IMG/VR virus record: IMGVR_UViG_3300021961_000121
Span: 1 to 56,218 of that record
Strand: one strand, 5' to 3'
Source of the DNA: a virus
Lineage: Duplodnaviria; Caudoviricetes
Length of the DNA: 56,218 nt
Numbering within the stretch: position 1 is the first letter of the stretch; each line of letters opens with the position of its first letter. Position numbers and translations under genes: made by a program. This document shows, piece after piece, positions 1 through 56,218 of this stretch. The notes below the pieces were generated by a model that saw nothing but the letters and a program-made list of their open reading frames with translations, was not told the DNA's origin and searched no databases.

Positions 1-283
1 ACATCATTGCCATTTGTTTGATTTCGTGTTTAGGAAACCAATTTGTAACCATCGTTGTCCAATAGTCCGATACCGCACATTCCGTTTGAGCAAATCCTAA
101 TAGAATATTACCAACCAAGTTTTTCTCAGCGACTGACAAATTTTCATTCCAATCTTTGACATCACCTTGCATTGGGATTTCGGTATGGAGCCAGAAAGCT
201 TGTGCTTGTTTCAACCAACCTTCGGTGTAATATTCTGGGTATTCAAATGGTTTAAATGGGATACGATTATCGAATAGGGACAT
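1..283 (-). CDS. nrdB: Ribonucleotide reductase class Ia beta subunit (5' part; truncated by window edge)
   Basis: Manual translation from ATG at 283: MSLFDNRIPFKPFEYPEYYTEGWLKQAQAFWLHTEIPMQGDVKDW...ILLGFAQTECAVSDYW..., a typical R2 N-terminus; AGGAG at 291-295. Not in ORF track. Confidence 0.92.
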   Translation of the reverse strand, partial: MSLFDNRIPFKPFEYPEYYTEGWLKQAQAFWLHTEIPMQGDVKDWNENLSVAEKNLVGNILLGFAQTECAVSDYWTTMVTNWFPKHEIKQMAMM

Positions 284-352
284 ACGACTTCTCCTGTAAA
301 TTGTTAGACATAAATTTTAAAATAGGTGATTATAGATATAGTGTTATTCAAG

Positions 353-1711
353 TTAAAAGTCGACATTTCCCTTCATTTCTTTATATTTTTGAGCAAGTTC
401 TTTTCTTACTAAACTCTCCCCACTTTTCATCTCTTTTTTCGTTTGTATACCATTAATGGAATCATCGTTATAGATGTGAATTTGACCGGTTGAAAAGTTA
501 GCTTTTGATGGGAAAGTCATACCATCAGGACCAAAACGATTTTTGATTACATGCCACCTGCCAGTTCCCGCGAGTTTGTCTTCAATCTTACGAGAAAGTG
601 ATACCACGAAATCAGCAGTCATCATTTTGGAGAACGAACCTGCGATTTTTGTACCTGTAATAATGTCATCTTCTGCACCACTTCGATTGATTTGAGATGC
701 TGTAAATACTGGTACTTCATACTCACCCGCCATACCACGAAGGTCCTCAATAATTTCTTCCAACTCCTCGTGTCGTTTTTCTTTTGTAGGTCCTCGTAGT
801 AGGTCTGCGTAATCGACAATCACAAGGTCAGGTTTTTTACCTTGTAGAATCATCTTATCCATATGTGCTTTTAAAGAAGTAACACCGGCAGTTTTGGTTG
901 GGTAGTGTTTTACAACAAGGTCACCTTTCACTCCTTGGACTGCCTTTTTGACATCATCCATATTGTATTTAAGATTCGCTACCGCAATACCACTCAATAC
1001 AGCATCATAACGCTGACCTACATAACCTTCATTCAATTCAAGAGTGTAGTGAGCGACGGTTTTCCCTTGTTTCATCGCGGCGACTCCGATATTAATCAAA
1101 GACCACGATTTACCAATACCCGGAGGAGCTGCGAATAGAATCAACTCCCCTTTACCAAAACCACCCTGTGTTGCCTCATCAATGACCTCCCATCCGGTTG
1201 AAACCACATTACGAACCGAATCTTCATATCGTTCCGTAATCATAACTTTGTAATCGTGACCTATATCTGAATCTTGACCAGCTTTCATAGCGGTGTCAAT
1301 CTTCTTTTTAATCACATCATACTTACCATCCTCTAAAAGTGTTACTGAATCAAGAATTGCGTTCTTAATTGACTGATTCTTACAAAAGTCAAGAACTTGG
1401 TCCTTAACATAAGTTAAATCATCACTTTCGAGGTGATTCCACGCGTATTTGAGAGTATCAACGACTGATGTACGGAGAACATCTCGTTCAATACCATTGA
1501 TTTTGACTTTGAGAACATCCAATGTAGGCATTTTCTCATATTCATCAAAATAATTCAGAATGGTCTTTACCAACCACTCCGATGCTTCAGCATCAAAGTA
1601 TTCCGGCTTGATGATATCATAGATTTGTCGTGTAAACGACCTATCCGATATCATTGCGGATATTACCTTTTGTTGAAAGGTGGTACTAAACTTGTTTCCG
1701 AACTTCTCCAT
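353..1711 (-). CDS. Replicative DnaB/T4 gp41-like helicase
   Basis: Walker A APPGIGKS, IVDYADLL, ASQINR and KNRFG SF4 helicase motifs. Confidence 0.92.
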   Translation of the reverse strand: MEKFGNKFSTTFQQKVISAMISDRSFTRQIYDIIKPEYFDAEASEWLVKTILNYFDEYEKMPTLDVLKVKINGIERDVLRTSVVDTLKYAWNHLESDDLTYVKDQVLDFCKNQSIKNAILDSVTLLEDGKYDVIKKKIDTAMKAGQDSDIGHDYKVMITERYEDSVRNVVSTGWEVIDEATQGGFGKGELILFAAPPGIGKSWSLINIGVAAMKQGKTVAHYTLELNEGYVGQRYDAVLSGIAVANLKYNMDDVKKAVQGVKGDLVVKHYPTKTAGVTSLKAHMDKMILQGKKPDLVIVDYADLLRGPTKEKRHEELEEIIEDLRGMAGEYEVPVFTASQINRSGAEDDIITGTKIAGSFSKMMTADFVVSLSRKIEDKLAGTGRWHVIKNRFGPDGMTFPSKANFSTGQIHIYNDDSINGIQTKKEMKSGESLVRKELAQKYKEMKGNVDF

Positions 1712-1718
1712 ATGACTA

Positions 1719-1749
1719 CAAATATACGACTTTATTTTGAGATATCAAA
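1719..1749 (-). promoter_or_regulatory. Bacteroidota-type sigma70 promoter (TTTG -33 / TATATTTG -7) for helicase
   Basis: Minus-strand TATATTTG at 1719-1726 (TAnnTTTG consensus), 7 nt before ATG; TTTG at about 1746-1749. Confidence 0.7.
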
Positions 1750-2784
1750 ATGATTTTTTAGATTATTTTCCAAAGATGTGAATGAGTTCCTTAACCACGA
1801 GTCCACATTGGCGAAAGCAGTGTAAAGTTTGTCATACATAAACATCTTTTTAAATTCCACCAAGTCCAAAGAGGGTCGGTGGTCATCCATAATGTTTCGT
1901 ACATTTGAAGTAATAGAAGAGGAGATTTCGGGCTCCTTCAGTTGCATTAACCTATAATTTGTCTGAATTGTTGTCGTATTTTCAATCAACTTTTGCGACA
2001 ACTTTGAATCACATTCTGATGTGACTTTCGATAGGAATTCATCCATATCGAGTTCTGAATCATTTAGGAAATCCATTTTAGAGTGAATTGTTTTTTCACC
2101 TATCCCACGAACTCCCTCAATGTTGTCCGATTTATCACCTGTGATGACTCGATACCAAATTAGGTTTTGGGGAATGACTCCATACTCTTCTTTTACGAGA
2201 GCTTCATCGTACATCTTCTTCTTCGTAGGCGCCCACACTTTGATTCGTGGATTTACCAACTGAAGAAAGTCCTTATCGGATGAAATGATTGTAACTTCTT
2301 TTTTGAAGTAATGATTTGCGAGATATGCGATGATATCATCGGCTTCTACATAATCAATGTAGGTTAGGGTTACAGGCAATACTTGAAGATATTCAATCAG
2401 TCGTGCGAATTGTTTACGCATCGATTCTTGTTGGTCTTCAAGGTCCTCGTATCCAGCAAGTCGATTGATTTTGGTTAAACCAGTACGACCCTCTTTATAC
2501 TCTTTGTAATAGCTCTTTCTACGATTCGAACCACCCTTTCCATCAAAGACAATAATAACACGAGTTGGTTTCAATGTTCTGATGGTAGCAGCGGTGGACA
2601 AGAGAAACCCTGTCACACCACCACAATGTTCACCATCATCGTTAAGCGCAGGAACTGCCCCAAAGACACGAATAAACTGATTCAGACCATCGATAATTAA
2701 GACCCGGTCATTGAGTTCTTCGTTTTTGTTTTCGTTATGTTCTTTACTAACTTCCTTGAGTAGTTCCTTATACTTATTAATCAT
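1732..2784 (-). CDS. 5'-3' exonuclease / flap endonuclease (T4 RNase H / Pol I 5'-nuclease-like)
   Basis: IIDGLN, VFDGKG, EADDIIA, SSDKDFLQL, GDKSDNIEGVRGIGEKT (H3TH) motifs. Confidence 0.92.
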   Translation of the reverse strand: MINKYKELLKEVSKEHNENKNEELNDRVLIIDGLNQFIRVFGAVPALNDDGEHCGGVTGFLLSTAATIRTLKPTRVIIVFDGKGGSNRRKSYYKEYKEGRTGLTKINRLAGYEDLEDQQESMRKQFARLIEYLQVLPVTLTYIDYVEADDIIAYLANHYFKKEVTIISSDKDFLQLVNPRIKVWAPTKKKMYDEALVKEEYGVIPQNLIWYRVITGDKSDNIEGVRGIGEKTIHSKMDFLNDSELDMDEFLSKVTSECDSKLSQKLIENTTTIQTNYRLMQLKEPEISSSITSNVRNIMDDHRPSLDLVEFKKMFMYDKLYTAFANVDSWLRNSFTSLENNLKNHFDISK

Positions 2785-3913
2785 CGAAATCGGTTAATTC
2801 TATGTTGTCAATATTTGATTCTGCGCTGGACTCTTTGTAAGACATAATGTATGTTTCACAAATGTCGTTGTAAATGGTTTCTTTTAAGTCGGGTCGTTCT
2901 GACAAAAACTCTTCAAAGTTTTTAGCTTGGAATTTGGTTTCCTCACCGGTAACTTTGTCCACATAAGTGTACCAAGCACCACTTTGATTTACGAGTTTAT
3001 ATGTCTTCATCATTTCTAACCAAGAACCATAATTGTCGATACCACTATCAAAGTAGATATCGTAGTCAATCGAACGAAGGGGTGGGCCCATACGATTCTT
3101 AATGACTTGAGCACGGGTCTTAATACCCACTACTTGGTCTACACCACCTACCTTGGATTTTAACTGACCCATTTGTTTGAGTCGGAGTCGACAAGATGAG
3201 TGGAATGCGATTGCCTTACCACCACTTGTAGTCCAAGGGTCACCGAATGATACTCCCAAACGAGTACGGAGTTGGTTGGTGAAGATTAAACAAATTCGTT
3301 CACGACCAATCAAGTTAGTTACTTTTCTCATCGCCTTTGAGATGATGATTGCCTTTTGAGTGGCGTAACCGGCTTGGTCATAATCAGCTGAAATCTCAAC
3401 CTTTGTAGAAGCACCTGCAACGGAGTCGACTACGATAGTTACCAATTTCTTCTTTGACCCATCTGCGGCTCTGACTGATTCAATAATCGAGTCGATTGCC
3501 TCAAAGATGTCTTCCACGGTTTCAAGAGGTACATACAACATCTTTTTGATGTCAACCCCAATTGCCATAAGAAAATCTTGGTTCATTGCGTTTTCGGTGT
3601 CAATGTAAACACCAAGCCCACCCTTCTTTTGAGTGTCCGCAATAGCGTGAGCTGCGAGTAATGATTTACCACTCCCTTCCAAACCTGTAATCTCGGTGAT
3701 TCGACCCACAGGCAAACCGCCGTTGGGGCGGTTTGCGATTGCGAGGTCTAACATCGGTGAGCCAGTAGATACCCAATCATCCAAGTCGGTGGGTGTCTGC
3801 TCTGACCCATCCAAGAAGAAAGCTACTTTGTGGGCAGCTTTAAACTTCTTGTTTAGATTAGAGGCAAGAATAGAAGATAACTCATCACGAGTTGATTCTA
3901 CTTTCTTTGCCAT
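2777..3913 (-). CDS. uvsX: RecA/UvsX recombinase
   Basis: STGSPMLD, GLPVGRITEITGLEGSGKS, VVDSVA, IFTNQLR, TSGGKA, KNR RecA motifs. Confidence 0.95.
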   Translation of the reverse strand: MAKKVESTRDELSSILASNLNKKFKAAHKVAFFLDGSEQTPTDLDDWVSTGSPMLDLAIANRPNGGLPVGRITEITGLEGSGKSLLAAHAIADTQKKGGLGVYIDTENAMNQDFLMAIGVDIKKMLYVPLETVEDIFEAIDSIIESVRAADGSKKKLVTIVVDSVAGASTKVEISADYDQAGYATQKAIIISKAMRKVTNLIGRERICLIFTNQLRTRLGVSFGDPWTTSGGKAIAFHSSCRLRLKQMGQLKSKVGGVDQVVGIKTRAQVIKNRMGPPLRSIDYDIYFDSGIDNYGSWLEMMKTYKLVNQSGAWYTYVDKVTGEETKFQAKNFEEFLSERPDLKETIYNDICETYIMSYKESSAESNIDNIELTDFDD

Positions 3914-3923
3914 AAATTTTTAA

Positions 3924-4685
3924 TTAGTCGTTGAATAGGTCATCAAATGCGTCTTTGACATTCGAAGCGGGTGCCGCGGTAGCGGTCTTTGTGGTTGTGT
4001 CAGCAACCGGCTCCTCCGAAGTGTCAGCAACTTTACCAGTTTCCAACCATTGTTCCAACATACCTTGCATTTCATCGTAAGAAACACGCTTGAACATCGT
4101 AGTCAAATCAATCTGATTTTTTGCGATTTCCAAAATGTTTTTGTCCTCTGAAATAGGAGTGGTTGATGGTTTTACACGGATGTAAGTTTCTGGGTAAGAT
4201 TTACCAACTTCAGCAGCGGTCTTGAATTCAACCGTGATATCACGACCATTTACAGGGTCAGTCAAATCACCATAGTCAGGGTCAGCAAAGAACCCAAGAA
4301 GTTCTTGGTAAACATTCTTACCAAATCCCCAAAACTTAACACCTTCGGACTCTTCACCACGAACCAAGATAGGTACATAGGTACGCATCTTTGGAGTCAA
4401 TTGGCGTGACAATTGGTAATCATCACGATTGCCAGTTGCCTTCAACTTCTCAGCAAACTCTACGATAGGGTCAGCCTCACCGAAAGACATCGGAGAGATG
4501 ATGTTCTTACCGCCAAAGTCAAAATGGAAGTAAAGTTCCAAGAAGGGGTTTGAGGTGTTGTGGACATAAGGGAGAATCCTTACTTGTTGTTTGCCGGGAG
4601 TCGGCTTCCACAAATTGTCTGTTTTTGTTACTTTTGTCTGAAGAGTGTTCAGACGGTTACGGATTGCGTTCAAATCAATAGCCAT
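3924..4685 (-). CDS. Single-stranded DNA-binding protein, T4 gp32-like
   Basis: WKP..G...VRILP, DLTDPVNGRDI, acidic C-terminal tail DAFDDLFND; adjacent to recA. Confidence 0.85.
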   Translation of the reverse strand: MAIDLNAIRNRLNTLQTKVTKTDNLWKPTPGKQQVRILPYVHNTSNPFLELYFHFDFGGKNIISPMSFGEADPIVEFAEKLKATGNRDDYQLSRQLTPKMRTYVPILVRGEESEGVKFWGFGKNVYQELLGFFADPDYGDLTDPVNGRDITVEFKTAAEVGKSYPETYIRVKPSTTPISEDKNILEIAKNQIDLTTMFKRVSYDEMQGMLEQWLETGKVADTSEEPVADTTTKTATAAPASNVKDAFDDLFND

Positions 4686-4724
4686 AATTTTCCTTTTTTT
4701 AATTGTTAATTGTTAAACTTGTCA

Positions 4725-4758
4725 CTAATATACAACATTTGGTTGACAATTCCAAATG
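4725..4758 (-). promoter_or_regulatory. Bacteroidota-type promoter with internal inverted repeat, upstream of SSB
   Basis: Minus strand CATTTGG-N9-CCAAATG-TTG-TATATTAG. Confidence 0.55.
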
Positions 4759-4824
4759 TATTTCAAAATATTTTTTTATTTTTCAGTTTTTGTGGGTTAT
4801 ACCTGTTGGTATTGTACCTACTGG

Positions 4825-4832
4825 TATAAATA
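4825..4832 (-). promoter_or_regulatory. Putative late promoter motif TATTTATA
   Basis: Copy of the intergenic motif seen more than 15 times in this window. Confidence 0.55.
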
Positions 4833-4839
4833 TCTAAAA

Positions 4840-5229
4840 CTATTTGTTAACATCAATAATACGGAACAAATTTGTCTTCATAATCTTGTAACTATCACCA
4901 TCGGTTAGGATGAGTGTATTACGATAATATTCCCAATCCACCTGATACGATTTGTCTTCGATACCGCCATTCAATGAGGTGATTAATCGGTTTAATGCGT
5001 TGATGGTATACATTGTGTTTGTTTCTTTTTTACGATGTACCATAATAGTTCCTGGCAAGAATCGGTGTTCTGGATGTGGAATGATATTATAACTCACAAC
5101 CAATTCTTTTGAGGGCTCTAACTTTAGTACAAATATTTTTCTACTGAATAAATCATACTTAAATACTTTCTCTATAATAGTATCAAATGACTCCTCATTA
5201 GTAAAGGTGCATAATAATTGTGTTCTCAC
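4840..5229 (-). CDS. Conserved phage hypothetical protein
   Basis: 129 aa ORF; GGAG upstream; fills the space between neighbours. Confidence 0.75.
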   Translation of the reverse strand: MRTQLLCTFTNEESFDTIIEKVFKYDLFSRKIFVLKLEPSKELVVSYNIIPHPEHRFLPGTIMVHRKKETNTMYTINALNRLITSLNGGIEDKSYQVDWEYYRNTLILTDGDSYKIMKTNLFRIIDVNK

Positions 5230-5244
5230 TCATATCTCCGTATA

Positions 5245-7095
5245 TTATTTTGAATATGTGTCTTCGTTTGCTTGTTTTAGTATTTTTGCAAATCTCTTAT
5301 CAAGTGTCATTTCAAATTTCATTTGTCCACCATACCCCACACCATCCTCACGGACCTTGATTTCAGCTAATGGTATGATTTTATCGCCAATTTCGGCTTT
5401 ATATCCCAAGAACGGAGGTGGGCCGGGTTGGGCACTTAATTTCTCTTTAATCTCATCGTAGCTATCAGTTCCAAAGATTTTCTTCATAACTTTTTTGTCA
5501 AGAGAATTATCACCAATAGCCATAGTTTCCTCACCATCGGATACAGCTTTTAATGGAAATTCCGAACGGATTTCTTTTAGCATACCAGCCTTCATTTTTG
5601 GATTTTCGGTAATGGCTTTTACAGCTTTTTCTTGGAACTCACGATGGGTACGATTAACCTCATCAATGTGTTGTTTAGCAGTTTCATTGCCAGAGTCAGC
5701 AAGAGCTTTAATCGCTTCCAAAACAACTTTAGATTTACCACGACTACCCTTACCATTTTTAGTATCTTCGAGAGCTTGAGCAAAATCAATCTTTTTAGAT
5801 TCCATTGTCTTTTTAAGCTCTAATGCTTGAGGTGAATTCGAATTTAAAAGAGATTCAACTTCTGACTTTAATTTAGAACCAGTAGATACCAAGGATTCTC
5901 TTTGTTTGTCACGATAGACATTCTGATTTATTTCATCTGGTAAGTTTGCATCCCATTCGTTAAATTTACCAGCTCCCGAATTTAAAAAGTTAACTTCAGT
6001 TGATTTTTTCAAAGAAACCTCTTTTAAGATTTCCTTACCATCTGTTGTTTTTAACTTTATGTACATATCGGTAGAAAATCCTTTGTTCTTTTGATAGTTT
6101 TTCATACCCAATGATTCTACATCATTTTGTGTATCCCAAGCGGTAGCAGTAACTTCGGCATTTGGAAATTCACTTGCAATATTATTGAGGATTGCTTTTC
6201 TATTGTTTTGAGAAGCTTTAATCCAAGATTTAGTGACAATACGAGAACCCTCTGTTTTTAACTTTGGATTATTTTTAATCAATGCGGCTTCGTGTTCTAA
6301 AAGAGAGTTTGTGAATTTATTAAATTCAGCATCACTCATAGATGTTCCCATCATAGTCATTAACTCACCAGCTTGGGCGGAAATTTGACCAGCACCACCA
6401 GGAATGTCACTATAATGAGTCCATTTTGTACCATCACCTGTTGGTCTTGTATTCATCATTCGTTCCAAAGCAGTTAGATACTTTTTAGGAAACTTTGGAT
6501 TATTAACTAAATCTTCTGGTAATTTATATGGTTCAGGTGGTACTGGGTTTGCAAACTTCTTATTTCGTTTTTCAAACTCAGCATCATTTGGTTCTAATGG
6601 TCTATTGAATTCTTCACTTTTTAAAGAATCTACTTTTTCAAGTGATTTATCTTTATGACCAACATACCCATTATCTTGTGGTTCTGAAGTTTTCTTTTCG
6701 GCTTGTTCAATATCATCTTTAGTCGCAGGGTCTTGGGTTGATGGGTTAAAGTTTTTAACTTGATATACCGAACCTGATTTTTTGTTCTTTACCCAAGTAT
6801 CTTCATCTAATTCTTGAGTTTTCTTTTCAGAGTGTTTATCTTTTTCAAGTTGAGTCATCATACCCAACTTTTCTTTATCAAGTTCTTTATCATCACCAAC
6901 TTCGGGCTCTTCACCCTTAACACCCTCTACTTCTAAAAGGGATGTGATATACGCTTCTGCAAATTCTTCATCTACAAGTTCGGATACAACTTTATATGTA
7001 GCCGACAACGACTCTTCCGATGTGATACCTTCTGACAGGTTCACACCGACTTCATTCCAAACTTTTCTGGCTATAAAATCAAAGAGTTTCTTCAT
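5245..7095 (-). CDS. Hypothetical protein, possible PD-(D/E)xK nuclease-like domain
   Basis: 616 aa; acidic N-terminus; TDMYIK...EVSLKK resembles a PD-(D/E)xK core; late motif at 7099-7106. Confidence 0.5.
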   Translation of the reverse strand: MKKLFDFIARKVWNEVGVNLSEGITSEESLSATYKVVSELVDEEFAEAYITSLLEVEGVKGEEPEVGDDKELDKEKLGMMTQLEKDKHSEKKTQELDEDTWVKNKKSGSVYQVKNFNPSTQDPATKDDIEQAEKKTSEPQDNGYVGHKDKSLEKVDSLKSEEFNRPLEPNDAEFEKRNKKFANPVPPEPYKLPEDLVNNPKFPKKYLTALERMMNTRPTGDGTKWTHYSDIPGGAGQISAQAGELMTMMGTSMSDAEFNKFTNSLLEHEAALIKNNPKLKTEGSRIVTKSWIKASQNNRKAILNNIASEFPNAEVTATAWDTQNDVESLGMKNYQKNKGFSTDMYIKLKTTDGKEILKEVSLKKSTEVNFLNSGAGKFNEWDANLPDEINQNVYRDKQRESLVSTGSKLKSEVESLLNSNSPQALELKKTMESKKIDFAQALEDTKNGKGSRGKSKVVLEAIKALADSGNETAKQHIDEVNRTHREFQEKAVKAITENPKMKAGMLKEIRSEFPLKAVSDGEETMAIGDNSLDKKVMKKIFGTDSYDEIKEKLSAQPGPPPFLGYKAEIGDKIIPLAEIKVREDGVGYGGQMKFEMTLDKRFAKILKQANEDTYSK

Positions 7096-7107
7096 AGATA
7101 TAAATAG

Positions 7108-8331
7108 TTAAATTAGTGTCCTTACCATATTACCATAATTGTTACCAACCTCTACCTCGGTAGGGAAACCATCAATCTCCATAACCTCTTTAATCCTCTT
7201 TATATATTCTACGCCATCATCTGGGTGTACATCAAACAATATAGAGTCGTATGTGTACAAGACCGGCAAGGACTTTTGAGTGAGTTTCAGTTGAAACAAT
7301 TTCTCCAATATAAGTATGTTCCGTTCCGTTTCAACGGATTGTAAAATATAGTTAAATAGCTTATTTTTGTTTAAATCATTCGATTTTTCTATCCTTCGTT
7401 TAAGGATTGGAGTTTCCACATATCCATTTTGTTGAAATTGACTCCAAAGAGAATCGATGTACTCGGAGGTTTTCTGAAAATATGGTATGTGTTTGTATTC
7501 ATCCTGCACCCCACCATATAATTGTCGGAAGGTAATCGCTTTGGCGTCTTTTAGGTCAGCACCATATTGGTCAGCTAACCATTGGTGAGCTTTCACATCC
7601 AACGGAATGTTGATACCAATTAGTTTACCAATCAATCGTGGATGGTATCCATCAAAGTCAAGTTGGTATAACTTACCCCCTTCAAATCGTGATATGAATC
7701 GGTCACGAACACCACCATCTTTGGGTAGGGCGGCATAGTTAATACCACCAAATGTGTTCGAGGGTCGTGATGTTGTAGTCAACATATTGTATTGGGTGTA
7801 TTCTATACCCGTTAGGGTATGAATTCCACTCTTCTCTATCCAATTGTACCCTTTGGGGTATAGTTGACTGAATTTGGATGGGGCGATGTTATCCCACTTC
7901 TTCTTCCACTCTTGGAATTGTTCGTAGTGTTTCCAAATTGGAATGAGGTCGTTACCTCGTGGAGCTTTTCTCCTACGGAACACGGTATAGATAGGTTTTT
8001 CATCTACCTCGAAATCTGACGCCTGATGGAATAACTCCATTTCAAGGTCGTACATATTATCTACAAAGTCATAATGGTGTAAGAGGTCTTTTAAACCCAC
8101 TACCCACACCTCTTTAAACTGACTGAAATCTATTGTGTCAGTAATTCCGTTTGCGTCTATGTTATGATAGTTGATAAACAAATCCAAATCCCCATCCGAT
8201 ATCAAAATAGCGGATATACGAGAAGACCTTGGATGTTTCTCTAAACTTGACAGAATAGGAAACACCAAGACCTTCTCTTTCAAATGAGAGAGATGTTTAT
8301 AAAAATCTTCGGATGTGTCTACTATCTTCAC
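7108..8331 (-). CDS. polA: Short, divergent family A DNA polymerase
   Basis: Motif A LDFDGYHPRL, motif B KAITFRQLYG, motif C YTYDSILF. Start moved to GTG 8331 because the track's N-terminal extension crosses a promoter. Confidence 0.8.
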   Translation of the reverse strand: MKIVDTSEDFYKHLSHLKEKVLVFPILSSLEKHPRSSRISAILISDGDLDLFINYHNIDANGITDTIDFSQFKEVWVVGLKDLLHHYDFVDNMYDLEMELFHQASDFEVDEKPIYTVFRRRKAPRGNDLIPIWKHYEQFQEWKKKWDNIAPSKFSQLYPKGYNWIEKSGIHTLTGIEYTQYNMLTTTSRPSNTFGGINYAALPKDGGVRDRFISRFEGGKLYQLDFDGYHPRLIGKLIGINIPLDVKAHQWLADQYGADLKDAKAITFRQLYGGVQDEYKHIPYFQKTSEYIDSLWSQFQQNGYVETPILKRRIEKSNDLNKNKLFNYILQSVETERNILILEKLFQLKLTQKSLPVLYTYDSILFDVHPDDGVEYIKRIKEVMEIDGFPTEVEVGNNYGNMVRTLI

Positions 8332-8336
8332 GAAGA

Positions 8337-8344
8337 CAAATATA
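8337..8344 (-). promoter_or_regulatory. Bacteroidota-type -7 promoter element for polA
   Basis: Minus-strand TATATTTG 5 nt before GTG. Confidence 0.65.
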
Positions 8345-8350
8345 CAAAAT

Positions 8351-8551
8351 TTATTCGACTTCTCCAAACATCATCACCCATTCTTTTGGAGTGATGCCTG
8401 AAATGATGAACTCGCGTTCACTTGGAGAAAGGTGTGGGAACACCTCTTGTGCTAACTGACCATTCGTGTGAGAGGTCAGTTGTTCCTCGGTGACAGGAAG
8501 GTCCATAACATTCCATTCACCACTCAAAGGGGACTTCTTTTCTATTAACAT
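8351..8551 (-). CDS. Small phage hypothetical protein
   Basis: 66 aa, FPHLSPSEREFIISGITPKEW; part of a tightly packed small-gene island. Confidence 0.75.
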   Translation of the reverse strand: MLIEKKSPLSGEWNVMDLPVTEEQLTSHTNGQLAQEVFPHLSPSEREFIISGITPKEWVMMFGEVE

Positions 8552-8553
8552 AT

Positions 8554-8640
8554 TTAATCAATTAATCCTAACTCACGAAGAACTTCTTGTTCCTCTTCCC
8601 ACTCATCTGCCTGAACTTCGATATCTCTATAATTCCACAT
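8554..8640 (-). CDS. 28-aa acidic peptide (not in ORF track)
   Basis: MWNYRDIEVQADEWEEEQEVLRELGLID*; ATG overlaps the upstream TAA (TAATG) and the ORF exactly fills the gap. Confidence 0.65.
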   Translation of the reverse strand: MWNYRDIEVQADEWEEEQEVLRELGLID

Positions 8641-8858
8641 TATCGGTAAAGAGTTACAAACATTCCAAAGTTTTCATCAAACACCTCAAGAAGATGTTCG
8701 TAGTCACCACTCATCATTTCTTTTTGAATCTCGTTACCATCCAAACCTAATTGTTTGGCGAGGTTCTTAGCAGTTCCAAGAAGAAAGAATGCGTTACCTT
8801 GAGGACCGGTGAGGTCAATTTCAATACCTCGTGTTTGGGGTTTACTTACGATAGCCAT
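8640..8858 (-). CDS. Small phage hypothetical protein
   Basis: 72 aa, IDLTGPQGNAF...MSGDYEHLL. Confidence 0.78.
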   Translation of the reverse strand: MAIVSKPQTRGIEIDLTGPQGNAFFLLGTAKNLAKQLGLDGNEIQKEMMSGDYEHLLEVFDENFGMFVTLYR

Positions 8859-8864
8859 ATCTGA

Positions 8865-9137
8865 TTATTTTACGATTTCAATCATTGACAAAGGAACAGT
8901 GTAAGAACCAAAACCATTAAGGAGTTTAAGAACCGCCTTGGTTCGGTTAATCTTTTCAACACGAAGTTGTTTACCATACAACTTGGGGTGGTTAACCTTG
9001 ACATTAGCACCCAAGTAGAGTTCCTCTTTAACATCAAGGGCGACCTCATACTTCTTCATCTTAATGACTTCAATCACTTTGGCGTTCAAAGCACGGAGTT
9101 CTTCGATGGACATTCGGTTTAATTCAGCGTAATTCAT
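8865..9137 (-). CDS. Small hypothetical protein (possible SH3/KOW-like C-terminus)
   Basis: 90 aa, directly downstream of a repeated promoter cassette. Confidence 0.7.
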   Translation of the reverse strand: MNYAELNRMSIEELRALNAKVIEVIKMKKYEVALDVKEELYLGANVKVNHPKLYGKQLRVEKINRTKAVLKLLNGFGSYTVPLSMIEIVK

Positions 9138-9157
9138 TTTTTACTTTTTAATTGTTT

Positions 9158-9232
9158 ATCTCTCAATCTTACAGTGTAAATCTACGACATATATTTCATA
9201 TATCCAAATTTCTAATGTTATCAAATTGTTAA
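9158..9232 (-). promoter_or_regulatory. Repeated early promoter cassette, copy 1
   Basis: Gap-free collinear with 9908-9982 (offset 750): TAACA-N6-TAACA, TTGGATA, TTTACACTGTAA, TGAGAGATA. Confidence 0.7.
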
Positions 9233-9573
9233 ATCTTTTCGAGGAAAAAGGAGAAATTGGCGTTCCAAAGTCGGTCATCATCACTTTCTACATCTTGAAT
9301 GTCGTTGATTTTAACACGATACCCATCAATAATCATATTGTGGACTGAAAGGATTGCTTCCTCTTCAAGGTATTCCCAATCATTATATCCTCGTTTTTTG
9401 AAATAAAACCCATCACGACCATTATACCAACCACTACCAATATAGGGTACATTGGTGTACTTAATCTCTTGGTGTTCTTTCCAATGTTCAAAGTCACTTT
9501 CAAACTCAAGATTAACACTCCTATCGACAAGGACTTGAGCGAGATTTACAAAAACTGATTGTTCTATATTCAT
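9229..9573 (-). CDS. Hypothetical protein
   Basis: 114 aa ORF in small-gene island. Confidence 0.65.
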   Translation of the reverse strand: MNIEQSVFVNLAQVLVDRSVNLEFESDFEHWKEHQEIKYTNVPYIGSGWYNGRDGFYFKKRGYNDWEYLEEEAILSVHNMIIDGYRVKINDIQDVESDDDRLWNANFSFFLEKI

Positions 9574-9580
9574 ATCTTAA

Positions 9581-9916
9581 TTAAATTCCACTTTCCATTC
9601 GTTGAACTCGTTCGTGGTGGTCAGCCTCTGAATACTCCACTACTGAAAGTGAAGGGTTGAATTGAGTCATAAACTTACCAGATGCAAATGACCAACAAAC
9701 TCGGTCAATATATTGTTTTATCATATAAGTCCTATCCGAAGAACCAAACCCTTGGTCTTCAGGCCAATCTTCAGTCCACTCTTCGGCAACTTCTTGTGCG
9801 ATATTTAACAACTCCCATTGGGGAATGTTCTTAACAAGTTCGGAATACCCACTAACTCGGTGGGAGTTGAAAATCAAGGTCTGGGGGTCGACTAAATAAT
9901 TCATACTATCTCTCAT
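9581..9916 (-). CDS. Hypothetical protein
   Basis: 111 aa ORF after promoter cassette; start may be 9904. Confidence 0.65.
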   Translation of the reverse strand: MRDSMNYLVDPQTLIFNSHRVSGYSELVKNIPQWELLNIAQEVAEEWTEDWPEDQGFGSSDRTYMIKQYIDRVCWSFASGKFMTQFNPSLSVVEYSEADHHERVQRMESGI

Positions 9917-9982
9917 TATTACAGTGTAAAGATAGTAAAAAGGCTTGGAATATCCAAGCCCTCTATGTTAAATTTATGTTAA
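9908..9982 (-). promoter_or_regulatory. Repeated early promoter cassette, copy 2, overlapping a terminator-like hairpin
   Basis: As copy 1; contains GGCTTGG-ATATT-CCAAGCC-TTTTT (9937-9960). Confidence 0.7.
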
Positions 9983-10003
9983 GTTTTCAACAAGTTATTA
10001 ACA

Positions 10004-10576
10004 TTATGATGATATACGGGCATATTCCGTATAGTCAGTCACATAATTACGAATACCGGTTATGTCTTTTTCGGCTAAAAGAACTAATCGTTGGTTGGTA
10101 TCATATACACCACTTTCCGTGTTTATGTCATTACGAGGTCCTGTAAGTTTCCACGGAAGTTTTACACTAACATAGTATTCATCTTTTAGATTTGAAAAAG
10201 TATTAGAATCAACTTCAGATATGATATTTGAAAAATGTCGTTTAGCAAAGTATCTAAAGAAAAACCCATTTGTATAATCTTTTTCAGTTGGTGGTATTTT
10301 ACTATATTCTGAAAATGTAAATGGTTCTGGAGATGCCTTCTTCAATAAATCATATTCAAATGTAGTTTTTTTAGATTCTTCGGATAAGTTGATGTATGGT
10401 ATCAACTTTTTAGATACATTCCGCAAATAACTTGAGCGTGTATATACCTCTCCCGAATAGTAAGTGTGATAATCACCAACATATTCAGTACCATCTTCCA
10501 ACATCCACTCCTTACCATTGGTATAGAGTCCTTTTTGGATTTGACCTTCCGGATAATATATTTTTTTTCTAGCCAT
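10004..10576 (-). CDS. Hypothetical protein at end of baseplate module
   Basis: Likely start MARKKIYYP at 10576 (TAATG coupling). Confidence 0.7.
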   Translation of the reverse strand: MARKKIYYPEGQIQKGLYTNGKEWMLEDGTEYVGDYHTYYSGEVYTRSSYLRNVSKKLIPYINLSEESKKTTFEYDLLKKASPEPFTFSEYSKIPPTEKDYTNGFFFRYFAKRHFSNIISEVDSNTFSNLKDEYYVSVKLPWKLTGPRNDINTESGVYDTNQRLVLLAEKDITGIRNYVTDYTEYARISS

Positions 10577-12282
10577 TATGTTTGCACCATCATATATCCA
10601 ACAATACCAGTTTCCCACATACTACCATCACATTTGTGTTCAATTTCACCCACTACAAATGAAATATTCCCAGTACCAACTGATGCTGGAATTGGAGTTA
10701 CCGTAAAAGATTGACCAAATTTTGGATTAAACCCATCAACTGTAACTGACAAGTCGATATTATATCTTATAAAAACACCTTTATTTGAAAGGTTTATATT
10801 AACATATTCTTTTAGAACGGAAGCAAGGTCGGTAGTTACGCTAGTATCGTACTTATTACCTATTTGTTCTTTTAGCTCTTTAAGTTTTTCAGAGGTATCA
10901 CCTCTTTCAGGAATTGTTCCTATCGGTGAACATCCGCTAAATATATTTTTACCAAAACTTTCAGGATATTCACCACCTCTTCCGGAAAAAGCAACAGCCA
11001 TCATATCGGGGTCAAGATTTGATGACATATTTACACTTCTAACAGGTGTATTTGTACTTCTTAAATTTAGTGCTCCACCACGGGAATACTTAACATCGTA
11101 ATTTTTGTTTACAAGTTTATAAACTTTTTTATTTGTATGGTCAGACCAAATTTGTACATTCACAAGCCCACCTGTCATATTTGATATTTCGCCAAATAGT
11201 TTTGATAGATATGCGTTTGCCGTATAAGCACCTTTTTCAGTTTTATCAGATTTTTTATCCAATAGGGATTCTTCAATTTCTTTTAAAAGTTGAGTTGACA
11301 CCCATAGGTCACTAATCACCCCAAGAGAACCACCAAGGCCTGAAAAGTTATTTTTATTTTCCGTAACACTTGGATGATATGCGGCACCTTCACCCGGCAA
11401 ACATACTTTTAAAGGGTCAGCTGATATCATTCCTGGCAATGCGTGGTATTTGTCACTCTCCCATTCAAATTTAATACCTGTCGTATCAATTGCTTTGTTG
11501 ATGTAAGTAATGACGGTTGCCAATGTGGTTACTGTTTGGTATTCACTTGTATCTGAAAACCAACCTGACTCCACAAATGCATTAATAATACCATAATTAT
11601 TTACTTGTTTAGCACTACCATCTTTTGAGGGAAGGCCTGCGCCTGTGAGTTTACCATCTTTATCTCGATTAACTCCCAAGACCTTTTGGGCCGTAATATC
11701 CACTCCTGCAAATAGAGTATAACCGACTCGTGTTGTACCATCGGCATCTTTAACTTCGTTAACGGTTGCCGAAGTAGGTATAAAAATACCACCAGCCGAA
11801 CCCGCATTTGAACCCAATGCTTTACAGGTACAACTCCAACTACCATCATCTACATTATAACTCCAACTAAAATCAAATACTTCCGCATCGGTTACTGACC
11901 AAGAACCACCGGTATTCCATCCAAGTTTGACTGTTAAAAGAGAACCCGGAATCATAAACGAGGTGGCTAACGAGTCCAACTCACTTTTATCATAAACATT
12001 ATATTGAAATTCAATTTCCCAAAGAGCGGCTTCTGACATATCACCACCACCGTGGTTTTTTGTAGTCAATGAAGTTAAATGAGATACGGGAGCATATCTA
12101 CCACCTCGTTGTACCTTTGGGTCGGCCGCACTATAAAAAGAAAGAGTTTTACCACCAGAACATCCAAATTTAGCATTTCCCGTACAAGTAACACTACCAT
12201 ACGCTCTTCGTTGATAGTTTGTTTGTTTTGAATTTGCCGGACCGGATGGCCAAGTAACTGTACCTGCGTCAAATAACCCCAT
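10576..12282 (-). CDS. Putative baseplate hub protein (gp27/GpD-like)
   Basis: Follows the LysM/gp53-like gene; VKLGW...FSWSYN.DGSW.C and C-terminal VGEIEHK...WET pattern. Confidence 0.55.
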   Translation of the reverse strand: MGLFDAGTVTWPSGPANSKQTNYQRRAYGSVTCTGNAKFGCSGGKTLSFYSAADPKVQRGGRYAPVSHLTSLTTKNHGGGDMSEAALWEIEFQYNVYDKSELDSLATSFMIPGSLLTVKLGWNTGGSWSVTDAEVFDFSWSYNVDDGSWSCTCKALGSNAGSAGGIFIPTSATVNEVKDADGTTRVGYTLFAGVDITAQKVLGVNRDKDGKLTGAGLPSKDGSAKQVNNYGIINAFVESGWFSDTSEYQTVTTLATVITYINKAIDTTGIKFEWESDKYHALPGMISADPLKVCLPGEGAAYHPSVTENKNNFSGLGGSLGVISDLWVSTQLLKEIEESLLDKKSDKTEKGAYTANAYLSKLFGEISNMTGGLVNVQIWSDHTNKKVYKLVNKNYDVKYSRGGALNLRSTNTPVRSVNMSSNLDPDMMAVAFSGRGGEYPESFGKNIFSGCSPIGTIPERGDTSEKLKELKEQIGNKYDTSVTTDLASVLKEYVNINLSNKGVFIRYNIDLSVTVDGFNPKFGQSFTVTPIPASVGTGNISFVVGEIEHKCDGSMWETGIVGYMMVQT

Positions 12283-12285
12283 AAC

Positions 12286-12594
12286 TTATTCCTCTCTGTT
12301 GAGATTGTAATACTCCTCTTCAAATGTAAATATAGAGGATGGGTCTGGAATTCGTATTTGTTTTCCAAGTGGAACTACTAAATCACCTTTACCAATATTA
12401 TTTGCTCTAGCAATTACCCACCAAAAAGTAGAATTACCATAGTATTTGAACGCAAGATTGTCCAATCTATCACCAATCTGACCTGTGATGTATACATCAT
12501 TTTCAGTTGGTTCGATGACCGGTAATAAAGTGGTTGACAAAAATCGTTTTCCGTTCTTGTCTTTTAAAACTTTTATATCTTTGTATCGTTCCAT
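12286..12594 (-). CDS. LysM/gp53-like baseplate wedge protein
   Basis: GDRLDNLAFKYYGNSTFWWVIARANNI...G.QIRIP. Confidence 0.85.
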   Translation of the reverse strand: MERYKDIKVLKDKNGKRFLSTTLLPVIEPTENDVYITGQIGDRLDNLAFKYYGNSTFWWVIARANNIGKGDLVVPLGKQIRIPDPSSIFTFEEEYYNLNREE

Positions 12595-12599
12595 AATTT

Positions 12600-15161
12600 T
12601 TACTTAAATGAATATTCTTTACTACTACCATTATACACACTACCATTGGGTAATAGAGTCAAACTAATATTTACATCAGCACCCATAGGTAATTCACCCA
12701 AAGCACCATCTTGATTGGTATCCCAAGGTAAATCATCAGGTATGGTGTAACTCAACGAAGTTATAAATGATGCAACATTGTTATATAAATCACCCAATCT
12801 AAAATAAACAAGGTAACCTGTATAAGTATTACTACTATGAATTGGATACGCCATTCTCGATAGTTCATCTAACTTATTCCACATATTTTGCATATCACCA
12901 CGAGATTCGGCATATACTTTAAAATTAAATGAAAGTGTTCTTTCAAACTCCTCGTACATATATGTCTTATCCGCACGACCTGGATATTTCACACCATTCC
13001 ACGAAGGTGAGAATGTTTCAGTAATACCACTAACAGTACTTCTGAATTGTAATATCTGAGCAGTTGGTGAATTTTTTCTAAAATACAAAGTTACAAAGTC
13101 AGATTTAATGTCGGAACTATAAACCTGTTTATTTATTTCATCCCCACTATCACGATGTAATACTGAAGAAGCACCAAACATATTTGCAAAAGTTTTTTGA
13201 GTACCAGGTAGAGGTGAACTTAATTTATAACGACTACCGATTCCGGCTTTTTTATAACCATACTTCCCACCTTGACCGGATAATGGGTCTTTTAATGTAC
13301 CAGGATACAATTCTCTAAAATCGGTTGGATTTGTAGTCATAGGGTCATTAGCACGCTTAGCTATTTTAGCATAAGAGATTGCTTCGTAATCGGCAATATC
13401 AGCTTGACCTTTAATCAACCCATCAGATTCATATAACCCTCGTTGTTTAAATTTGGTATCAATTGGAATCGGTGAGTTTTCTTCGGTCTGATATGATAGG
13501 TTACCTTCGTTGTCATCGGGTAGAGATTCGGTGTATGTTTTAAAATTCTTTTTGAACGGGTCATATTTTTGTTCAAATGCTTTCCAAGATGACCACCCAC
13601 CACCAACATCAACAGCTCTACCCGCTTGAGAATCACCCCAATCTTTACCATCGTTTTGGAAAGTATCTACATATTGTGTTGTGAAGGTTTTTCCAATTCC
13701 ATAGAATGAATCAGGACCACCTTTTTGTTCTTTAAGAGTACGACCAACTCCAAGTTTTAATTTATTGTTATAAAGGTATGATATACCCTCAACCTCGGTA
13801 GATTTTTGAGCAAGCAATCCTGCGATTTTGCTTGTCTTTTCAGCAACCTTGATAACACGCATCTTAAAACCATATTTCCAAGATTCATCACCAATTGGTA
13901 TAATTCCAGGCCTATCCCATCTTAAACCAATATGTTGGCTCAAAACATTAGCAAGAAGATTAATTGGAGTCCACGCTTTACCATATGTATTGGTTCTCTG
14001 CATTCCAATTTGTTTTAATCCCCAAATAAGACCCCGTGGTGTTAGAATCATTTGAGCGATTCTGGCGGTATCAAACGCGGCACGAGTTGTTGAGGTTACA
14101 GCACCACCTCTAATAAACGACAATCCACCAATACCATAATTAAATGGTTCACCTTTTTTGGTTTGGATGCCTGTGAGAATAAGTGGATGTTTAATAAACC
14201 AATTATTTGGAGAATCTTCTTTAAGATTGAATCTATTGTATTCTTTCTTTAAAACTTTGTTTGTATATGACTTTTTAAGACCATTATCCAAGTCACGGGT
14301 CACATTATAGTTTACAGCAGTTGTAAAATCAAATTTAGAATTTAATTTTGTGACTTTAGATTGTTCATTATACTTTTTTGGAGTATTTAAACCATATAAT
14401 GAGGTAGTACCATCAAAATTAGTTTGTGTGGGGTCTACACCTCTGAATTTAGAAGGTGATTTATGTTTTTGTAATGGACTAAATCCCCACGCGTCTTCGT
14501 TAGAGAAGAAATCAACAAATTTAGGGTCTTTTCCCTGCTTCTCAAGGTTAGGGTCATATGTAATTAAGGTAGGGTCAGTTTCACCTTTAAACTTATCACC
14601 TTGAGTTATATTCGTTGTATTCGTTTCACCCAAGAATTGAGCAGATAGGTTTGATTTAGTAGGATTTGTTTCACCCAAGAATTGTTTTACGAACTTGAAC
14701 TCGTTTGGGGTGGTTTCTCCTTTGAACTTTTCCGCATTGGAGTATCCTTGAGGAGTCGTTTCACCCTTATATCTATCTCCTTGAGTAATATCTTTTGTTT
14801 CGGTTTCACCTTTGAATTTATCCCCTTGTTCAACTACCTTTGGTTCGGTTTGTCCCAAGAATCTTTCTTTTAGGGACATCTTTGTTGGTGTAGTTTCACC
14901 CAAATAGTTCGATGTGTTATCAAACTTATTTGGAGTTGTTTCACCCAAGAAATTGGATGAGTTGTCGAACTTGTTTGGGGTAACTCCTTGTTTAGGTGTC
15001 GTAAGGTTTGATTTTGGCGCAGCTGGAGTTGAGTCCACAAATTGAGATAGTGGAGTTTGATTAGTCGACTTTGGTACTTCCACTCGTTTTTGTTCTACAA
15101 GCGGTTTCTCAACAGGTCTTCTAAATTTAGAAAGGTCAGATTTTAAATCCTTTAACGCCAT
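12600..15161 (-). CDS. Baseplate/tail-tube initiator-like protein with long N-terminal extension
   Basis: C-terminal ETFSPSW...GR...RTLSFNF...ITSLSYT; lies between tape measure and LysM genes. Confidence 0.65.
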   Translation of the reverse strand: MALKDLKSDLSKFRRPVEKPLVEQKRVEVPKSTNQTPLSQFVDSTPAAPKSNLTTPKQGVTPNKFDNSSNFLGETTPNKFDNTSNYLGETTPTKMSLKERFLGQTEPKVVEQGDKFKGETETKDITQGDRYKGETTPQGYSNAEKFKGETTPNEFKFVKQFLGETNPTKSNLSAQFLGETNTTNITQGDKFKGETDPTLITYDPNLEKQGKDPKFVDFFSNEDAWGFSPLQKHKSPSKFRGVDPTQTNFDGTTSLYGLNTPKKYNEQSKVTKLNSKFDFTTAVNYNVTRDLDNGLKKSYTNKVLKKEYNRFNLKEDSPNNWFIKHPLILTGIQTKKGEPFNYGIGGLSFIRGGAVTSTTRAAFDTARIAQMILTPRGLIWGLKQIGMQRTNTYGKAWTPINLLANVLSQHIGLRWDRPGIIPIGDESWKYGFKMRVIKVAEKTSKIAGLLAQKSTEVEGISYLYNNKLKLGVGRTLKEQKGGPDSFYGIGKTFTTQYVDTFQNDGKDWGDSQAGRAVDVGGGWSSWKAFEQKYDPFKKNFKTYTESLPDDNEGNLSYQTEENSPIPIDTKFKQRGLYESDGLIKGQADIADYEAISYAKIAKRANDPMTTNPTDFRELYPGTLKDPLSGQGGKYGYKKAGIGSRYKLSSPLPGTQKTFANMFGASSVLHRDSGDEINKQVYSSDIKSDFVTLYFRKNSPTAQILQFRSTVSGITETFSPSWNGVKYPGRADKTYMYEEFERTLSFNFKVYAESRGDMQNMWNKLDELSRMAYPIHSSNTYTGYLVYFRLGDLYNNVASFITSLSYTIPDDLPWDTNQDGALGELPMGADVNISLTLLPNGSVYNGSSKEYSFK
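14568..14951 (-). repeat. Nine tandem 15-aa repeats [FY][LK]G[EQ]T
   Basis: FLGETTPNKFDNTSN / YLGETTPTKMSLKER / ... / FKGETDPT with exact 45-nt period. Confidence 0.85.
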
Positions 15162-15171
15162 TTAGGTTTCC

Positions 15172-17337
15172 TTATTTGAATTGGTTTCTATAACCTTGCA
15201 TTCTACTATTTTTCTTATTGATTGTAGAAACTACCTTATCATCAATAACTATTTGAACAGGTTGATTTTGTATGTCTGAACGAAGACCTCTAATTTCTTC
15301 TAATAATGGGTCTGAAGTAGTTCCACCACCGGTTGAAGATGATTCGGATTCACCCCCACCAAAGCCAAGAGCACTTGCGATTAGTGGTAACATCATTCCA
15401 AGAACCATAATTGTTGGTAAGAAAAGGGTTACTGCGGCAAGACCTACACTCATAGCGATTAAACCTATACCAAGAAGACCAAATATACCAGCGAGTGCAA
15501 TTAGACCAGGAGCAATCAATACCAATGCTACCAAGTTTTCAGTTAAAGCACCCATCATCTCAAAACCTTTGGCTATTTCTTGGATAGCTTTACCCAACAC
15601 GAACATAGCAGCGGCGATTACTAACATTGCGGCGGCACCGGCGAGAATAGCAACAGCACCTACACCACTCATCATAATAGCACCAACAAGAGCAAGAGCA
15701 CCAACAAGTGCTAACATCGATACAACAGCCATTCCAACCGCTTCCCACGATACCACCATAAATTCTTGAACGGCTTTAGCAAATACGAATACAGCAGCAG
15801 CCACAATTACTAACGCAGCGGCTCCTTGTATAACCTTACCCATATCCATCTTACCAATAGCGTCAGTTATACCACCCATAGCACCGCCACCACCTTTACC
15901 ACCACCTGCACCGCCCGCGGCTCCACCAACACTTTTTGATAAAGTTTTCATCATAAGATATTGACCAACCATTTGGGCTAAAAGTGGAAGAGATGATAAA
16001 GCACCTTGTTTAATTTGGTCAAACATAGCTTTTTGAGCGGCCTCTTGTTCTTGGATAGCAATTGCTTCTGCGGTAGTAGATACGCCAGTTTCCTTCATTA
16101 TCTTGTCCAACTCTTCTTGTTTCTGAACCATCTCGGTGAGTTGTTCTGCTGATGTGCCATAACTTTGAGCTAATATCTCAACTTGTTTTGCACCCATATT
16201 TCCAAGCTTGTCTGATGTAAGTCCAGCTTCTTTCATAGCATCGGCCATCATTTCCATACCTTTGGCTTTATCACCATAGTTCATTTCCATAGCAGCTTGA
16301 CGCATTTTTTCGGTATCACCCATCATCTCACTCATACCAAACGCACGAGCTTTGGTTTGAGCTCTTAATGAAGTTTCAATGTCCAACATATTTGCTGACA
16401 TCTCATCCATCATTTTCACACTCATACCTTGTTTTTTGAGTTGTACTGTTTTTTCAGCAAGATATTTAAGTTCCTCTTTGGATTTACCAACCATAGAAAC
16501 CATACTACCTTCCATCTCCTTGAATACCTCACTCGCATTTACACCCGCGTCTTGAGCCATCGCTTGAATTTCATTGGTCAAATCACCAGCATTACCAGAC
16601 GCCGATTCAAAAATTGAATTCATTTGAGCAGCACCATCAACACCCATAGCACTTAACTTTGTGATGTTTTTCTGCATATCAGCAGTTACAACTTTGGTAC
16701 TACCATAATAATCAGAAGCGTCTTTGGCAGCTTGTGCTAACGCCTCACCACCATACAAAAGACCCTCCATAGAAAGCATAGCACTCATAGTGTTTCCGGC
16801 TAAACGAGCAGATTCGGCAGCAGTAGCACCTGTTTGAGTGTATAGGTCTTTAGCAAGACCCACGGTTGACTCAAATGCGGATGATATCATTTCGGTAGCT
16901 TTTTTGGCTACTGCCATACCAATACCAAACGCAATACCATTTTTAAGCATATCGGATGATAATCCTACTGACCCAAGTAGAGAATCCTTAAAATCTTTAC
17001 CAAGGTCTTTAATTTCTTGTTCAACTTCTTTTCGTTCTTTTTCCTTTTTTAGAAGGTCAAGTGACAAATCCAATCGTTTTACAAGGTCTTCATTAATTAT
17101 CTTACCAGTTTTAAGAGCTTCTTCAAGATAATCGTTCTTTTCTTGTTCAAGAATCGATATTTGGTCTTCTAATGAAATTTGTCCCTTTAAGTTCTTTGTA
17201 ATCTGCCCCATAATATCAGCAGATGCCTTTGTAGTGGCAAGATTTTTAGACAAAATATCAGATATGGCTTGAAAGTTATCTCTAGCTTCAAGCGCCGCAT
17301 CTCTCATTCTTTTAGTTTCATCAGCAGAAGAAGCCAT
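15172..17337 (-). CDS. Tape measure protein
   Basis: 721 aa Ala/Met/Gln-rich helical protein with hydrophobic segment; follows the chaperone pair and precedes baseplate genes. Confidence 0.8.
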   Translation of the reverse strand: MASSADETKRMRDAALEARDNFQAISDILSKNLATTKASADIMGQITKNLKGQISLEDQISILEQEKNDYLEEALKTGKIINEDLVKRLDLSLDLLKKEKERKEVEQEIKDLGKDFKDSLLGSVGLSSDMLKNGIAFGIGMAVAKKATEMISSAFESTVGLAKDLYTQTGATAAESARLAGNTMSAMLSMEGLLYGGEALAQAAKDASDYYGSTKVVTADMQKNITKLSAMGVDGAAQMNSIFESASGNAGDLTNEIQAMAQDAGVNASEVFKEMEGSMVSMVGKSKEELKYLAEKTVQLKKQGMSVKMMDEMSANMLDIETSLRAQTKARAFGMSEMMGDTEKMRQAAMEMNYGDKAKGMEMMADAMKEAGLTSDKLGNMGAKQVEILAQSYGTSAEQLTEMVQKQEELDKIMKETGVSTTAEAIAIQEQEAAQKAMFDQIKQGALSSLPLLAQMVGQYLMMKTLSKSVGGAAGGAGGGKGGGGAMGGITDAIGKMDMGKVIQGAAALVIVAAAVFVFAKAVQEFMVVSWEAVGMAVVSMLALVGALALVGAIMMSGVGAVAILAGAAAMLVIAAAMFVLGKAIQEIAKGFEMMGALTENLVALVLIAPGLIALAGIFGLLGIGLIAMSVGLAAVTLFLPTIMVLGMMLPLIASALGFGGGESESSSTGGGTTSDPLLEEIRGLRSDIQNQPVQIVIDDKVVSTINKKNSRMQGYRNQFK

Positions 17338-17348
17338 ATTCTATACCC

Positions 17349-17582
17349 TTACTTTTCAATTACCTTCTTAACGCTAGCTGGAATGGCATCGTAACTACCA
17401 TAGAATTTAATAAACTCATCTCGTAAACTATCACGAGTTTTCTTTAGTTTACTTGTTAATTCTTTAGATTTCTTATCTACCTTGCGTTGCTGAATAATAC
17501 CAATAAGTCCATCGATGAAACCCTCATCAATCCCTTTGGCTTTTAAAGTTTCCCTTAATTTAGATTCTTTTACTGGTACCAT
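17349..17582 (-). CDS. Small hypothetical late protein
   Basis: 77 aa; GGAG and late motif (17600-17607) upstream. Confidence 0.7.
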   Translation of the reverse strand: MVPVKESKLRETLKAKGIDEGFIDGLIGIIQQRKVDKKSKELTSKLKKTRDSLRDEFIKFYGSYDAIPASVKKVIEK

Positions 17583-17611
17583 ATTTGAACTCCATATAGT
17601 ATAAATATAGA

Positions 17612-17637
17612 AATACCCAACAAATGTGTTGGGTATT
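17612..17637 (-). terminator. Intrinsic terminator-like hairpin
   Basis: AATACCCAACA-4nt-TGTTGGGTATT perfect 11-bp stem just after a stop codon. Confidence 0.65.
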
Positions 17638-17639
17638 CC

Positions 17640-17856
17640 TTATTTCCTTATTTTACTACGAACTTTAGCGGCTTCTTTATCGTGAGCCTTCTTTTCTTCT
17701 TGTTTAAATTCTATAATCTTTCCAATATAGAACTTTCTAGCCCATACAGGCATATTGTAAACATCCGAAAAAGTAAATCCACCATTTCCGTGGTAAATTA
17801 AATCAAAAATGTGAGCGTGAAGATGCTTCCTATAATCAAGATTGAGGCCAAAAAAA
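17640..17856 (-). CDS. Tail assembly chaperone C-terminal frame (probably reached by frameshift)
   Basis: FGLNLDYRKHLHAHIFDLIYHGNGGFTFSDVYNMPVWARKFYI...; no good independent start; overlaps the upstream gene at a T7 run. Confidence 0.65.
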
Positions 17857-18708
17857 GCCAGTATCCATAGGCAGTAGCATCTCCCTCCTTTCCCCGGTTT
17901 CTTCTGAAACAAACTCCCAAGTTAAGTCAATATCAGGAACTACTTGGTTGATATAACCACGGAGGGCTTTTGAATCAACTGCAAATAGCTCGTTATCAAC
18001 AAAGTGATTAATTGTCTTTTGGTCAGTATCACCATCTACTGATAGAATCATAGTTTTCATACGAGTAGTTAGTTCTCGCGAGGTTTCATCTTTTAATTTA
18101 CGATTCGCCTTCTTGAGTTCTTCAACCTCGTGTTTAACTTTTCTTTCTTTAGATTCACTCATAGCCATAAATGTAATTTTACGACCTGATGATGGGAGCG
18201 TGAACTCAAATTCGTTCTTGTGAAGTTCCACTTGATTAGAACCATCATATTCCTTGTTCTCAAATTGAGTAAGGTCGATAGTTTCTTTTTGTTTGTTGTT
18301 CGAAAATGGGTCTTGAATCTCTACTTCATAATCTTTACCATATCCCAAAATTCTTGCAGCAATCATAATGGCGTTCTTATCACCAGTAACCAAATCAACA
18401 TATTTGATTGATTGACCTTCACCATTACCTACAATAAGAGATTGGAATAATCGGTCAAGAACTGACCCATCCTTAATATATGATTGAGTTGTAAGGATAT
18501 CTTCCTCTTTTGCAGTCATATATTTCATTTCAACTTTACCAGTCGAAAGGGGATTGTCCTTTGAATAGACAAGCCCCCTCGATGGTAATTCAATAATTTC
18601 GGTAGGGAATTTGTAATCACGAATTTGTTGAACTTCGTGTTGTGCCCTAATTTGTGAGGCGATGTCTTTATCCGACATCCCTTTGTAGTCATCTTGTAAA
18701 TCTACCAT
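17836..18708 (-). CDS. T4 gp26-like hub subunit / tail assembly chaperone
   Basis: IELPSRG...MTAKEEDIL...ARILGYG...IDL, ends FFWP; lies between tube and tape measure genes. Confidence 0.75.
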   Translation of the reverse strand: MVDLQDDYKGMSDKDIASQIRAQHEVQQIRDYKFPTEIIELPSRGLVYSKDNPLSTGKVEMKYMTAKEEDILTTQSYIKDGSVLDRLFQSLIVGNGEGQSIKYVDLVTGDKNAIMIAARILGYGKDYEVEIQDPFSNNKQKETIDLTQFENKEYDGSNQVELHKNEFEFTLPSSGRKITFMAMSESKERKVKHEVEELKKANRKLKDETSRELTTRMKTMILSVDGDTDQKTINHFVDNELFAVDSKALRGYINQVVPDIDLTWEFVSEETGERREMLLPMDTGFFWPQS

Positions 18709-18727
18709 AACTTATTATTTTTTTAGA

Positions 18728-18979
18728 TTAGGATAATTCGATAGAATAATTTCCTTCAGTACCTACTAATTTAGATGTACCAACAACAAACCCTTCAGGA
18801 AGTTCGATTTCAATTGAGATACCCTCTCTTGAACCTTTGTCCCAACCTGGATTGGGAAGACCCCATTCTGGTGTAGCTGCGTCAATAGTGAAATGTTCTT
18901 CACCTGCGTCTACGAATGAACCTACGCCGTTTGCGTATTCAACAACATTAGTGTCAATGCTTCTAACAAAATTAATCAT
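18728..18979 (-). CDS. Hypothetical late protein
   Basis: 83 aa; AAGGAG and late motif (19008-19015) upstream. Confidence 0.72.
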   Translation of the reverse strand: MINFVRSIDTNVVEYANGVGSFVDAGEEHFTIDAATPEWGLPNPGWDKGSREGISIEIELPEGFVVGTSKLVGTEGNYSIELS

Positions 18980-19037
18980 ATATTTCTCCTTTAATTGGTT
19001 AACCTCATATAAATATGGAAATAAAACTTTTTAATAC

Positions 19038-19065
19038 AAAAAAACCCCCACAAAAAGTGGGGGTT
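19038..19065 (-). terminator. Intrinsic terminator after tail tube gene
   Basis: Minus strand AACCCCCAC-TTTTT-GTGGGGGTT followed by T tract. Confidence 0.85.
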
Positions 19066-19097
19066 CTCATTTTCCAATTATTATTACAATCCGTATT

Positions 19098-19586
19098 TTA
19101 GTATTGTAAGATAGCGTAATCGTAAGTAAGTGTCAAATCAACTGTAGCAAGGTCTTCGCCGGTGTAGTCCATATCAGAGAACTTAGCGGTCTGAATGAAA
19201 GCACCTTTCAATGTCCACTCTTCTACTTTATCACCAACAGGACCCAAACTGTTGAATACGATGTCTTTTTTGTAGAAATCAGAGTATCCATCACGACCGG
19301 TTACTGATTCGTGGTGTAAACGAACCCATTCCATTACTGCTTGAGCAGCTGAAGGAACAACTGCGTCATAAAGAGTTACAGTGATATCAGACCATTCAGA
19401 ACGACCCTTAACATATCTACGGGTGTTGATGTGGTCAATAGTCACCTTACCATTTGTAATTTCAGGTCTGGCGGCTGTTTTCACCAAGTACGCGGGGATT
19501 CCCTCGATGTACATAATGAACCTATTTGACATTTTAGGTTCAAAGTTGGTGAACATAATTTCATTTGGGTCAAGTAATTGTGCCAT
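19098..19586 (-). CDS. Tail tube protein (T4 gp19-like)
   Basis: NRF..YIEGIP, W.DITVTLYD, YKKDI, EEWTLKGAF, LTLTYDYA; follows sheath gene. Confidence 0.9.
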   Translation of the reverse strand: MAQLLDPNEIMFTNFEPKMSNRFIMYIEGIPAYLVKTAARPEITNGKVTIDHINTRRYVKGRSEWSDITVTLYDAVVPSAAQAVMEWVRLHHESVTGRDGYSDFYKKDIVFNSLGPVGDKVEEWTLKGAFIQTAKFSDMDYTGEDLATVDLTLTYDYAILQY

Positions 19587-19630
19587 TTATATCTCCTATT
19601 GTCTTTCTAATAAATAGTAGTTTCTTTAAT

Positions 19631-21991
19631 TTATGCCCCTGGGAATGCAGCGCCGGTTGGTAAGATGTTGAAGTCAACGATGATGAATTCAGCAGTTTTG
19701 GCTGGTTGTAACCAAATCTCACCTACCATAATGTTTCTATCGATTACATCAGGAGTATTGTTAGTGTCATCCATTACCACTTTGAAAGCGTAAAGACCAT
19801 TTCTTTGTTGGATTGATTCCAAGTATGGGTTTACGATTGCCAAGAAGCGGTTTCTTGTAGCAGCGGTGTTGTTTTCGAACACCAAGTATCTTGTAGAAGA
19901 AGCGATATACTTCTTAACAGCAATCATCAATCTGCGAACATTGATTCTATCCAAAGCGGAAGGTTTAGCTTGTAGGGTCTTTTGACCGAATACAGTAGCA
20001 CCTTGACCAGGGAAGGTTGCGATTGGGTTGATTCTATTAGTGTAGAGTGTATCTCTTTCTTCGTGAGTCAAACGAGTTTTAACTTCGATAACATTTGACA
20101 AACCACCACGATTCAAACCGGCAGGAGCGTACCATTCAGCAGCAACTGAATCGTTGAAAGCAATTACGCCAGGAAGAACTACTGAAGGTGGAACCCAGAC
20201 AGGTTTGTTCTTGTCAGTATCAAGGATTTTAACCCAAGGGTGGTAAGTAGCAACATAGTTAGAGTCAAATGAACTCAAAGAGTTAACTACAACGGAGATT
20301 GAGTCGGAGTAAGCACCCCCATCCATCACATAGAAACAATCTTGTCTATCTTCACACATATCTTTAGCGTATGTAGTAACTGAAGAGTGTAATCTATTGA
20401 TGATACCAGGAGTTACAACCATATTGATGTCGAACTCATCAGGATTAGAGATAGCGTTGATAGCTTTTCTCATAGCAACCGTACCTGCGGCGGTAGCGGA
20501 AGAACAATCCAAACCTTGAGTATTACCAGCAACAATTGCGTTACCTACATTAACAACTCGGTTTGGCTCCCATCCATCAAAACCACCTTGGAAAGGTACG
20601 ATAAATTTCTTAGCATCAATGTCTGAAGTTAGTGTGATTGGAGAACCATTAGATTCACAATCAGCCAAATCAAAGTCAGAACCTACTTCTTCAGTAGCAG
20701 TAGTTGGTACTGGCATCAAGTAGTTTAAGTTATCCGTAGCGGAAAAATCAAAGTTGTAACCCAAATAAACTCTCTTATTGTACTCACTTGAGATTGATTG
20801 AGATACCACATATGAAGGACTTGGTAAAGCGTATCCTGATTGTAATGGTGAAGTCAATGCGTTGAATCCAAAAGGAACAAGTGTTGAATCAATTGAACCT
20901 GCGTCAACATTTGAGTCAACCTCAACACGAATATGTACTGAACCATTGGCGTAGTCACCATTTGATGTTAATTTACCATTAGCGTCAACAGTGATGTATT
21001 TGTCACCGATTACTCTCTTAATATAGTTTGGAGAATTAGGGTCAAGGTTAAGACCTGTAAACTCTTCTACAATGGCAGGTCGTGTGTCAGCGTCTTGAAC
21101 ACTTTGACCATAGATTGAATTAGGAACTTTAGAAGTGTCTACTCTACGAACTACAACAGAGAATGTACCATATTCAGAACCAGGAACTTCAGATGCTGGT
21201 TTGATATCACGGATACCTACTTTGAACTCATAGTTTGTAGCAGTTCCGTGAGAAAGAGTATGGAATCTGAACAAGTCAGTAGCAACACCACCAACTTTTT
21301 GGGACTTAATCCAAGGAGTTGAAGCGTGTTGATATGCTTGAGCGTATGATGTGTTAACAAAAGAAGCGGTTTGAACCAAAACAACCTCACCAGTAGCAAA
21401 AGATGCTGATTGGAAGGTAGAGAAGTTCAAGAAAGTGTAAGCTGCTTTTGAAGATTTAGGAGCGTATCCATACTGCTTTGTTAAGTAGTTAGCAGATGAT
21501 GGGTCTAATGAAGCGGTAATTGTTGTAGAAGTTACCGAATCACCTTTAATCTCTAATGAGAAGTTAGAAGCCGATACGACTAAAGTATCACCAGTAGTGT
21601 TATCGGTTACTAAAGAACCACTAAAGTCACCACCATTTGTTTGTGTAGTTGGGTGTAATACAGCACCAACATACTGACCGGCAGATGATGATAATACTAA
21701 TGCTACGGGCTTGGTTAATGTATAACCACTTGCACCTAAAACTCTAACGATGGTAGCAGACCCAGCATCTTCCAAATAAGCTTGTGCTGTGTATGGAAGG
21801 TATGAATCTTCAGTTAAACCACCGAAGTGTTGTGTAAATTCGTTAAATGATTCCACTTTTGTTGGAACAAAAGCAGGACCTTTGATAGTTTGTCCGATAA
21901 GAGCCGCACCAATCTCTGCAATACCTGCGGGTAAGAAAGAGAGGTCTTTTTCTCTTGTGAAGACGCCTGGACTAACAATTCTTTCAGCCAT
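19631..21991 (-). CDS. Tail sheath protein (T4 gp18-like)
   Basis: SPGVFTREKDLS, WYAPAGLNRG, RINPI, GQKT, DRINVRRL, FENN, PAKTAEFI. Confidence 0.95.
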   Translation of the reverse strand: MAERIVSPGVFTREKDLSFLPAGIAEIGAALIGQTIKGPAFVPTKVESFNEFTQHFGGLTEDSYLPYTAQAYLEDAGSATIVRVLGASGYTLTKPVALVLSSSAGQYVGAVLHPTTQTNGGDFSGSLVTDNTTGDTLVVSASNFSLEIKGDSVTSTTITASLDPSSANYLTKQYGYAPKSSKAAYTFLNFSTFQSASFATGEVVLVQTASFVNTSYAQAYQHASTPWIKSQKVGGVATDLFRFHTLSHGTATNYEFKVGIRDIKPASEVPGSEYGTFSVVVRRVDTSKVPNSIYGQSVQDADTRPAIVEEFTGLNLDPNSPNYIKRVIGDKYITVDANGKLTSNGDYANGSVHIRVEVDSNVDAGSIDSTLVPFGFNALTSPLQSGYALPSPSYVVSQSISSEYNKRVYLGYNFDFSATDNLNYLMPVPTTATEEVGSDFDLADCESNGSPITLTSDIDAKKFIVPFQGGFDGWEPNRVVNVGNAIVAGNTQGLDCSSATAAGTVAMRKAINAISNPDEFDINMVVTPGIINRLHSSVTTYAKDMCEDRQDCFYVMDGGAYSDSISVVVNSLSSFDSNYVATYHPWVKILDTDKNKPVWVPPSVVLPGVIAFNDSVAAEWYAPAGLNRGGLSNVIEVKTRLTHEERDTLYTNRINPIATFPGQGATVFGQKTLQAKPSALDRINVRRLMIAVKKYIASSTRYLVFENNTAATRNRFLAIVNPYLESIQQRNGLYAFKVVMDDTNNTPDVIDRNIMVGEIWLQPAKTAEFIIVDFNILPTGAAFPGA

Positions 21992-22061
21992 TATATTTCT
22001 CCTAAATTCAAAATTTGGTTTTCCTTATAATAAATACACCAAAAATTAGGGAAACGGATAG

Positions 22062-22343
22062 TTATTTGTTGGGAGTAAAGGTATTTGTTTCAATATCGTA
22101 TTCACCATCCCCATATTTCTCTCGTAATCGTTTACCTAATTCAGATTCTTGAACTCTAATTTCTCCATAAGCGTTAATCAATGTGGCTTTTTCATTTTTT
22201 AACTCTTGAAAGGTGGATTCCAACTCTTGGATATTTAATTCAACTTCTCCGATTCGAGAAATGATTGTCAATACCCGTTGTTGAAGTTCTCGTATCTCGG
22301 TGACTTCTTGTTCTGTAAATTGCTTTACTAATTTTTCTTCCAT
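22062..22343 (-). CDS. Coiled-coil hypothetical protein
   Basis: 93 aa heptad-rich, ends KYGDGEYDIETNTF; late motif at 22369-22376. Confidence 0.72.
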   Translation of the reverse strand: MEEKLVKQFTEQEVTEIRELQQRVLTIISRIGEVELNIQELESTFQELKNEKATLINAYGEIRVQESELGKRLREKYGDGEYDIETNTFTPNK

Positions 22344-22384
22344 AACACTTGTATTAGTTTGTTTACAGTATAAATATGTAAAAT

Positions 22385-23224
22385 TTATTCATTACCACTT
22401 TTAGTAGGGGTATCATTACTGCTTAATTTTGGAGAATTTCCCCAAGATACCTTACCAACTGAAAATCTTCTCTTGGTATTGTTAACCATACCCACATATT
22501 CTGGAACAATGTATGCTTTTGCGGTCAAGGTAATGTTGGCTCTTGTGATTCTGTCTTCGTTTACCAATGCGGTTGTTTCAAATCCATAAGAATCAGCTTT
22601 AATTACAAATTTGTACCTTTCACCAAAGGAACGACCTTGGAAATAGATAATTTGTTCAACAATCTTATTGACTTGTTCCATATAGTCACACCAAACTACA
22701 ACTTCGTATTCCAAGTTTACATAATCAGGTCTTTCAACCGACATAAACTCTCTAACAGGTTGTTGGTCCGTTAAAATTGAAAATTGGTCGTATCTATTTG
22801 CCTTTGTATACTTTCGTTCAAACATTTGGTGAGCATCTTCGTTTTCAGCCACCTTTAACTTGGATAATTCCGTGTTGATTGAAAGATTATTTCTTTTAAA
22901 TGAGATAACCGGTACTAATAACATACCATTATCATCTTGCATATACCCTCTTTGTTGGGCAGCTACCCACTTTTCGGGCGATGCGTAAATAACAGGAACA
23001 GGAATGAATCTACCATCAGCTTCTACTGTTGGTCTAACATCCTTTTCCAAGAAATCCTTAAACGCAGAATCAACATCGTAAATACCGACTGAAATGTTCT
23101 TTACATTATCCTGGTCTCTACGAACTTGCTTTGCCTTATTCAACTTTACATCTTGTGTAGTAGATGATTGAGTTTGAGTAAGGGTTGGTTTTGTATTATC
23201 GGTATTTCTATACTTGTTAGCCAT
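22385..23224 (-). CDS. Tail terminator/completion protein (T4 gp15-like)
   Basis: VPVIYASPEKW, P.ISF.R, Y...MEQVNKIVEQI; lies after neck genes and before sheath. Confidence 0.75.
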   Translation of the reverse strand: MANKYRNTDNTKPTLTQTQSSTTQDVKLNKAKQVRRDQDNVKNISVGIYDVDSAFKDFLEKDVRPTVEADGRFIPVPVIYASPEKWVAAQQRGYMQDDNGMLLVPVISFKRNNLSINTELSKLKVAENEDAHQMFERKYTKANRYDQFSILTDQQPVREFMSVERPDYVNLEYEVVVWCDYMEQVNKIVEQIIYFQGRSFGERYKFVIKADSYGFETTALVNEDRITRANITLTAKAYIVPEYVGMVNNTKRRFSVGKVSWGNSPKLSSNDTPTKSGNE

Positions 23225-23751
23225 TACAATCCCATTGGTATAGAGTTATTATTCTGATTTGAATTACCATAGTAAGTATCTTCCAAGTTAAGGGTAGTCA
23301 ATCTTGTTGCGTGTGAATCACAAATAATAGAAATTGAGTAACCTTGAGTATCACCACCATCCCAAGTAGATGGATTTTTACCGGCAAAGAATTGTCTTTC
23401 GTAGTGAGTATCAATCAAGAAATAAGTGTCGTTATACCAAACCACATCGCCAATTTCAGGAACAATACCCCTATCAATCAGATTATCTTTTAAGAAATTA
23501 AAGGTTACTTCACGAGTATACGACTGACCAAAGTCATCAGAGATTTGAGTAGCTTGAACATACTCAAATAACGCAGGAACTTTTACAGGTTGTTTGTAAA
23601 TCTTGTCCTTACCCTCACCATATAAATTTGATTTGGTACTTTCAACTGATAACATATAATAATACACTTCCGTATCAATGATATCATTGATGAGTTCCTT
23701 ATTCAAGGTTCTGAATAAAGACATATCTCGTTGTCCACCAAATAGTGCCAT
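23224..23751 (-). CDS. Neck/head-closure protein (T4 gp14-like)
   Basis: VYYY...NLYGE...PEIGDVV; synteny. Confidence 0.75.
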   Translation of the reverse strand: MALFGGQRDMSLFRTLNKELINDIIDTEVYYYMLSVESTKSNLYGEGKDKIYKQPVKVPALFEYVQATQISDDFGQSYTREVTFNFLKDNLIDRGIVPEIGDVVWYNDTYFLIDTHYERQFFAGKNPSTWDGGDTQGYSISIICDSHATRLTTLNLEDTYYGNSNQNNNSIPMGL

Positions 23752-23755
23752 TTTA

Positions 23756-24919
23756 TTATCCTATATAAATTGGTCTTGGAACTTTAGCAAGAGTTGATTC
23801 TAAAAAGTCGGCCTCATCTCTTTTTGCTTCCATTTGAGCTCTACGAGATGTTGCCTCCAACACCTCTTTTAACTCGGTCAATAAGTTTTCTTTTTCAGCA
23901 GATGCTTCGTTACGAAGGTCAGCCCCATCCAAAGTTACATCAGAACCTGGAATAGGAATTGATGAGAATTTAGCACGCACCGCTCCTAACATTTCTTTAG
24001 CAAGAGCAAGCGTGTATCTGGCAATCCATTGTTTTCCGGCAGAATTAATCGAAGTGTATTGTAATCTTTGAAAAGGAACATTTGAAAGGTCACTCACCAC
24101 ATTTGATTTTGCAATAGGTGAGTTTGTTTCAGAGTCCAATGTGTATTCAAAGTGAACTTTTGTACCGGCGTCTGATGTTGATGGGATTGGAAACAATCTA
24201 ACACGCGTTCCATCAATATGAAATCCATATGATGATTTACGAATAAGGTCGTTGAACTCAATCGCTTGTAAACGAAGAAGGTCATCAAACATTGGTTGCA
24301 TCATAAATGATACACCAGGCGAATATGCTCCCCAACCGAATGTATTTAACATTTGTTGAGAACCCATACCCGTACCTACAAATGGGTCAAAGTATCTGAT
24401 AATTGCGGGTGGTTGGTAGTGATAGAATCTACGAATAGTCACACCATCAGTAACCGAACCACTTTCCAAATTTACAACATTACCATCACCAAGGTCATAA
24501 ATTTGTTGACCAGACGCCATTTCAAATGAACCAGTGTAGACAGTAACACGACCACCACTTAATGCTTCAGTACCATAATCTTTGGCAATGTTTACAACAC
24601 CCGCCATATTAGCGTTAATTTGTGTATCTCTCAAATCCAAATTCAAATCAGAACCTTGAAGAGATAACATATTCTCTTTGGCTCTATACTGATTTACTTG
24701 TGATGAGTATTCATTGGTTGCTTCTTCAAAACAAGTGAAGAAGTTGATGTCTTGCAATTCAATATCTACGATTGGGTATCCCAAACGCTTAGCGCACCAA
24801 TCAGCTACCTTCGGAGCGTCTGACGCGAATTGTGCTTCAGAATCAAAAAATCCGAATGGGGTAGATGTTCCGGCTGTAAATGAGCCCGAACCAGGCCAAA
24901 TTGGAATGTTAACTGCCAT
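23756..24919 (-). CDS. Neck/head-tail adaptor protein (T4 gp13-like)
   Basis: RLGYPIVDIEL, WIARYTLALAKEMLG..R.KF..IP.P...TLDG. Confidence 0.85.
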   Translation of the reverse strand: MAVNIPIWPGSGSFTAGTSTPFGFFDSEAQFASDAPKVADWCAKRLGYPIVDIELQDINFFTCFEEATNEYSSQVNQYRAKENMLSLQGSDLNLDLRDTQINANMAGVVNIAKDYGTEALSGGRVTVYTGSFEMASGQQIYDLGDGNVVNLESGSVTDGVTIRRFYHYQPPAIIRYFDPFVGTGMGSQQMLNTFGWGAYSPGVSFMMQPMFDDLLRLQAIEFNDLIRKSSYGFHIDGTRVRLFPIPSTSDAGTKVHFEYTLDSETNSPIAKSNVVSDLSNVPFQRLQYTSINSAGKQWIARYTLALAKEMLGAVRAKFSSIPIPGSDVTLDGADLRNEASAEKENLLTELKEVLEATSRRAQMEAKRDEADFLESTLAKVPRPIYIG

Positions 24920-24946
24920 TTAAACTCCTATACTATTATCTCACTA

Positions 24947-24954
24947 TATAAATA
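24947..24954 (-). promoter_or_regulatory. Putative late promoter motif TATTTATA
   Basis: 18-bp context (24940-24957) identical to 46947-46964. Confidence 0.65.
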
Positions 24955-24963
24955 GTATGAGGT

Positions 24964-26640
24964 TTACCTTTCCAAGTTTTTCATAAATGAAACAATAATA
25001 TACCTCGTACCCTTTGTTACTGCCCTAGCTCCGTGTTTGTGAGTGATGTTGCCAGGGTGAATGGTAGCATAACCAATTGGATTCTTTATCAATTTCTTTT
25101 GTCTTCTAAACCAAGTACCACCACCTTCATATTCATCGAGGTCTGAAAGTTGAATCAGACAAGTGATGTCCGATGAGTCGTGATGGATTGATAGGTGACC
25201 TTGAGCAGATGGGACATATTTTGCAAGGAAGTTTTCACTCTGCATATCATCCCAACCTCGACCTTCCAACGCCCACATATAAATCGAGAATGGCATTACA
25301 AACAATCGAAGGATTTCCATATAGGTATCGTGTAATCCAATCACATCCAACACCATATCGGTAGTTGGGTAATTGTCGTGTCTATCAGTAGTCCAACACC
25401 TACAATGTTCAGCCTCCTCCCTAATCATCTTACAAAACTCTTCCGTAAAAAGAGGGAATGAAAAACAATTATCAAATGGTTCATCCGTAATCAATTCCCA
25501 TTCTTTGGTTCGTGCTGAATATGTGATAAATCGTTCAATCCAAGCTTGAGGGTCTTCAAAATAAGTGTATAATTCAGGATGAAGTTTTCCACCAGTTTCA
25601 AGTAGGTTTACCCAATCTTCAATACGAATTGGCCAAGTTTGATTTTTTGCATATTCATATGAGGTATTCTGATTTACTACTTGTAGGGTTTTGTTATTAT
25701 AAAGATATTTGAATTTTTCTAAAATTCTATTTTTTAAAAGTTCAGTATCGGATATTGTCGATACAATAGCCGCATTACCTAACAATAAATTCATCAAGTT
25801 TCCAGTATCAGTAGAAACAATCTTAACACCACCATACATCATTTCAAGAGCAGTGATACAATAAGTTTCAATGTATTGTGATGGGTAAATCCAATACTCT
25901 GAAGATTTAATTTGGGTGTAGAGTTCAGTTGGAGATAAGTTATCTAAAAAATGAACCCCATCATATAACCCCTTATAATCCTCATACCAATCTAAAGCGT
26001 ATGGCGGAGTAGCGACCCACAAACTTGCGTTTGGAATCATTTCCAAGATTTGAGGCCAGATTTCCAATAGTTCTTTTAACCCTCTATCAGGAGCAGATGT
26101 GTATATGAATTTATTTTCATAACGAGGGGTGTCTATATTTTGCCAGTCATATGGGTCTATTGCGTTTTCAATTACAACAATTTTGTTTTCAATTTCAGGA
26201 TAAGTTTTTATCAATAAAGTTTTGTGATAATTTGAAACCGCAACGACTGATGTAATTCGACTATCGGTTAGATAATCCATTCCCTTGTTTGGAAGTTCTT
26301 CACCATTGTACCACGGATAAAACTCTTCGTTGTGAATCCAAAAAAACGATTTATCGTAGGTGACATTTAACGATTCTAATAATGGAATGTAGTGAATATA
26401 AGCCGTAGCGATTACAACATCAAAATGTTGGTTTTCTTCAAGTTCGGTAATGTGTTGGTAAAGTACCCCATCGCAATTGTCAGAAATAACTTCACCACTC
26501 ACAATAACATCGTGACCTTCTGCAAACAAATAGTCAGCAAGTTTAATAACTGAATATTCAGTACCACCCGCACCCAACTCTAACCAAGTGTTTTTGTTGA
26601 ATGGTAATTTTTGATAACCTGTGTATATTAATACTCTCAT
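24964..26640 (-). CDS. Fusion of GT-B (GT4-like) glycosyltransferase and PLOD-type lysyl hydroxylase 2OG-Fe(II) domain
   Basis: N-term: GAGGTE, YTSAPDRGL, YPSQYIETYCITALE. C-term: FPLFTEEFC...PTTDM...HHDSS...YEGGG...HPGNITHKHG...GTRYIIVSF, matching the LH/PLOD catalytic-domain pattern. Confidence 0.85.
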   Translation of the reverse strand: MRVLIYTGYQKLPFNKNTWLELGAGGTEYSVIKLADYLFAEGHDVIVSGEVISDNCDGVLYQHITELEENQHFDVVIATAYIHYIPLLESLNVTYDKSFFWIHNEEFYPWYNGEELPNKGMDYLTDSRITSVVAVSNYHKTLLIKTYPEIENKIVVIENAIDPYDWQNIDTPRYENKFIYTSAPDRGLKELLEIWPQILEMIPNASLWVATPPYALDWYEDYKGLYDGVHFLDNLSPTELYTQIKSSEYWIYPSQYIETYCITALEMMYGGVKIVSTDTGNLMNLLLGNAAIVSTISDTELLKNRILEKFKYLYNNKTLQVVNQNTSYEYAKNQTWPIRIEDWVNLLETGGKLHPELYTYFEDPQAWIERFITYSARTKEWELITDEPFDNCFSFPLFTEEFCKMIREEAEHCRCWTTDRHDNYPTTDMVLDVIGLHDTYMEILRLFVMPFSIYMWALEGRGWDDMQSENFLAKYVPSAQGHLSIHHDSSDITCLIQLSDLDEYEGGGTWFRRQKKLIKNPIGYATIHPGNITHKHGARAVTKGTRYIIVSFMKNLER

Positions 26641-27932
26641 TTTGACTCCACAATGTAATTTAAAACTTGTTCTCTTTCATAGTATCTTGTTCTATCCATC
26701 CAATTTTGAAGCCGATGAGCTCTACCCTCTTCTTCGTTCCAAGACCAATCTTCTTTTCCAAGTTCAAGGATTCGTTGGTGAATAAATGGGTCATAATAGT
26801 CCTTGATTAACCTGGCTCTACGATTAATATCAGTAGAGTTATTGTCAACCGTGGAATTTCTATTATTGTATTGTACATATAACATTTTTTTTAGGTGAAT
26901 CATACGAGTTTCAAGGAATGTTTTAACAATCAACTCATAATCATCCGCTACTGAAATGTTTCTACTATGTCCTCTAATTTTATGATAAGTATCACGATGC
27001 CAAATTCTACAATGATTCGGCATTCCAATATTAAATCTAATGGATTTGGGGTTGATGTCGGGATAGTGATGAGTTAACCAAGTAACTCCGTCAAATTCTT
27101 CCCAAGTGTGACCAGCATATCCCCAATCGAAGAAGTTTTCAGGGTGACCATACCAATCATCACCAATACGACCATATTGTCGTGGTGTGCCATCTTCATA
27201 TACCTCGGTTACATCCGTATATACAAATCCAGCATCTGGATATTGTTTAGTTGCGTTTAAAACATCTTCCAAACAAGTGGATATAAGGACATCATCGTGG
27301 TCTAATTCAAATAGCCACTCCCCATTCGATAACATAGCAGCTCTATGTTTTACCTCACCAACATTACCACTTGAATTTGGGGTCATACGATGGATATTTA
27401 CTCTATAATCCGTACTTGCAATTTCCTTCAGATACTCCCAAGTACGATAATCACCCTCGGGTGAATCATCAACCACAACCCATTCCCAATTTGGGTAAGT
27501 TTGGTTCTTCAACGACTCATATGTTCTGAATATTCGTTCGTTTGTCTTATAAGTTGGTGTGAATACTGATAGAATGGGTGTTTCATCATTACCATAGACC
27601 TCTTTTTGTGATTTACAAGCCCAAAAGGTAGATTGACACACCACATCGTTAGCTAATATGTTATCAGGTATGATTTCATCGTAAGTTCGTAACTTACTAC
27701 TAACCATAATGTGATTTACCATTTCGTTGACCTCAACAAAATGGTTTCCAATGGTTATAATGATATCAGGTCGGTGAATTGCCAAATGGGACTTAAAATC
27801 CACCGAACTCTCATATGAATATAAGATTACATCTTCGTGTAAACCTTCTTCCCAGTAGATATCGGACTGAATTCTAATCTCACCGAACCTATCCCATCCA
27901 TAAATAAGAGCAGTTGGTAAACTTGTCTTCAT
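26637..27932 (-). CDS. GT2 family glycosyltransferase
   Basis: SVFTPTYK, WEWVVVDDS, LDHDD (DxD), ADDYEL; likely start MKTSLP at 27932. Confidence 0.88.
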   Translation of the reverse strand: MKTSLPTALIYGWDRFGEIRIQSDIYWEEGLHEDVILYSYESSVDFKSHLAIHRPDIIITIGNHFVEVNEMVNHIMVSSKLRTYDEIIPDNILANDVVCQSTFWACKSQKEVYGNDETPILSVFTPTYKTNERIFRTYESLKNQTYPNWEWVVVDDSPEGDYRTWEYLKEIASTDYRVNIHRMTPNSSGNVGEVKHRAAMLSNGEWLFELDHDDVLISTCLEDVLNATKQYPDAGFVYTDVTEVYEDGTPRQYGRIGDDWYGHPENFFDWGYAGHTWEEFDGVTWLTHHYPDINPKSIRFNIGMPNHCRIWHRDTYHKIRGHSRNISVADDYELIVKTFLETRMIHLKKMLYVQYNNRNSTVDNNSTDINRRARLIKDYYDPFIHQRILELGKEDWSWNEEEGRAHRLQNWMDRTRYYEREQVLNYIVESK

Positions 27933-27933
27933 A

Positions 27934-28533
27934 TTATCTATAAGGTTCTCCCCCCACCCAAAGTACAAACGATTTGCGAGTTCCTTTGGTTACAGGCGTT
28001 ACTCTATGTAAATAAAATGATGGGAAAATCACAGCGGCGCCTTGGTGTCGTGTTGCTACCAAATGTTGTCCGATATTAAATTCTAAATCACCACCCTCAT
28101 ATTCTTCAGGCGATGATAGTTGAACTGTTACTGAAATCTTCCTTTGATTTTGAATGCCAATACCACAATCCATATGCCAGTCGTAATGACCACCACCTTC
28201 ATAGTATTCGGTGTATTGGATTTGTTCGTTCATTGTTGATAAATCCAACTTCCACATAATATCATTTGCTTCAACAATCATATTGTGAAGTTTACGATAA
28301 ACCCACTCCCACTCTTCGTTTTGTGGGCACCACTTAACTTGTGATTTTCTATAATTTGAAACTTTAGAGCGGTCATCTTGACCGGTAGCTGCAACCTCAA
28401 ATGGTAATTGAAGAGTCATCTCCTCAATTTTTACCAATTCTTCTGGAGCGAATCCTTCTTTGAACCAATAATAGTCCGTGTAGTTTACATCACTACGATG
28501 TGAGTTCCTATCAAATGTAAATTTCTTATCCAT
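27934..28533 (-). CDS. 2OG-Fe(II) oxygenase (PKHD/prolyl-hydroxylase-like)
   Basis: YDWHMD (HxD), RKISVTVQL, YEGGDL, FPSFYLHRVTPVTKGTRKS. Confidence 0.9.
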   Translation of the reverse strand: MDKKFTFDRNSHRSDVNYTDYYWFKEGFAPEELVKIEEMTLQLPFEVAATGQDDRSKVSNYRKSQVKWCPQNEEWEWVYRKLHNMIVEANDIMWKLDLSTMNEQIQYTEYYEGGGHYDWHMDCGIGIQNQRKISVTVQLSSPEEYEGGDLEFNIGQHLVATRHQGAAVIFPSFYLHRVTPVTKGTRKSFVLWVGGEPYR

Positions 28534-28548
28534 AACAATTCAGTTTAC

Positions 28549-28556
28549 TATAAATA
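28549..28556 (-). promoter_or_regulatory. Putative late promoter motif for the modification-enzyme operon
   Basis: TATTTATA 15 nt upstream of the oxygenase ATG. Confidence 0.65.
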
Positions 28557-28568
28557 TAGAACTGAATG

Positions 28569-31500
28569 TTAATAAGAACCACTAATGTAAGTTTCTACAA
28601 TCCAAATTTTATCACCGCTTTGATATCCGTGTTTTTTGAATGTAAGTTTGTTCAAAGAGTTGTTCCACTCAAAGTATCCACCGGCGAGGATATTACCCTT
28701 TTCACCAGAACCACCACCAACACCTTGAGCGCCGGCGCTACCACTATGACCTTGGTTACCTTTAGGGCCGGTATCACCAGCAGCACCGGTATTACCTTTA
28801 GGGCCAGTAGCGCCCGTTGAACCGGTAGCTCCCTTATTACCTTGAGCACCTTGGTTACCTTGAGGGCCCGTAGCACCCGTTGAACCGGTAGCTCCCTTAT
28901 TACCTTGAGCACCTTGGTTACCTTGAGGGCCCGTAGCACCCGTTGAACCAGTAGCTCCTTTATTACCATCTGCGCCAGTATTACCTTTAACACCTTGAGC
29001 ACCCACGGAACCAGTAACACCTTTGTTACCCACGGCGCCTTGAGAACCTTGAGAACCTTGAGAACCAATTGAGCCGGTTACACCTTTGTTACCAACGGCA
29101 CCAGTAACACCTTTAGGACCAGTACCACCTGTCGAACCTTGAGCACCCGTATTACCTTGAGCGCCAGTATTACCTTGAGGACCAGTACCACCTGTCGAAC
29201 CTTGAGCACCCGTATTACCTTGAGCGCCAGTATTACCTTGGGGGCCTGTGGCACCGGTTACACCTTTTGCACCCGTATTACCTTGAGCGCCTTGGTTACC
29301 TTGAGGACCAGTAGCACCAACCGAACCTTGAGCACCGGTTGCGCCCGAATTACCTTTAGCACCTTGAGCACCCGTAGCACCACCTGAACCAGTTATACCC
29401 TTGTTACCACTTGCACCTTGAGGACCTTGGTTACCTTGTCCACCACCAGCACCACTAATGTGGGTTGTATTTTTAACAATGGAAAGACCTGTTACATATC
29501 GTGCACCTGGGGTACTACCACCAGGGGTGTATCCCACATACCAACTGAATGTACCATTTGAATCCGCCGGAGATGTGATTGTATATTTTCTTCTTTCCCA
29601 AGTAAGCGTTTGTCCTAATTCTGCGTGGTATAATTGATATGAAGAAATTAATGTTCCAGTTTCATAGCCAGTAGCGACATTGTTTGCGGTATTATTAGCA
29701 AACATTCTCATATGGAACATACCGGTGTTTCCAATCCAATCAGGAGTAATAGCAACCCACAATTCACAAGTGTATTGTGTTGATGGTTGAATACCTTCCG
29801 ATATGTATACTTCATATTCAGTATTAGTACCACCCGAAGTGTTTTGTTCCATTACAAAGCCAGACCTACCACTTTCAGGGTTGTTAGCTAATGGAATTAC
29901 TATGTTTGTAGGATTTGAAATGGATTCATATCCAGGGTCCAATTGTCCATCAGAGAAGAATGGATTACGAACGGCGTTACCATCCGAACCAAGTACACCT
30001 TTAGGACCAGTACCACCGGTTACACCTTTAGGACCAGTAGCACCAGCCGAACCCGTTACACCTTTAGCACCTTGAGCGCCCGTAGAACCAGTTACTCCCT
30101 TATTACCAGCAGAACCTTGAGCACCTTGTGGGCCAGTAGCACCCTGATTACCCGTGGCACCTTTGTTACCTGCGTCACCGGTATTACCTTTAACACCTTG
30201 AGCACCTGTGGAGCCAGTTACACCTTTATTTCCGGCAGAACCTTGAGCACCTTGAGAGCCCTGGTCACCTTGAGCACCTTGAGGACCAGTAACACCGGCA
30301 GAACCTTGAGCACCTTGAGCACCTTGAGAACCTTGTGGACCTTGAGCGCCCGTGTTGCCTGTGTTACCTTTATTACCTTGCGGACCAGTAGCACCTGTTG
30401 AACCCGTAACACCTTTATTTCCGGCAGAACCTTGAGCACCTTGAGAACCCTGGTCACCTTGAGCACCTTGAGGACCAGTAACACCGGCAGAACCTTGAGC
30501 ACCTTGAGCACCTTGAGAACCTTGTGGACCTTGAGCGCCCGTATTACCTTGAGCACCTTGGTTACCTTGAGGACCGGTAGCGCCTGTTGAGCCGGTGACA
30601 CCTTTATTACCGGCAGAACCTTGAGCACCTTGAGGACCAGTAGCACCACCAACTCCAATAACACCTTTATTACCAGCAGAACCTTGAGAACCTTGAGCAC
30701 CTTGAGAACCCGTTACACCTTTTGCGCCAGTATTACCTTGAGCACCTTGGTTACCTTGAGGACCGGTAGCACCAACCGAACCTTGAGCACCCGTATTACC
30801 TTGAGCACCTTGGTTACCTTGAGGACCGGTAGCGCCTGTTGAGCCGGTAACACCTTTATTACCAGCAGAACCTTGAGCGCCTTGAGCACCTTGAGAACCC
30901 GTTACACCTTTAGGACCAGTCGCACCTTGAGCACCTTGGTTACCTTGAGGACCGGTAGCGCCTGTTGAGCCAGTAACACCTTTATTACCAGCAGAACCTT
31001 GAGAACCTTGAGCACCTTGAGAACCCGTTACACCTTTTGCGCCAGTATTACCTTGAGCCCCTTGAGGACCTTGAGGGCCGGTCGCACCCGTTGAACCGGT
31101 AACCCCTTTGTTACCACTTGCACCCGTAGCGCCTTGTGGACCTGTAGCACCTGTGACACCCTTTGGACCTGTATTACCGGCAGCACCTTGAGCACCTTGT
31201 GGTCCTTGAGCACCTTGTGGTCCTTGAGCGCCAGTATTACCTGCCGAACCTTGAGAACCAAGAGAACCCATATTGCCTGAACGACCAATTTCAAATCCGT
31301 GTTGATACCAAGTACCACCGGCCGATTCGGATGGTCGTTTCCAATATATTCTTAAACCTTCACCACCACCATATTCTTGTGTTCTAACTCGTATTGAATA
31401 TGCAGTATTCGCAGTTAGTGAAATTGTTCCCGTAGTAGTTCCAAGTGCAGGAGTTCCCCTACCACCATAAAATGAAGCTACTACCGTATTATTAATTATC

Positions 31501-34409
31501 AATTCAACCGAATCATCCGATTCTGCGGTGAATGTATATGTACCTGTTTCTGAAGGATAGAATGTACCCCATACTTGAACTGCGAAGTATGACCCAACAT
31601 TTGGGACTCCGATACCAGCACCTGTCAATGTGGTATATGATGTCCAATCAAGTAATACGCTTCTATTAGAAATACCCTGCGAATATAAAGTGGAGTTTGT
31701 GTAATTCGCATCAAAAAATTTATTGAAATCATTACTATCTGTTGGATAGTAATAATATTGTGATGTAGAACCATTTCCGGCGTGAGTAGACCATACTTCA
31801 TAATTTAAAGTATCATATCCAAACAAACTTCCCTTGTTACCACTAGCGCCAGTAACACCTTTGTTACCTTGAGGACCGGTAGCGCCTGTTGAACCTTGGG
31901 CGCCAGTATTTCCCGCAGCACCTTGAGCACCTTGAGAACCCTGGTCACCTTGAGCACCTTGGGGGCCCGTATTACCGGCTGCGCCTTGAGCACCTTGAGG
32001 ACCTTGAGGGCCCGTAGCTCCTTGGTTTCCAGTAACACCTTTATTACCACTTGCGCCCGTAGCACCTTGTGGACCTGTAGCACCTTGGTTACCCGTAACA
32101 CCTTTATTACCCGCGGCTCCAGGATTACCATCTTCACCAATTCCACCTTGAGCGCCCGTGGAGCCGGTAACACCTTTGTTACCACTTGCACCCGTAGCAC
32201 CTTGAGGACCTGTAGCACCCGTGACACCTTTTGGACCTGTATTACCAACAGCGCCAGTAGAACCTTTAGGACCTTGACCACCTTGAGCACCGGTTGAACC
32301 AGTTACTCCCTTATTACCAGCAGAACCTTGAGCACCTTGTGGGCCAGTAGCACCTTGGTTACCGGTAGCACCTTTGTTTCCAGCTGCACCTTGAGGTCCT
32401 TGTGGGCCTTGTGGACCTTGAGCGCCGGTTGAACCTTGTGGGCCTGTAGCACCTGCTGCCCCTTGTGGGCCAGTTGGACCAGTCGCACCTTGGTTACCGG
32501 TAGCACCTTTGTTTCCAGCCGCACCTTGAATACCTTGAGCACCTGTAGCGCCTTGAGGACCAATTGGACCAGTAGCACCTTTTGGACCTGTATTACCGGC
32601 AGCACCTTGAGCACCTTGTGGTCCTTGAGCACCTTGAGGGCCGGTAGCACCTTTGTTTCCAGCAGCACCTTGAGGACCTTGGTTACCGATAGCCCCACCG
32701 GCTCCGGTGGCAGGTACACCATTATGACGCATAAATTTAACATCATAGAATGCTGACCCTGCGGTGTACATTGATGAATCTAAATAAAATGTTAGACCAG
32801 TACCGGCATATACAGTTCTTACTAAAAAGGTTTGAGCCGTAGAAGAATCATATACAAAGTATCTAATATATCCATCTATATGGTAGTGGATGAAAAATAT
32901 ATCAGCATTCGCCTCATATGGTCCAAAGAATTCACCACGATACGCACCATTTTCGTAAATTTGAGCATAGTTTCCGGCGTGTGGATACCAAGCATAGTCA
33001 ATTGAAGAATAAGATGCGTCTGTGGTTGGGTCAGTATTAAGACCCATCATTTTATATGTACTTGTGTTACATTTGAATGATACTAAAGCTCCATCAGAAA
33101 TACCTTGGTCAGAATACGCCTGAGTAGACCAACCACTTGCGTTTGGAGCGTCTATATTATATAATTGTGGACTACCATTTTGGTTTACATTGACTACCGT
33201 ACCACTCGTACTTATGGTGTAGTCGGCAGCGTTCGCACCTGTAGCACCTTGAGCACCTTGAGGACCTGTTGGACCAGTACCGCCTTGAGGGCCGGTAGCA
33301 CCTTGAGGACCGGTTGGTGATGGTCCTTGAGCACCTTGAGAACCTTGAGCACCTTGAGGTCCTTGAGCACCTTGAGGTCCTTGAACACCTTGAGGTCCTT
33401 GAGCACCTTGAGGTGAAGAACCGGTATTACCTTGAGCGCCCGTTGGGCCTGTTGGAGCAGAACCTTGAGCGCCCGTTGGGCCTGTTGCCCCAGCTGGACC
33501 ATTAGCACCTTGTGGGCCAGTAGCACCTTGTGGGCCTGTATTACCTTTAGACCCCGTACCACCTTGTGGACCAGTAGCTCCCGTAACACCTTTAGGACCT
33601 TGTGGGCCTGTTGGACCACTGGGTCCTGGAGCAGTATCTGGATCTAAACCATAACATTCTTCGCAGTTCGGATGCCATTCCATAACTTCCGCACCACAAT
33701 CGTATGGTGATTCCGGTTGATATCCTTCAACGAACCAACATTGTTCAGGGTCATATAAGTTAGGTGGTAATTCACCCTCATTACATTCGGGACCACTACA
33801 CGGACCAGGCATTAATTTAACATAGCTCGCAACGGGTGGGTCTATATTAAAACAATCAATGACTTGGACATTCATTCCTGAATCAGGAGGACCACAATCA
33901 GGCATACCACGGAACAAATACAAAGAGAACCCAGGTGGATTGTGTACAATGTAGTTGTTTAATAGGTAAACATCGACATCTTCAATGTCAATTGTCGTGA
34001 TTGTTTGATTTTGTAATGTATAAACTGAAGTGATTAATTCTTCAGTAATGACTCCATCTTCAAATTTGATTAAGGAGTCAGTATTAACACTAATGTCATT
34101 AGCGTATATAAATTTGTATGTACCACTACCATCCTTAATAAGGATTTTTTGATACAACCATACAATTATGTTACCACCATTAATTTCAAGTGTATCATAA
34201 GTGTTTGGGAATGTATATGCTTTTCGGACTGACGCTGAAGTGAGTGATGTAGAAGAAATATCAGTAGAAGTCCAAGTTTTCCAATCCGATTCGTTTAAAC
34301 CAAGACCAGGTAACTGAACACCCGCTACTAATGACCCACTTACAAGATTTTCTACGACTATTGATGATGAATCATATAATCGTACTAATTGTCCGTTTTT
34401 TACGCTCAT
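28569..34409 (-). CDS. Collagen-like fibre protein A: Hint domain, Cys-rich domain, four Gly-X-Y blocks separated by three globular domains (one PA14), short C-terminal domain
   Basis: ...[14 protein letters not shown]|P at aa 157; 8-Cys segment; long GXY runs; PA14 motif [27 protein letters not shown]. Confidence 0.88.
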
Positions 34410-34424
34410 ATTATATCTCTTCTA

Positions 34425-37400
34425 TTAGTAAGAACCACTTACATACATATGAAGAATGTATGTGTTTCCACCATTATTGAATTTCAAAACACCTCGTGTA
34501 GAATCCCAAGTTAAACCAGGAGATACATTACTAATTAATGTACCAAGAGCGTTTTCACCCTTTTGTCCTTTAGAACCTTGAGCGCCCGTAGCACCACCAG
34601 CACCTTGAGCGCCTTGAGCACCTTGAGGTGACGCTCCTTGAGCTCCCGTAGCACCTTGAGGACCTTGAGCACCTTGAGCGCCAGTCGGAGAACTACCTTG
34701 AGCACCTTGTGGTCCTTGAGGACCTTGTGCACCTTGAGCACCCGTTGGAGAAGCACCTTGAGCGCCAGTTGGACCTTGTGGGCCTTGTGCACCTTGAGCA
34801 CCTTGAGGACTTGAACCTTGAGCACCCGTGGCACCACCAGCACCTTGGGCACCTTGAGCACCCGTTGGTGAGGCACCTTGAGCTCCCGTAGCACCACCAG
34901 CACCTTGAGCACCTTGAGCACCCGTTGGTGAGGCACCTTGAGCACCCGTAGCACCTTGAGGACCTTGAGCACCTTGAGCACCTTGTGGTGAAGCACCTTG
35001 AGCGCCTTGTGGACCTTGAGGTCCTTGAGCACCTTGAGCGCCTGTTGGAGAACTACCTTGAGCACCTTGTGGTCCTTGTGGACCTTGTGCACCTTGAGCA
35101 CCTTGAGGACTTGAACCTTGAGCACCTTGTGGTCCTTGAGGACCTTGAGCACCTTGAGCACCTTGAGGTGAGGCTCCTTGAGCTCCCGTAGCACCTTGAG
35201 GACCTTGAGCACCTTGAGCGCCAGTCGGAGAACTACCTTGAGCGCCAGTTGGGCCCTGAGCACCCTGAGCACCTTGAGAACCCGTAGCTAAAGAACCTTG
35301 AGCACCTTGAGAACCTTGTGGACCTTGTGCACCTTGAGCACCTTGAGGACTTGAACCTTGAGCACCTGTGGCACCACCAGCACCTTGGGCACCTTGAGCA
35401 CCGGTTGGTGACGCACCTTGCGAACCAGTTGGACCTTGTGGACCTTGTGCACCTTGAGCACCTTGGGGTGAAGCACCTTGAGCACCGGTAGCCCCACCCG
35501 CACCTTGAGCACCTTGAGCACCGGTTGGTGAAGCACCTTGAGCACCTGTAGCACCTTGTGGGCCTGTATTACCTTTTGCACCTTGAGGACTTGCACCTTG
35601 AGCGCCCGTAGCACCACCAACACCTTGAGCACCTTGAGCACCTTGGGGTGAAGCACCTTGAGCACCTTGTGGTCCTTGAGGACCTTGTGCACCTTGAGCA
35701 CCGGTTGGTGAACTACCTTGAGCACCTGTAGCACCTTGTGGGCCTGTATTACCTTTTGCACCTTGAGGACTTGCACCTTGAGCACCCGTAGCACCGCCAA
35801 CACCTTGAGCACCTTGAGCACCTTGGGGTGAAGCACCTTGAGCACCTTGTGGTCCTTGAGGACCTTGAGCGCCTTGAGCACCTGTTGGAGAACTACCTTG
35901 AGCACCTTGTGGTCCTTGTGGACCTTGTGCACCTTGAGCACCTTGAGGACTTGAACCTTGAGCACCCGTAGCACCACCGGCACCTTGAGCACCTTGAGCA
36001 CCTTGTGGTGAAGCACCTTGAGCGCCAGTTGGACCTTGAGGTCCTTGAGCACCTTGAGCTCCCGTTGGAGAACTACCTTGAGCACCTTGTGGTCCTTGTG
36101 GACCTTGTGCACCTTGAGCACCTGTTGGAGAACTACCTTGAGCACCCGTAGCACCACCGGCACCTTGAGCACCTTGAGCACCTTGTGGTGAAGCACCTTG
36201 AGCGCCAGTTGGACCCTGTGGACCTTGTGCACCTTGAGCACCTTGAGGACTTGAACCTTGAGCACCCGTAGCACCGCCGGCGCCTTGAGCACCTTGAGCA
36301 CCTTGTGGTGAAGCACCTTGAGCACCGGTTGGACCTTGAGGTCCTTGAGCACCTTGAGCTCCCGTTGGAGAACTACCTTGAGCACCTTGTGGTCCTTGAG
36401 GACCTTGTGCACCTTGAGCACCTTGAGGACTACTACCTTGAGCACCTTGAGGACCAGTCGCACCTTGTGGACCAGTAGCACCTTGTGGGGATGCACCCTG
36501 AGCTCCTTGAGAACCTACTGCACCTTGAGCACCTGTAGCACCTTGGGGTGAAGCACCTTGAGCACCCGTAGCACCTTGTGGTCCTTGAGGACCTTGAGCG
36601 CCTTGAGCACCGGTTGGGGAAGCGCCTTGAGCACCTGTAGCACCTTGTGGGCCTGTATTACCTTTTGCACCTTGTGGAGAAGCACCTTGAGCACCCGTAG
36701 CACCTTGTGGTCCTTGAGGACCTTGTGCACCTTGAGCACCTTGAGGACTACTACCTTGAGCACCTTGTGGTCCTTGAGGACCTTGAGCACCTTGAGCACC
36801 TTGGGGTGAAGCACCTTGAGCACCCTGTGGTCCTTGCGGACCTGTAGCACCTTGAGCACCTTGAGCACCTTGAGGACTTGCACCTTGAGCACCTTGTGAA
36901 CCTTGAGGTCCTTGTGCACCTGTAGCACCTTGTGGTGAAGAACCTTGAGCGCCTTGGTTACCTTGAGGACCGGTAGCACCTTGAGCTCCTTGAGCACCTT
37001 GAGGACTACTACCTTGAGCACCTTGTGGACCTTGAGGACCTTGTGCGCCTGTAGCACCTTGCGGACTTGAACCTTGAGCACCCGTAGCACCTTGAGGACC
37101 GGTAGCACCTTGAGCACCTTGAGCGCCGGTTGGTGAACTACCTTGAGCACCTTGAGGACCAGTTGGACCTTGTGCACCTTGAGCACCCTGAGGACTTGAA
37201 CCTTGAGCACCCGTAGCACCTTGAGGACCTTGTGCGCCTGTAGCACCTTGTGCGCCTGTAGCACCTTGTGGACTTGCACCTTGAGCGCCGGTTGGACCAG
37301 TAGCACCTTGTGGACCAGTAGCACCTTGTGGACTTGCGCCTTGAGCACCTTGTGGACCTTGTGCACCTTGAGCACCTTGAGCACCTTGTGGTGCGGTTTG

Positions 37401-38213
37401 TACTGCTCCTTGAGCACCCGTAGCACCTTGTGGACCTTTAGGACCAACAGGACCTTGTGCACCTGTAGCACCTTGAGCACCAGTCGGACCGGCAGCTCCA
37501 GCCGCACCTTGAGGGCCGGTAGCACCTTGAGGGCCGGTAGCACCTTGAGGACCGGTAGCACCTTGAGGACCTTGATAACCTTGAGCACCGGTAGGACCAG
37601 TTGGACCGGTAGCACCTTTAGCACCTTGAGGGCCGGTAGGACCATCAGCACCTTTAGCACCTTGTTGACCTTGAGCTCCTTGAGGACCTTGAGCTCCTTG
37701 AGGACCTTGTGCACCTGTAGCACCTTGAGCTCCTTGGGGACCGGTAGGACCTTGACCACCTTGAGCACCTGTAGCACCTTGTGGGCCGGTAGGACCTGTT
37801 GGACCAGTGGGACCTGTGTTGTGAAGGAGGACTCCACCAACATAATAGTTGTGGTCAGGTTCTACTTCAATGGATATAAAATATGTCGGGTCTTCTACAT
37901 ACGATACCGATAAAATTTCAATATCGTTATGAAGAGTTGTATTATTATTGTATGCGTTTATCGGAGAAACCCAATCGCCCATTAGGGAAAGGACTTTGGA
38001 ATCTACTGATAAGTTGGATGTTGTACCATCCGAAAATTTTACTTGGATGTAGTCGTTTAATTCTCTATGGAATACGCTTACTACTTTGTTTTCTCTAACG
38101 GAACGAGTTGATAAATCATAACCCTTTACGGTATCACCAACTTGGATATTAGAAATAGGTGTAAGAACTCCGTTGATTTCAAGTAAAGTGTCTTTATGTA
38201 AACCGTGTATCAT
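34425..38213 (-). CDS. Collagen-like fibre protein B: Hint domain, about 1,090 aa of periodically interrupted Gly-X-Y, short C-terminal domain
   Basis: I..IQVGDTV...[12 protein letters not shown]|TGPTGPT at aa 132; GAQ/GPQ/GAT repeats. Confidence 0.88.
34570..37390 (-). repeat. Degenerate coding tandem repeat, mostly 60 bp (20 aa)
   Basis: Successive 60-nt lines align in register from about 34570 to 36540; unit G[AS]SP[QT] plus five GXY triplets, with 17- and 23-aa variants further 5'. Confidence 0.9.
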
Positions 38214-38229
38214 TTCTATATCCTAACTA

Positions 38230-39279
38230 TTAGTTGTTAACTCTAAATGCTACTTGAATAGCGTATAAATCAGAGCCATTACCAAACTTATTCAAATCTA
38301 ATGTAACCCTATCCCCTTTTGCGAATGGATAACCATTACCAAAAGTGAATACTACATTATTACCGGCAGCACCCAACATAGTAGTTACAGCACCACCAAC
38401 AGGCCCACCATTTGTGAACATAGTAATTTCAAAGTTATCAGGAGGAGTATTAGTAGTTTCTGGCGAAACATACACTTCACCAATATATCCGGCAGCAGGA
38501 GCGGTCCACACAGCAAACGCCTGATTATTGACTTGTAAATCGGTTGTAGTTCCCCACGGCATTGAACCTTGTCCTTGACCTTTGAAGTCAACATAGGTTT
38601 GATGTGGGTGGATATTTTCAGTAATTTGAGCTGATGATGAAATAACACCTTCAGTATTCAATTTTGTTTTAACACCTGATGTGAAGGTTGTGGATGTGGT
38701 ATCCAATTGGATGTTATCTGCGTTTACAATGATACCATTGTTAGCAGATGCAACATTTATTGTTCTATTTGCAGCAATTGTACCACCACCAGTAAGACCA
38801 TTACCTGCGGTGATGGATACTGTGGAGTGGTCGATGTGTTCGTTAGCAACAAATCCGGTTGTAGAGTCGTGGTCGATTTGAACTGATGATGAAATAACAC
38901 CTTCAGTATTCAATTTTGTTTTAACTCCGTTTGTAAATGTTGCGGATGTAGTATCTAATGATAATGTCCGTGTTGCTGCAATCGTACCACCACCACTTAA
39001 ACCATTCCCTGCCGTAATAGACACCGTGGAGTGGTCAATGTGTTCATTTGCTACGAACCCTGTTGTTGAGTCGTGGTCGATTTGAACTGATGATGATATC
39101 AACCCACCTGGATTAATATCAGACAAGACATTAGCGCCTGTCCTAAAATCAACATTCCCTGCACTATCAAGTACAAGGAACTTGTCTGTGTCAAGTCCGG
39201 CGTTAACTACGCTGGACAAATTTAACGAGTTTAATGATGCATCACTTCCGGAGGTGATGACTTTTTTCCAACTTGGCAT
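38230..39279 (-). CDS. Virion fibre/structural protein with internal duplication
   Basis: ISSSVQIDHDSTTGFVANEHIDHSTVSITAGNGL twice; N-terminus WKKVITSGS. Confidence 0.7.
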   Translation of the reverse strand: MPSWKKVITSGSDASLNSLNLSSVVNAGLDTDKFLVLDSAGNVDFRTGANVLSDINPGGLISSSVQIDHDSTTGFVANEHIDHSTVSITAGNGLSGGGTIAATRTLSLDTTSATFTNGVKTKLNTEGVISSSVQIDHDSTTGFVANEHIDHSTVSITAGNGLTGGGTIAANRTINVASANNGIIVNADNIQLDTTSTTFTSGVKTKLNTEGVISSSAQITENIHPHQTYVDFKGQGQGSMPWGTTTDLQVNNQAFAVWTAPAAGYIGEVYVSPETTNTPPDNFEITMFTNGGPVGGAVTTMLGAAGNNVVFTFGNGYPFAKGDRVTLDLNKFGNGSDLYAIQVAFRVNN

Positions 39280-39297
39280 ATCCTTTATCCTATCTTG

Positions 39298-39344
39298 TGG
39301 TTGGAAACACTTTCGTGCCCACTTCCCTTTCGGGCCTACAACCA
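39298..39344 (-). ncRNA. Candidate structured cis-regulatory RNA (three-way junction, two GAAA tetraloops)
   Basis: Minus strand UGGUUG-UAGG-CCC GAAA GGG-AAGU-GGGCAC GAAA GUGUUU-C-CAACCA, between a late motif and the ATG. Confidence 0.6.
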
Positions 39345-39388
39345 GGGTTTAACTTGAGTTACTCCATAATAAATAGTTTTATAGAAAT

Positions 39389-39414
39389 AAAAAACCCCAC
39401 CGAAGTGGGGTTTT
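39389..39414 (-). terminator. Intrinsic terminator
   Basis: AAAACCCCAC-TTCG-GTGGGGTTTTTT on minus strand. Confidence 0.88.
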
Positions 39415-39440
39415 CTTTATTAGCAAAATCTATAAATTAT

Positions 39441-39641
39441 TTATTTCATTTTAGCTAATTCACTTTGCAATTTAACAGCAAGTTTGTAAACTGATTCTAC
39501 TTGTTTACCTTTAAAAGTAGCTTCACCCAATCCGATGAGAAGTGCCTCAACCTCACCTTTGGTAAGATTGAGGGTCACTTCACCTTCAGATTTATTTAAA
39601 ACCTCTTTAGGTTGTAAACCAAGTTTAGATGCTATACCCAT
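39441..39641 (-). CDS. Small hypothetical protein (possible fibre chaperone)
   Basis: 66 aa, directly after fibre gene and before terminator. Confidence 0.65.
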   Translation of the reverse strand: MGIASKLGLQPKEVLNKSEGEVTLNLTKGEVEALLIGLGEATFKGKQVESVYKLAVKLQSELAKMK

Positions 39642-39662
39642 AACTAATCTCGTTACAAGTTA

Positions 39663-41114
39663 TTATTCTACATAGATGAAGATGTCACCAAGGGTAACAC
39701 GGATGTTACCATTGTAACGATAGTTAGCATCATCAGTAGTAACAACAGCTACAGCGTAAGCATCGGCACCGATTGTAGTTTGTTCAGAAACAGCGCCTTC
39801 AAAGTCAAATGCCCAACGAGAAGCGGACTGGTCCCAACCAAATGCAGTACCTTTACCTTCAACAACGATACCAGCATCAGCAGGAACACCTTGGTCGTTG
39901 AGAGAGATAAATTGGTCTTCAACTTCCAAATTAGTAGTTGAAATTGTAGTAGTTGTACCATTTACAGTCAAGTCGCCAGTCAATGTCAAAGATGCGAATG
40001 TTGGTGAATCACCAGATTGAAGACCGGTATCAACATCAGTTTGAACACCATTGATTGTAGCACGAACTGTACCTTGAGAAGGTGAAGAGAACGCTGAAGC
40101 GGAAACAACACCCTCGGCTGCCGTGATAGTCAATGTATTACCAGACATTACAGTAACAATACCATTACCACCTGCAATAGTTAATGCTTCTTCATTGTCA
40201 ATTACACCAGTACCAGTATCACCGTTTATATCCAAATCATAACTGGTTGAAACAAGAGCAGCAATGTCAGCAGCAATAGATGCTGAAGTTGATACGAATG
40301 CGCCAGAGATATCAGTTTTAGTAGCTGAAGCAAACATTACAGTGTCAATAGCACCAGCAGCGATATTTGCAGTCAAAGAAATGTTTGCACTACCATCAAA
40401 AGAAACACCTGTTGCAGTTACATCACCACCTGAAAGTGCGATTGTTCTTGCAGTAGCCAATACTGAAGCACTTGCAGCAGTACCAGTTGTATTTTGGTTA
40501 CCAGCGGTGTTTACACCTGGCAAGTTGATGTTAGCAGTACCATTGAATGATACACCACCAATTGTTCTTGCAGTTTCTAAAGCCGTAGCAGTAGAAGCAT
40601 TACCACGCAATGAACCGGTAATTCCTGTTAAAGAAATTTGGTCATCGAGGTTTACAGTAAGTGTATTAGTAGACCCCACAGTGGTGATGTTTGTACCACC
40701 TGCGATAGTAAATTGTTCTTCGTTTGTAATTACACCAGTACCACTATCACCACCAAAATCCAAATCGTAGCCAGTAGCTATGATACTTGCGATGTCAGCA
40801 GCAATAGATGCTGAAGTTGATACGAATGCACCAGAGATGTTTGTCTTGGTAGCAGATGCGAACATATTGGTGTCAATAGCACCAGTAGCAATATTCGCGT
40901 TTAATGTGACATTACCAGTACCATCAAAACTAACGCCTGTTGCGGTTACATCACCACCCGAAAGTGAAAATGTTCTTCCTGTTGCTAAGGCGGTAGCGGT
41001 AGAGGCATTGCCCGTTACATTACCTGTCAAGTTACCAGTAAATCCACCTGGTGCTTGAACCGTGTTTAGTACCGCGTTTGACCCCGATACTATGACTTTT
41101 TTCCATTCAGCCAT
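39663..41114 (-). CDS. Tail/virion fibre protein
   Basis: GNASTATALATGRT / ATALETARTI repeats, LTVNGTTTTI...VEDQFI.LN motif; AAGGAG SD. Confidence 0.75.
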   Translation of the reverse strand: MAEWKKVIVSGSNAVLNTVQAPGGFTGNLTGNVTGNASTATALATGRTFSLSGGDVTATGVSFDGTGNVTLNANIATGAIDTNMFASATKTNISGAFVSTSASIAADIASIIATGYDLDFGGDSGTGVITNEEQFTIAGGTNITTVGSTNTLTVNLDDQISLTGITGSLRGNASTATALETARTIGGVSFNGTANINLPGVNTAGNQNTTGTAASASVLATARTIALSGGDVTATGVSFDGSANISLTANIAAGAIDTVMFASATKTDISGAFVSTSASIAADIAALVSTSYDLDINGDTGTGVIDNEEALTIAGGNGIVTVMSGNTLTITAAEGVVSASAFSSPSQGTVRATINGVQTDVDTGLQSGDSPTFASLTLTGDLTVNGTTTTISTTNLEVEDQFISLNDQGVPADAGIVVEGKGTAFGWDQSASRWAFDFEGAVSEQTTIGADAYAVAVVTTDDANYRYNGNIRVTLGDIFIYVE

Positions 41115-41217
41115 TTTAATTCTCCTTTGTTTGTGTTAACACTTAAATAAATTGATATATCAATCGAAACTTGTTTTTAATCTCTAATAAGTATATCTGA
41201 CATCTCTAAAAATGGTT

Positions 41218-43290
41218 TTATTCGATTCCAAAATAAAATTCAGAACCAGAATAGAATATAGCACCACCAATTGCAGTAGGTGTTGTACTCATATTTGAAA
41301 GTACAATCATAGAACCACTAAATGAAGATGCCGTAATTGCATTTGTTGTAAATGAGCCAGAATCAGTTACTTGTTGTAAAGTACCAATACCACCACCTAC
41401 ACCACCACTACCAAACCCACTTGCAGCAGCAGATGCTGAAATGTATGAATCGGTAATTATGTTTGTAATGAATGATGGGTTAATGTAAGACGCAGTTAAA
41501 GCATTTATTGAGTTTTCGGCCCAAGATGATGTTCCAAATAACGAACCGGTAAATGATAAAGCTTCTACATTACCCAATACAAGTAAAGAACCCGTAAACT
41601 GATGTGTATCTCCTAAACTATCACCAAACATTGTAGACCCACTTGAGAACAAGGTAGTCATATATGTGATTGATGATGATACGATGTATGTTTCTGCGGT
41701 AATTGTATTTACCACCAAATCTTGACCAAAAAGGTTGGTTAGGATTTGAGCGGATGAACTTACAGTTCCAGCAGGAATAGTAGAACCGCCACTTCCAAAT
41801 CCAGCTGCAGCAGCGGATGCTGAAATAAAGGTTGGGTCAATGTAAGATGCGGTTAATACATTTTCAGCCCAAGATGATGTTCCAAAAAGAGAACCTGTAA
41901 AATCAGTTGCGATTATTGAACCGGTTACTTCTATATTATTATTAAAAGCAAACCCAAAACCACCGGCAACAAATGTAAGACCACCATTAGTTGTATTTTC
42001 TTCAATAGCATTAGTATAAAGAACATCATCAGTAATAATATAACCAGTAACATCAATCCAACCATTAACTTGTTGGTTTCCTTCAAATGTATTTGAACCT
42101 GTGGTGGCAACAGATGATGTAAACGCATTAAATGATGATGTATTTAATTTAGTATCGTATAATGTATTTATATCATCATTTGCAGATGCAGTAAATGCGT
42201 TTAGTGCAGAAATGTCGGTAGCAGTTCCAAATCCAGCTGCAGCAGCGGATGCCGAAATAAAGGTATCGGAGATAAAAGAGGCAGTCAAAGCACTCAACAC
42301 ATTCAGCGATGAAGTTTGAGATACTAATATGTATGAACTTGTAGCCGAATTTAATGCATCTAAACTCGTTTGAGCAGAGCCCGTAAAGTTATTAAGTCCA
42401 AGAAGGTCAATCGATTCTAAAGATACAATTCTACTCTCAAATCCACCTGAAATTGATGTAAACGCACCTGAAACATTGGTGATTAATGCGTATGAACTTG
42501 TAGCAGCTGTTAATGAGTCAACCTCACTTTGGATTGAACCTGTAAATGTATTAAGTGAAGAAATATCAGTATGCGATGAACTGATAAATCCTAAATCGGT
42601 AATTTGTTGAGATGATGATATAACACCAGATGGTAAGGTAGACCCAGTTGGGAGTGTTACCGTGTTACCATTTGAAATAGATAACTGGTCACCTACAATA
42701 GATAAAGTTTGTGAATCAGTTTCAGAAGTTAGATACGATGATGTAGCCGCAATCAAAGCGTCAATTTGAGCTTGAGCAGAACCACTAAAGTTGTTAAGAG
42801 CGGTGATGTCGGTATGTACACCCTCACCACTACCAAATCCACTTGCGGCAGCAGATGCTGAAATATAGGCATCTGTAATTATTAATTCAACTTGAGCTGA
42901 TGAACTTATAGTTCCGGCAGGAACTTCAGTCAAATAAGAACTTGTAGCTGAATTTAATGCGTCTAAACTTGTTTGAGCTGACCCCGTGAATGAATTAAGG
43001 GCGGATAAGTCAGTTCCACCTGAAGATGGAAACTCAAATGTAGCAAATGATGCTGAGTTTTCGAAACCACCATATCCTGGAGTTTCAAATGCTATAAATC
43101 GAGAAGCAACATATAGTTGATTCTCACTTTTTACATAGATGATTTGACCATCTAACAACCTATCTTCATAGATTGCGGCCATATTTGAAGCAGATGCTAC
43201 GGTAATCCATCCACCTTGAACATATTCAATGGAGGTAAACGAGCCCGATGCCCCACTTCTTACATAAATATCACCTGCGGTAGTTGCCAT
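41218..43290 (-). CDS. Ser/Thr-rich virion fibre protein with internal repeats
   Basis: ISASAAA[SA]GFG four times, repeated LN.FTGS.Q...D.L..ATSSY, FTGSLFGTSSWAEN twice. Confidence 0.72.
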   Translation of the reverse strand: MATTAGDIYVRSGASGSFTSIEYVQGGWITVASASNMAAIYEDRLLDGQIIYVKSENQLYVASRFIAFETPGYGGFENSASFATFEFPSSGGTDLSALNSFTGSAQTSLDALNSATSSYLTEVPAGTISSSAQVELIITDAYISASAAASGFGSGEGVHTDITALNNFSGSAQAQIDALIAATSSYLTSETDSQTLSIVGDQLSISNGNTVTLPTGSTLPSGVISSSQQITDLGFISSSHTDISSLNTFTGSIQSEVDSLTAATSSYALITNVSGAFTSISGGFESRIVSLESIDLLGLNNFTGSAQTSLDALNSATSSYILVSQTSSLNVLSALTASFISDTFISASAAAAGFGTATDISALNAFTASANDDINTLYDTKLNTSSFNAFTSSVATTGSNTFEGNQQVNGWIDVTGYIITDDVLYTNAIEENTTNGGLTFVAGGFGFAFNNNIEVTGSIIATDFTGSLFGTSSWAENVLTASYIDPTFISASAAAAGFGSGGSTIPAGTVSSSAQILTNLFGQDLVVNTITAETYIVSSSITYMTTLFSSGSTMFGDSLGDTHQFTGSLLVLGNVEALSFTGSLFGTSSWAENSINALTASYINPSFITNIITDSYISASAAASGFGSGGVGGGIGTLQQVTDSGSFTTNAITASSFSGSMIVLSNMSTTPTAIGGAIFYSGSEFYFGIE

Positions 43291-43306
43291 CTAATTATTC
43301 TCCTTG

Positions 43307-46300
43307 TTATGGTGCGGATGCGGTATCCGGCATTAAATAGTATCTTGTGTTGTTGGTGTTTTTACCTTCGGCGAAAATCATACCCCACTTGGAATAACCT
43401 TGATACGAATTTTCTAAATCAAAATAGTAAACACCAGTACCAATTGTTCCAGGAATGGCAGCATCTTTAGCATATACATAGTATTCATTTGCAGTTCCTG
43501 TTGAATCTGGTGGTACTCCATCATACATACTTGCGGGTTTTCCACCCAAGTTAGAAGCCGATGGGAAAATAATCAACAATCTATTAGAACCACCACTAAA
43601 ATTAAAGTACCCAAGTGTTGAAATACCGGCAGCAGATGAATCGGACATTGTTGATAAAGATGCAGATGCAAATAGAGTTGCAGTTCCACCAACATATGAT
43701 GGTGAGAATGTGGTTTGACCAATAGAACCACTTTGTAACATTGCTATCAACGAACCACTTGTTATTGCAACACCATCACCACCAACATCACCGGCTGATG
43801 AGAAGAATGTGGATTCGTTTGCAGCAGAACCGCCGTTCCAACCATATCCATAAACAAGACCAACTGGGTCAGATATAGTCAAACTTCTATTATAAGTTGT
43901 AGATTTTCCGTGAGTATCAAATACGGAAGCGGAGTAGTTTAAGGTAGTTCCATTACCAATTGCACTTACATTTTTAATATAGTAAGATGATGAGTTAGCG
44001 TTTTGAGGAACAAGAACCAAATCACCGGCATTAGAACCACCCAATGACGCGGAATATGGCGTATCAGATTCAGTATCCGAAATAGTGAAACTCACCAAGT
44101 TAGTGTTTTCTGAAATTGATGCAGTTAAATTGGCACCTATATTTGTAAATACGGCAGTAGGAGCTTGGTTAGCGCTTACATTTATTGTAATACTACCACT
44201 ACCAATATTATTGTATTGGTCACGGAAAGTTATAGTTGATGTAAAAGTTTGGCCCGAAGTATAAGACCCACTCACATTTTGTGCTATCGACAAAGCTCCA
44301 GCAGTTGTTACATTAACAAGTGCGTTTGATGATGTAAATGAAGCAACTGCGGCCGAATTGTATGATGGTGAGTAAGTAACATTCAAATCACCCTGCGTTC
44401 CACTCCAACCATTTGAATTAGTATAGATTAATGCTCCACTTCTAGCGGTTTCAATTACATAGAATGTTCCATTTGTCGTAAGAGAGCCGGTTGATGCTTG
44501 TGCTATTGTAAATGTGTGAGTTTCGGTATTAGTTCTAAATCCGTGATTATCTTTAATACTTGCAGTAATTTGATATGTAGTTGAACCACTTAAAGTATTT
44601 TTAGCTTGTACTTGGTGACCTCCGCCAGTATATATTGCGTTCAATTGACCACTTGGGTCTGTAAAGGTAAATGTATTTGGGTCTGGCGTATCACCATCAA
44701 GAGAATCACTATAACCAATTGTAACTAATAAACTACCACTTCTTGCACCATTTGTATTCAAGTTAGCCGTGGTGTTTGTAAATGTCAAATCAGGAGCGCT
44801 ATTTTTTTCAACATAAACTACATAGTCAAAGTATTGTTTTGTAGTTTCAAATGCGTGTTCGGATGCGGTTACTTCAACATTTATTGTACTGCCCGATGTA
44901 TAGATAGAACCACTAATATTTTGATTAGCTTGAAAATATACTTGAGAGCCGGTAGTAGCATTAAATTTAATCATATCACCGGTGGATGAAATTTCCCATC
45001 GTTGAGAAACACTTGAAAACAAATAAGCAGAACTACCATTTAGTCCCAAAGGAACTCCACCTTCGATTTTAACATAATTGTTAGTAACCGCAGATTCAAT
45101 AATATGTAATGTGTTAAAATTATCAGTTACTGCGGTTGCAGAATCGGCTGAAATTGGAATTGTAATAAGACCCGTATCAGTTGTAGAGTTGTATGAGTCA
45201 CGAACTGAAACTTGATACACATATCTATCAGCTATATCGGAATTCAAATAAACACCCGTTTTACGAGTAACCACCCCACTTGAGTTTGCTTGGAACGGGT
45301 CTGCGTGTGGGTCGTACAATGATGTACCACCCAATGAAGATGTGATATTAGTACCAACACTATTCAAATAAGCACTTACTAAAGTAAAGTTAGAGAATGT
45401 GATTGTATCACCTTCCGAATCAGTAGCGGTTATACTTCCTACAGTTGTTCCATCTGAAGAATTTTCATTTATAGAACTTAAAGTTTGGTCATTTACAACT
45501 GGAATAACATTATCTACAACCTGAATTAAAATTGGCAAGGATGTAATTGTGGTAGAGTCATCACCGGATGTATAGTGTTCATCTTCAACCGTCATTGTAA
45601 ATGAGTAACTTGTAGTATTTTCATAATCCAATGAGGCGGTAGCTTGACTAATTACTACATTTGTAGCATTAACAGTAGCGGAAAACTCTGAAGGGATTGA
45701 CCCTGTATTTACAACAAGTGTATCACTTTCTGCATCCGTAAAGTAAACCGTGAATTTGGCGCCAGCAGTTGAGTTTTCGTTGAGTGAAGCAGTATAGCTT
45801 GAGATAACCGAACCCGCGATTGAAGTTTGCCTCCAAACAGGAGCGGTATTAGGATTAACACGAATGTAAATGGTTTTAGAATCAACACCATTAAATGTAT
45901 CAACCGCTTCAATCAAGAATGGATGTGAACCTGACCCCGGTGTATTGTCGGTGTTCATCGAAGAAGTTGACTTTGTATTTAATGTTACTTGCCCTGCACT
46001 TGAAATTCTGAAGAAGTCAGAGGTGTAACCGCTTGATGTTCTAAATGTGATAGATTGACCTTCCGCATCAGTCGCAGATACAGTACCCACAACCGAACCA
46101 CTCGTTACAAATTCTTGGATTGTAAATCCGGTGGTTGTGATTACAGGAACACTATTTGGGAAAAATACCTTCTCAATAAAATTAGCAAGCGAACCACTTG
46201 TTCCGAAATTTACATTGTAGATGCCGGATGGTAAATTTGTATTTGATACAGTTCTATTACCATCAAAATCAGACAACCCTTGAACATACGATGCGGTTTC

Positions 46301-46918
46301 AGATGTACCACCACCAAACCCACTTCTTACAGCAGATGCTGAAATATAAGAATCAGTAATTACGGATTCTATTTGGGTTGATGATGACACCAATCCGCTT
46401 GGCTTTCCACTCAAATCATCCCAAGTAGAAACACCAGCAGAACCAGTATTGATTGTCACCGTAATAGCGTTACCACTATTAGTTGCGGTTACAGCATTAC
46501 CAACAAAATCGATACTACGAACATTTTCAGAAAGAACACTACCTTCATCAGATGCTGTGATTGCCAGACCTGAACCACCAACACCGCCACCGGCGAGAGA
46601 TGACAGGTCTACGGAGTTACCATTTGAGATGGTTAACGCATTTGTAGATGAGTTAAAAGAAAGTGTTTGTTGGTCTAAATCAGTACCATTTTCTAAATTT
46701 ACGATTCGGTCAACAATTGATGCTGACACCGATGGGAATGTATTTTCTCTAAAGTAGGTGTTTGCTACAATAGAATTTTTTTGAAAAGCTGAAATAGTGG
46801 TTGGTTTATTCTGAATTTGCGTGTAATTAATTTGCGCTGATGAAGACACAACACCATTTGTTGATGTTAAATCTCCTGTAAAAGAACCACTAAATGAACC
46901 CGTGTAGTCAAATGGCAT
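43307..46918 (-). CDS. Virion protein with tandem cadherin-like/Ig-like domains
   Basis: VGTVSATDAEG, NTAPVW...SLNENS, LDYENTTSYSFTMTVED, INENSSDGTTVGSITATDSEG. Confidence 0.78.
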   Translation of the reverse strand: MPFDYTGSFSGSFTGDLTSTNGVVSSSAQINYTQIQNKPTTISAFQKNSIVANTYFRENTFPSVSASIVDRIVNLENGTDLDQQTLSFNSSTNALTISNGNSVDLSSLAGGGVGGSGLAITASDEGSVLSENVRSIDFVGNAVTATNSGNAITVTINTGSAGVSTWDDLSGKPSGLVSSSTQIESVITDSYISASAVRSGFGGGTSETASYVQGLSDFDGNRTVSNTNLPSGIYNVNFGTSGSLANFIEKVFFPNSVPVITTTGFTIQEFVTSGSVVGTVSATDAEGQSITFRTSSGYTSDFFRISSAGQVTLNTKSTSSMNTDNTPGSGSHPFLIEAVDTFNGVDSKTIYIRVNPNTAPVWRQTSIAGSVISSYTASLNENSTAGAKFTVYFTDAESDTLVVNTGSIPSEFSATVNATNVVISQATASLDYENTTSYSFTMTVEDEHYTSGDDSTTITSLPILIQVVDNVIPVVNDQTLSSINENSSDGTTVGSITATDSEGDTITFSNFTLVSAYLNSVGTNITSSLGGTSLYDPHADPFQANSSGVVTRKTGVYLNSDIADRYVYQVSVRDSYNSTTDTGLITIPISADSATAVTDNFNTLHIIESAVTNNYVKIEGGVPLGLNGSSAYLFSSVSQRWEISSTGDMIKFNATTGSQVYFQANQNISGSIYTSGSTINVEVTASEHAFETTKQYFDYVVYVEKNSAPDLTFTNTTANLNTNGARSGSLLVTIGYSDSLDGDTPDPNTFTFTDPSGQLNAIYTGGGHQVQAKNTLSGSTTYQITASIKDNHGFRTNTETHTFTIAQASTGSLTTNGTFYVIETARSGALIYTNSNGWSGTQGDLNVTYSPSYNSAAVASFTSSNALVNVTTAGALSIAQNVSGSYTSGQTFTSTITFRDQYNNIGSGSITINVSANQAPTAVFTNIGANLTASISENTNLVSFTISDTESDTPYSASLGGSNAGDLVLVPQNANSSSYYIKNVSAIGNGTTLNYSASVFDTHGKSTTYNRSLTISDPVGLVYGYGWNGGSAANESTFFSSAGDVGGDGVAITSGSLIAMLQSGSIGQTTFSPSYVGGTATLFASASLSTMSDSSAAGISTLGYFNFSGGSNRLLIIFPSASNLGGKPASMYDGVPPDSTGTANEYYVYAKDAAIPGTIGTGVYYFDLENSYQGYSKWGMIFAEGKNTNNTRYYLMPDTASAP

Positions 46919-46953
46919 TGATTTCTCCGATAATTAAATACTTTACCTCACTA

Positions 46954-46961
46954 TATAAATA
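46954..46961 (-). promoter_or_regulatory. Putative late promoter motif TATTTATA
   Basis: Intergenic; context identical to the 24947 copy. Confidence 0.65.
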
Positions 46962-46980
46962 GTAAGATTTTCTTCGGAAC

Positions 46981-47646
46981 TTATTGGTACGAATACAATA
47001 ATTTCAAGACCTCATCAAGCGCTTCGTGGCGATGGTTGTCTTTAAGAGTCGTTGTATATACATATCTCGAATCTTTTAATTTCGGAACTTCGTGGATTGC
47101 TGAATCGTTTGAAAACTTCAAGTCAATTTGTTGAGGGTCGCCTGTGAGAATCATAGTAGAACCTTTACCCAATCTACCTAATACCATTGCAAGTTGTTGT
47201 TTAGTTAAATTTTGGAATTCATCCACAATACAAATTGCGTTATCAAATGTTCTACCTCTAAAGTGAGTGAGAGATACTAACTCAACATTTTCATCTTTTT
47301 CCATTCTATCCAAAACATCAGGTTTATTGTAAACCTTTCTCATATTGGAACGGATTGGAACTAACCAAGGTTCTAATTTTTCTTCAAGTGAGCCGGGAAG
47401 GAATCCGTTATCTTCATTTGAAACCGTTGGTCTTGTTATAATGATTTTATTTATTTGTCTTTTAAAGAACGCATCCAACGCAACTTGAACTGCGAGTAAG
47501 GTTTTACCACTACCGGCCTTTCCTAATACAAAATTAAATGGATGTTGGAGGATTTGTGATTTTGCAACTTTTTGTTCTTCTGATAGGGAGAGTGAGAATT
47601 TAATATCACCCTTTGGTACTCTCTTTTCTACATTTTCTGCAGCCAT
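46981..47646 (-). CDS. phoH: PhoH-family ATPase
   Basis: GKAGSGKTLLA, ITRPTV, GFLPG, RGRTF, DEFQN, GDPQQIDL. Confidence 0.95.
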   Translation of the reverse strand: MAAENVEKRVPKGDIKFSLSLSEEQKVAKSQILQHPFNFVLGKAGSGKTLLAVQVALDAFFKRQINKIIITRPTVSNEDNGFLPGSLEEKLEPWLVPIRSNMRKVYNKPDVLDRMEKDENVELVSLTHFRGRTFDNAICIVDEFQNLTKQQLAMVLGRLGKGSTMILTGDPQQIDLKFSNDSAIHEVPKLKDSRYVYTTTLKDNHRHEALDEVLKLLYSYQ

Positions 47647-47703
47647 ATATTTCCTTCCGTTGAGGGGTGTAACATTGTTTAATATAAGTATCCAATGGGT
47701 AAT

Positions 47704-47732
47704 AAAAAAGGGGGTCGAAATCGACCCCCTTT
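47704..47732 (-). terminator. Intrinsic terminator after major capsid gene
   Basis: AAAGGGGGTCG-ATTT-CGACCCCCTTTTTT on minus strand. Confidence 0.9.
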
Positions 47733-47757
47733 AGTAAAGATTATGTTAATCTCTCAA

Positions 47758-49401
47758 TTAAGAGAAGATTTCCAAACCGTGAACATATACTTTACCGTAG
47801 AACTCACCACGAACCATTTGCTTGGCGTAACGAGTCATCACACCTTTTCTTGGTTGGAAGTTCTTTGGGTCGTATACCAAAGGAGTCATAATCAAAGGAA
47901 TGTAAGGAGCGTATACAGCACCAGTTTCCAAGAATTGTGAACCTTTGAAGCCCATCAAGATAACATTTTCTTGCATATATGGGTTCTTGTAAACTTCGTA
48001 ACGATTAGCGAACGAACCTACTTGAGAAACACCCATAGCAAACTTCATTTCGTTACCAGTACCACTTGCAGCGAAACCTGGGATAGATTCCAATACAGTA
48101 GCTACATCAGGAGAAACAACCATAAAGTTAGCACCACCACGCATTGTCTTGGCGTGAATTTGGTTAGAAACTCTCTGAAGTTGAGTACCCAATGTCTGGA
48201 ACCACTGCTGTTGAGTGTAACGCTCAACTGCGGCGTTCAAGCCAGAAGATGTGAAGCCAGTACCATTCCAAGAGTAACCGATACGAGCAGACCAGTAACC
48301 AGTAGTTAAGGCGTTCTCCATCAACATATCCAAGATTTCGAGGTCGATTTCTTGAGAGATGTACTCTGACAACATTGAAGTCAATTCGGCTTCAGCGTCA
48401 ATTGAGTGGTAAGCGTTCAAATCTTGAGCGAATTCAGGAGTCCATTGTGCCTTCAACTTACGGGTCTTAGCAACGATAGGTACACTTCTCAACTCAACAT
48501 TCAATTCAGGAATACCCAAGTCAGTTTCAGGGTTAGCACCAAAACCAGCGGTAGTTTGTTCGAAATCACCACGAGTGATGTCAGTTGGTTGCTTTTGGTA
48601 GTAAACACCATTGATGTCACCAGCAACACCTGATACTGAAGCAACCATAGTCAACAAACCAGCAGCGTTGAGTTTAGTGAATTGGTTGTAAGTAGTAACG
48701 CCAGAACCTGACAATACGAAAGCTTTTACACCTTCAGCATCATAACCATCAAGGTCACGAGAAGCTGACATTTGAACTACGAAGAACTCGTCACCAGCAA
48801 CAACACCAGGACCATATACTGAAGCAGACCAAGCAGTATCGTAATCGTAGTTAGCAACGGCTAAAGATGATGTAGTGAACTTGTCAGTTGCATCAGCGGC
48901 AGCTAAAGCCAAAGCTTGTGAAGTTTGGTTGATAGTGTAACCGAAACGGCCAGCACCATACAAACCACCAGAAGCTTGGTCAGCAGTTTCGGTAACACCG
49001 AATACAGAGTCAGCTTGTGAGTTTTTACCAGCACCAGTAGTGAAACCGGCTTGTTCAGTACCATACTTGAAATCCAAGTAGAATACAAGACCAGAAGGTA
49101 AGTTCATAGGTTGTACGCTAACGAACTCTTTTGCAGCGATTTCGCTGAAGATACGGCGTACTAATGGAAGAGCGACACCAGCCCACTCTTCAGAGTTTGC
49201 AGAAGTACCAGTAGCAGAAGCTTCAGATACTAATTGCTTTGCTTGGTTTTCCAACAAAGTGGCGATACCAGCTCTTTCGAAATCGGTAGAAATACCTTCC
49301 AAAAGACCAGTTTTTTCCCACTTGGCTACGAGGCCTTTAGCTTCGTCAGCCATTTTTTTGTTGAAACCAGCAGATTCATTTAATAAAGAATTTGTGTTCA
49401 T
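47758..49401 (-). CDS. Major capsid protein (T4 gp23-like)
   Basis: LLENQ, LPLVRR, VQPMNLPSGLVF, AKTRKLKAQWTPEFAQDL, YAPYIPL, FQPRKGVMTRY. Confidence 0.96.
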   Translation of the reverse strand: MNTNSLLNESAGFNKKMADEAKGLVAKWEKTGLLEGISTDFERAGIATLLENQAKQLVSEASATGTSANSEEWAGVALPLVRRIFSEIAAKEFVSVQPMNLPSGLVFYLDFKYGTEQAGFTTGAGKNSQADSVFGVTETADQASGGLYGAGRFGYTINQTSQALALAAADATDKFTTSSLAVANYDYDTAWSASVYGPGVVAGDEFFVVQMSASRDLDGYDAEGVKAFVLSGSGVTTYNQFTKLNAAGLLTMVASVSGVAGDINGVYYQKQPTDITRGDFEQTTAGFGANPETDLGIPELNVELRSVPIVAKTRKLKAQWTPEFAQDLNAYHSIDAEAELTSMLSEYISQEIDLEILDMLMENALTTGYWSARIGYSWNGTGFTSSGLNAAVERYTQQQWFQTLGTQLQRVSNQIHAKTMRGGANFMVVSPDVATVLESIPGFAASGTGNEMKFAMGVSQVGSFANRYEVYKNPYMQENVILMGFKGSQFLETGAVYAPYIPLIMTPLVYDPKNFQPRKGVMTRYAKQMVRGEFYGKVYVHGLEIFS

Positions 49402-49433
49402 CTTATTAATCCTTTTCTTTAGGTTTTTTAAAT

Positions 49434-50444
49434 TTACTTAATTAAACCAGCTAACTTCTTAAATCTATCAGCTACAGCAGTACCTTCAGAAATGATTTTC
49501 TTTGGTGCGCTTGACTTTGTAGGTTTAGAAGCGAGTGATTCTTTAACAACTGTTTTAGGTTTGCGAGCAACATTCAAGTTTTCACCCAATGTAGCGTAAA
49601 CCAATTTTACTTCTCTTAAAGATGCAGCTCTATCGAAGTTCTCGATAACTTTCATCTTTTGGCCTTCGTTCAAATCGAAAGTTCTGAACAACTTGTTGGT
49701 GTAAAGAAGTTTAGCGTTCAACAAATTAACTTCGTTGATTGTCTTCTTCAAAGATGTGATAACTCTATAAGCTTCTTCCAACTCTGCAGCGGTTTCATCT
49801 TCTTCAGTTACTTCTTCTTCTTCAGTTACTTCTTCTTCATCTGCCATTTCCTTCAAGGTACGGATGATTTCGTTGATGTCTAATTCTTCTTCATCTTCAG
49901 TTACTTCTTCACCTTTTTCGGCATCACCATCAAGGTCCATACCCATTTCAGCTTCAGCATCTTCCAACTCATCTTCTTCAGATACAACTTCTTCATCGTC
50001 ACCTTCAAGTGCAGCTTCCAACTCAGCGATTACTGATTCGAGGTCGAGTTCATCTTCTTCGGTGTCTTCTTCTTCAGCACCGGTCAAGTCGTACTCTTCA
50101 CCATCTTCTTCAGAACCCATCTCTGTAGCGTCTTCACCTTCGGCGGCCATCTCTTCTTCAGCTTCTTCACCTTCTTCAGTCATATCTTCTTCAGATACTT
50201 CCTCTTCAGAACCCATCTCATCTTCAGAATACATTTCTTCTTCTTCCATTGCGGGTACTTCAGCGGTCATATCTTCTTCAGATACTTCTTCTTCATCTTC
50301 TAACTCTTCAGCGAGTTTGTGAGATAACATAGATTGAAGTTTTGGTGTGAAAGCTTCTTCAAGAGCCATTTTAGCGTTTGCTAATGCAGTTTCCTTAACG
50401 GCTTTGGCATCAGCGATTGCTTCTTTTAACAAATCTGATTTCAT
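49434..50444 (-). CDS. Prohead core/scaffold protein
   Basis: Highly acidic, many [VLI]xE sites, directly upstream of MCP; AGGAG SD. Confidence 0.82.
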   Translation of the reverse strand: MKSDLLKEAIADAKAVKETALANAKMALEEAFTPKLQSMLSHKLAEELEDEEEVSEEDMTAEVPAMEEEEMYSEDEMGSEEEVSEEDMTEEGEEAEEEMAAEGEDATEMGSEEDGEEYDLTGAEEEDTEEDELDLESVIAELEAALEGDDEEVVSEEDELEDAEAEMGMDLDGDAEKGEEVTEDEEELDINEIIRTLKEMADEEEVTEEEEVTEEDETAAELEEAYRVITSLKKTINEVNLLNAKLLYTNKLFRTFDLNEGQKMKVIENFDRAASLREVKLVYATLGENLNVARKPKTVVKESLASKPTKSSAPKKIISEGTAVADRFKKLAGLIK

Positions 50445-50598
50445 TTGTTTTTCTCCTAAATTAACTTTTGGGATAATAAGATTATTCGGAATCTTAATAG
50501 AATATAATACTTTTCAAATAAGTAAACCACCCATTAAGGGGTGGTATTTTTAGTAATAAATATGGGAACTTTTTTTAAAACAATAGAGTGTTTACCAT

Positions 50599-50880
50599 TT
50601 ATTCCTCACGGCGTCTACGAACCCACTCCGCTCTCAAAGCAAGATTTCTCTTTTCTCTTCTTACCGTAGTTGGTTTCTTGTACTCTTTGTTATCTTTGAT
50701 AGCTTCAATGATTCCACTATCTTTCATAATGCGTTTCCAAGCTCTAATAGCGGCTTCCACATTGTTGTTGATAACTTTAACACCATTAGCGTGACCATAG
50801 AGATACATCTCTTGTCTTGGTGCTTTTTTCTTTTTGTCGTTGTTGTTACGACCTTCGTGTTGTTTTTGGTTTTCTTCCAT
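50599..50880 (-). CDS. rpsU: Phage-encoded ribosomal protein bS21 with N-terminal extension
   Basis: VKVINNNVEAAIRAWKRIMKDSGIIEAIKDNKEYKKPTTVRR fits the bS21 pattern V.V..E.ALR.FKR....G......E.YEKP. Confidence 0.85.
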   Translation of the reverse strand: MEENQKQHEGRNNNDKKKKAPRQEMYLYGHANGVKVINNNVEAAIRAWKRIMKDSGIIEAIKDNKEYKKPTTVRREKRNLALRAEWVRRRREE

Positions 50881-50895
50881 AGATTTATTTTAAAT

Positions 50896-50929
50896 AAAAA
50901 AACGGACATTACTTTTGTAACATCCGTTT
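50896..50929 (-). terminator. Terminator-like hairpin in the bS21 leader, abutting a late motif
   Basis: 13-bp stem (two G-U pairs on minus strand) plus T tract; TATTTATA at 50929-50936. Confidence 0.65.
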
Positions 50930-50947
50930 ATAAATATGGGAATAAAT

Positions 50948-52270
50948 TTAATCAAGATAGAAATAATCGGCATACTCATCTGAAATTAACTTTTGGCGAA
51001 TTCTTTCAGATGATAAATTGAAATGTGTCGCGGCTTCTTTTATTGTTTTAAATTCGATTCCATCACAACTAATTGTATTCAATTCAAATCTTATAAAATT
51101 TAACCAAGTGTTTTCCATTTCATCATAGGATACATCATAGTCATTTGGAAAGACGCGTTTCCAATGTTTCCAATTGGGTGAATTCGAATTCACCCAAGTT
51201 TTAACATTAACCTCCGTAATATTTCCTATAACCTTTACTACTTGTGATGGTGATTGAAATAACGCGCCATCAATTTCATATTGTATGTCTGGTTTTTTAT
51301 CAACACCAATTATATTCCAATTTTTATATTTGTATTTTAGCGATTTACACCGGCGTTCTACTTCAGATGCGACCAATATATTAGAATCAATATCTATCGC
51401 CGCTTCTCTATATGACTTATACTTCTTACCATCTATCTCACAAACATAAGTACCATCCCATTGAATGTCTTCAGTAGCTAGGTCTGGGTTTCCCTTTATA
51501 AATATCAAAACATTCTGATGGGTTGATGGTATTTTTCTATTACGATTGAAATATAGGTTGGACATTTTTCCCGCCTGTTGTGACCCATTTATCATCACAA
51601 CATCATTATAGTAGTGAAACCCACATTCTTCGGCAATTCTAATAGTAGATGGTACGAATCCCTTATACTTACCAATCTTATAGTTGCCAGTAGTCAACCT
51701 ATCTCGTATCTCACTCACAACAATAATAAAGAACCTATTGTCTTTTAGTTTATCGTATGACTTTTGGATGATTGATTTATATTTCATAAGAAACTCATCC
51801 CAACCCATATTGGATAGGTCATTTGGATTATCGGAATATATTTCCAAGTCGTGATATGGTGGACAAGTAAATATCAAATCATATTGGTCTTGTAGTGTAT
51901 CTAATACTTCTTCACTATCACCACAAATCCAAGTTGGTTTATTGGATTGGAGTTTGTTTGCGTCTATCTGTTCCTTGGATAGTTCTATACCTGTATATTT
52001 GAAACCCAACTCTTCGGCTACAATACCCCTAACACTTCCACCTGCAAATGGGTCAAGGACTGAACCTGATGGTGGTATGAATGAAGTGTAGATGGTTTCG
52101 CATAAAGTAGCGTCAAATATAGATACAGTATTATCATCCCAAAACCTTGATTTGGATATAGTATCCTCTCTACCAAGTTCCGATTGGATGTTGTATTTTT
52201 GTATCCACCACCTCTTTCGGGCTTGCCATTCTTTCTTCCGTGTATCTAATACAGATAAAAATCCATTCAT
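50948..52270 (-). CDS. DNA amino-methyltransferase fused to three NUMOD1-like repeats
   Basis: LDPFAGG (motif I), TCPPY (motif IV); C-terminal IDGKKYKSYREAA / IDGALFQSPSQV / CDGIEFKTIKEAA; start moved to ATG 52270. Confidence 0.8.
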   Translation of the reverse strand: MNGFLSVLDTRKKEWQARKRWWIQKYNIQSELGREDTISKSRFWDDNTVSIFDATLCETIYTSFIPPSGSVLDPFAGGSVRGIVAEELGFKYTGIELSKEQIDANKLQSNKPTWICGDSEEVLDTLQDQYDLIFTCPPYHDLEIYSDNPNDLSNMGWDEFLMKYKSIIQKSYDKLKDNRFFIIVVSEIRDRLTTGNYKIGKYKGFVPSTIRIAEECGFHYYNDVVMINGSQQAGKMSNLYFNRNRKIPSTHQNVLIFIKGNPDLATEDIQWDGTYVCEIDGKKYKSYREAAIDIDSNILVASEVERRCKSLKYKYKNWNIIGVDKKPDIQYEIDGALFQSPSQVVKVIGNITEVNVKTWVNSNSPNWKHWKRVFPNDYDVSYDEMENTWLNFIRFELNTISCDGIEFKTIKEAATHFNLSSERIRQKLISDEYADYFYLD

Positions 52271-52275
52271 AACTA

Positions 52276-52309
52276 CAAATATACAAAAAAGGTTTGGAAT
52301 ATCCAAACC
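52276..52309 (-). promoter_or_regulatory. Bacteroidota-type promoter fused with a terminator-like hairpin
   Basis: GGTTTGG-ATATT-CCAAACC-TTTTTTG-TATATTTG, 5 nt before ATG. Confidence 0.72.
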
Positions 52310-52336
52310 TTCTTTAAATAAATTATATTTTAAAAA

Positions 52337-52771
52337 TTATTCACCAGGAAAATAATCCATAGCATTTATGTATTTATCTTCAATATTTTTTAAGTTTCTT
52401 CTATAAGAATTTAACTCGGCTTGATTTTTTTTCATTAATTCAAGTTGAGATTTTTCTTTTACAGAATCACCTTTACTTCTAGCATCAAAGTATGGTTGAG
52501 CCAATTCTTTTTGTTTATCTTCAAGTTCTCTAATTTTCTTAACAACCGCTGCATACTTAATATACATTTTTGGTGCTTTATTAGACATTGCTTCGTTAAC
52601 CGACTCGTAAGTTCCTTCCGATAGGGTATCTAACCCATCCTTAAACATTGAAAGTAATTTTCCCAACTCTCTTTGTTTTGCTGGAGATAATTTCTTAATC
52701 TTACCCAAGTTCTTTTTAATCATATTGTTAAATTCAATAGATAGGTCTTGGAGGATGTCCATCTCGTTCAT
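52337..52771 (-). CDS. Hypothetical head-module protein
   Basis: 144 aa, helical; TAATG-coupled to upstream gene. Confidence 0.7.
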   Translation of the reverse strand: MNEMDILQDLSIEFNNMIKKNLGKIKKLSPAKQRELGKLLSMFKDGLDTLSEGTYESVNEAMSNKAPKMYIKYAAVVKKIRELEDKQKELAQPYFDARSKGDSVKEKSQLELMKKNQAELNSYRRNLKNIEDKYINAMDYFPGE

Positions 52772-53727
52772 TACTTGCCTTTCAATAAACTTGTAAGTTT
52801 CATTGATTTAGATTCGTTAAATTTCATTTTGTGTTTGATAACGATTCCACTATCAGTATCTTTAAAGTCGATGTAAACCTCTTTGGTGTTACCGGCTTTA
52901 TCACCCTTTGTATACAATCTTTGTTGTAATACCTTTACGATATCGGCGGGGGTCTTCTTGTAGTGTTGAGCGGCCTTCTTTACCATTGGGTGTTTGATTA
53001 ACTCTTTGTTGAATTCGGCAACAGCAACTGGGTATTTAACTTCGTTTACTGATTCGTTCTTTTCAAAAGAAGGTTCATTATGAAACTCTCTTCTTTTTTC
53101 TTCGTGGTCAGCTTCTACTTCTTCATCTTCAAGTTGAGCATCTGAAACTTTGTATAGTTTACCATCTTCGGTTTCACGAGTTTCTTCTTCGTTGGTAAAT
53201 TCTTTTGCGTTCTCTTTGTCATCTGCGTCAACGGAAGTTACTTTATATTTCTTACCATCAACTTCGAACTCTTCTTCACCGGCTGCGATAGCTTTAGCTC
53301 TTGCAGCACCAAACTCGTTACCTTCTTTGATTTCGTAGTATTTACCAAGAACCTCACCGATTTCATCGTAAGCAGATTCCATTCTTTGTTGAAGGGTAAC
53401 TACCTCTTTGATAGAGTTAGAGAATACTTTGTAAGATTCGTTCATAGATTTCATATGTCTTTGAACTGTAACTTTATCAAACCAATCACCAGTTTCTTTA
53501 AGAGTCAATGAATTTGCATTCTCAACAATCTTTTTAATTGACTCGTGGATTTCGGCCAAGTTACCTTTGTGGGAAATCATCTCACCCAATTGGCGATAAG
53601 CACCAACGGCTTCAACGAATGCTCTTTTCTCTTCGTTGGTCATTCCCTTTTCTTGCTCTTCCTCGCCGATGTTCATTCTACGGTAATCGAGGTTTTGAGA
53701 TTCTTTAAGTAAGTTCTTTAATTTCAT
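52771..53727 (-). CDS. Hypothetical head-module protein (possible internal/core protein)
   Basis: 318 aa with LLKE/IKE/VNE putative prohead-protease sites. Confidence 0.7.
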   Translation of the reverse strand: MKLKNLLKESQNLDYRRMNIGEEEQEKGMTNEEKRAFVEAVGAYRQLGEMISHKGNLAEIHESIKKIVENANSLTLKETGDWFDKVTVQRHMKSMNESYKVFSNSIKEVVTLQQRMESAYDEIGEVLGKYYEIKEGNEFGAARAKAIAAGEEEFEVDGKKYKVTSVDADDKENAKEFTNEEETRETEDGKLYKVSDAQLEDEEVEADHEEKRREFHNEPSFEKNESVNEVKYPVAVAEFNKELIKHPMVKKAAQHYKKTPADIVKVLQQRLYTKGDKAGNTKEVYIDFKDTDSGIVIKHKMKFNESKSMKLTSLLKGK

Positions 53728-53729
53728 TT

Positions 53730-54368
53730 TTATACTCCAAAGTCACATTCACAATATCCACCAACTTCACAAATGATATCTCTCATAATGGTGTTGGCTT
53801 TCTTGTATTTATAAGTATTCTTTTTAGCGATAACCGATTCGTTGATTACACCTTCATTAGTTGGTCGTAGGAACGCTCCGTGAGTTGATGGATTGGATAC
53901 AAAATCCCAACAAATCAAATCAAAGTCGTTTTCAACTGCAACCGTGTCTTCACCAAGTTGTTTTACTGAACCCATCCCTCTTGAAGAGATACCAACCGTA
54001 CATCCGGCTTTGATGAGTTCTTTAAGGATGTTACCGGCAGGTGTGTTTAAGATTTCAACTGTACCTACAACATCATCACCCTTCCAATAAACATCACGAA
54101 CGATGTGTGAGGTATTCTTTAATTCTACAACGGCAGATTCAGGGTGGTCGAGTTCTCCGTAAGCACGATTCTCTTTGATTTCACGACCCTTGTACTTTTC
54201 GACTTCTCGTTCGAGGATATTTCGTGGATATACTCTACCATTTTGGTTCTTGGCGTTTGCTCTCTGCAATACACCACTAACCAAGAAACGACCAGTTTTT
54301 TCTTGGGCCTCTTGTAACATCGTAGGTGTTACCTCGAACACCATTACATCCATTAACAATTGTTTCAT
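53730..54368 (-). CDS. Prohead core protease (T4 gp21-like)
   Basis: NQNGRVYP, GELDHP, TPAGNI, GISSRGMGS, DFVSNPS; start at ATG 54368 (GGGAG upstream). Confidence 0.93.
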   Translation of the reverse strand: MKQLLMDVMVFEVTPTMLQEAQEKTGRFLVSGVLQRANAKNQNGRVYPRNILEREVEKYKGREIKENRAYGELDHPESAVVELKNTSHIVRDVYWKGDDVVGTVEILNTPAGNILKELIKAGCTVGISSRGMGSVKQLGEDTVAVENDFDLICWDFVSNPSTHGAFLRPTNEGVINESVIAKKNTYKYKKANTIMRDIICEVGGYCECDFGV

Positions 54369-54508
54369 TATTTCTCCCAAACTTGTCTTTTACGATATAA
54401 ATCAAAAAAGATTCGTGCGATTTCTCTACGAATCATCAATCTGATATCCTCAAGGTCTTGGACTTCAAGGTTCTCGTTAATTTTCTTTTTGTTACAACCA
54501 CATCCCAT
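54368..54508 (-). CDS. 46-aa protein (not in ORF track)
   Basis: MGCGCNKKKINENLEVQDLEDIRLMIRREIARIFFDLYRKRQVWEK*; fills the gap; stop overlaps the protease ATG. Confidence 0.72.
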   Translation of the reverse strand: MGCGCNKKKINENLEVQDLEDIRLMIRREIARIFFDLYRKRQVWEK

Positions 54509-54509
54509 T

Positions 54510-55016
54510 TTATGAACCTAATTCTTTAATCTTACGAGAAATCTTTAACATTCTTTCAGAAATCTTTCCGAAACGAACTTTTGTTGATTCCCAAAACTGA
54601 CCTTGGTCTACACCAACTTCCATTTTCAATTTGGTGTTTTGGTTTACGAGTTGTTCTACTTCGTACAACTTGCGGTTGATTTCTTTGATAGCAAGGTTCA
54701 CCTTTTTCTTGGCGGACATTGACTCATCTTTTTTGTAAGCTCTATATGTAGCTTCAATTAAATTTTCTAACCTGGCTTCCATTTTAGAAATGGACTCAAA
54801 GTTTTGTTTTGATTTATTAGATTTTTTATAACCCAATACTTCAATATGGTCTGGGTCTAAATCATCCTCATCTTGACTTTTTGCAAAAGCAGCAGGGGTC
54901 TTAATAGGACCAGCACCACCATCCATATTTCCGGTGACATTCGCCTCTTCCAATTCCTCTTCAGATTCGAATTGTTTAAATTTTGATTCCAATTGTTCCA
55001 TTAAGAATTTAGACAT
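54510..55016 (-). CDS. Hypothetical head-module protein
   Basis: 168 aa; LEEANVTG...TPAAF; coiled-coil C-terminus. Confidence 0.72.
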   Translation of the reverse strand: MSKFLMEQLESKFKQFESEEELEEANVTGNMDGGAGPIKTPAAFAKSQDEDDLDPDHIEVLGYKKSNKSKQNFESISKMEARLENLIEATYRAYKKDESMSAKKKVNLAIKEINRKLYEVEQLVNQNTKLKMEVGVDQGQFWESTKVRFGKISERMLKISRKIKELGS

Positions 55017-55019
55017 ATC

Positions 55020-55856
55020 TTAACCCTTTCTTAACTCTTGCAAAAGTTCGTGGTATCTTAAAAGTGAAAGCACTTGGTTCTCACTAATAACTTTAGATGC
55101 TGTAATATTATCAATAAGGGTTACAGTTTCATTTAATTTGATTTGAGTAACCTTATCACCGATTTTCAATTTACCAAATTCGGTTTTTAATTTCTTAACT
55201 TCTGAAAGGACAAACTTTCTTAACTTGTCTGAATTGTCAACATTGTTGATGTAGTTACGAAGGATTGTCTTTTGTGATTCAGAAAGGTTTGTATATTTTG
55301 AATTGAACGAATCAATCAAGAACTTGTACGCCAACATACGAACCTCTTTAGGTTGTGATGCGTATTCCTTGTCAGTAGCTTCGGTTACAATCTCAACATC
55401 TTTTTTAGTGATGGTTTCCAATATTGTGTTCTTACAATCAACATACTCCTTTGGAGATACTGATTGAGTGTGTTCAAACATCTTGAATACGGAAGCCATC
55501 TCACGATAATTGTTTACACGATACTTGAAGAAATCTTCCATAACAAATGATTCTTTGATTGACTTAATCAAGTTATACTTTTGTCTACGGAGAATAGATT
55601 CGTTTAAGTTACCTCTCTCTTGGAGAATGATGTTAACAAATTCTTGTGCTTTGTATTGTGAATCAAAGTTCTCTTTGGTAAGAGCTTGATACATCTTCAA
55701 CTCTTTAGAAAGTTCAGTTCCTCTCTTAAAGTGCTTCTTGATGATTTCTAACGCAAGAGAATCCTTACCGGCTAATGTGTCGGAAGCGATTTGTCTTACA
55801 AGTAATTCAAATAAGATACCTGTATTTTTAAACTTGCTATGTTTAAGTTTACTCAT
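55020..55856 (-). CDS. Conserved hypothetical head-module protein
   Basis: 278 aa, KHSKFKNTGILFELL; late motif at 55885-55892. Confidence 0.75.
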   Translation of the reverse strand: MSKLKHSKFKNTGILFELLVRQIASDTLAGKDSLALEIIKKHFKRGTELSKELKMYQALTKENFDSQYKAQEFVNIILQERGNLNESILRRQKYNLIKSIKESFVMEDFFKYRVNNYREMASVFKMFEHTQSVSPKEYVDCKNTILETITKKDVEIVTEATDKEYASQPKEVRMLAYKFLIDSFNSKYTNLSESQKTILRNYINNVDNSDKLRKFVLSEVKKLKTEFGKLKIGDKVTQIKLNETVTLIDNITASKVISENQVLSLLRYHELLQELRKG

Positions 55857-55895
55857 CCTAAACCTTCTAATTATCGTTCTACTTTATAAATATAC

Positions 55896-56218
55896 TTAAA
55901 TTGTTTCATCCAATAAGTTTGACTCATCCAACATACCAACATCCTTACGATTTGACTCTTCTTTTAAAGATTCGGTAATGATTGAACTCGTTTTAATCTT
56001 CTTCTTTTTCAAAGACGCTTTTAGTGCATTACTTGATTCTGAAGCGAGTGGTGTATTTCTGAAATTGTGGAATGTTGATTCTCTACCAATCCCATCATTC
56101 TTACCTAACGGATTTCTACCAAATGAGTTTTGGTCAGTTCCATAAGTACCACCTTCGGTTGGTCTACCAGCACCCTCAAATCCACCTTCAGGTGACCCAC
56201 CTTCATTGTCTTGCCCTT
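55896..56218 (-). CDS. 3' end of a gene, probably portal protein (gp20-like)
   Basis: Open frame ...GAGRPTEGGTYGTDQNSFGRNPLGK...LDESNLLDETI*; assigned mainly by synteny. Confidence 0.55.
   Translation of the reverse strand, partial: GQDNEGGSPEGGFEGAGRPTEGGTYGTDQNSFGRNPLGKNDGIGRESTFHNFRNTPLASESSNALKASLKKKKIKTSSIITESLKEESNRKDVGMLDESNLLDETI

Follow-up and report, generated by a model that had tools for sequence, protein, structure and literature searches.

A phage bS21 gene among Shine-Dalgarno-led late genes in a T4-like myovirus fragment: a possible route to altered mRNA selection by host ribosomes

Gene layout and predicted Shine-Dalgarno sites

The window, that is, the whole 56,218-nt stretch of DNA analysed here (IMGVR_UViG_3300021961_000121:1-56218), is a fragment of a T4-like myovirus and is 29% complete. 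Pfam and PHROG scans, together with Shine-Dalgarno (SD) energies for the early part, delineate an early module (nrdB, dnaB, a 5'-3' exonuclease, a recA/UvsX-like gene, gp32, a polA-like gene and small ORFs) and a late module. The latter contains baseplate, tube, sheath, neck and glycosyltransferase/2OG-oxygenase genes, collagen-like fibres, phoH, capsid, scaffold and further head genes, and the gene for ribosomal protein bS21, which was identified by PF01165, phrog_21469 and alignment.

2..9916, minus strand: early/replication module, mostly without SD sites
10004..55856, minus strand: late (virion) module
50599..50880, minus strand: phage bS21 (rpsU) gene, 93 aa

SD strength was scored as the pairing energy to the anti-SD core ACCUCCUUU over positions -20 to -4 of the start codon. 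An energy of -5 kcal/mol or lower was found for 16/33 late genes and 3/13 early genes in the window, compared with a background of 11.6% at 1023 non-start ATGs on the same strand. The early and late energies differ (Mann-Whitney p 0.013; 13 early and 33 late genes); Fisher tests at single cut-offs do not reach significance (p 0.05-0.26), owing to the small number of early genes in the window. The eight AGGAG copies listed by the initial annotation all exist and lie on the minus strand, 5-9 nt before an ATG start codon. Across the whole window AGGAG is no commoner than expected (70 matches versus 78 +/- 8 in shuffles), but eight of its 41 minus-strand copies fall within a 5-nt slot before one of 47 starts, where by our own arithmetic about 0.2 would be expected. 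The following features were assigned by motif and spacing.

50453..50457, minus strand: AGGAG of the scaffold-like gene (49434-50444), spacing 8
49410..49414, minus strand: AAGGA of the major capsid gene (47758-49401), spacing 8
43300..43305, minus strand: AAGGAG of the 690-aa fibre-region gene (41218-43290)
41122..41127, minus strand: AAGGAG of the tail-fibre gene (39663-41114)
24925..24929, minus strand: AGGAG of the neck/head-tail adaptor gene (23756-24919)
21999..22003, minus strand: AGGAG of the tail sheath gene (19631-21991)
19593..19597, minus strand: AGGAG of the tail tube gene (19098-19586)
18986..18991, minus strand: AAGGAG of the 83-aa gene (18728-18979)
291-295, minus strand: AGGAG before nrdB

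Complementarity to the anti-SD, a location 5-10 nt before the start and a frequency above that at non-start ATGs are the hallmarks of an SD sequence, and the AGGAG and AAGGA elements are thus predicted SD sites by position and complementarity. The exceptions mentioned in the initial annotation are real as well. Within the early module, nrdB has AGGAG and gp32 has AAGGA, and GGAG before a 129-aa gene is another exception; 17 late genes are weaker than -5, including those for the baseplate hub, a 93-aa protein, the 2OG-oxygenase, the first collagen-like fibre and the protease.

The bS21 protein, its leader and two promoter classes

The assignment of bS21 holds up, with a PF01165 match of 35.7 bits (cut-off 27; residues 34-83) and 35.9 bits in the genome search. 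The protein consists of a Lys/Arg-rich N-terminal extension of about 32 residues followed by the bS21 core, in which K69-P70-T71 forms the conserved KPS/T motif and K49 and A81, the latter ten residues beyond that motif, are invariant among 14 phage and 12 Bacteroidia sequences. The initial annotation had placed an Arg at the position of the Bacteroidia Tyr, and a MAFFT alignment with the 12 Bacteroidia proteins agrees: Arg83 occupies the Tyr54 column, with Trp86 three residues on. Tyr is present at this position (KPS+12) in 32/33 sampled Bacteroidia bS21. Bacteroidia-type bS21 has a C-terminal part that is less basic than in other bacteria; beyond KPT the window protein carries a net charge of +5 and the members of its main clade +5 to +7, versus a mean of +3.2 in 33 Bacteroidia proteins with an overlapping range of -1 to +8. 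The best PDB match by phmmer is a gammaproteobacterial-type bS21 (E 4e-5), and F. johnsoniae bS21 (7jil_z) matches at E 0.93. The protein thus departs from the Bacteroidia-type, anti-SD-sequestering bS21 in lacking Tyr54, which stacks on A1534, and from the host-mimic type of Chen et al., given that Arg83 is not aromatic and the match to F. johnsoniae bS21 is poor.

The initial annotation had described recA, helicase, polA, the small-ORF island and rpsU as lacking SD sites; the early module is indeed mostly SD-less, and the bS21 gene has an energy of +2.1, meaning no SD. The bS21 gene is without an SD in 36/37 distinct upstream regions, with 31-85% of its neighbours SD-led. The motif TATTTATA lies 48 nt before its ATG. 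Upstream of genes it shows a 5- to 22-fold enrichment in the window and in the cultured relatives Mel-JY01 (PP395634) and Flavobacterium phage immuto (MW353176), the highest value being that of the window, and is invariant in 16/16 aligned bS21 upstream regions. Twelve virion-module genes have it 15-111 nt upstream, and it also immediately precedes a 616-aa early-module gene. T4-type late promoters, of consensus TATAAATA in T4 itself, have a lone A/T-rich -10-like element and no -35 element, and drive virion genes with a phage sigma factor. A hairpin starts at the last base of the motif, and RNAalifold analysis of 16 upstream regions found that 10/12 of its pairs are maintained via changes on both sides.

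50929..50936, minus strand: TATTTATA late-promoter-like motif of the bS21 gene (motif enrichment)
50900..50929, minus strand: 12-bp hairpin followed by a U run, between the motif and the bS21 start (RNAalifold)
24947-24954, minus strand: TATTTATA upstream of the neck/head-tail adaptor gene (motif)
19008-19015, minus strand: TATTTATA upstream of the 83-aa gene (motif)

Promoters of a second, early type were recognized by motif.

1719..1748, minus strand: TTG-N19-TATATTTG, 7 nt before the dnaB ATG (near-leaderless)
4725..4755, minus strand: TTG-N20-TATATTAG before gp32
9177..9207, minus strand: TTG-N20-TAGATTTA before a 90-aa gene
9927..9957, minus strand: TTG-N20-TATCTTTA before a 111-aa gene
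52276..52306, minus strand: TTG-N20-TATATTTG, 5 nt before an ATG at 52270

The promoters at 1719-1748 and 52276-52306 strictly fit the Bacteroidia sigma-A type (TTG, 19-21 nt, TAnnTTTG), for which the consensus -33 TTTG / -7 TAnnTTTG is reported (PMC6847099, PMC9723704), and the other three are one-base variants of it. Mel-JY01 has 14 strict copies of TTGCATA-N15-17-TAnnTTTG versus 0.1 in shuffles, and another relative, G001, has 14 of the type TTTGG-N-TATATTAG versus 0.13. The ATG at 52270 probably starts a DNA methylase/I-TevI-like gene, which is SD-less and has an early-type promoter, yet lies inside the late module.

In four bS21-carrying genomes (the window, G001, G002 and Mel-JY01), genes directly behind early-type promoters have an SD at the background rate (4/45), compared with 32/76 directly behind TATTTATA. 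The corresponding numbers in immuto, which is without bS21, are 0/13 and 0/28. Being apparently driven by a late-type promoter together with its presumed clients, bS21 cannot act before them, a point against the switch proposed below.

bS21 and SD use across relatives, and the host

Close relatives were gathered through the capsid protein; calling a locus bS21-less required at least 3 kb of upstream sequence, and 11 further loci could not be judged. Head genes are SD-led at 55/55 loci with bS21 (SD fraction 0.31-0.85) versus 0/14 without it (0-0.14 at all 14), a comparison of phages with and without bS21 that the initial annotation had suggested. The capsid and scaffold orthologs are both SD-led in 24/24 distinct bS21-carrying lineages versus 0/10 bS21-less ones. 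A positional SD peak at -12 to -9 occurs only in bS21-carrying genomes, and the purine motif persists before orthologous genes whose upstream sequences have diverged. The 69/69 concordance may nevertheless represent a single evolutionary event, such as a host change, because the relatives without bS21 and SD sites are possibly a single clade (AU test p 0.47).

The link is weaker and imperfect in a wider sample of 35 loci. Among 18 with bS21, 14 have SD fractions of at least 0.42 and four lie at 0.05-0.27; among 17 without detected bS21, 13 are at or below 0.11 and four at 0.24-0.36. SD enrichment without detected bS21 is seen at L332, L336, L357 and L376. Loss of the Tyr does not determine SD use, because a subclade that keeps it (L102, L327, L328, L330 and L340) has 37-56% SD-led genes and some Tyr-less proteins (LR756508, L396 and L351) come without SD enrichment; LR756508 encodes a family bS21 with Met in the Tyr column and has an SD at 4/26 genes against a background of 0.23. 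The Lys/Arg-rich N-terminal extension tracks SD use better. At L084, L090 and L360-L388 a strong SD precedes even the bS21 gene and the SD fractions lie at 0.44-0.85, so that the host there looks like an SD-reading one. SD fractions are 0-0.17 in unrelated viral contigs whose bS21, with Tyr, Phe, Trp or His as residue 54, is Bacteroidia-like, and 0.32-0.79 in unrelated phages with a canonical bS21.

The window phage most likely infects a Bacteroidota host, as the initial annotation had assumed, judging from the sigma-A-type early promoters, the type IX secretion (T9SS) domains of its relatives and the fact that its nearest bS21-less cultured relative is the Flavobacterium phage immuto. The T9SS sorting domain PF18962 is found in 5/13 bS21-carrying related records and in immuto, though not in the 56-kb window fragment itself. 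T9SS is described as confined to Bacteroidetes (PMC5445135, PMC7906972). For Mel-JY01, the closest relative in culture, the recorded host is Microcystis, which counts against a Bacteroidota host. In the survey of Jha et al. (PMC7797042, Table 1), strong SD sites precede only 0.2-1.7% of genes in all five Bacteroidetes classes covered.

A possible ribosome switch, its alternatives and known systems

What the sequences show directly is the SD pattern itself, its confinement to genes with late-type promoters, the way it accompanies bS21 among relatives, a bS21 unlike that of Bacteroidia, and markers of the host phylum. These observations raise the possibility that, in an SD-blind Bacteroidota host, phage bS21 renders ribosomes SD-responsive and SD-led late mRNAs are then preferred, a tentative reading whose chances we put not far short of even. 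Host ribosomes would hide the anti-SD and ignore SD sites, and early genes would rely on host-type promoters and host-like translation from leaderless or A/U-rich, SD-less leaders. Late in infection, an SD-less mRNA transcribed from a late-type promoter of its own would supply phage bS21, which would take the place of bS21 on host 30S subunits. There it would fail to keep the 3' tail of the 16S rRNA inside the bS21/bS18/bS6 pocket, or actively favour the SD-anti-SD helix. An SD-responsive ribosome pool would thereby accumulate, to the benefit of virion mRNAs with an SD and at the expense of host and early mRNAs that have none. It is an inference that the protein enters ribosomes, that it releases the anti-SD and that SD-led mRNAs are then translated preferentially.

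The initial annotation had attributed release of the anti-SD to loss of the Tyr. Its observations stand, namely the Arg, the SD sites on late genes and the SD-less bS21 gene, and close relatives without bS21 do have no SD sites, but Tyr loss does not track SD use, and the family-wide N-terminal extension is probably a better candidate for the active part than the Tyr-to-Arg change. A more specific version, in which the basic tail, and not the missing Tyr, acts as the active device at the site of the SD-anti-SD helix and the bS21 swap turns on SD recognition, bringing about both the early-to-late switch and host shut-off, is rather doubtful.

The same pattern could arise if SD-led phages infect hosts that natively read SD sites, with stronger SD on highly expressed virion genes and an unrelated role for bS21, for example in keeping ribosomes complete during infection. 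The possible single evolutionary event, the four SD-enriched loci without detected bS21, the relatives with SD on nearly all genes (bS21 included), the SD fractions of unrelated phages with canonical bS21 and the cyanobacterium recorded for Mel-JY01 all fit such a difference between hosts. The background SD level behind early promoters is unexpected if the host reads SD, and the T9SS domains, the sigma-A-type promoters and the rarity of strong SD in Bacteroidetes also argue against it; we consider this explanation somewhat unlikely. Alternatively, SD sites may work without the phage protein, through SD-competent host ribosomes that lack bS21, either naturally or in a pool enlarged by rpsU shut-off, and bS21 may replace decaying host bS21 or tune elongation or hibernation. 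Substantial numbers of such ribosomes in F. johnsoniae are reported to translate SD-led rpsU mRNA better (PMC13000457, PMC9976891), and some relatives carry bS21 without SD sites, indicating that it is useful without them. A host-like phage bS21 would close the very pool that is needed, yet the two traits travel together and SD use is absent from the bS21-less close relatives, making this alternative unlikely. It is very improbable that the purine motif instead serves a phage nuclease or RNA-binding protein as its target, or simply follows from the composition of late leaders: its lack of window-wide enrichment and the A runs that often flank it would suit that idea, but its fixed distance from the start codon, the peak limited to bS21-carrying genomes, its anti-SD complementarity and its conservation over diverged upstream sequences would not.

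The SD pattern gives phage bS21 a testable job, not a proof of one. If the proposed switch operates, a virus alters the mRNA-selection rule of host ribosomes through a one-protein swap, which would account for SD sites in phages of hosts that purged them. It predicts a direction: supplying phage bS21 should raise SD reporters and lower SD-less ones. Natural variants that differ in the N-terminal tail (present or absent) and in residue 54 (Tyr or Arg) are ready controls, and the reporters, in vitro translation and cryo-EM already established for F. johnsoniae make the test cheap.

Immuto and Mel-JY01 belong to the same T4-like family as the window (capsid identity 54% and 58%, respectively), with collinear modules and the common TATTTATA late motif. 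Immuto has no bS21 and an SD at 4% of genes versus 13% background, whereas Mel-JY01 has bS21 in the same place and an SD at 26% of genes; in its bS21 the part beyond KPS is free of aromatic residues, and the N-terminal extension is short and not basic. The bS21 of the T4-like Pelagibacter phage HTVC008M reportedly assembles into a heterologous ribosome (Mizuno et al. 2019, as cited in PMC9976891). Its host is not known to be SD-blind, and we know of no temporal SD split in that phage.

The freshwater myophages of Chen et al. (2022, ISME Commun 2:31, PMC9723584) share with the window a bS21 gene among virion genes, and their late bS21 expression, Bacteroidetes hosts and proposed replacement of host bS21 are similar. 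All 61 proteins in that account have an aromatic residue at position 54, be it Tyr or another, and are interpreted as host mimics, whereas the window protein has Arg, a long N-terminal extension of basic character and a C-terminus that may be more basic; the passages of that paper used here describe no SD-led late genes, unlike those of the window. In Francisella tularensis, as outlined in PMC9578407, swapping bS21 paralogs alters the mRNA preference of ribosomes, as proposed here, but these variants are cellular, not viral, and the leader feature involved is another than SD/anti-SD unmasking. The closest parallel in site and logic is anti-SD sequestration and rpsU autoregulation in F. johnsoniae (PMC7797042, PMC9976891), where ribosomes that lack the sequestering bS21 begin to recognise SD sites and become less efficient on SD-less mRNAs. 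An experimental precedent for the proposed switch is that ribosomes with bS21 Y54A or a C-terminal truncation are reported to yield 3- and 5-fold more strong-SD product and to be poorer on SD-less mRNAs (PMC9976891), and exchange of phage bS21 onto ribosomes is mentioned there only as speculation. The F. johnsoniae switch consists in absence or mutation of the host bS21 and serves one gene, rpsU (Jha 2021, McNutt 2023; PMC7797042, PMC9976891), whereas in the window phage a foreign bS21 would set the SD-reading state for dozens of phage genes.

Gene layout and Shine-Dalgarno sites

Pfam and PHROG scans identified the window (completeness 29% for the 56,218-base IMG/VR virus record) as a T4-like myovirus. 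All of its genes are on the minus strand, in a replication block and a virion block. No tRNA was found in the window, and an Rfam scan at gathering thresholds matched no family there. The Pfam/PHROG features are as follows.

Up to 9916, minus: replication block, also with 5'-3' exonuclease, recA/UvsX-like, gp32 and polA-like pieces and small ORFs
2-283, minus: nrdB
353-1711, minus: dnaB
10004-55856, minus: virion block, also with baseplate, neck, glycosyltransferase/2OG-oxygenase, further fibre, phoH, head protease and core genes
19098-19586, minus: tail tube
19631-21991, minus: tail sheath
47758-49401, minus: gp23-like capsid
49434-50444, minus: scaffold-like gene
50599-50880, minus: bS21 (93-aa product, PF01165)
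50948-52306, minus: DNA methylase with an I-TevI-type DNA-binding end, between head genes and bS21

The methylase/I-TevI fusion is preceded by an early-type promoter of its own, and its ATG at 52270 is nearly leaderless. The related phages Mel-JY01 (PP395634) and immuto (MW353176) lack it at the corresponding place, and it is possibly a mobile insert. At 28569-38213, two collagen-repeat fibre genes of great length (1946 and 1262 aa) bring the local G+C to 0.49-0.56, versus about 0.37 elsewhere in the window; the first contains a PA14 domain and the second a weak pretoxin-HINT match. The family-A DNA polymerase signal (5245-8367) is weak and limited to a 419-aa ORF with a TTG start, and the preceding 616-aa ORF matched no family. 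This region may contain a split or highly diverged polymerase.

The AGGAG sites that the initial annotation placed ahead of late genes are all present on the coding strand, 5-9 nt ahead of an ATG, and its exceptions are equally correct, as nrdB carries AGGAG and several late genes have no Shine-Dalgarno (SD) sequence. AGGAG is not in excess in the window overall (70 copies versus 78 ± 8 in shuffles), and 8 of the 41 minus-strand copies fall in the SD slot of the 47 genes. SD strength was calculated as the duplex energy to ACCUCCUUU over positions -20 to -4, with a cut-off of -5 kcal/mol. This value or lower was obtained for 16 of 33 late genes, 3 of 13 early genes and a background of 11.6% of 1023 non-start ATGs; the bS21 gene itself scored +2.1. 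Early and late genes differed in SD energy (Mann-Whitney p 0.013), and Fisher tests at single thresholds were not significant because the window contains few early genes.

Promoter types and the bS21 leader

The motif TATTTATA (or ATATTTAT, TATTTATT) is present 15-111 nt upstream of 12 virion-module genes, bS21 among them, and a motif of this type also stands directly ahead of the 616-aa early-module gene. Its enrichment upstream of genes is 22-fold in the window, 5-fold in Mel-JY01 and 10-fold in immuto, and it is read here as a putative late promoter. The late element of T4 is TATAAATA.

An early-type motif, consisting of TTG, 19-21 nt and then TAnnTTT(G/A) or TATATTAG, precedes dnaB, gp32, two small early genes and the methylase gene in the window. 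The distance to the ATG is only 5-10 nt for three of these five promoters, and the mRNAs would therefore be leaderless or nearly leaderless. Full-length, clade-specific patterns were found 14 times in Mel-JY01 (TTGCATA-N15-17-TAnnTTTG, versus 0.1 in shuffles), 14 times in the complete relative G001 (TTTGG-N18-20-TATATTAG, versus 0.13) and 16 times in immuto (TTG-N19-21-TATATTTAGG, versus 0). These patterns discriminated, whereas the simple expressions TAnnTTTG, TATAAT and TTG-N-TAnnTTT[GA] were merely about 2-fold enriched and did not. The early genes of immuto (L015-L023, e.g. 67589-73778) have in common a long conserved promoter and leader, TTG-N20-TATATTTAGGTATCAATAATTAAAAC, about 10 nt before the ATG. 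Promoters of the Bacteroidia primary sigma factor are described as -33 TTTG and -7 TAnnTTTG, the latter at -12 to -5 (PMC6847099, PMC9723704). Judged by sequence, the architecture of the early-type motif is that of this sigma factor.

Genes of the window, G001, a second bS21-carrying relative (G002), Mel-JY01 and immuto were classed by the promoter directly in front, and SDs were counted per class. Behind the early-type promoter an SD was found for 1/5 genes in the window, 1/17 in G001, 0/7 in G002 and 2/16 in Mel-JY01, a total of 4/45 that equals the background level. Behind TATTTATA the counts were 4/9, 8/20, 8/27 and 12/20, respectively (total 32/76). The SD split thus follows temporal class and is repeated in four genomes. 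The counts for immuto were 0/13 behind the early-type promoter and 0/28 behind TATTTATA.

Among 37 distinct bS21 upstream regions taken from relatives, only that of locus L084 has an SD, the other 36 being SD-less. A 12-bp hairpin and then a U run come directly after an invariant TATTTAT(A) in the window's subclade. This hairpin, which comes after TATTTATA at 50900-50929 in the window and at the corresponding place in L026-L067, shows compensatory changes, with 10 of 12 pairs kept through two-sided changes among 16 sequences. It could plausibly act as a terminator against transcription arriving from upstream. Transcripts from the overlapping promoter would begin inside the hairpin 5' arm and thereby escape termination, which would leave bS21's own late promoter as its only source. 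A similar motif-then-hairpin order is found ahead of the scaffold gene (50555-50562, then ACCACCC...GGGTGGT). Among cellular genomes, host rpsU (bS21 gene) loci of Flavobacteriia (L247, L248, L278, L256) carry the published extended SD, e.g. GAGAGGAGGTG, in several sampled genomes, and many other sampled Bacteroidia have rpsU without it.

bS21, its N-terminal extension and Shine-Dalgarno use in relatives

The first sample comprised the best 80 of 319 viral contigs matching the window capsid protein, in which bS21 was detected by a six-frame search with the family profile. In 55 of these 80 contigs the capsid gene is preceded, at a distance of about 1.3 kb, by a bS21 gene. The SD fraction (share of genes with an SD) was 0.31-0.85 at all 55 bS21-carrying loci and 0-0.14 at all 14 bS21-less loci with at least 3 kb upstream; 11 loci could not be judged. 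Capsid and scaffold genes are SD-led in 24/24 distinct bS21-carrying lineages versus 0/10 bS21-less ones. Across whole genomes, the SD fraction of the window was 0.44 and that of Mel-JY01 0.26, with G001 and G002 at 0.23 each; that of immuto (0.04) was below its own background of 0.13. A second sample was drawn around the capsid of LR756508, a further relative (best 80 of more than 647 relatives; 35 loci with at least 3 kb upstream). SD fractions there were at least 0.42 in 14 of 18 loci with bS21 and 0.05-0.27 in the other 4, and at most 0.11 in 13 of 17 loci without bS21 and 0.24-0.36 in the other 4. The link between bS21 and SD use is imperfect in this wider sample. A quick capsid tree puts the bS21-less rows in two places, with two changes per trait. 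Repeated co-evolution of bS21 and SD use is not claimed, because a single clade of bS21-less rows was not rejected (AU test, p 0.47) and only one independent pair lies on well-supported branches.

In Flavobacterium johnsoniae ribosomes the anti-SD was shown to be sequestered by bS21, bS18 and bS6, with Tyr54 of bS21 stacking on A1534 (Jha et al., PMC7797042). The nearest solved structures to the window protein are gammaproteobacterial-type bS21 (E 4e-5), and that of F. johnsoniae (7jil_z) was barely matched (E 0.93; ungapped, residues 39-80 to 10-51). A tblastn search of a phage collection with the protein gave no match although Mel-JY01 carries a homologue, so this blank is uninformative. Among bS21 from 33 Bacteroidia genomes, Tyr is present at KPS+12 (position 54) in 32 and an aromatic residue at +15 in none; the phage family conserves Trp or Tyr at +15. 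A MAFFT alignment (14 phage and 12 Bacteroidia proteins) shows no gaps here; K49 and A81 do not vary in it, and Arg83 of the window falls in the Tyr54 column, in agreement with the initial annotation. Assignments of residue 54 in the main clade rest on the KPS-anchored count and this alignment, as the pairwise read-out was gap-shifted for some rows (e.g. those ending AIRKEY, scored Y). The phage C-terminus is more basic (+5 to +7 versus a Bacteroidia mean of +3.2, with overlapping ranges), and the N-terminus has 13-34 extra Lys/Arg-rich residues that finish with a conserved (L/I)(Y/P)G. Relatives do not share the Met at residue 25, and the translation start must therefore be upstream of it.

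The proposal that the Tyr-to-Arg step determines SD use is contradicted by the relatives. LR756508 (capsid identity 54%) encodes a family bS21 at the corresponding place with Met in the Tyr column and without the N-terminal extension, and has an SD at only 4/26 genes versus a background of 0.23. Five loci (L102, L327, L328, L330, L340) keep the Tyr, have the extension and are SD-led (0.37-0.56); three others (L396, L351, L322) are without Tyr, extension or SD. Tyr loss thus does not explain SD use, and the Tyr-to-Arg change is not the determinant. An extension of at least 13 residues comes with an SD fraction of at least 0.31 in every distinct protein except that of L403, whose start is uncertain. 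Several bS21 ORFs have no ATG and uncertain starts, and N-terminal lengths are untrusted for L354, L356, L361-L363, L370, L381 and L388. The apparent tracking of SD use by the N-terminal extension, drawn from few independent lineages, is a lead. L084, L090 and L360-L388 have SDs on most genes and on bS21 itself, and this group may be phages of SD-reading hosts.

Host and relation to known systems

A Bacteroidota host is likely for the clade, on the basis of its cultured relatives, Bacteroidia-type early promoters, type 9 secretion system (T9SS) domains and SD-less early genes; what points to such a host in the case of the window are promoters and kinship. The cultured relatives by capsid identity are Mel-JY01 (58%), Flavobacterium phage immuto (54%) and Rhodothermus phage RM378 (39%). 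The T9SS C-terminal sorting domain PF18962 was found in 5 of 13 bS21-carrying related records and in immuto, and in 0/14 well-known genomes in a control search; it was not found in the window fragment or in Mel-JY01. G001 and G053 carry it on a common 993-aa ORF (L109:11522-14479 in G001), and G004, G054 and G057 on other proteins (519, 247 and 536 aa), with 245 aa in immuto (W02:13186-13410). These proteins look as if they were exported by the host's secretion system, which is described as confined to Bacteroidetes (PMC5445135, PMC7906972). A genome scan with the G001 protein found no cellular relative, and therefore no host genus is named. G001 (L107-L111) also encodes two Mom-family proteins, a DruA-like protein, GroEL, thymidylate synthase, a NeuB/epimerase sugar cluster and a carbamoyltransferase. 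The recorded host of Mel-JY01 is Microcystis (Microcystis elabens). Its early promoters (L024/L025, e.g. 63040, 68717, 69086, 69448, 143094 and 143674) conform in sequence to the Bacteroidia sigma-A consensus, not to a cyanobacterial -10 box, and Mel-JY01 may actually infect a Bacteroidota bacterium present in the culture.

The initial observation of a bS21 gene together with SD-led late genes was borne out, and it applies across a large phage family. In F. johnsoniae, bS21 Y54A or C-terminal truncation is reported to raise translation of strong-SD templates 3- to 5-fold and to lower that of SD-less ones, and exchange of phage bS21 appears there as speculation only (McNutt et al., PMC9976891). 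The initial annotation proposed that phage bS21 frees the anti-SD in a Bacteroidota host. From the correlation and the host-protein mutants, we tentatively favor as the best single explanation, at slightly less than an even chance, that phage bS21 makes the ribosomes of an SD-blind host read SDs to the benefit of late mRNAs. Phage-encoded bS21 was already known; the proposed role in SD reading turns an open question into a directly testable one. The literature searched yielded no paper in which SD-led late genes are linked to a phage bS21 that does not sequester the anti-SD.

Searching with the alignment of Bacteroidia bS21 yielded 42 viral loci from unrelated bS21 phages. Nine with a canonical, basic bS21 have SD fractions of 0.32-0.79, most also with an SD on the bS21 gene, and look like phages of SD-reading hosts. 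Where the protein is Bacteroidia-like, with position 54 occupied by Tyr, Phe, Trp or His, the SD fraction is 0-0.17. Chen et al. (PMC9723584) found phage bS21 that is expressed late and retains the aromatic residue, which they argued to be mimicry, and these Bacteroidia-like loci behave as the host mimics described there.

Follow-up and report, generated by a model that had tools for sequence, protein, structure and literature searches.

What is a gene whose sequence predicts an animal-type collagen lysine hydroxylase joined to a bacterial-type sugar transferase in one protein doing in the genome of a tailed phage? We address this question in the window, by which we mean the whole 56,218-nt stretch of DNA that was analysed (IMG/VR record IMGVR_UViG_3300021961_000121), which comes from an uncultured marine/estuarine T4-like myovirus. 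Hydroxylysine and its glycosylation are viewed as a feature of animals, the known exception being giant viruses. Two genes for giant collagen-like fibres have the fusion gene directly behind them, so the phage probably modifies its own collagen fibres by hydroxylation and glycosylation in an animal-like manner. Specifically, we put at roughly 60% the probability that the fusion protein, here called GT4-LH, is a bifunctional collagen-maturation enzyme whose lysyl hydroxylase (LH) domain hydroxylates the lysines of the phage's own collagens and whose GT4 domain adds a sugar. Bifunctional enzymes of the LH3/L230 type are a kind already known; what appears to be new here is a phage variant that carries a GT4 domain.

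The fusion gene and its cassette

In the list of open reading frames of the window, GT4-LH is a frame of 558 aa with an ATG start, preceded by GGAG 5 nt upstream. This start overlaps, in the letters ATGA, with the stop codon of the GT2 gene upstream; in its own record the frame matches itself at 100%. The locus contains the following features:

23756..24919, minus strand: neck / head-tail adaptor gene (phrog_211), directly downstream of GT4-LH
24964..26640, minus strand: GT4-LH fusion (Pfam GT4 and OGFOD2-like; LH3 E=9e-31)
24964..25587, minus strand: PLOD-type LH domain with stop, aa 352-558 (phmmer and Foldseek)
25606..26640, minus strand: GT4-type GT-B glycosyltransferase domain, aa 1-345 (approx.; Pfam and Foldseek)
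26637..27968, minus strand: GT2-family (GT-A) glycosyltransferase, up to 443 aa (PF00535 E=5.6e-17)
27934..28533, minus strand: Oxy199, a small 2OG-Fe(II) oxygenase of 199 aa, P4H/PiuC-like (PF13640 E=3e-15, phrog_61 E=1e-35)
28549..28556, no strand assigned: intergenic motif, TATAAATA on the plus strand and TATTTATA on the coding strand, 16 nt before the Oxy199 start
28569..34409, minus strand: collagen A, 1946 aa (PF01391 E=8e-147, PA14 E=4e-11)
34425..38213, minus strand: collagen B, 1262 aa (PF01391 E=2.8e-78)

The gene order on this one strand runs from collagen B and collagen A through the P4H-like oxygenase, the GT2 transferase and GT4-LH to the neck genes, which places the cassette within a structural block reaching from fibre to neck, with frames that overlap or nearly abut. 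The true start of the GT2 gene is probably an ATG further downstream, and its best PDB matches are the beta-1,3-GlcNAc transferase 6h1j and chondroitin and heparosan synthases. Oxy199 also matches PKHD-type hydroxylases (E=1.8e-9). The neck gene is followed by a 175-aa gene and then by a gp15-like gene (PF16724 for 22385-23224), an order that is kept in related loci and in Mel-JY01, the nearest isolate.

A second copy of the intergenic motif lies at 24947-24954, before the neck gene, such that one copy stands on either side of the three enzyme genes; the window holds 13 copies against 4.1 expected. Scans of 22000-39500 for sigma-70 promoters and for terminators gave counts of little use, with 46 promoter-like sites (32.5 expected) and 12 terminator-like sites (13.8 expected), the sole good terminator, at ~39390-39416, being outside the cassette. 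No tRNA gene was found in the window. The metatranscriptome run X20 yielded contigs of 151-356 nt with 90-95% likeness to parts of LH (25414-25584), GT2 (27669-27927) and Oxy199 (27951-28306); its share of sampled words was just 0.05, and the RNA library may contain DNA, so these contigs are not counted as evidence of expression, and stretches lacking RNA cover are given no weight either. DNA contigs from X3, a study not marked as a possible origin of the window, span 22562-25287 and 26530-28842 and differ from it by 0-5 letters each; they show only that the same phage sequence recurs.

The C-terminal half as a predicted PLOD-type lysyl hydroxylase

A preliminary description of this frame had pointed to a lysyl hydroxylase pattern in its C-terminal part, on the strength of four motifs resembling those of human LH3. 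All four occur in the protein, HHDSS at aa 486, YEGGG at 504, HPGNITHKH at 528 and GTRYIIVSF at 544, and the counterparts it gave for LH3 are indeed seen in the HMMER alignment (hhdss, yeggg, hpgrlthyh, gtryimvsf), an agreement that is far above chance. In a phmmer search of all PDB chains, the LH domain matched human LH3 at E=1.3e-31 (whole protein, E=9e-31), with query residues 352-553 aligned to about 502-713 of the chain, which is the full length of this ~200-aa domain. Mimivirus L230 was matched at E=8.5e-21 with the LH domain and 4.9e-20 with the whole protein, and the next 2OG oxygenase in the PDB was PiuC, at E=0.37. The preliminary description had named a grouping with unrelated 2OG oxygenases as the outcome that would tell against it. 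No such grouping was seen, and the C-terminal domain is homologous to PLOD, grouping with PLOD/L230 and apart from those enzymes.

The candidate catalytic residues are the following:

25171..25185, minus strand: HHDSS, with the Fe(II) ligands H486 and D488 (HxD), aligned to L230 H825/D827 and LH3 H667/D669
25003..25059, minus strand: HPGNITHKHGARAVTKGTR, with the distal Fe ligand H536 and the 2OG-binding R546, aligned to L230 H877/R887 and to LH3 H719 and R729, respectively
25216..25218, minus strand: Y475, 2OG-pocket tyrosine, aligned to L230 Y814 and LH3 Y656

The roles of these residues in binding Fe and 2OG have been described for L230 and LH3 (PMC5802723, PMC6082870), and Y814, H825, D827, H877 and R887 of L230 are experimentally essential (PMC5802723). 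In GT4-LH, the five corresponding residues (Y475, H486, D488, H536 and R546) do not vary across 53 homologues, whose identity to the query is 45-87%. R546 and Y475 also have the positions expected of binders of the 2OG C5-carboxylate, namely an Arg on the last strand and a Tyr before HxD. The AlphaFold model of GT4-LH (pLDDT 89.6) displays the LH fold, a double-stranded beta-helix with the LH-specific N-terminal helical part, and Foldseek aligned this predicted model to the LH domain of L230 (6ax6_B) with a TM(target) of 0.87 and an rmsd of 2.2 A over 205 columns at 30% identity. One position stands apart: Thr509, invariant across the 53-sequence family, aligns to Cys691 of LH3 (YEGGGT vs yegggc), with a Cys in L230 too, and Cys691 has been described as 'fully conserved among LH isoforms' (PMC6082870).

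The N-terminal half as a predicted GT4 glycosyltransferase

Three Pfam GT4 models match the N-terminal half: PF13439 at aa 70-163 (29.5 bits against a cut-off of 28.5, which is marginal), PF00534 at aa 184-286 (32.6 against 26.4) and PF13692 at aa 185-306 (34.3 against 27). This half also contains the EX7E motif, the hallmark of the C-terminal Rossmann domain of GT4 enzymes:

25843..25869, minus strand: EX7E motif ETYCITALE (E258...E266), both Glu invariant in 53 homologues

In Foldseek, the predicted model has a twin-Rossmann GT-B fold, and its best structural matches in this half are retaining GT4 enzymes, with TM(target) values of 0.71 for PimA (2gej), 0.68 for a Bacillus anthracis GT4 (2jjm), 0.67 for PglA and 0.65 for MshA; MshA, BshA, WaaG, PglA and glycogen synthases match the GT4 model at E 1e-13 to 1e-16. 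The GT-A domain of PLOD (PF25342) has no match in GT4-LH, while the same kind of search finds it in the PLOD-type proteins P0243, P0217, P0242 and P0170, and a GT25 domain is likewise absent by Pfam. The earlier assignment of the transferase to a GT4-like GT-B type, and not to the GT-A type of LH3, therefore holds. Its further suggestion of convergence stands for the architecture, in which a different transferase module has been joined, and falls for the LH domain, which shares its ancestry with PLOD.

A family of fused hydroxylases

The LH domain has 2319 library representatives at E<=1e-3, and GT4-LH is not an isolated case. It belongs, with two domains, to a large family from marine phages and bacteria in which GT4-GT25-LH is the commonest form, GT25 being the collagen galactosyltransferase family (COLGALT1/GLT25D). 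Of 267 proteins collected, 94 have GT4 and LH fused in a two-domain arrangement and 51 in a three-domain one. An unrooted LH tree from a quick LG+G4 run places the window protein in a 31-row clade with support 87, made up of GT4-GT25-LH, GT4-LH and GT25-LH proteins and one LH-only row, with the GT4-GT25-LH protein P0052 among its nearest neighbours. Most rows with PLOD architecture form a separate 30-row clade (SH-aLRT 99), and the LH clade is repeatedly fused to transferases of collagen type, both GT25 and the PLOD GT domain. In the tree, proteins with two domains are interspersed with those that have three, a distribution that needs at least five changes, and starred branches force three of these.

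In metagenomes from marine and estuarine sites the module is frequent, and its source annotation is only 'glycosyltransferase' or 'hypothetical'. A collagen frame lies upstream of the enzyme cassette on the same strand in all 47 of the related viral loci whose upstream sequence reaches 1000 nt or more, and Oxy199 is found in 56 of the 58 with at least 700 nt, in a set of loci that are not independent and are in many cases near-identical. GT2 adjoins GT4-LH in most related loci, and two lineages of phages that differ in their downstream genes carry the cassette. At the syntenic site of Mel-JY01, collagens and enzymes are both missing. Loci of the L020 type share 43% identity with the window in GT4 and 74% in LH, and those of the L050 type 52% and 79%, values by which the GT4 domain diverges much faster than the LH domain. 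Among 50,697 phage records, none was matched by a megablast of 20000-28600; a tblastn search with GT4-LH matched 16 records, each over less than 80% of its length, and the fusion is thus found in no deposited isolate phage of the set searched, from which very close records may be missing.

Collagens A and B as candidate substrates

Collagen A is built of six G-X-Y blocks (367 triplets) with globular parts between them, including the PA14 domain, and collagen B has 331 triplets, mostly arranged as 6-triplet units followed by a 2-residue break. In the G-X-Y runs of collagen A, all 45 lysines occupy Y and none X, prolines occupy X 67 times and Y once, and lysine is nearly the sole charged residue, the others in the 367 triplets being 8 D, 2 E and 1 R. 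As the preliminary description had it, the X-Lys-Gly sequence recurs along collagen A, with 25 GNKG, 11 GPKG, 5 GAKG and 2 GVKG, to which 1 GSKG and 1 GEKG can be added. Collagen B has 8 lysines in Y and 0 in X, and the 64 distinct collagen frames beside homologous cassettes have 2788 in Y and 73 in X over 13,592 triplets. These counts are consistent with collagen as the substrate but do not discriminate, because lysine favours the Y position in collagens generally.

Proposed maturation of the phage collagens and alternative readings

From the domain assignments, the preserved catalytic residues, the fold predictions and a gene order in which the link to collagens is conserved, we infer a substrate, a regiochemistry, an order of steps and an acceptor and donor for GT4 as follows. 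The LH domain, acting as an Fe(II)/2-oxoglutarate dioxygenase, would convert Y-position lysines (G-X-K-G) of collagens A and B to 5-hydroxylysine (Hyl) in the cytoplasm of the infected cell, ahead of triple-helix formation. The GT4 domain, a GT-B transferase of the retaining type, would then move a sugar from a nucleotide-sugar to hydroxylysine or to a sugar already on hydroxylysine, and the GT2 transferase and the P4H-like Oxy199 may introduce further modifications. The gene content argues against one fixed order of sugar transfers, since GT2 is missing from 13 of the related loci and GT25 is present in some and absent in others.

An alternative that we consider unlikely, though it fares better than the others, keeps the hydroxylation of collagen lysines and assigns the sugar elsewhere: GT4, together with GT2, would glycosylate residues other than hydroxylysine, likeliest the Thr/Ser of G-X-T/S triplets, as in the collagen-like exosporium glycoproteins of bacteria, and the fusion would do no more than bring two independent modifications to the same substrate. 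In collagen A, Thr ranks second among the Y residues (117 of 367 triplets), an abundance because of which GT2 or GT4 could O-glycosylate Thr instead, and Ser occupies X in 55 triplets. The fast divergence of GT4 would also suit a variable glycan better than a fixed Hyl linkage, the acceptors of its structural neighbours are very diverse, and glycosylation of collagen-like proteins is on record for a few bacteria (review PMC8968730). Against this stand the covalent fusion of GT4 to LH across the two- and three-domain proteins counted above and the frequent presence, on the same polypeptide, of GT25, to which the animal Hyl galactosyltransferase belongs. The precedent of L230 and LH3, in which the LH-fused transferase acts on Hyl or Gal-Hyl (PMC12279948, PMC9546862), likewise favours the sequential scheme.

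It is improbable that the target is not the collagen fibres at all but another phage or host protein, hydroxylated on lysine or elsewhere in the way of ribosomal/OGFOD-type oxygenases, or a small molecule, with the placement of the gene reflecting only a hypervariable fibre module. The sole Pfam label of the LH half is the OGFOD2-like PF25238 (aa 352-455, 34.1 bits, cut-off 31), but the same model also matches the bona fide PLOD-architecture protein P0243, so that the label does not separate the readings. Also on the side of a different target, 81 of the 150 LH representatives listed have no fused transferase, many of them being fragments, and the homologues in seven bacterial loci (five full-length at 45-51% identity, one GT4-only and one LH-only match) have no collagen-like frame within ~10 kb, the neighbours scanned in L084 and L087 being housekeeping genes. 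The collagen Pfam search gave a weak signal in the other direction, with hits above cut-off in four of five homologue-carrying bacterial genomes against four of 14 controls, and the Aliishimia MAG, which has a homologue, contains at another site a collagen-like frame in which 64 lysines occupy Y and one occupies X. Similarity to LH3 along the entire LH domain, the linkage to collagen in every related locus that could be scored and the joint absence of collagens and enzymes from Mel-JY01 also speak for collagen as the target.

We know of no part played by PLOD-type protein-lysine hydroxylases in polysaccharide synthesis. The idea that the three enzymes form a 'host takeover' cassette remodelling the LPS or capsule at the host surface, with the exclusion of superinfecting phages as one conceivable purpose, can draw on the PHROGs class of the matching families ('moron, auxiliary metabolic gene and host takeover'), on source names such as 'glycosyltransferase involved in cell wall biosynthesis' for homologues and on a pelagimyophage paper proposing such a role for fibre-region transferases of marine myophages (PMC7029224), but it is very improbable in view of the hydroxylase itself, of the position of the genes in the structural block between fibre and neck genes, in overlapping or near-abutting frames of one strand, and of their strict linkage to collagen frames.

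Returning to GT4-LH as a bifunctional collagen-maturation enzyme, a wider scenario, on which we would offer slightly less than even odds, is that marine tailed phages carry a self-contained collagen maturation line in the bacterial cytoplasm (LH, one to three glycosyltransferases and a second hydroxylase) that decorates kilodalton-scale virion collagen fibres with glycosylated hydroxylysine. If this is true, the GT4-(GT25)-LH proteins would correspond, as single chains from prokaryotes, to the LH / GLT25D / GGT pathway of animals, possibly kin of its evolutionary source, as well as ready-made tools for making hydroxylated and glycosylated recombinant collagen in bacteria. Should the enzymes be active, the reach of collagen lysine modification would extend to phages and bacteria, and a broad set of LH domains would become available for studying how LH, GT25 and PLOD-GT modules were combined in evolution. 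They would also be enzymes evolved for the bacterial cytoplasm, which is relevant because bacterial expression systems cannot yet produce glycosylated collagen (PMC9546862). No description of a lysyl hydroxylase in a bacteriophage was found in a search of open-access articles.

Comparison with known systems

GT4-LH shares with the retaining GT4 enzymes (PimA, MshA, BshA, WaaG, PglA, glycogen synthase) the predicted twin-Rossmann GT-B fold, the EX7E motif and Pfam membership; it differs from them in that identity is 12-17%, none of them is fused to a dioxygenase, and their acceptors are lipids, small molecules and glycans, not collagen. GLT25D1/COLGALT1 and mimivirus R699 are collagen Hyl galactosyl- and Gal-Hyl glucosyl-transferases. 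They catalyse the steps after collagen lysine hydroxylation (PMC12279948, PMC9546862) and are GT-A enzymes, whereas the GT4 domain has an unrelated fold and may serve an analogous function.

Towards LH3/PLOD3 (and PLOD1/2), the LH domain is homologous over its full length, sharing the HxD...H triad as well as the Tyr and Arg that bind 2OG; hydroxylase and glycosyltransferase are on one polypeptide in both proteins, and X-Lys-Gly is the presumed substrate of both. In LH3, however, an N-terminal GT-A domain (GT_PLOD) is followed by a non-catalytic accessory domain (PMC6082870), in place of which GT4-LH has a single GT-B domain. Cys691 is replaced by Thr509, and LH3 is resident in the ER, whereas the phage-encoded GT4-LH would be cytoplasmic. 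GT4-LH has neither the three-domain architecture nor the PLOD-clade placement of metazoan PLOD proper.

L230, a characterised LH plus hydroxylysyl glucosyltransferase, is like GT4-LH a virus-encoded combination of LH and glycosyltransferase; L230 acts on viral collagen-like proteins (PMC9546862), as GT4-LH probably does. L230 scores below human LH3 in sequence (E=9e-21 vs 1e-31) and belongs to a giant virus with a eukaryotic host, whereas GT4-LH belongs to a tailed phage with a bacterial host; its LH domain is nevertheless the best structural match of our predicted model, and its five mutationally validated residues are conserved. The GT4-GT25-LH proteins (for example P0052, 788 aa; P0123, 847 aa; and P0120, annotated only as 'glycosyltransferase family 25 protein') have an extra GT25 domain (PF01755) between GT4 and LH that the window protein lacks. 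They have the same GT4 and LH domains, with LH up to 80% identical, and in L050-L056 they are found in the same cassette of the same phage lineage.

A lysyl hydroxylase domain of PLOD type

Our ORF list places the GT4-LH gene exactly at 24964-26640 on the minus strand, as proposed in the preliminary description; it encodes 558 aa from an ATG start, with a GGAG 5 nt upstream, and its start overlaps the stop codon of the gene before it as ATGA. The suggestion that its C-terminal part is a PLOD-like lysyl hydroxylase (LH) domain is borne out by a search of all PDB chains, in which residues 352-558 match human LH3 over the full domain length (E=1.3e-31) and the bifunctional mimivirus enzyme L230 (E=8.5e-21). 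All four motifs quoted for it are found (HHDSS at aa 486, YEGGG at 504, HPGNITHKH at 528 and GTRYIIVSF at 544), and the LH3 strings given for comparison can be read in the sequence of the LH3 crystal structure as aligned by HMMER. A grouping with unrelated 2-oxoglutarate (2OG) oxygenases was the alternative, and the opposite was seen: PiuC, the top-scoring of these, went no lower than E=0.37 when the whole protein was the query. Pfam covers just the N-terminal portion of the domain, with PF25238 ('OGFOD2-like', 34.1 bits), a model that also matches proteins of true PLOD architecture.

The roles of essential residues were taken from excerpts of Guo et al. 2018 for L230 (PMC5802723) and of Scietti et al. 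2018 for LH3 (PMC6082870), the L230 construct being numbered from the printed alignment. Aligned with the residues described in these excerpts, H486, D488 and H536 correspond to the Fe(II) ligands H825, D827 and H877 of L230 and H667, D669 and H719 of LH3, and Y475 and R546 to the 2OG binders Y814 and R887 of L230 and Y656 and R729 of LH3. All five are invariant across 53 full-length homologues with 45-87% identity to the query. Thr509, also invariant among the 53, replaces the pocket residue Cys691 of LH3, which is Cys in L230 too. An AlphaFold2 model built on the 53-homologue alignment has a mean pLDDT of 89.6 and a pTM of 0.69, and in a Foldseek superposition its C-terminal domain fits the crystal structure of L230 LH with a TM(target) of 0.87 and an rmsd of 2.2 Å over 205 columns. 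Alignment and model together identify this as a lysyl hydroxylase domain of PLOD type, with an intact Fe(II)/2OG active site.

A GT4-type partner domain

The N-terminal domain had been described as GT4-like and GT-B, as opposed to the GT-A domain of LH3, and three lines of evidence agree with that description. Pfam assigns Glyco_transf_4 to aa 70-163, just above its cut-off (29.5 versus 28.5 bits), Glycos_transf_1 to aa 184-286 and Glyco_trans_1_4 to aa 185-306; the model of the PLOD transferase domain, PF25342, finds no match in GT4-LH, while it does match PLOD-type relatives. The EX7E motif, a hallmark of GT4, is present as E258...E266, with both glutamates invariant in the 53 homologues. 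Apart from LH structures, the AlphaFold2 model is most similar to retaining GT4/GT-B enzymes, namely PimA (TM target 0.71), PglA, MshA, BshA, WaaG and glycogen synthases, at E of about 1e-13 to 1e-16 and 12-17% identity (Foldseek). Both domains of GT4-LH have confident predicted folds, and the N-terminal one, its GT4 signature intact, is a GT4-type GT-B transferase domain, not an LH3-like GT-A; from its CAZy family, it is expected to be retaining.

Across the related viral loci L003-L056, identity to the window is 43-77% in GT4 and 69-84% in LH (77% and 84% in L003, 52% and 79% in L050, 43% and 74% in L020). The much faster divergence of GT4 would fit an enzyme whose hydroxylation step is conserved and whose glycan step diversifies.

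A collagen and enzyme cassette in the structural region

All genes of the structural region around the cassette lie on the minus strand.

Genes around the cassette, in transcription order from the major head protein, with the methyltransferase gene appended
47758-49401, minus strand: major head protein
46981-47646, minus strand: PhoH
minus strand: two large proteins of 1203 and 690 aa, no family matches
minus strand: tail-fibre-like protein, 483 aa
minus strand: tail protein, 349 aa
34425-38213, minus strand: collagen B, 331 G-X-Y triplets
28569-34409, minus strand: collagen A, 367 G-X-Y triplets in six blocks
27934-28533, minus strand: 2OG oxygenase of P4H/PiuC type, 199 aa (Oxy199)
26637-27968, minus strand: GT2 transferase
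24964-26640, minus strand: GT4-LH
23756-24919, minus strand: neck/adaptor protein, directly after GT4-LH
minus strand: 175-aa protein, then gp15-like tail sheath stabiliser
minus strand: sheath, tube and baseplate hub
50948-52306, minus strand: DNA methyltransferase (phrog_498, E=7e-62)

The methyltransferase and PhoH-like genes sit within the structural region, beside the major head protein gene. The window also holds 13 copies of TATAAATA against 4.1 expected, a number reached by 0 of 100 shuffles; sites include 28549-28556, 24947-24954, 22369-22376, 19008-19015, 46954-46961, 7099-7106 and 4825-4832. Eleven of the 13 are on the plus strand and the genes on the minus strand, so that the coding-strand reading is TATTTATA, which is embedded in the quasi-palindromes CTATATTTATAG and CTATTTATATAG. 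The copies at 24947-24954 and 28549-28556, 16-30 nt 5' of a start codon, flank the three enzyme genes, and the remaining plus-strand copies likewise fall in gaps between listed ORFs. The motif is possibly a promoter or regulatory element of this phage group.

Relatives are encoded in 84 stretches retrieved by a scan of IMG/VR, and 80 loci went into local tblastn and ORF analysis; these are redundant rather than independent, L020-L049 being largely near-copies of one phage type. A same-strand collagen-like ORF lies upstream of the enzymes in 47 of 47 loci with at least 1000 nt of upstream sequence, and in 6 of the 33 with less. Of 58 loci with 700 nt or more upstream of the transferase genes, 56 have the small oxygenase. 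At least two phage backgrounds carry the cassette, one with neck genes of the window type downstream (L003-L057, L082) and one where these are absent (L058-L081). Most loci of the first background carry a GT2 gene between the oxygenase and GT4-LH, and in 13 loci (L005, L006 and 11 of the second background) the oxygenase directly abuts the GT4 gene. A gap of 700-960 nt between the GT4 and LH matches, seen in L050-L053, L055, L056 and the second background, corresponds to the GT25 (collagen galactosyltransferase family) domain of proteins of 788-850 aa. The gene order collagen-oxygenase-(GT2)-GT4(-GT25)-LH is conserved.

Collagens A and B as candidate substrates

Lysines in Y are the expected targets of an LH domain of this type, and the recurrence of X-Lys-Gly in collagen A that had been pointed out is confirmed by counting: GNKG 25, GPKG 11, GAKG 5 and GVKG 2, besides one GSKG and one GEKG. 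Within triplet runs of collagen A, all 45 lysines are in Y and none in X; in collagen B, 8 are in Y and none in X. In 64 distinct collagen ORFs near cassettes (13,592 triplets), 2788 lysines are in Y and 73 in X. A preference of lysine for Y is general in collagens. The charged residues of the collagen A helices are nearly all lysine (D 8, E 2, R 1), and this scarcity of acidic partners argues that the lysines are not there for salt bridges. Proline is placed in X 67 times and in Y once in collagen A (2028 and 120 in the 64 ORFs), and its near absence from Y indicates that the substrate of Oxy199 is not classical Y-position proline.

The six blocks of collagen A are broken by globular parts that include, between collagen blocks, a PA14 domain of carbohydrate-binding type (aa 940-1028, E=4e-11), 68-78% identical in related loci; its embedding and conservation suggest a receptor-binding fibre. 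Collagen B is a highly regular interrupted collagen, with a first block of 46 triplets followed by about 45 units of 6-8 triplets, each ending in a 2-residue break, with a period of about 20 aa. In T4, wac (fibritin) is located just upstream of the neck genes, and since the collagens have a similar position, they may be neck or whisker-type fibres.

Phage background and distribution

The record has an estimated completeness of 29% for its 56,218 bases. The closest deposited isolate by sheath and major capsid is the Microcystis phage Mel-JY01 (57.5% and 58.3%), followed by Flavobacterium 'immuto' phages (37.9% and 53.7%) and then Rhodothermus phage RM378. From these neighbours and a G+C of 35-41% outside the collagens, one can do no more than guess at a marine Bacteroidota host. 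In Mel-JY01 (L097, 28159-30065), PhoH directly precedes the neck gene homologue (50% identity), which is followed by the 175-aa gene, the gp15-like gene and the sheath; no collagen-like frame was found in 30 kb and no GT4-LH match in the record. Compared with Mel-JY01, the window has about 22 kb extra, at about 24920-46980, in which collagens and enzymes lie together. This stretch, which also holds the 1203-, 690-, 483- and 349-aa proteins, has the look of a fibre module of the hypervariable kind.

Near-identical DNA occurs in marine and estuary metagenome runs of several studies; where the share of sampled words is 0.63 or more, the runs belong to two studies in addition to the two possible sources, and contigs of one such run match the window with 0-5 differing letters per contig. 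Matches in RNA libraries do not establish transcription.

Bacterial homologues

GTDB species genomes contain 8 loci encoding relatives, of which five are full-length (45-51% identity; Granulosicoccaceae, a Chromatiales symbiont MAG, Rhodobacteraceae and Aliishimia), a sixth covers just the GT4 half and a seventh just the LH half; the eighth, L090, which aligns with a portion of GT4 at 28%, was left out of the neighbourhood scans. Chromosomal GT4-LH homologues include L084, L085 and L087. No collagen-like ORF was found within about 10 kb in the 7 loci scanned, so that tight collagen linkage is shown for the phages and not for bacteria. At the two loci checked for neighbours, L084 and L087, these are housekeeping genes (GGDEF/EAL, aminotransferase, enolase-superfamily and oxidoreductases). 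Collagen Pfam matches occur elsewhere in 4 of 5 of these genomes, and in 4 of 14 control genomes too. A collagen-like frame of 158 triplets in the Aliishimia MAG (L091, G003:C1:1496089-1499256), with lysine 64 times in Y against once in X, lies about 1.3 Mb from the homologue.

A large and modular LH family

A word-indexed search with GT4-LH retrieved 287 proteins at E<=1e-3. Among the matches listed, most are full-length at 544-603 aa and many others have 786-849 aa with PF01755 (GT25); the assemblies that hold them are from JGI, ENA, Tara and Logan, with contigs reaching about 209 kb and one of 3.5 Mb, and source names, where given, are 'hypothetical protein', 'glycosyltransferase involved in cell wall biosynthesis' and 'glycosyltransferase family 25 protein'. 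With the LH domain alone as query, an exhaustive search yielded 2319 cluster representatives (E<=1e-3), of which 562 reach <=1e-10 and 87 reach <=1e-30. Pfam analysis of ten representatives recovered GT4-GT25-LH, GT25-LH, GT25-LH-TPR, GT_PLOD-LH and GT25-GT_PLOD-LH, where GT_PLOD is the GT-A domain of PLOD. HMMs built from A1, combined with phmmer using Pfam-validated exemplar domains, classed 267 proteins.

Domain architectures of 267 proteins
GT4-LH: 94
LH only: 81, many of them fragments
GT4-GT25-LH: 51 (49, and 2 with a split GT4 match)
GT25-LH: 18
GT_PLOD-LH: 10 (9, and 1 split)
GT25-GT_PLOD-LH: 9
Other architectures: 4

GT_PLOD-GT25-LH is also seen in the LH clade; examples of its architectures are the library proteins P0052, P0123, P0127, P0138, P0217 and P0242 and the loci L050-L081. 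Since library proteins carry no organism names, GT_PLOD-LH is called an 'animal PLOD' pattern from architecture alone. The many combinations of LH with transferases suggest that the three steps by which collagen lysines are modified may be united in single chains.

An unrooted, quick maximum-likelihood tree of 128 LH domains (LG+G4, SH-aLRT only; rows with an LH domain below 185 aa or split matches left out) places most proteins of PLOD architecture in one clade of 30 rows on a starred branch (support 99). The window's clade (support 87) has 31 rows, comprising 16 GT4-GT25-LH, 11 GT4-LH, 3 GT25-LH and 1 LH-only, and the three-domain P0052 is among the nearest neighbours. The GT4-LH state changes at least 5 times on this unrooted tree, with 3 of the changes imposed by branches that are starred, which indicates that the GT25 domain is repeatedly gained or lost, in a direction that needs a root.

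Proposed mechanism and comparison with known enzymes

We propose that, late in infection, the LH domain would hydroxylate Y-position lysines on unfolded chains of collagens A and B. The GT4 domain would then add a sugar, either directly on hydroxylysine (Hyl) or onto a sugar attached beforehand by a GT-A enzyme of inverting type, which would be GT25 in three-domain relatives and perhaps GT2 here; the small oxygenase would add another hydroxylation. GT2 is dispensable in some loci, as is GT25, and GT4 always accompanies LH in this clade, which makes us lean, weakly, towards GT4 acting directly on Hyl. Excerpts of the published work describe both routes: L230 puts glucose directly on Hyl (PMC9546862), and a first sugar added by a GT-A enzyme before GT4 acts would mirror the animal order, Gal then Glc (PMC12279948).

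In the full-text papers covered by our search, mostly outside the subscription journals, we found no description of a phage lysyl hydroxylase. Bifunctional LH-glycosyltransferases are already known in LH3 and L230; what is new here is the GT-B partner domain, the occurrence in a bacteriophage beside collagen genes of great length, and a prokaryotic and phage LH family that is both large and varied in its modules.
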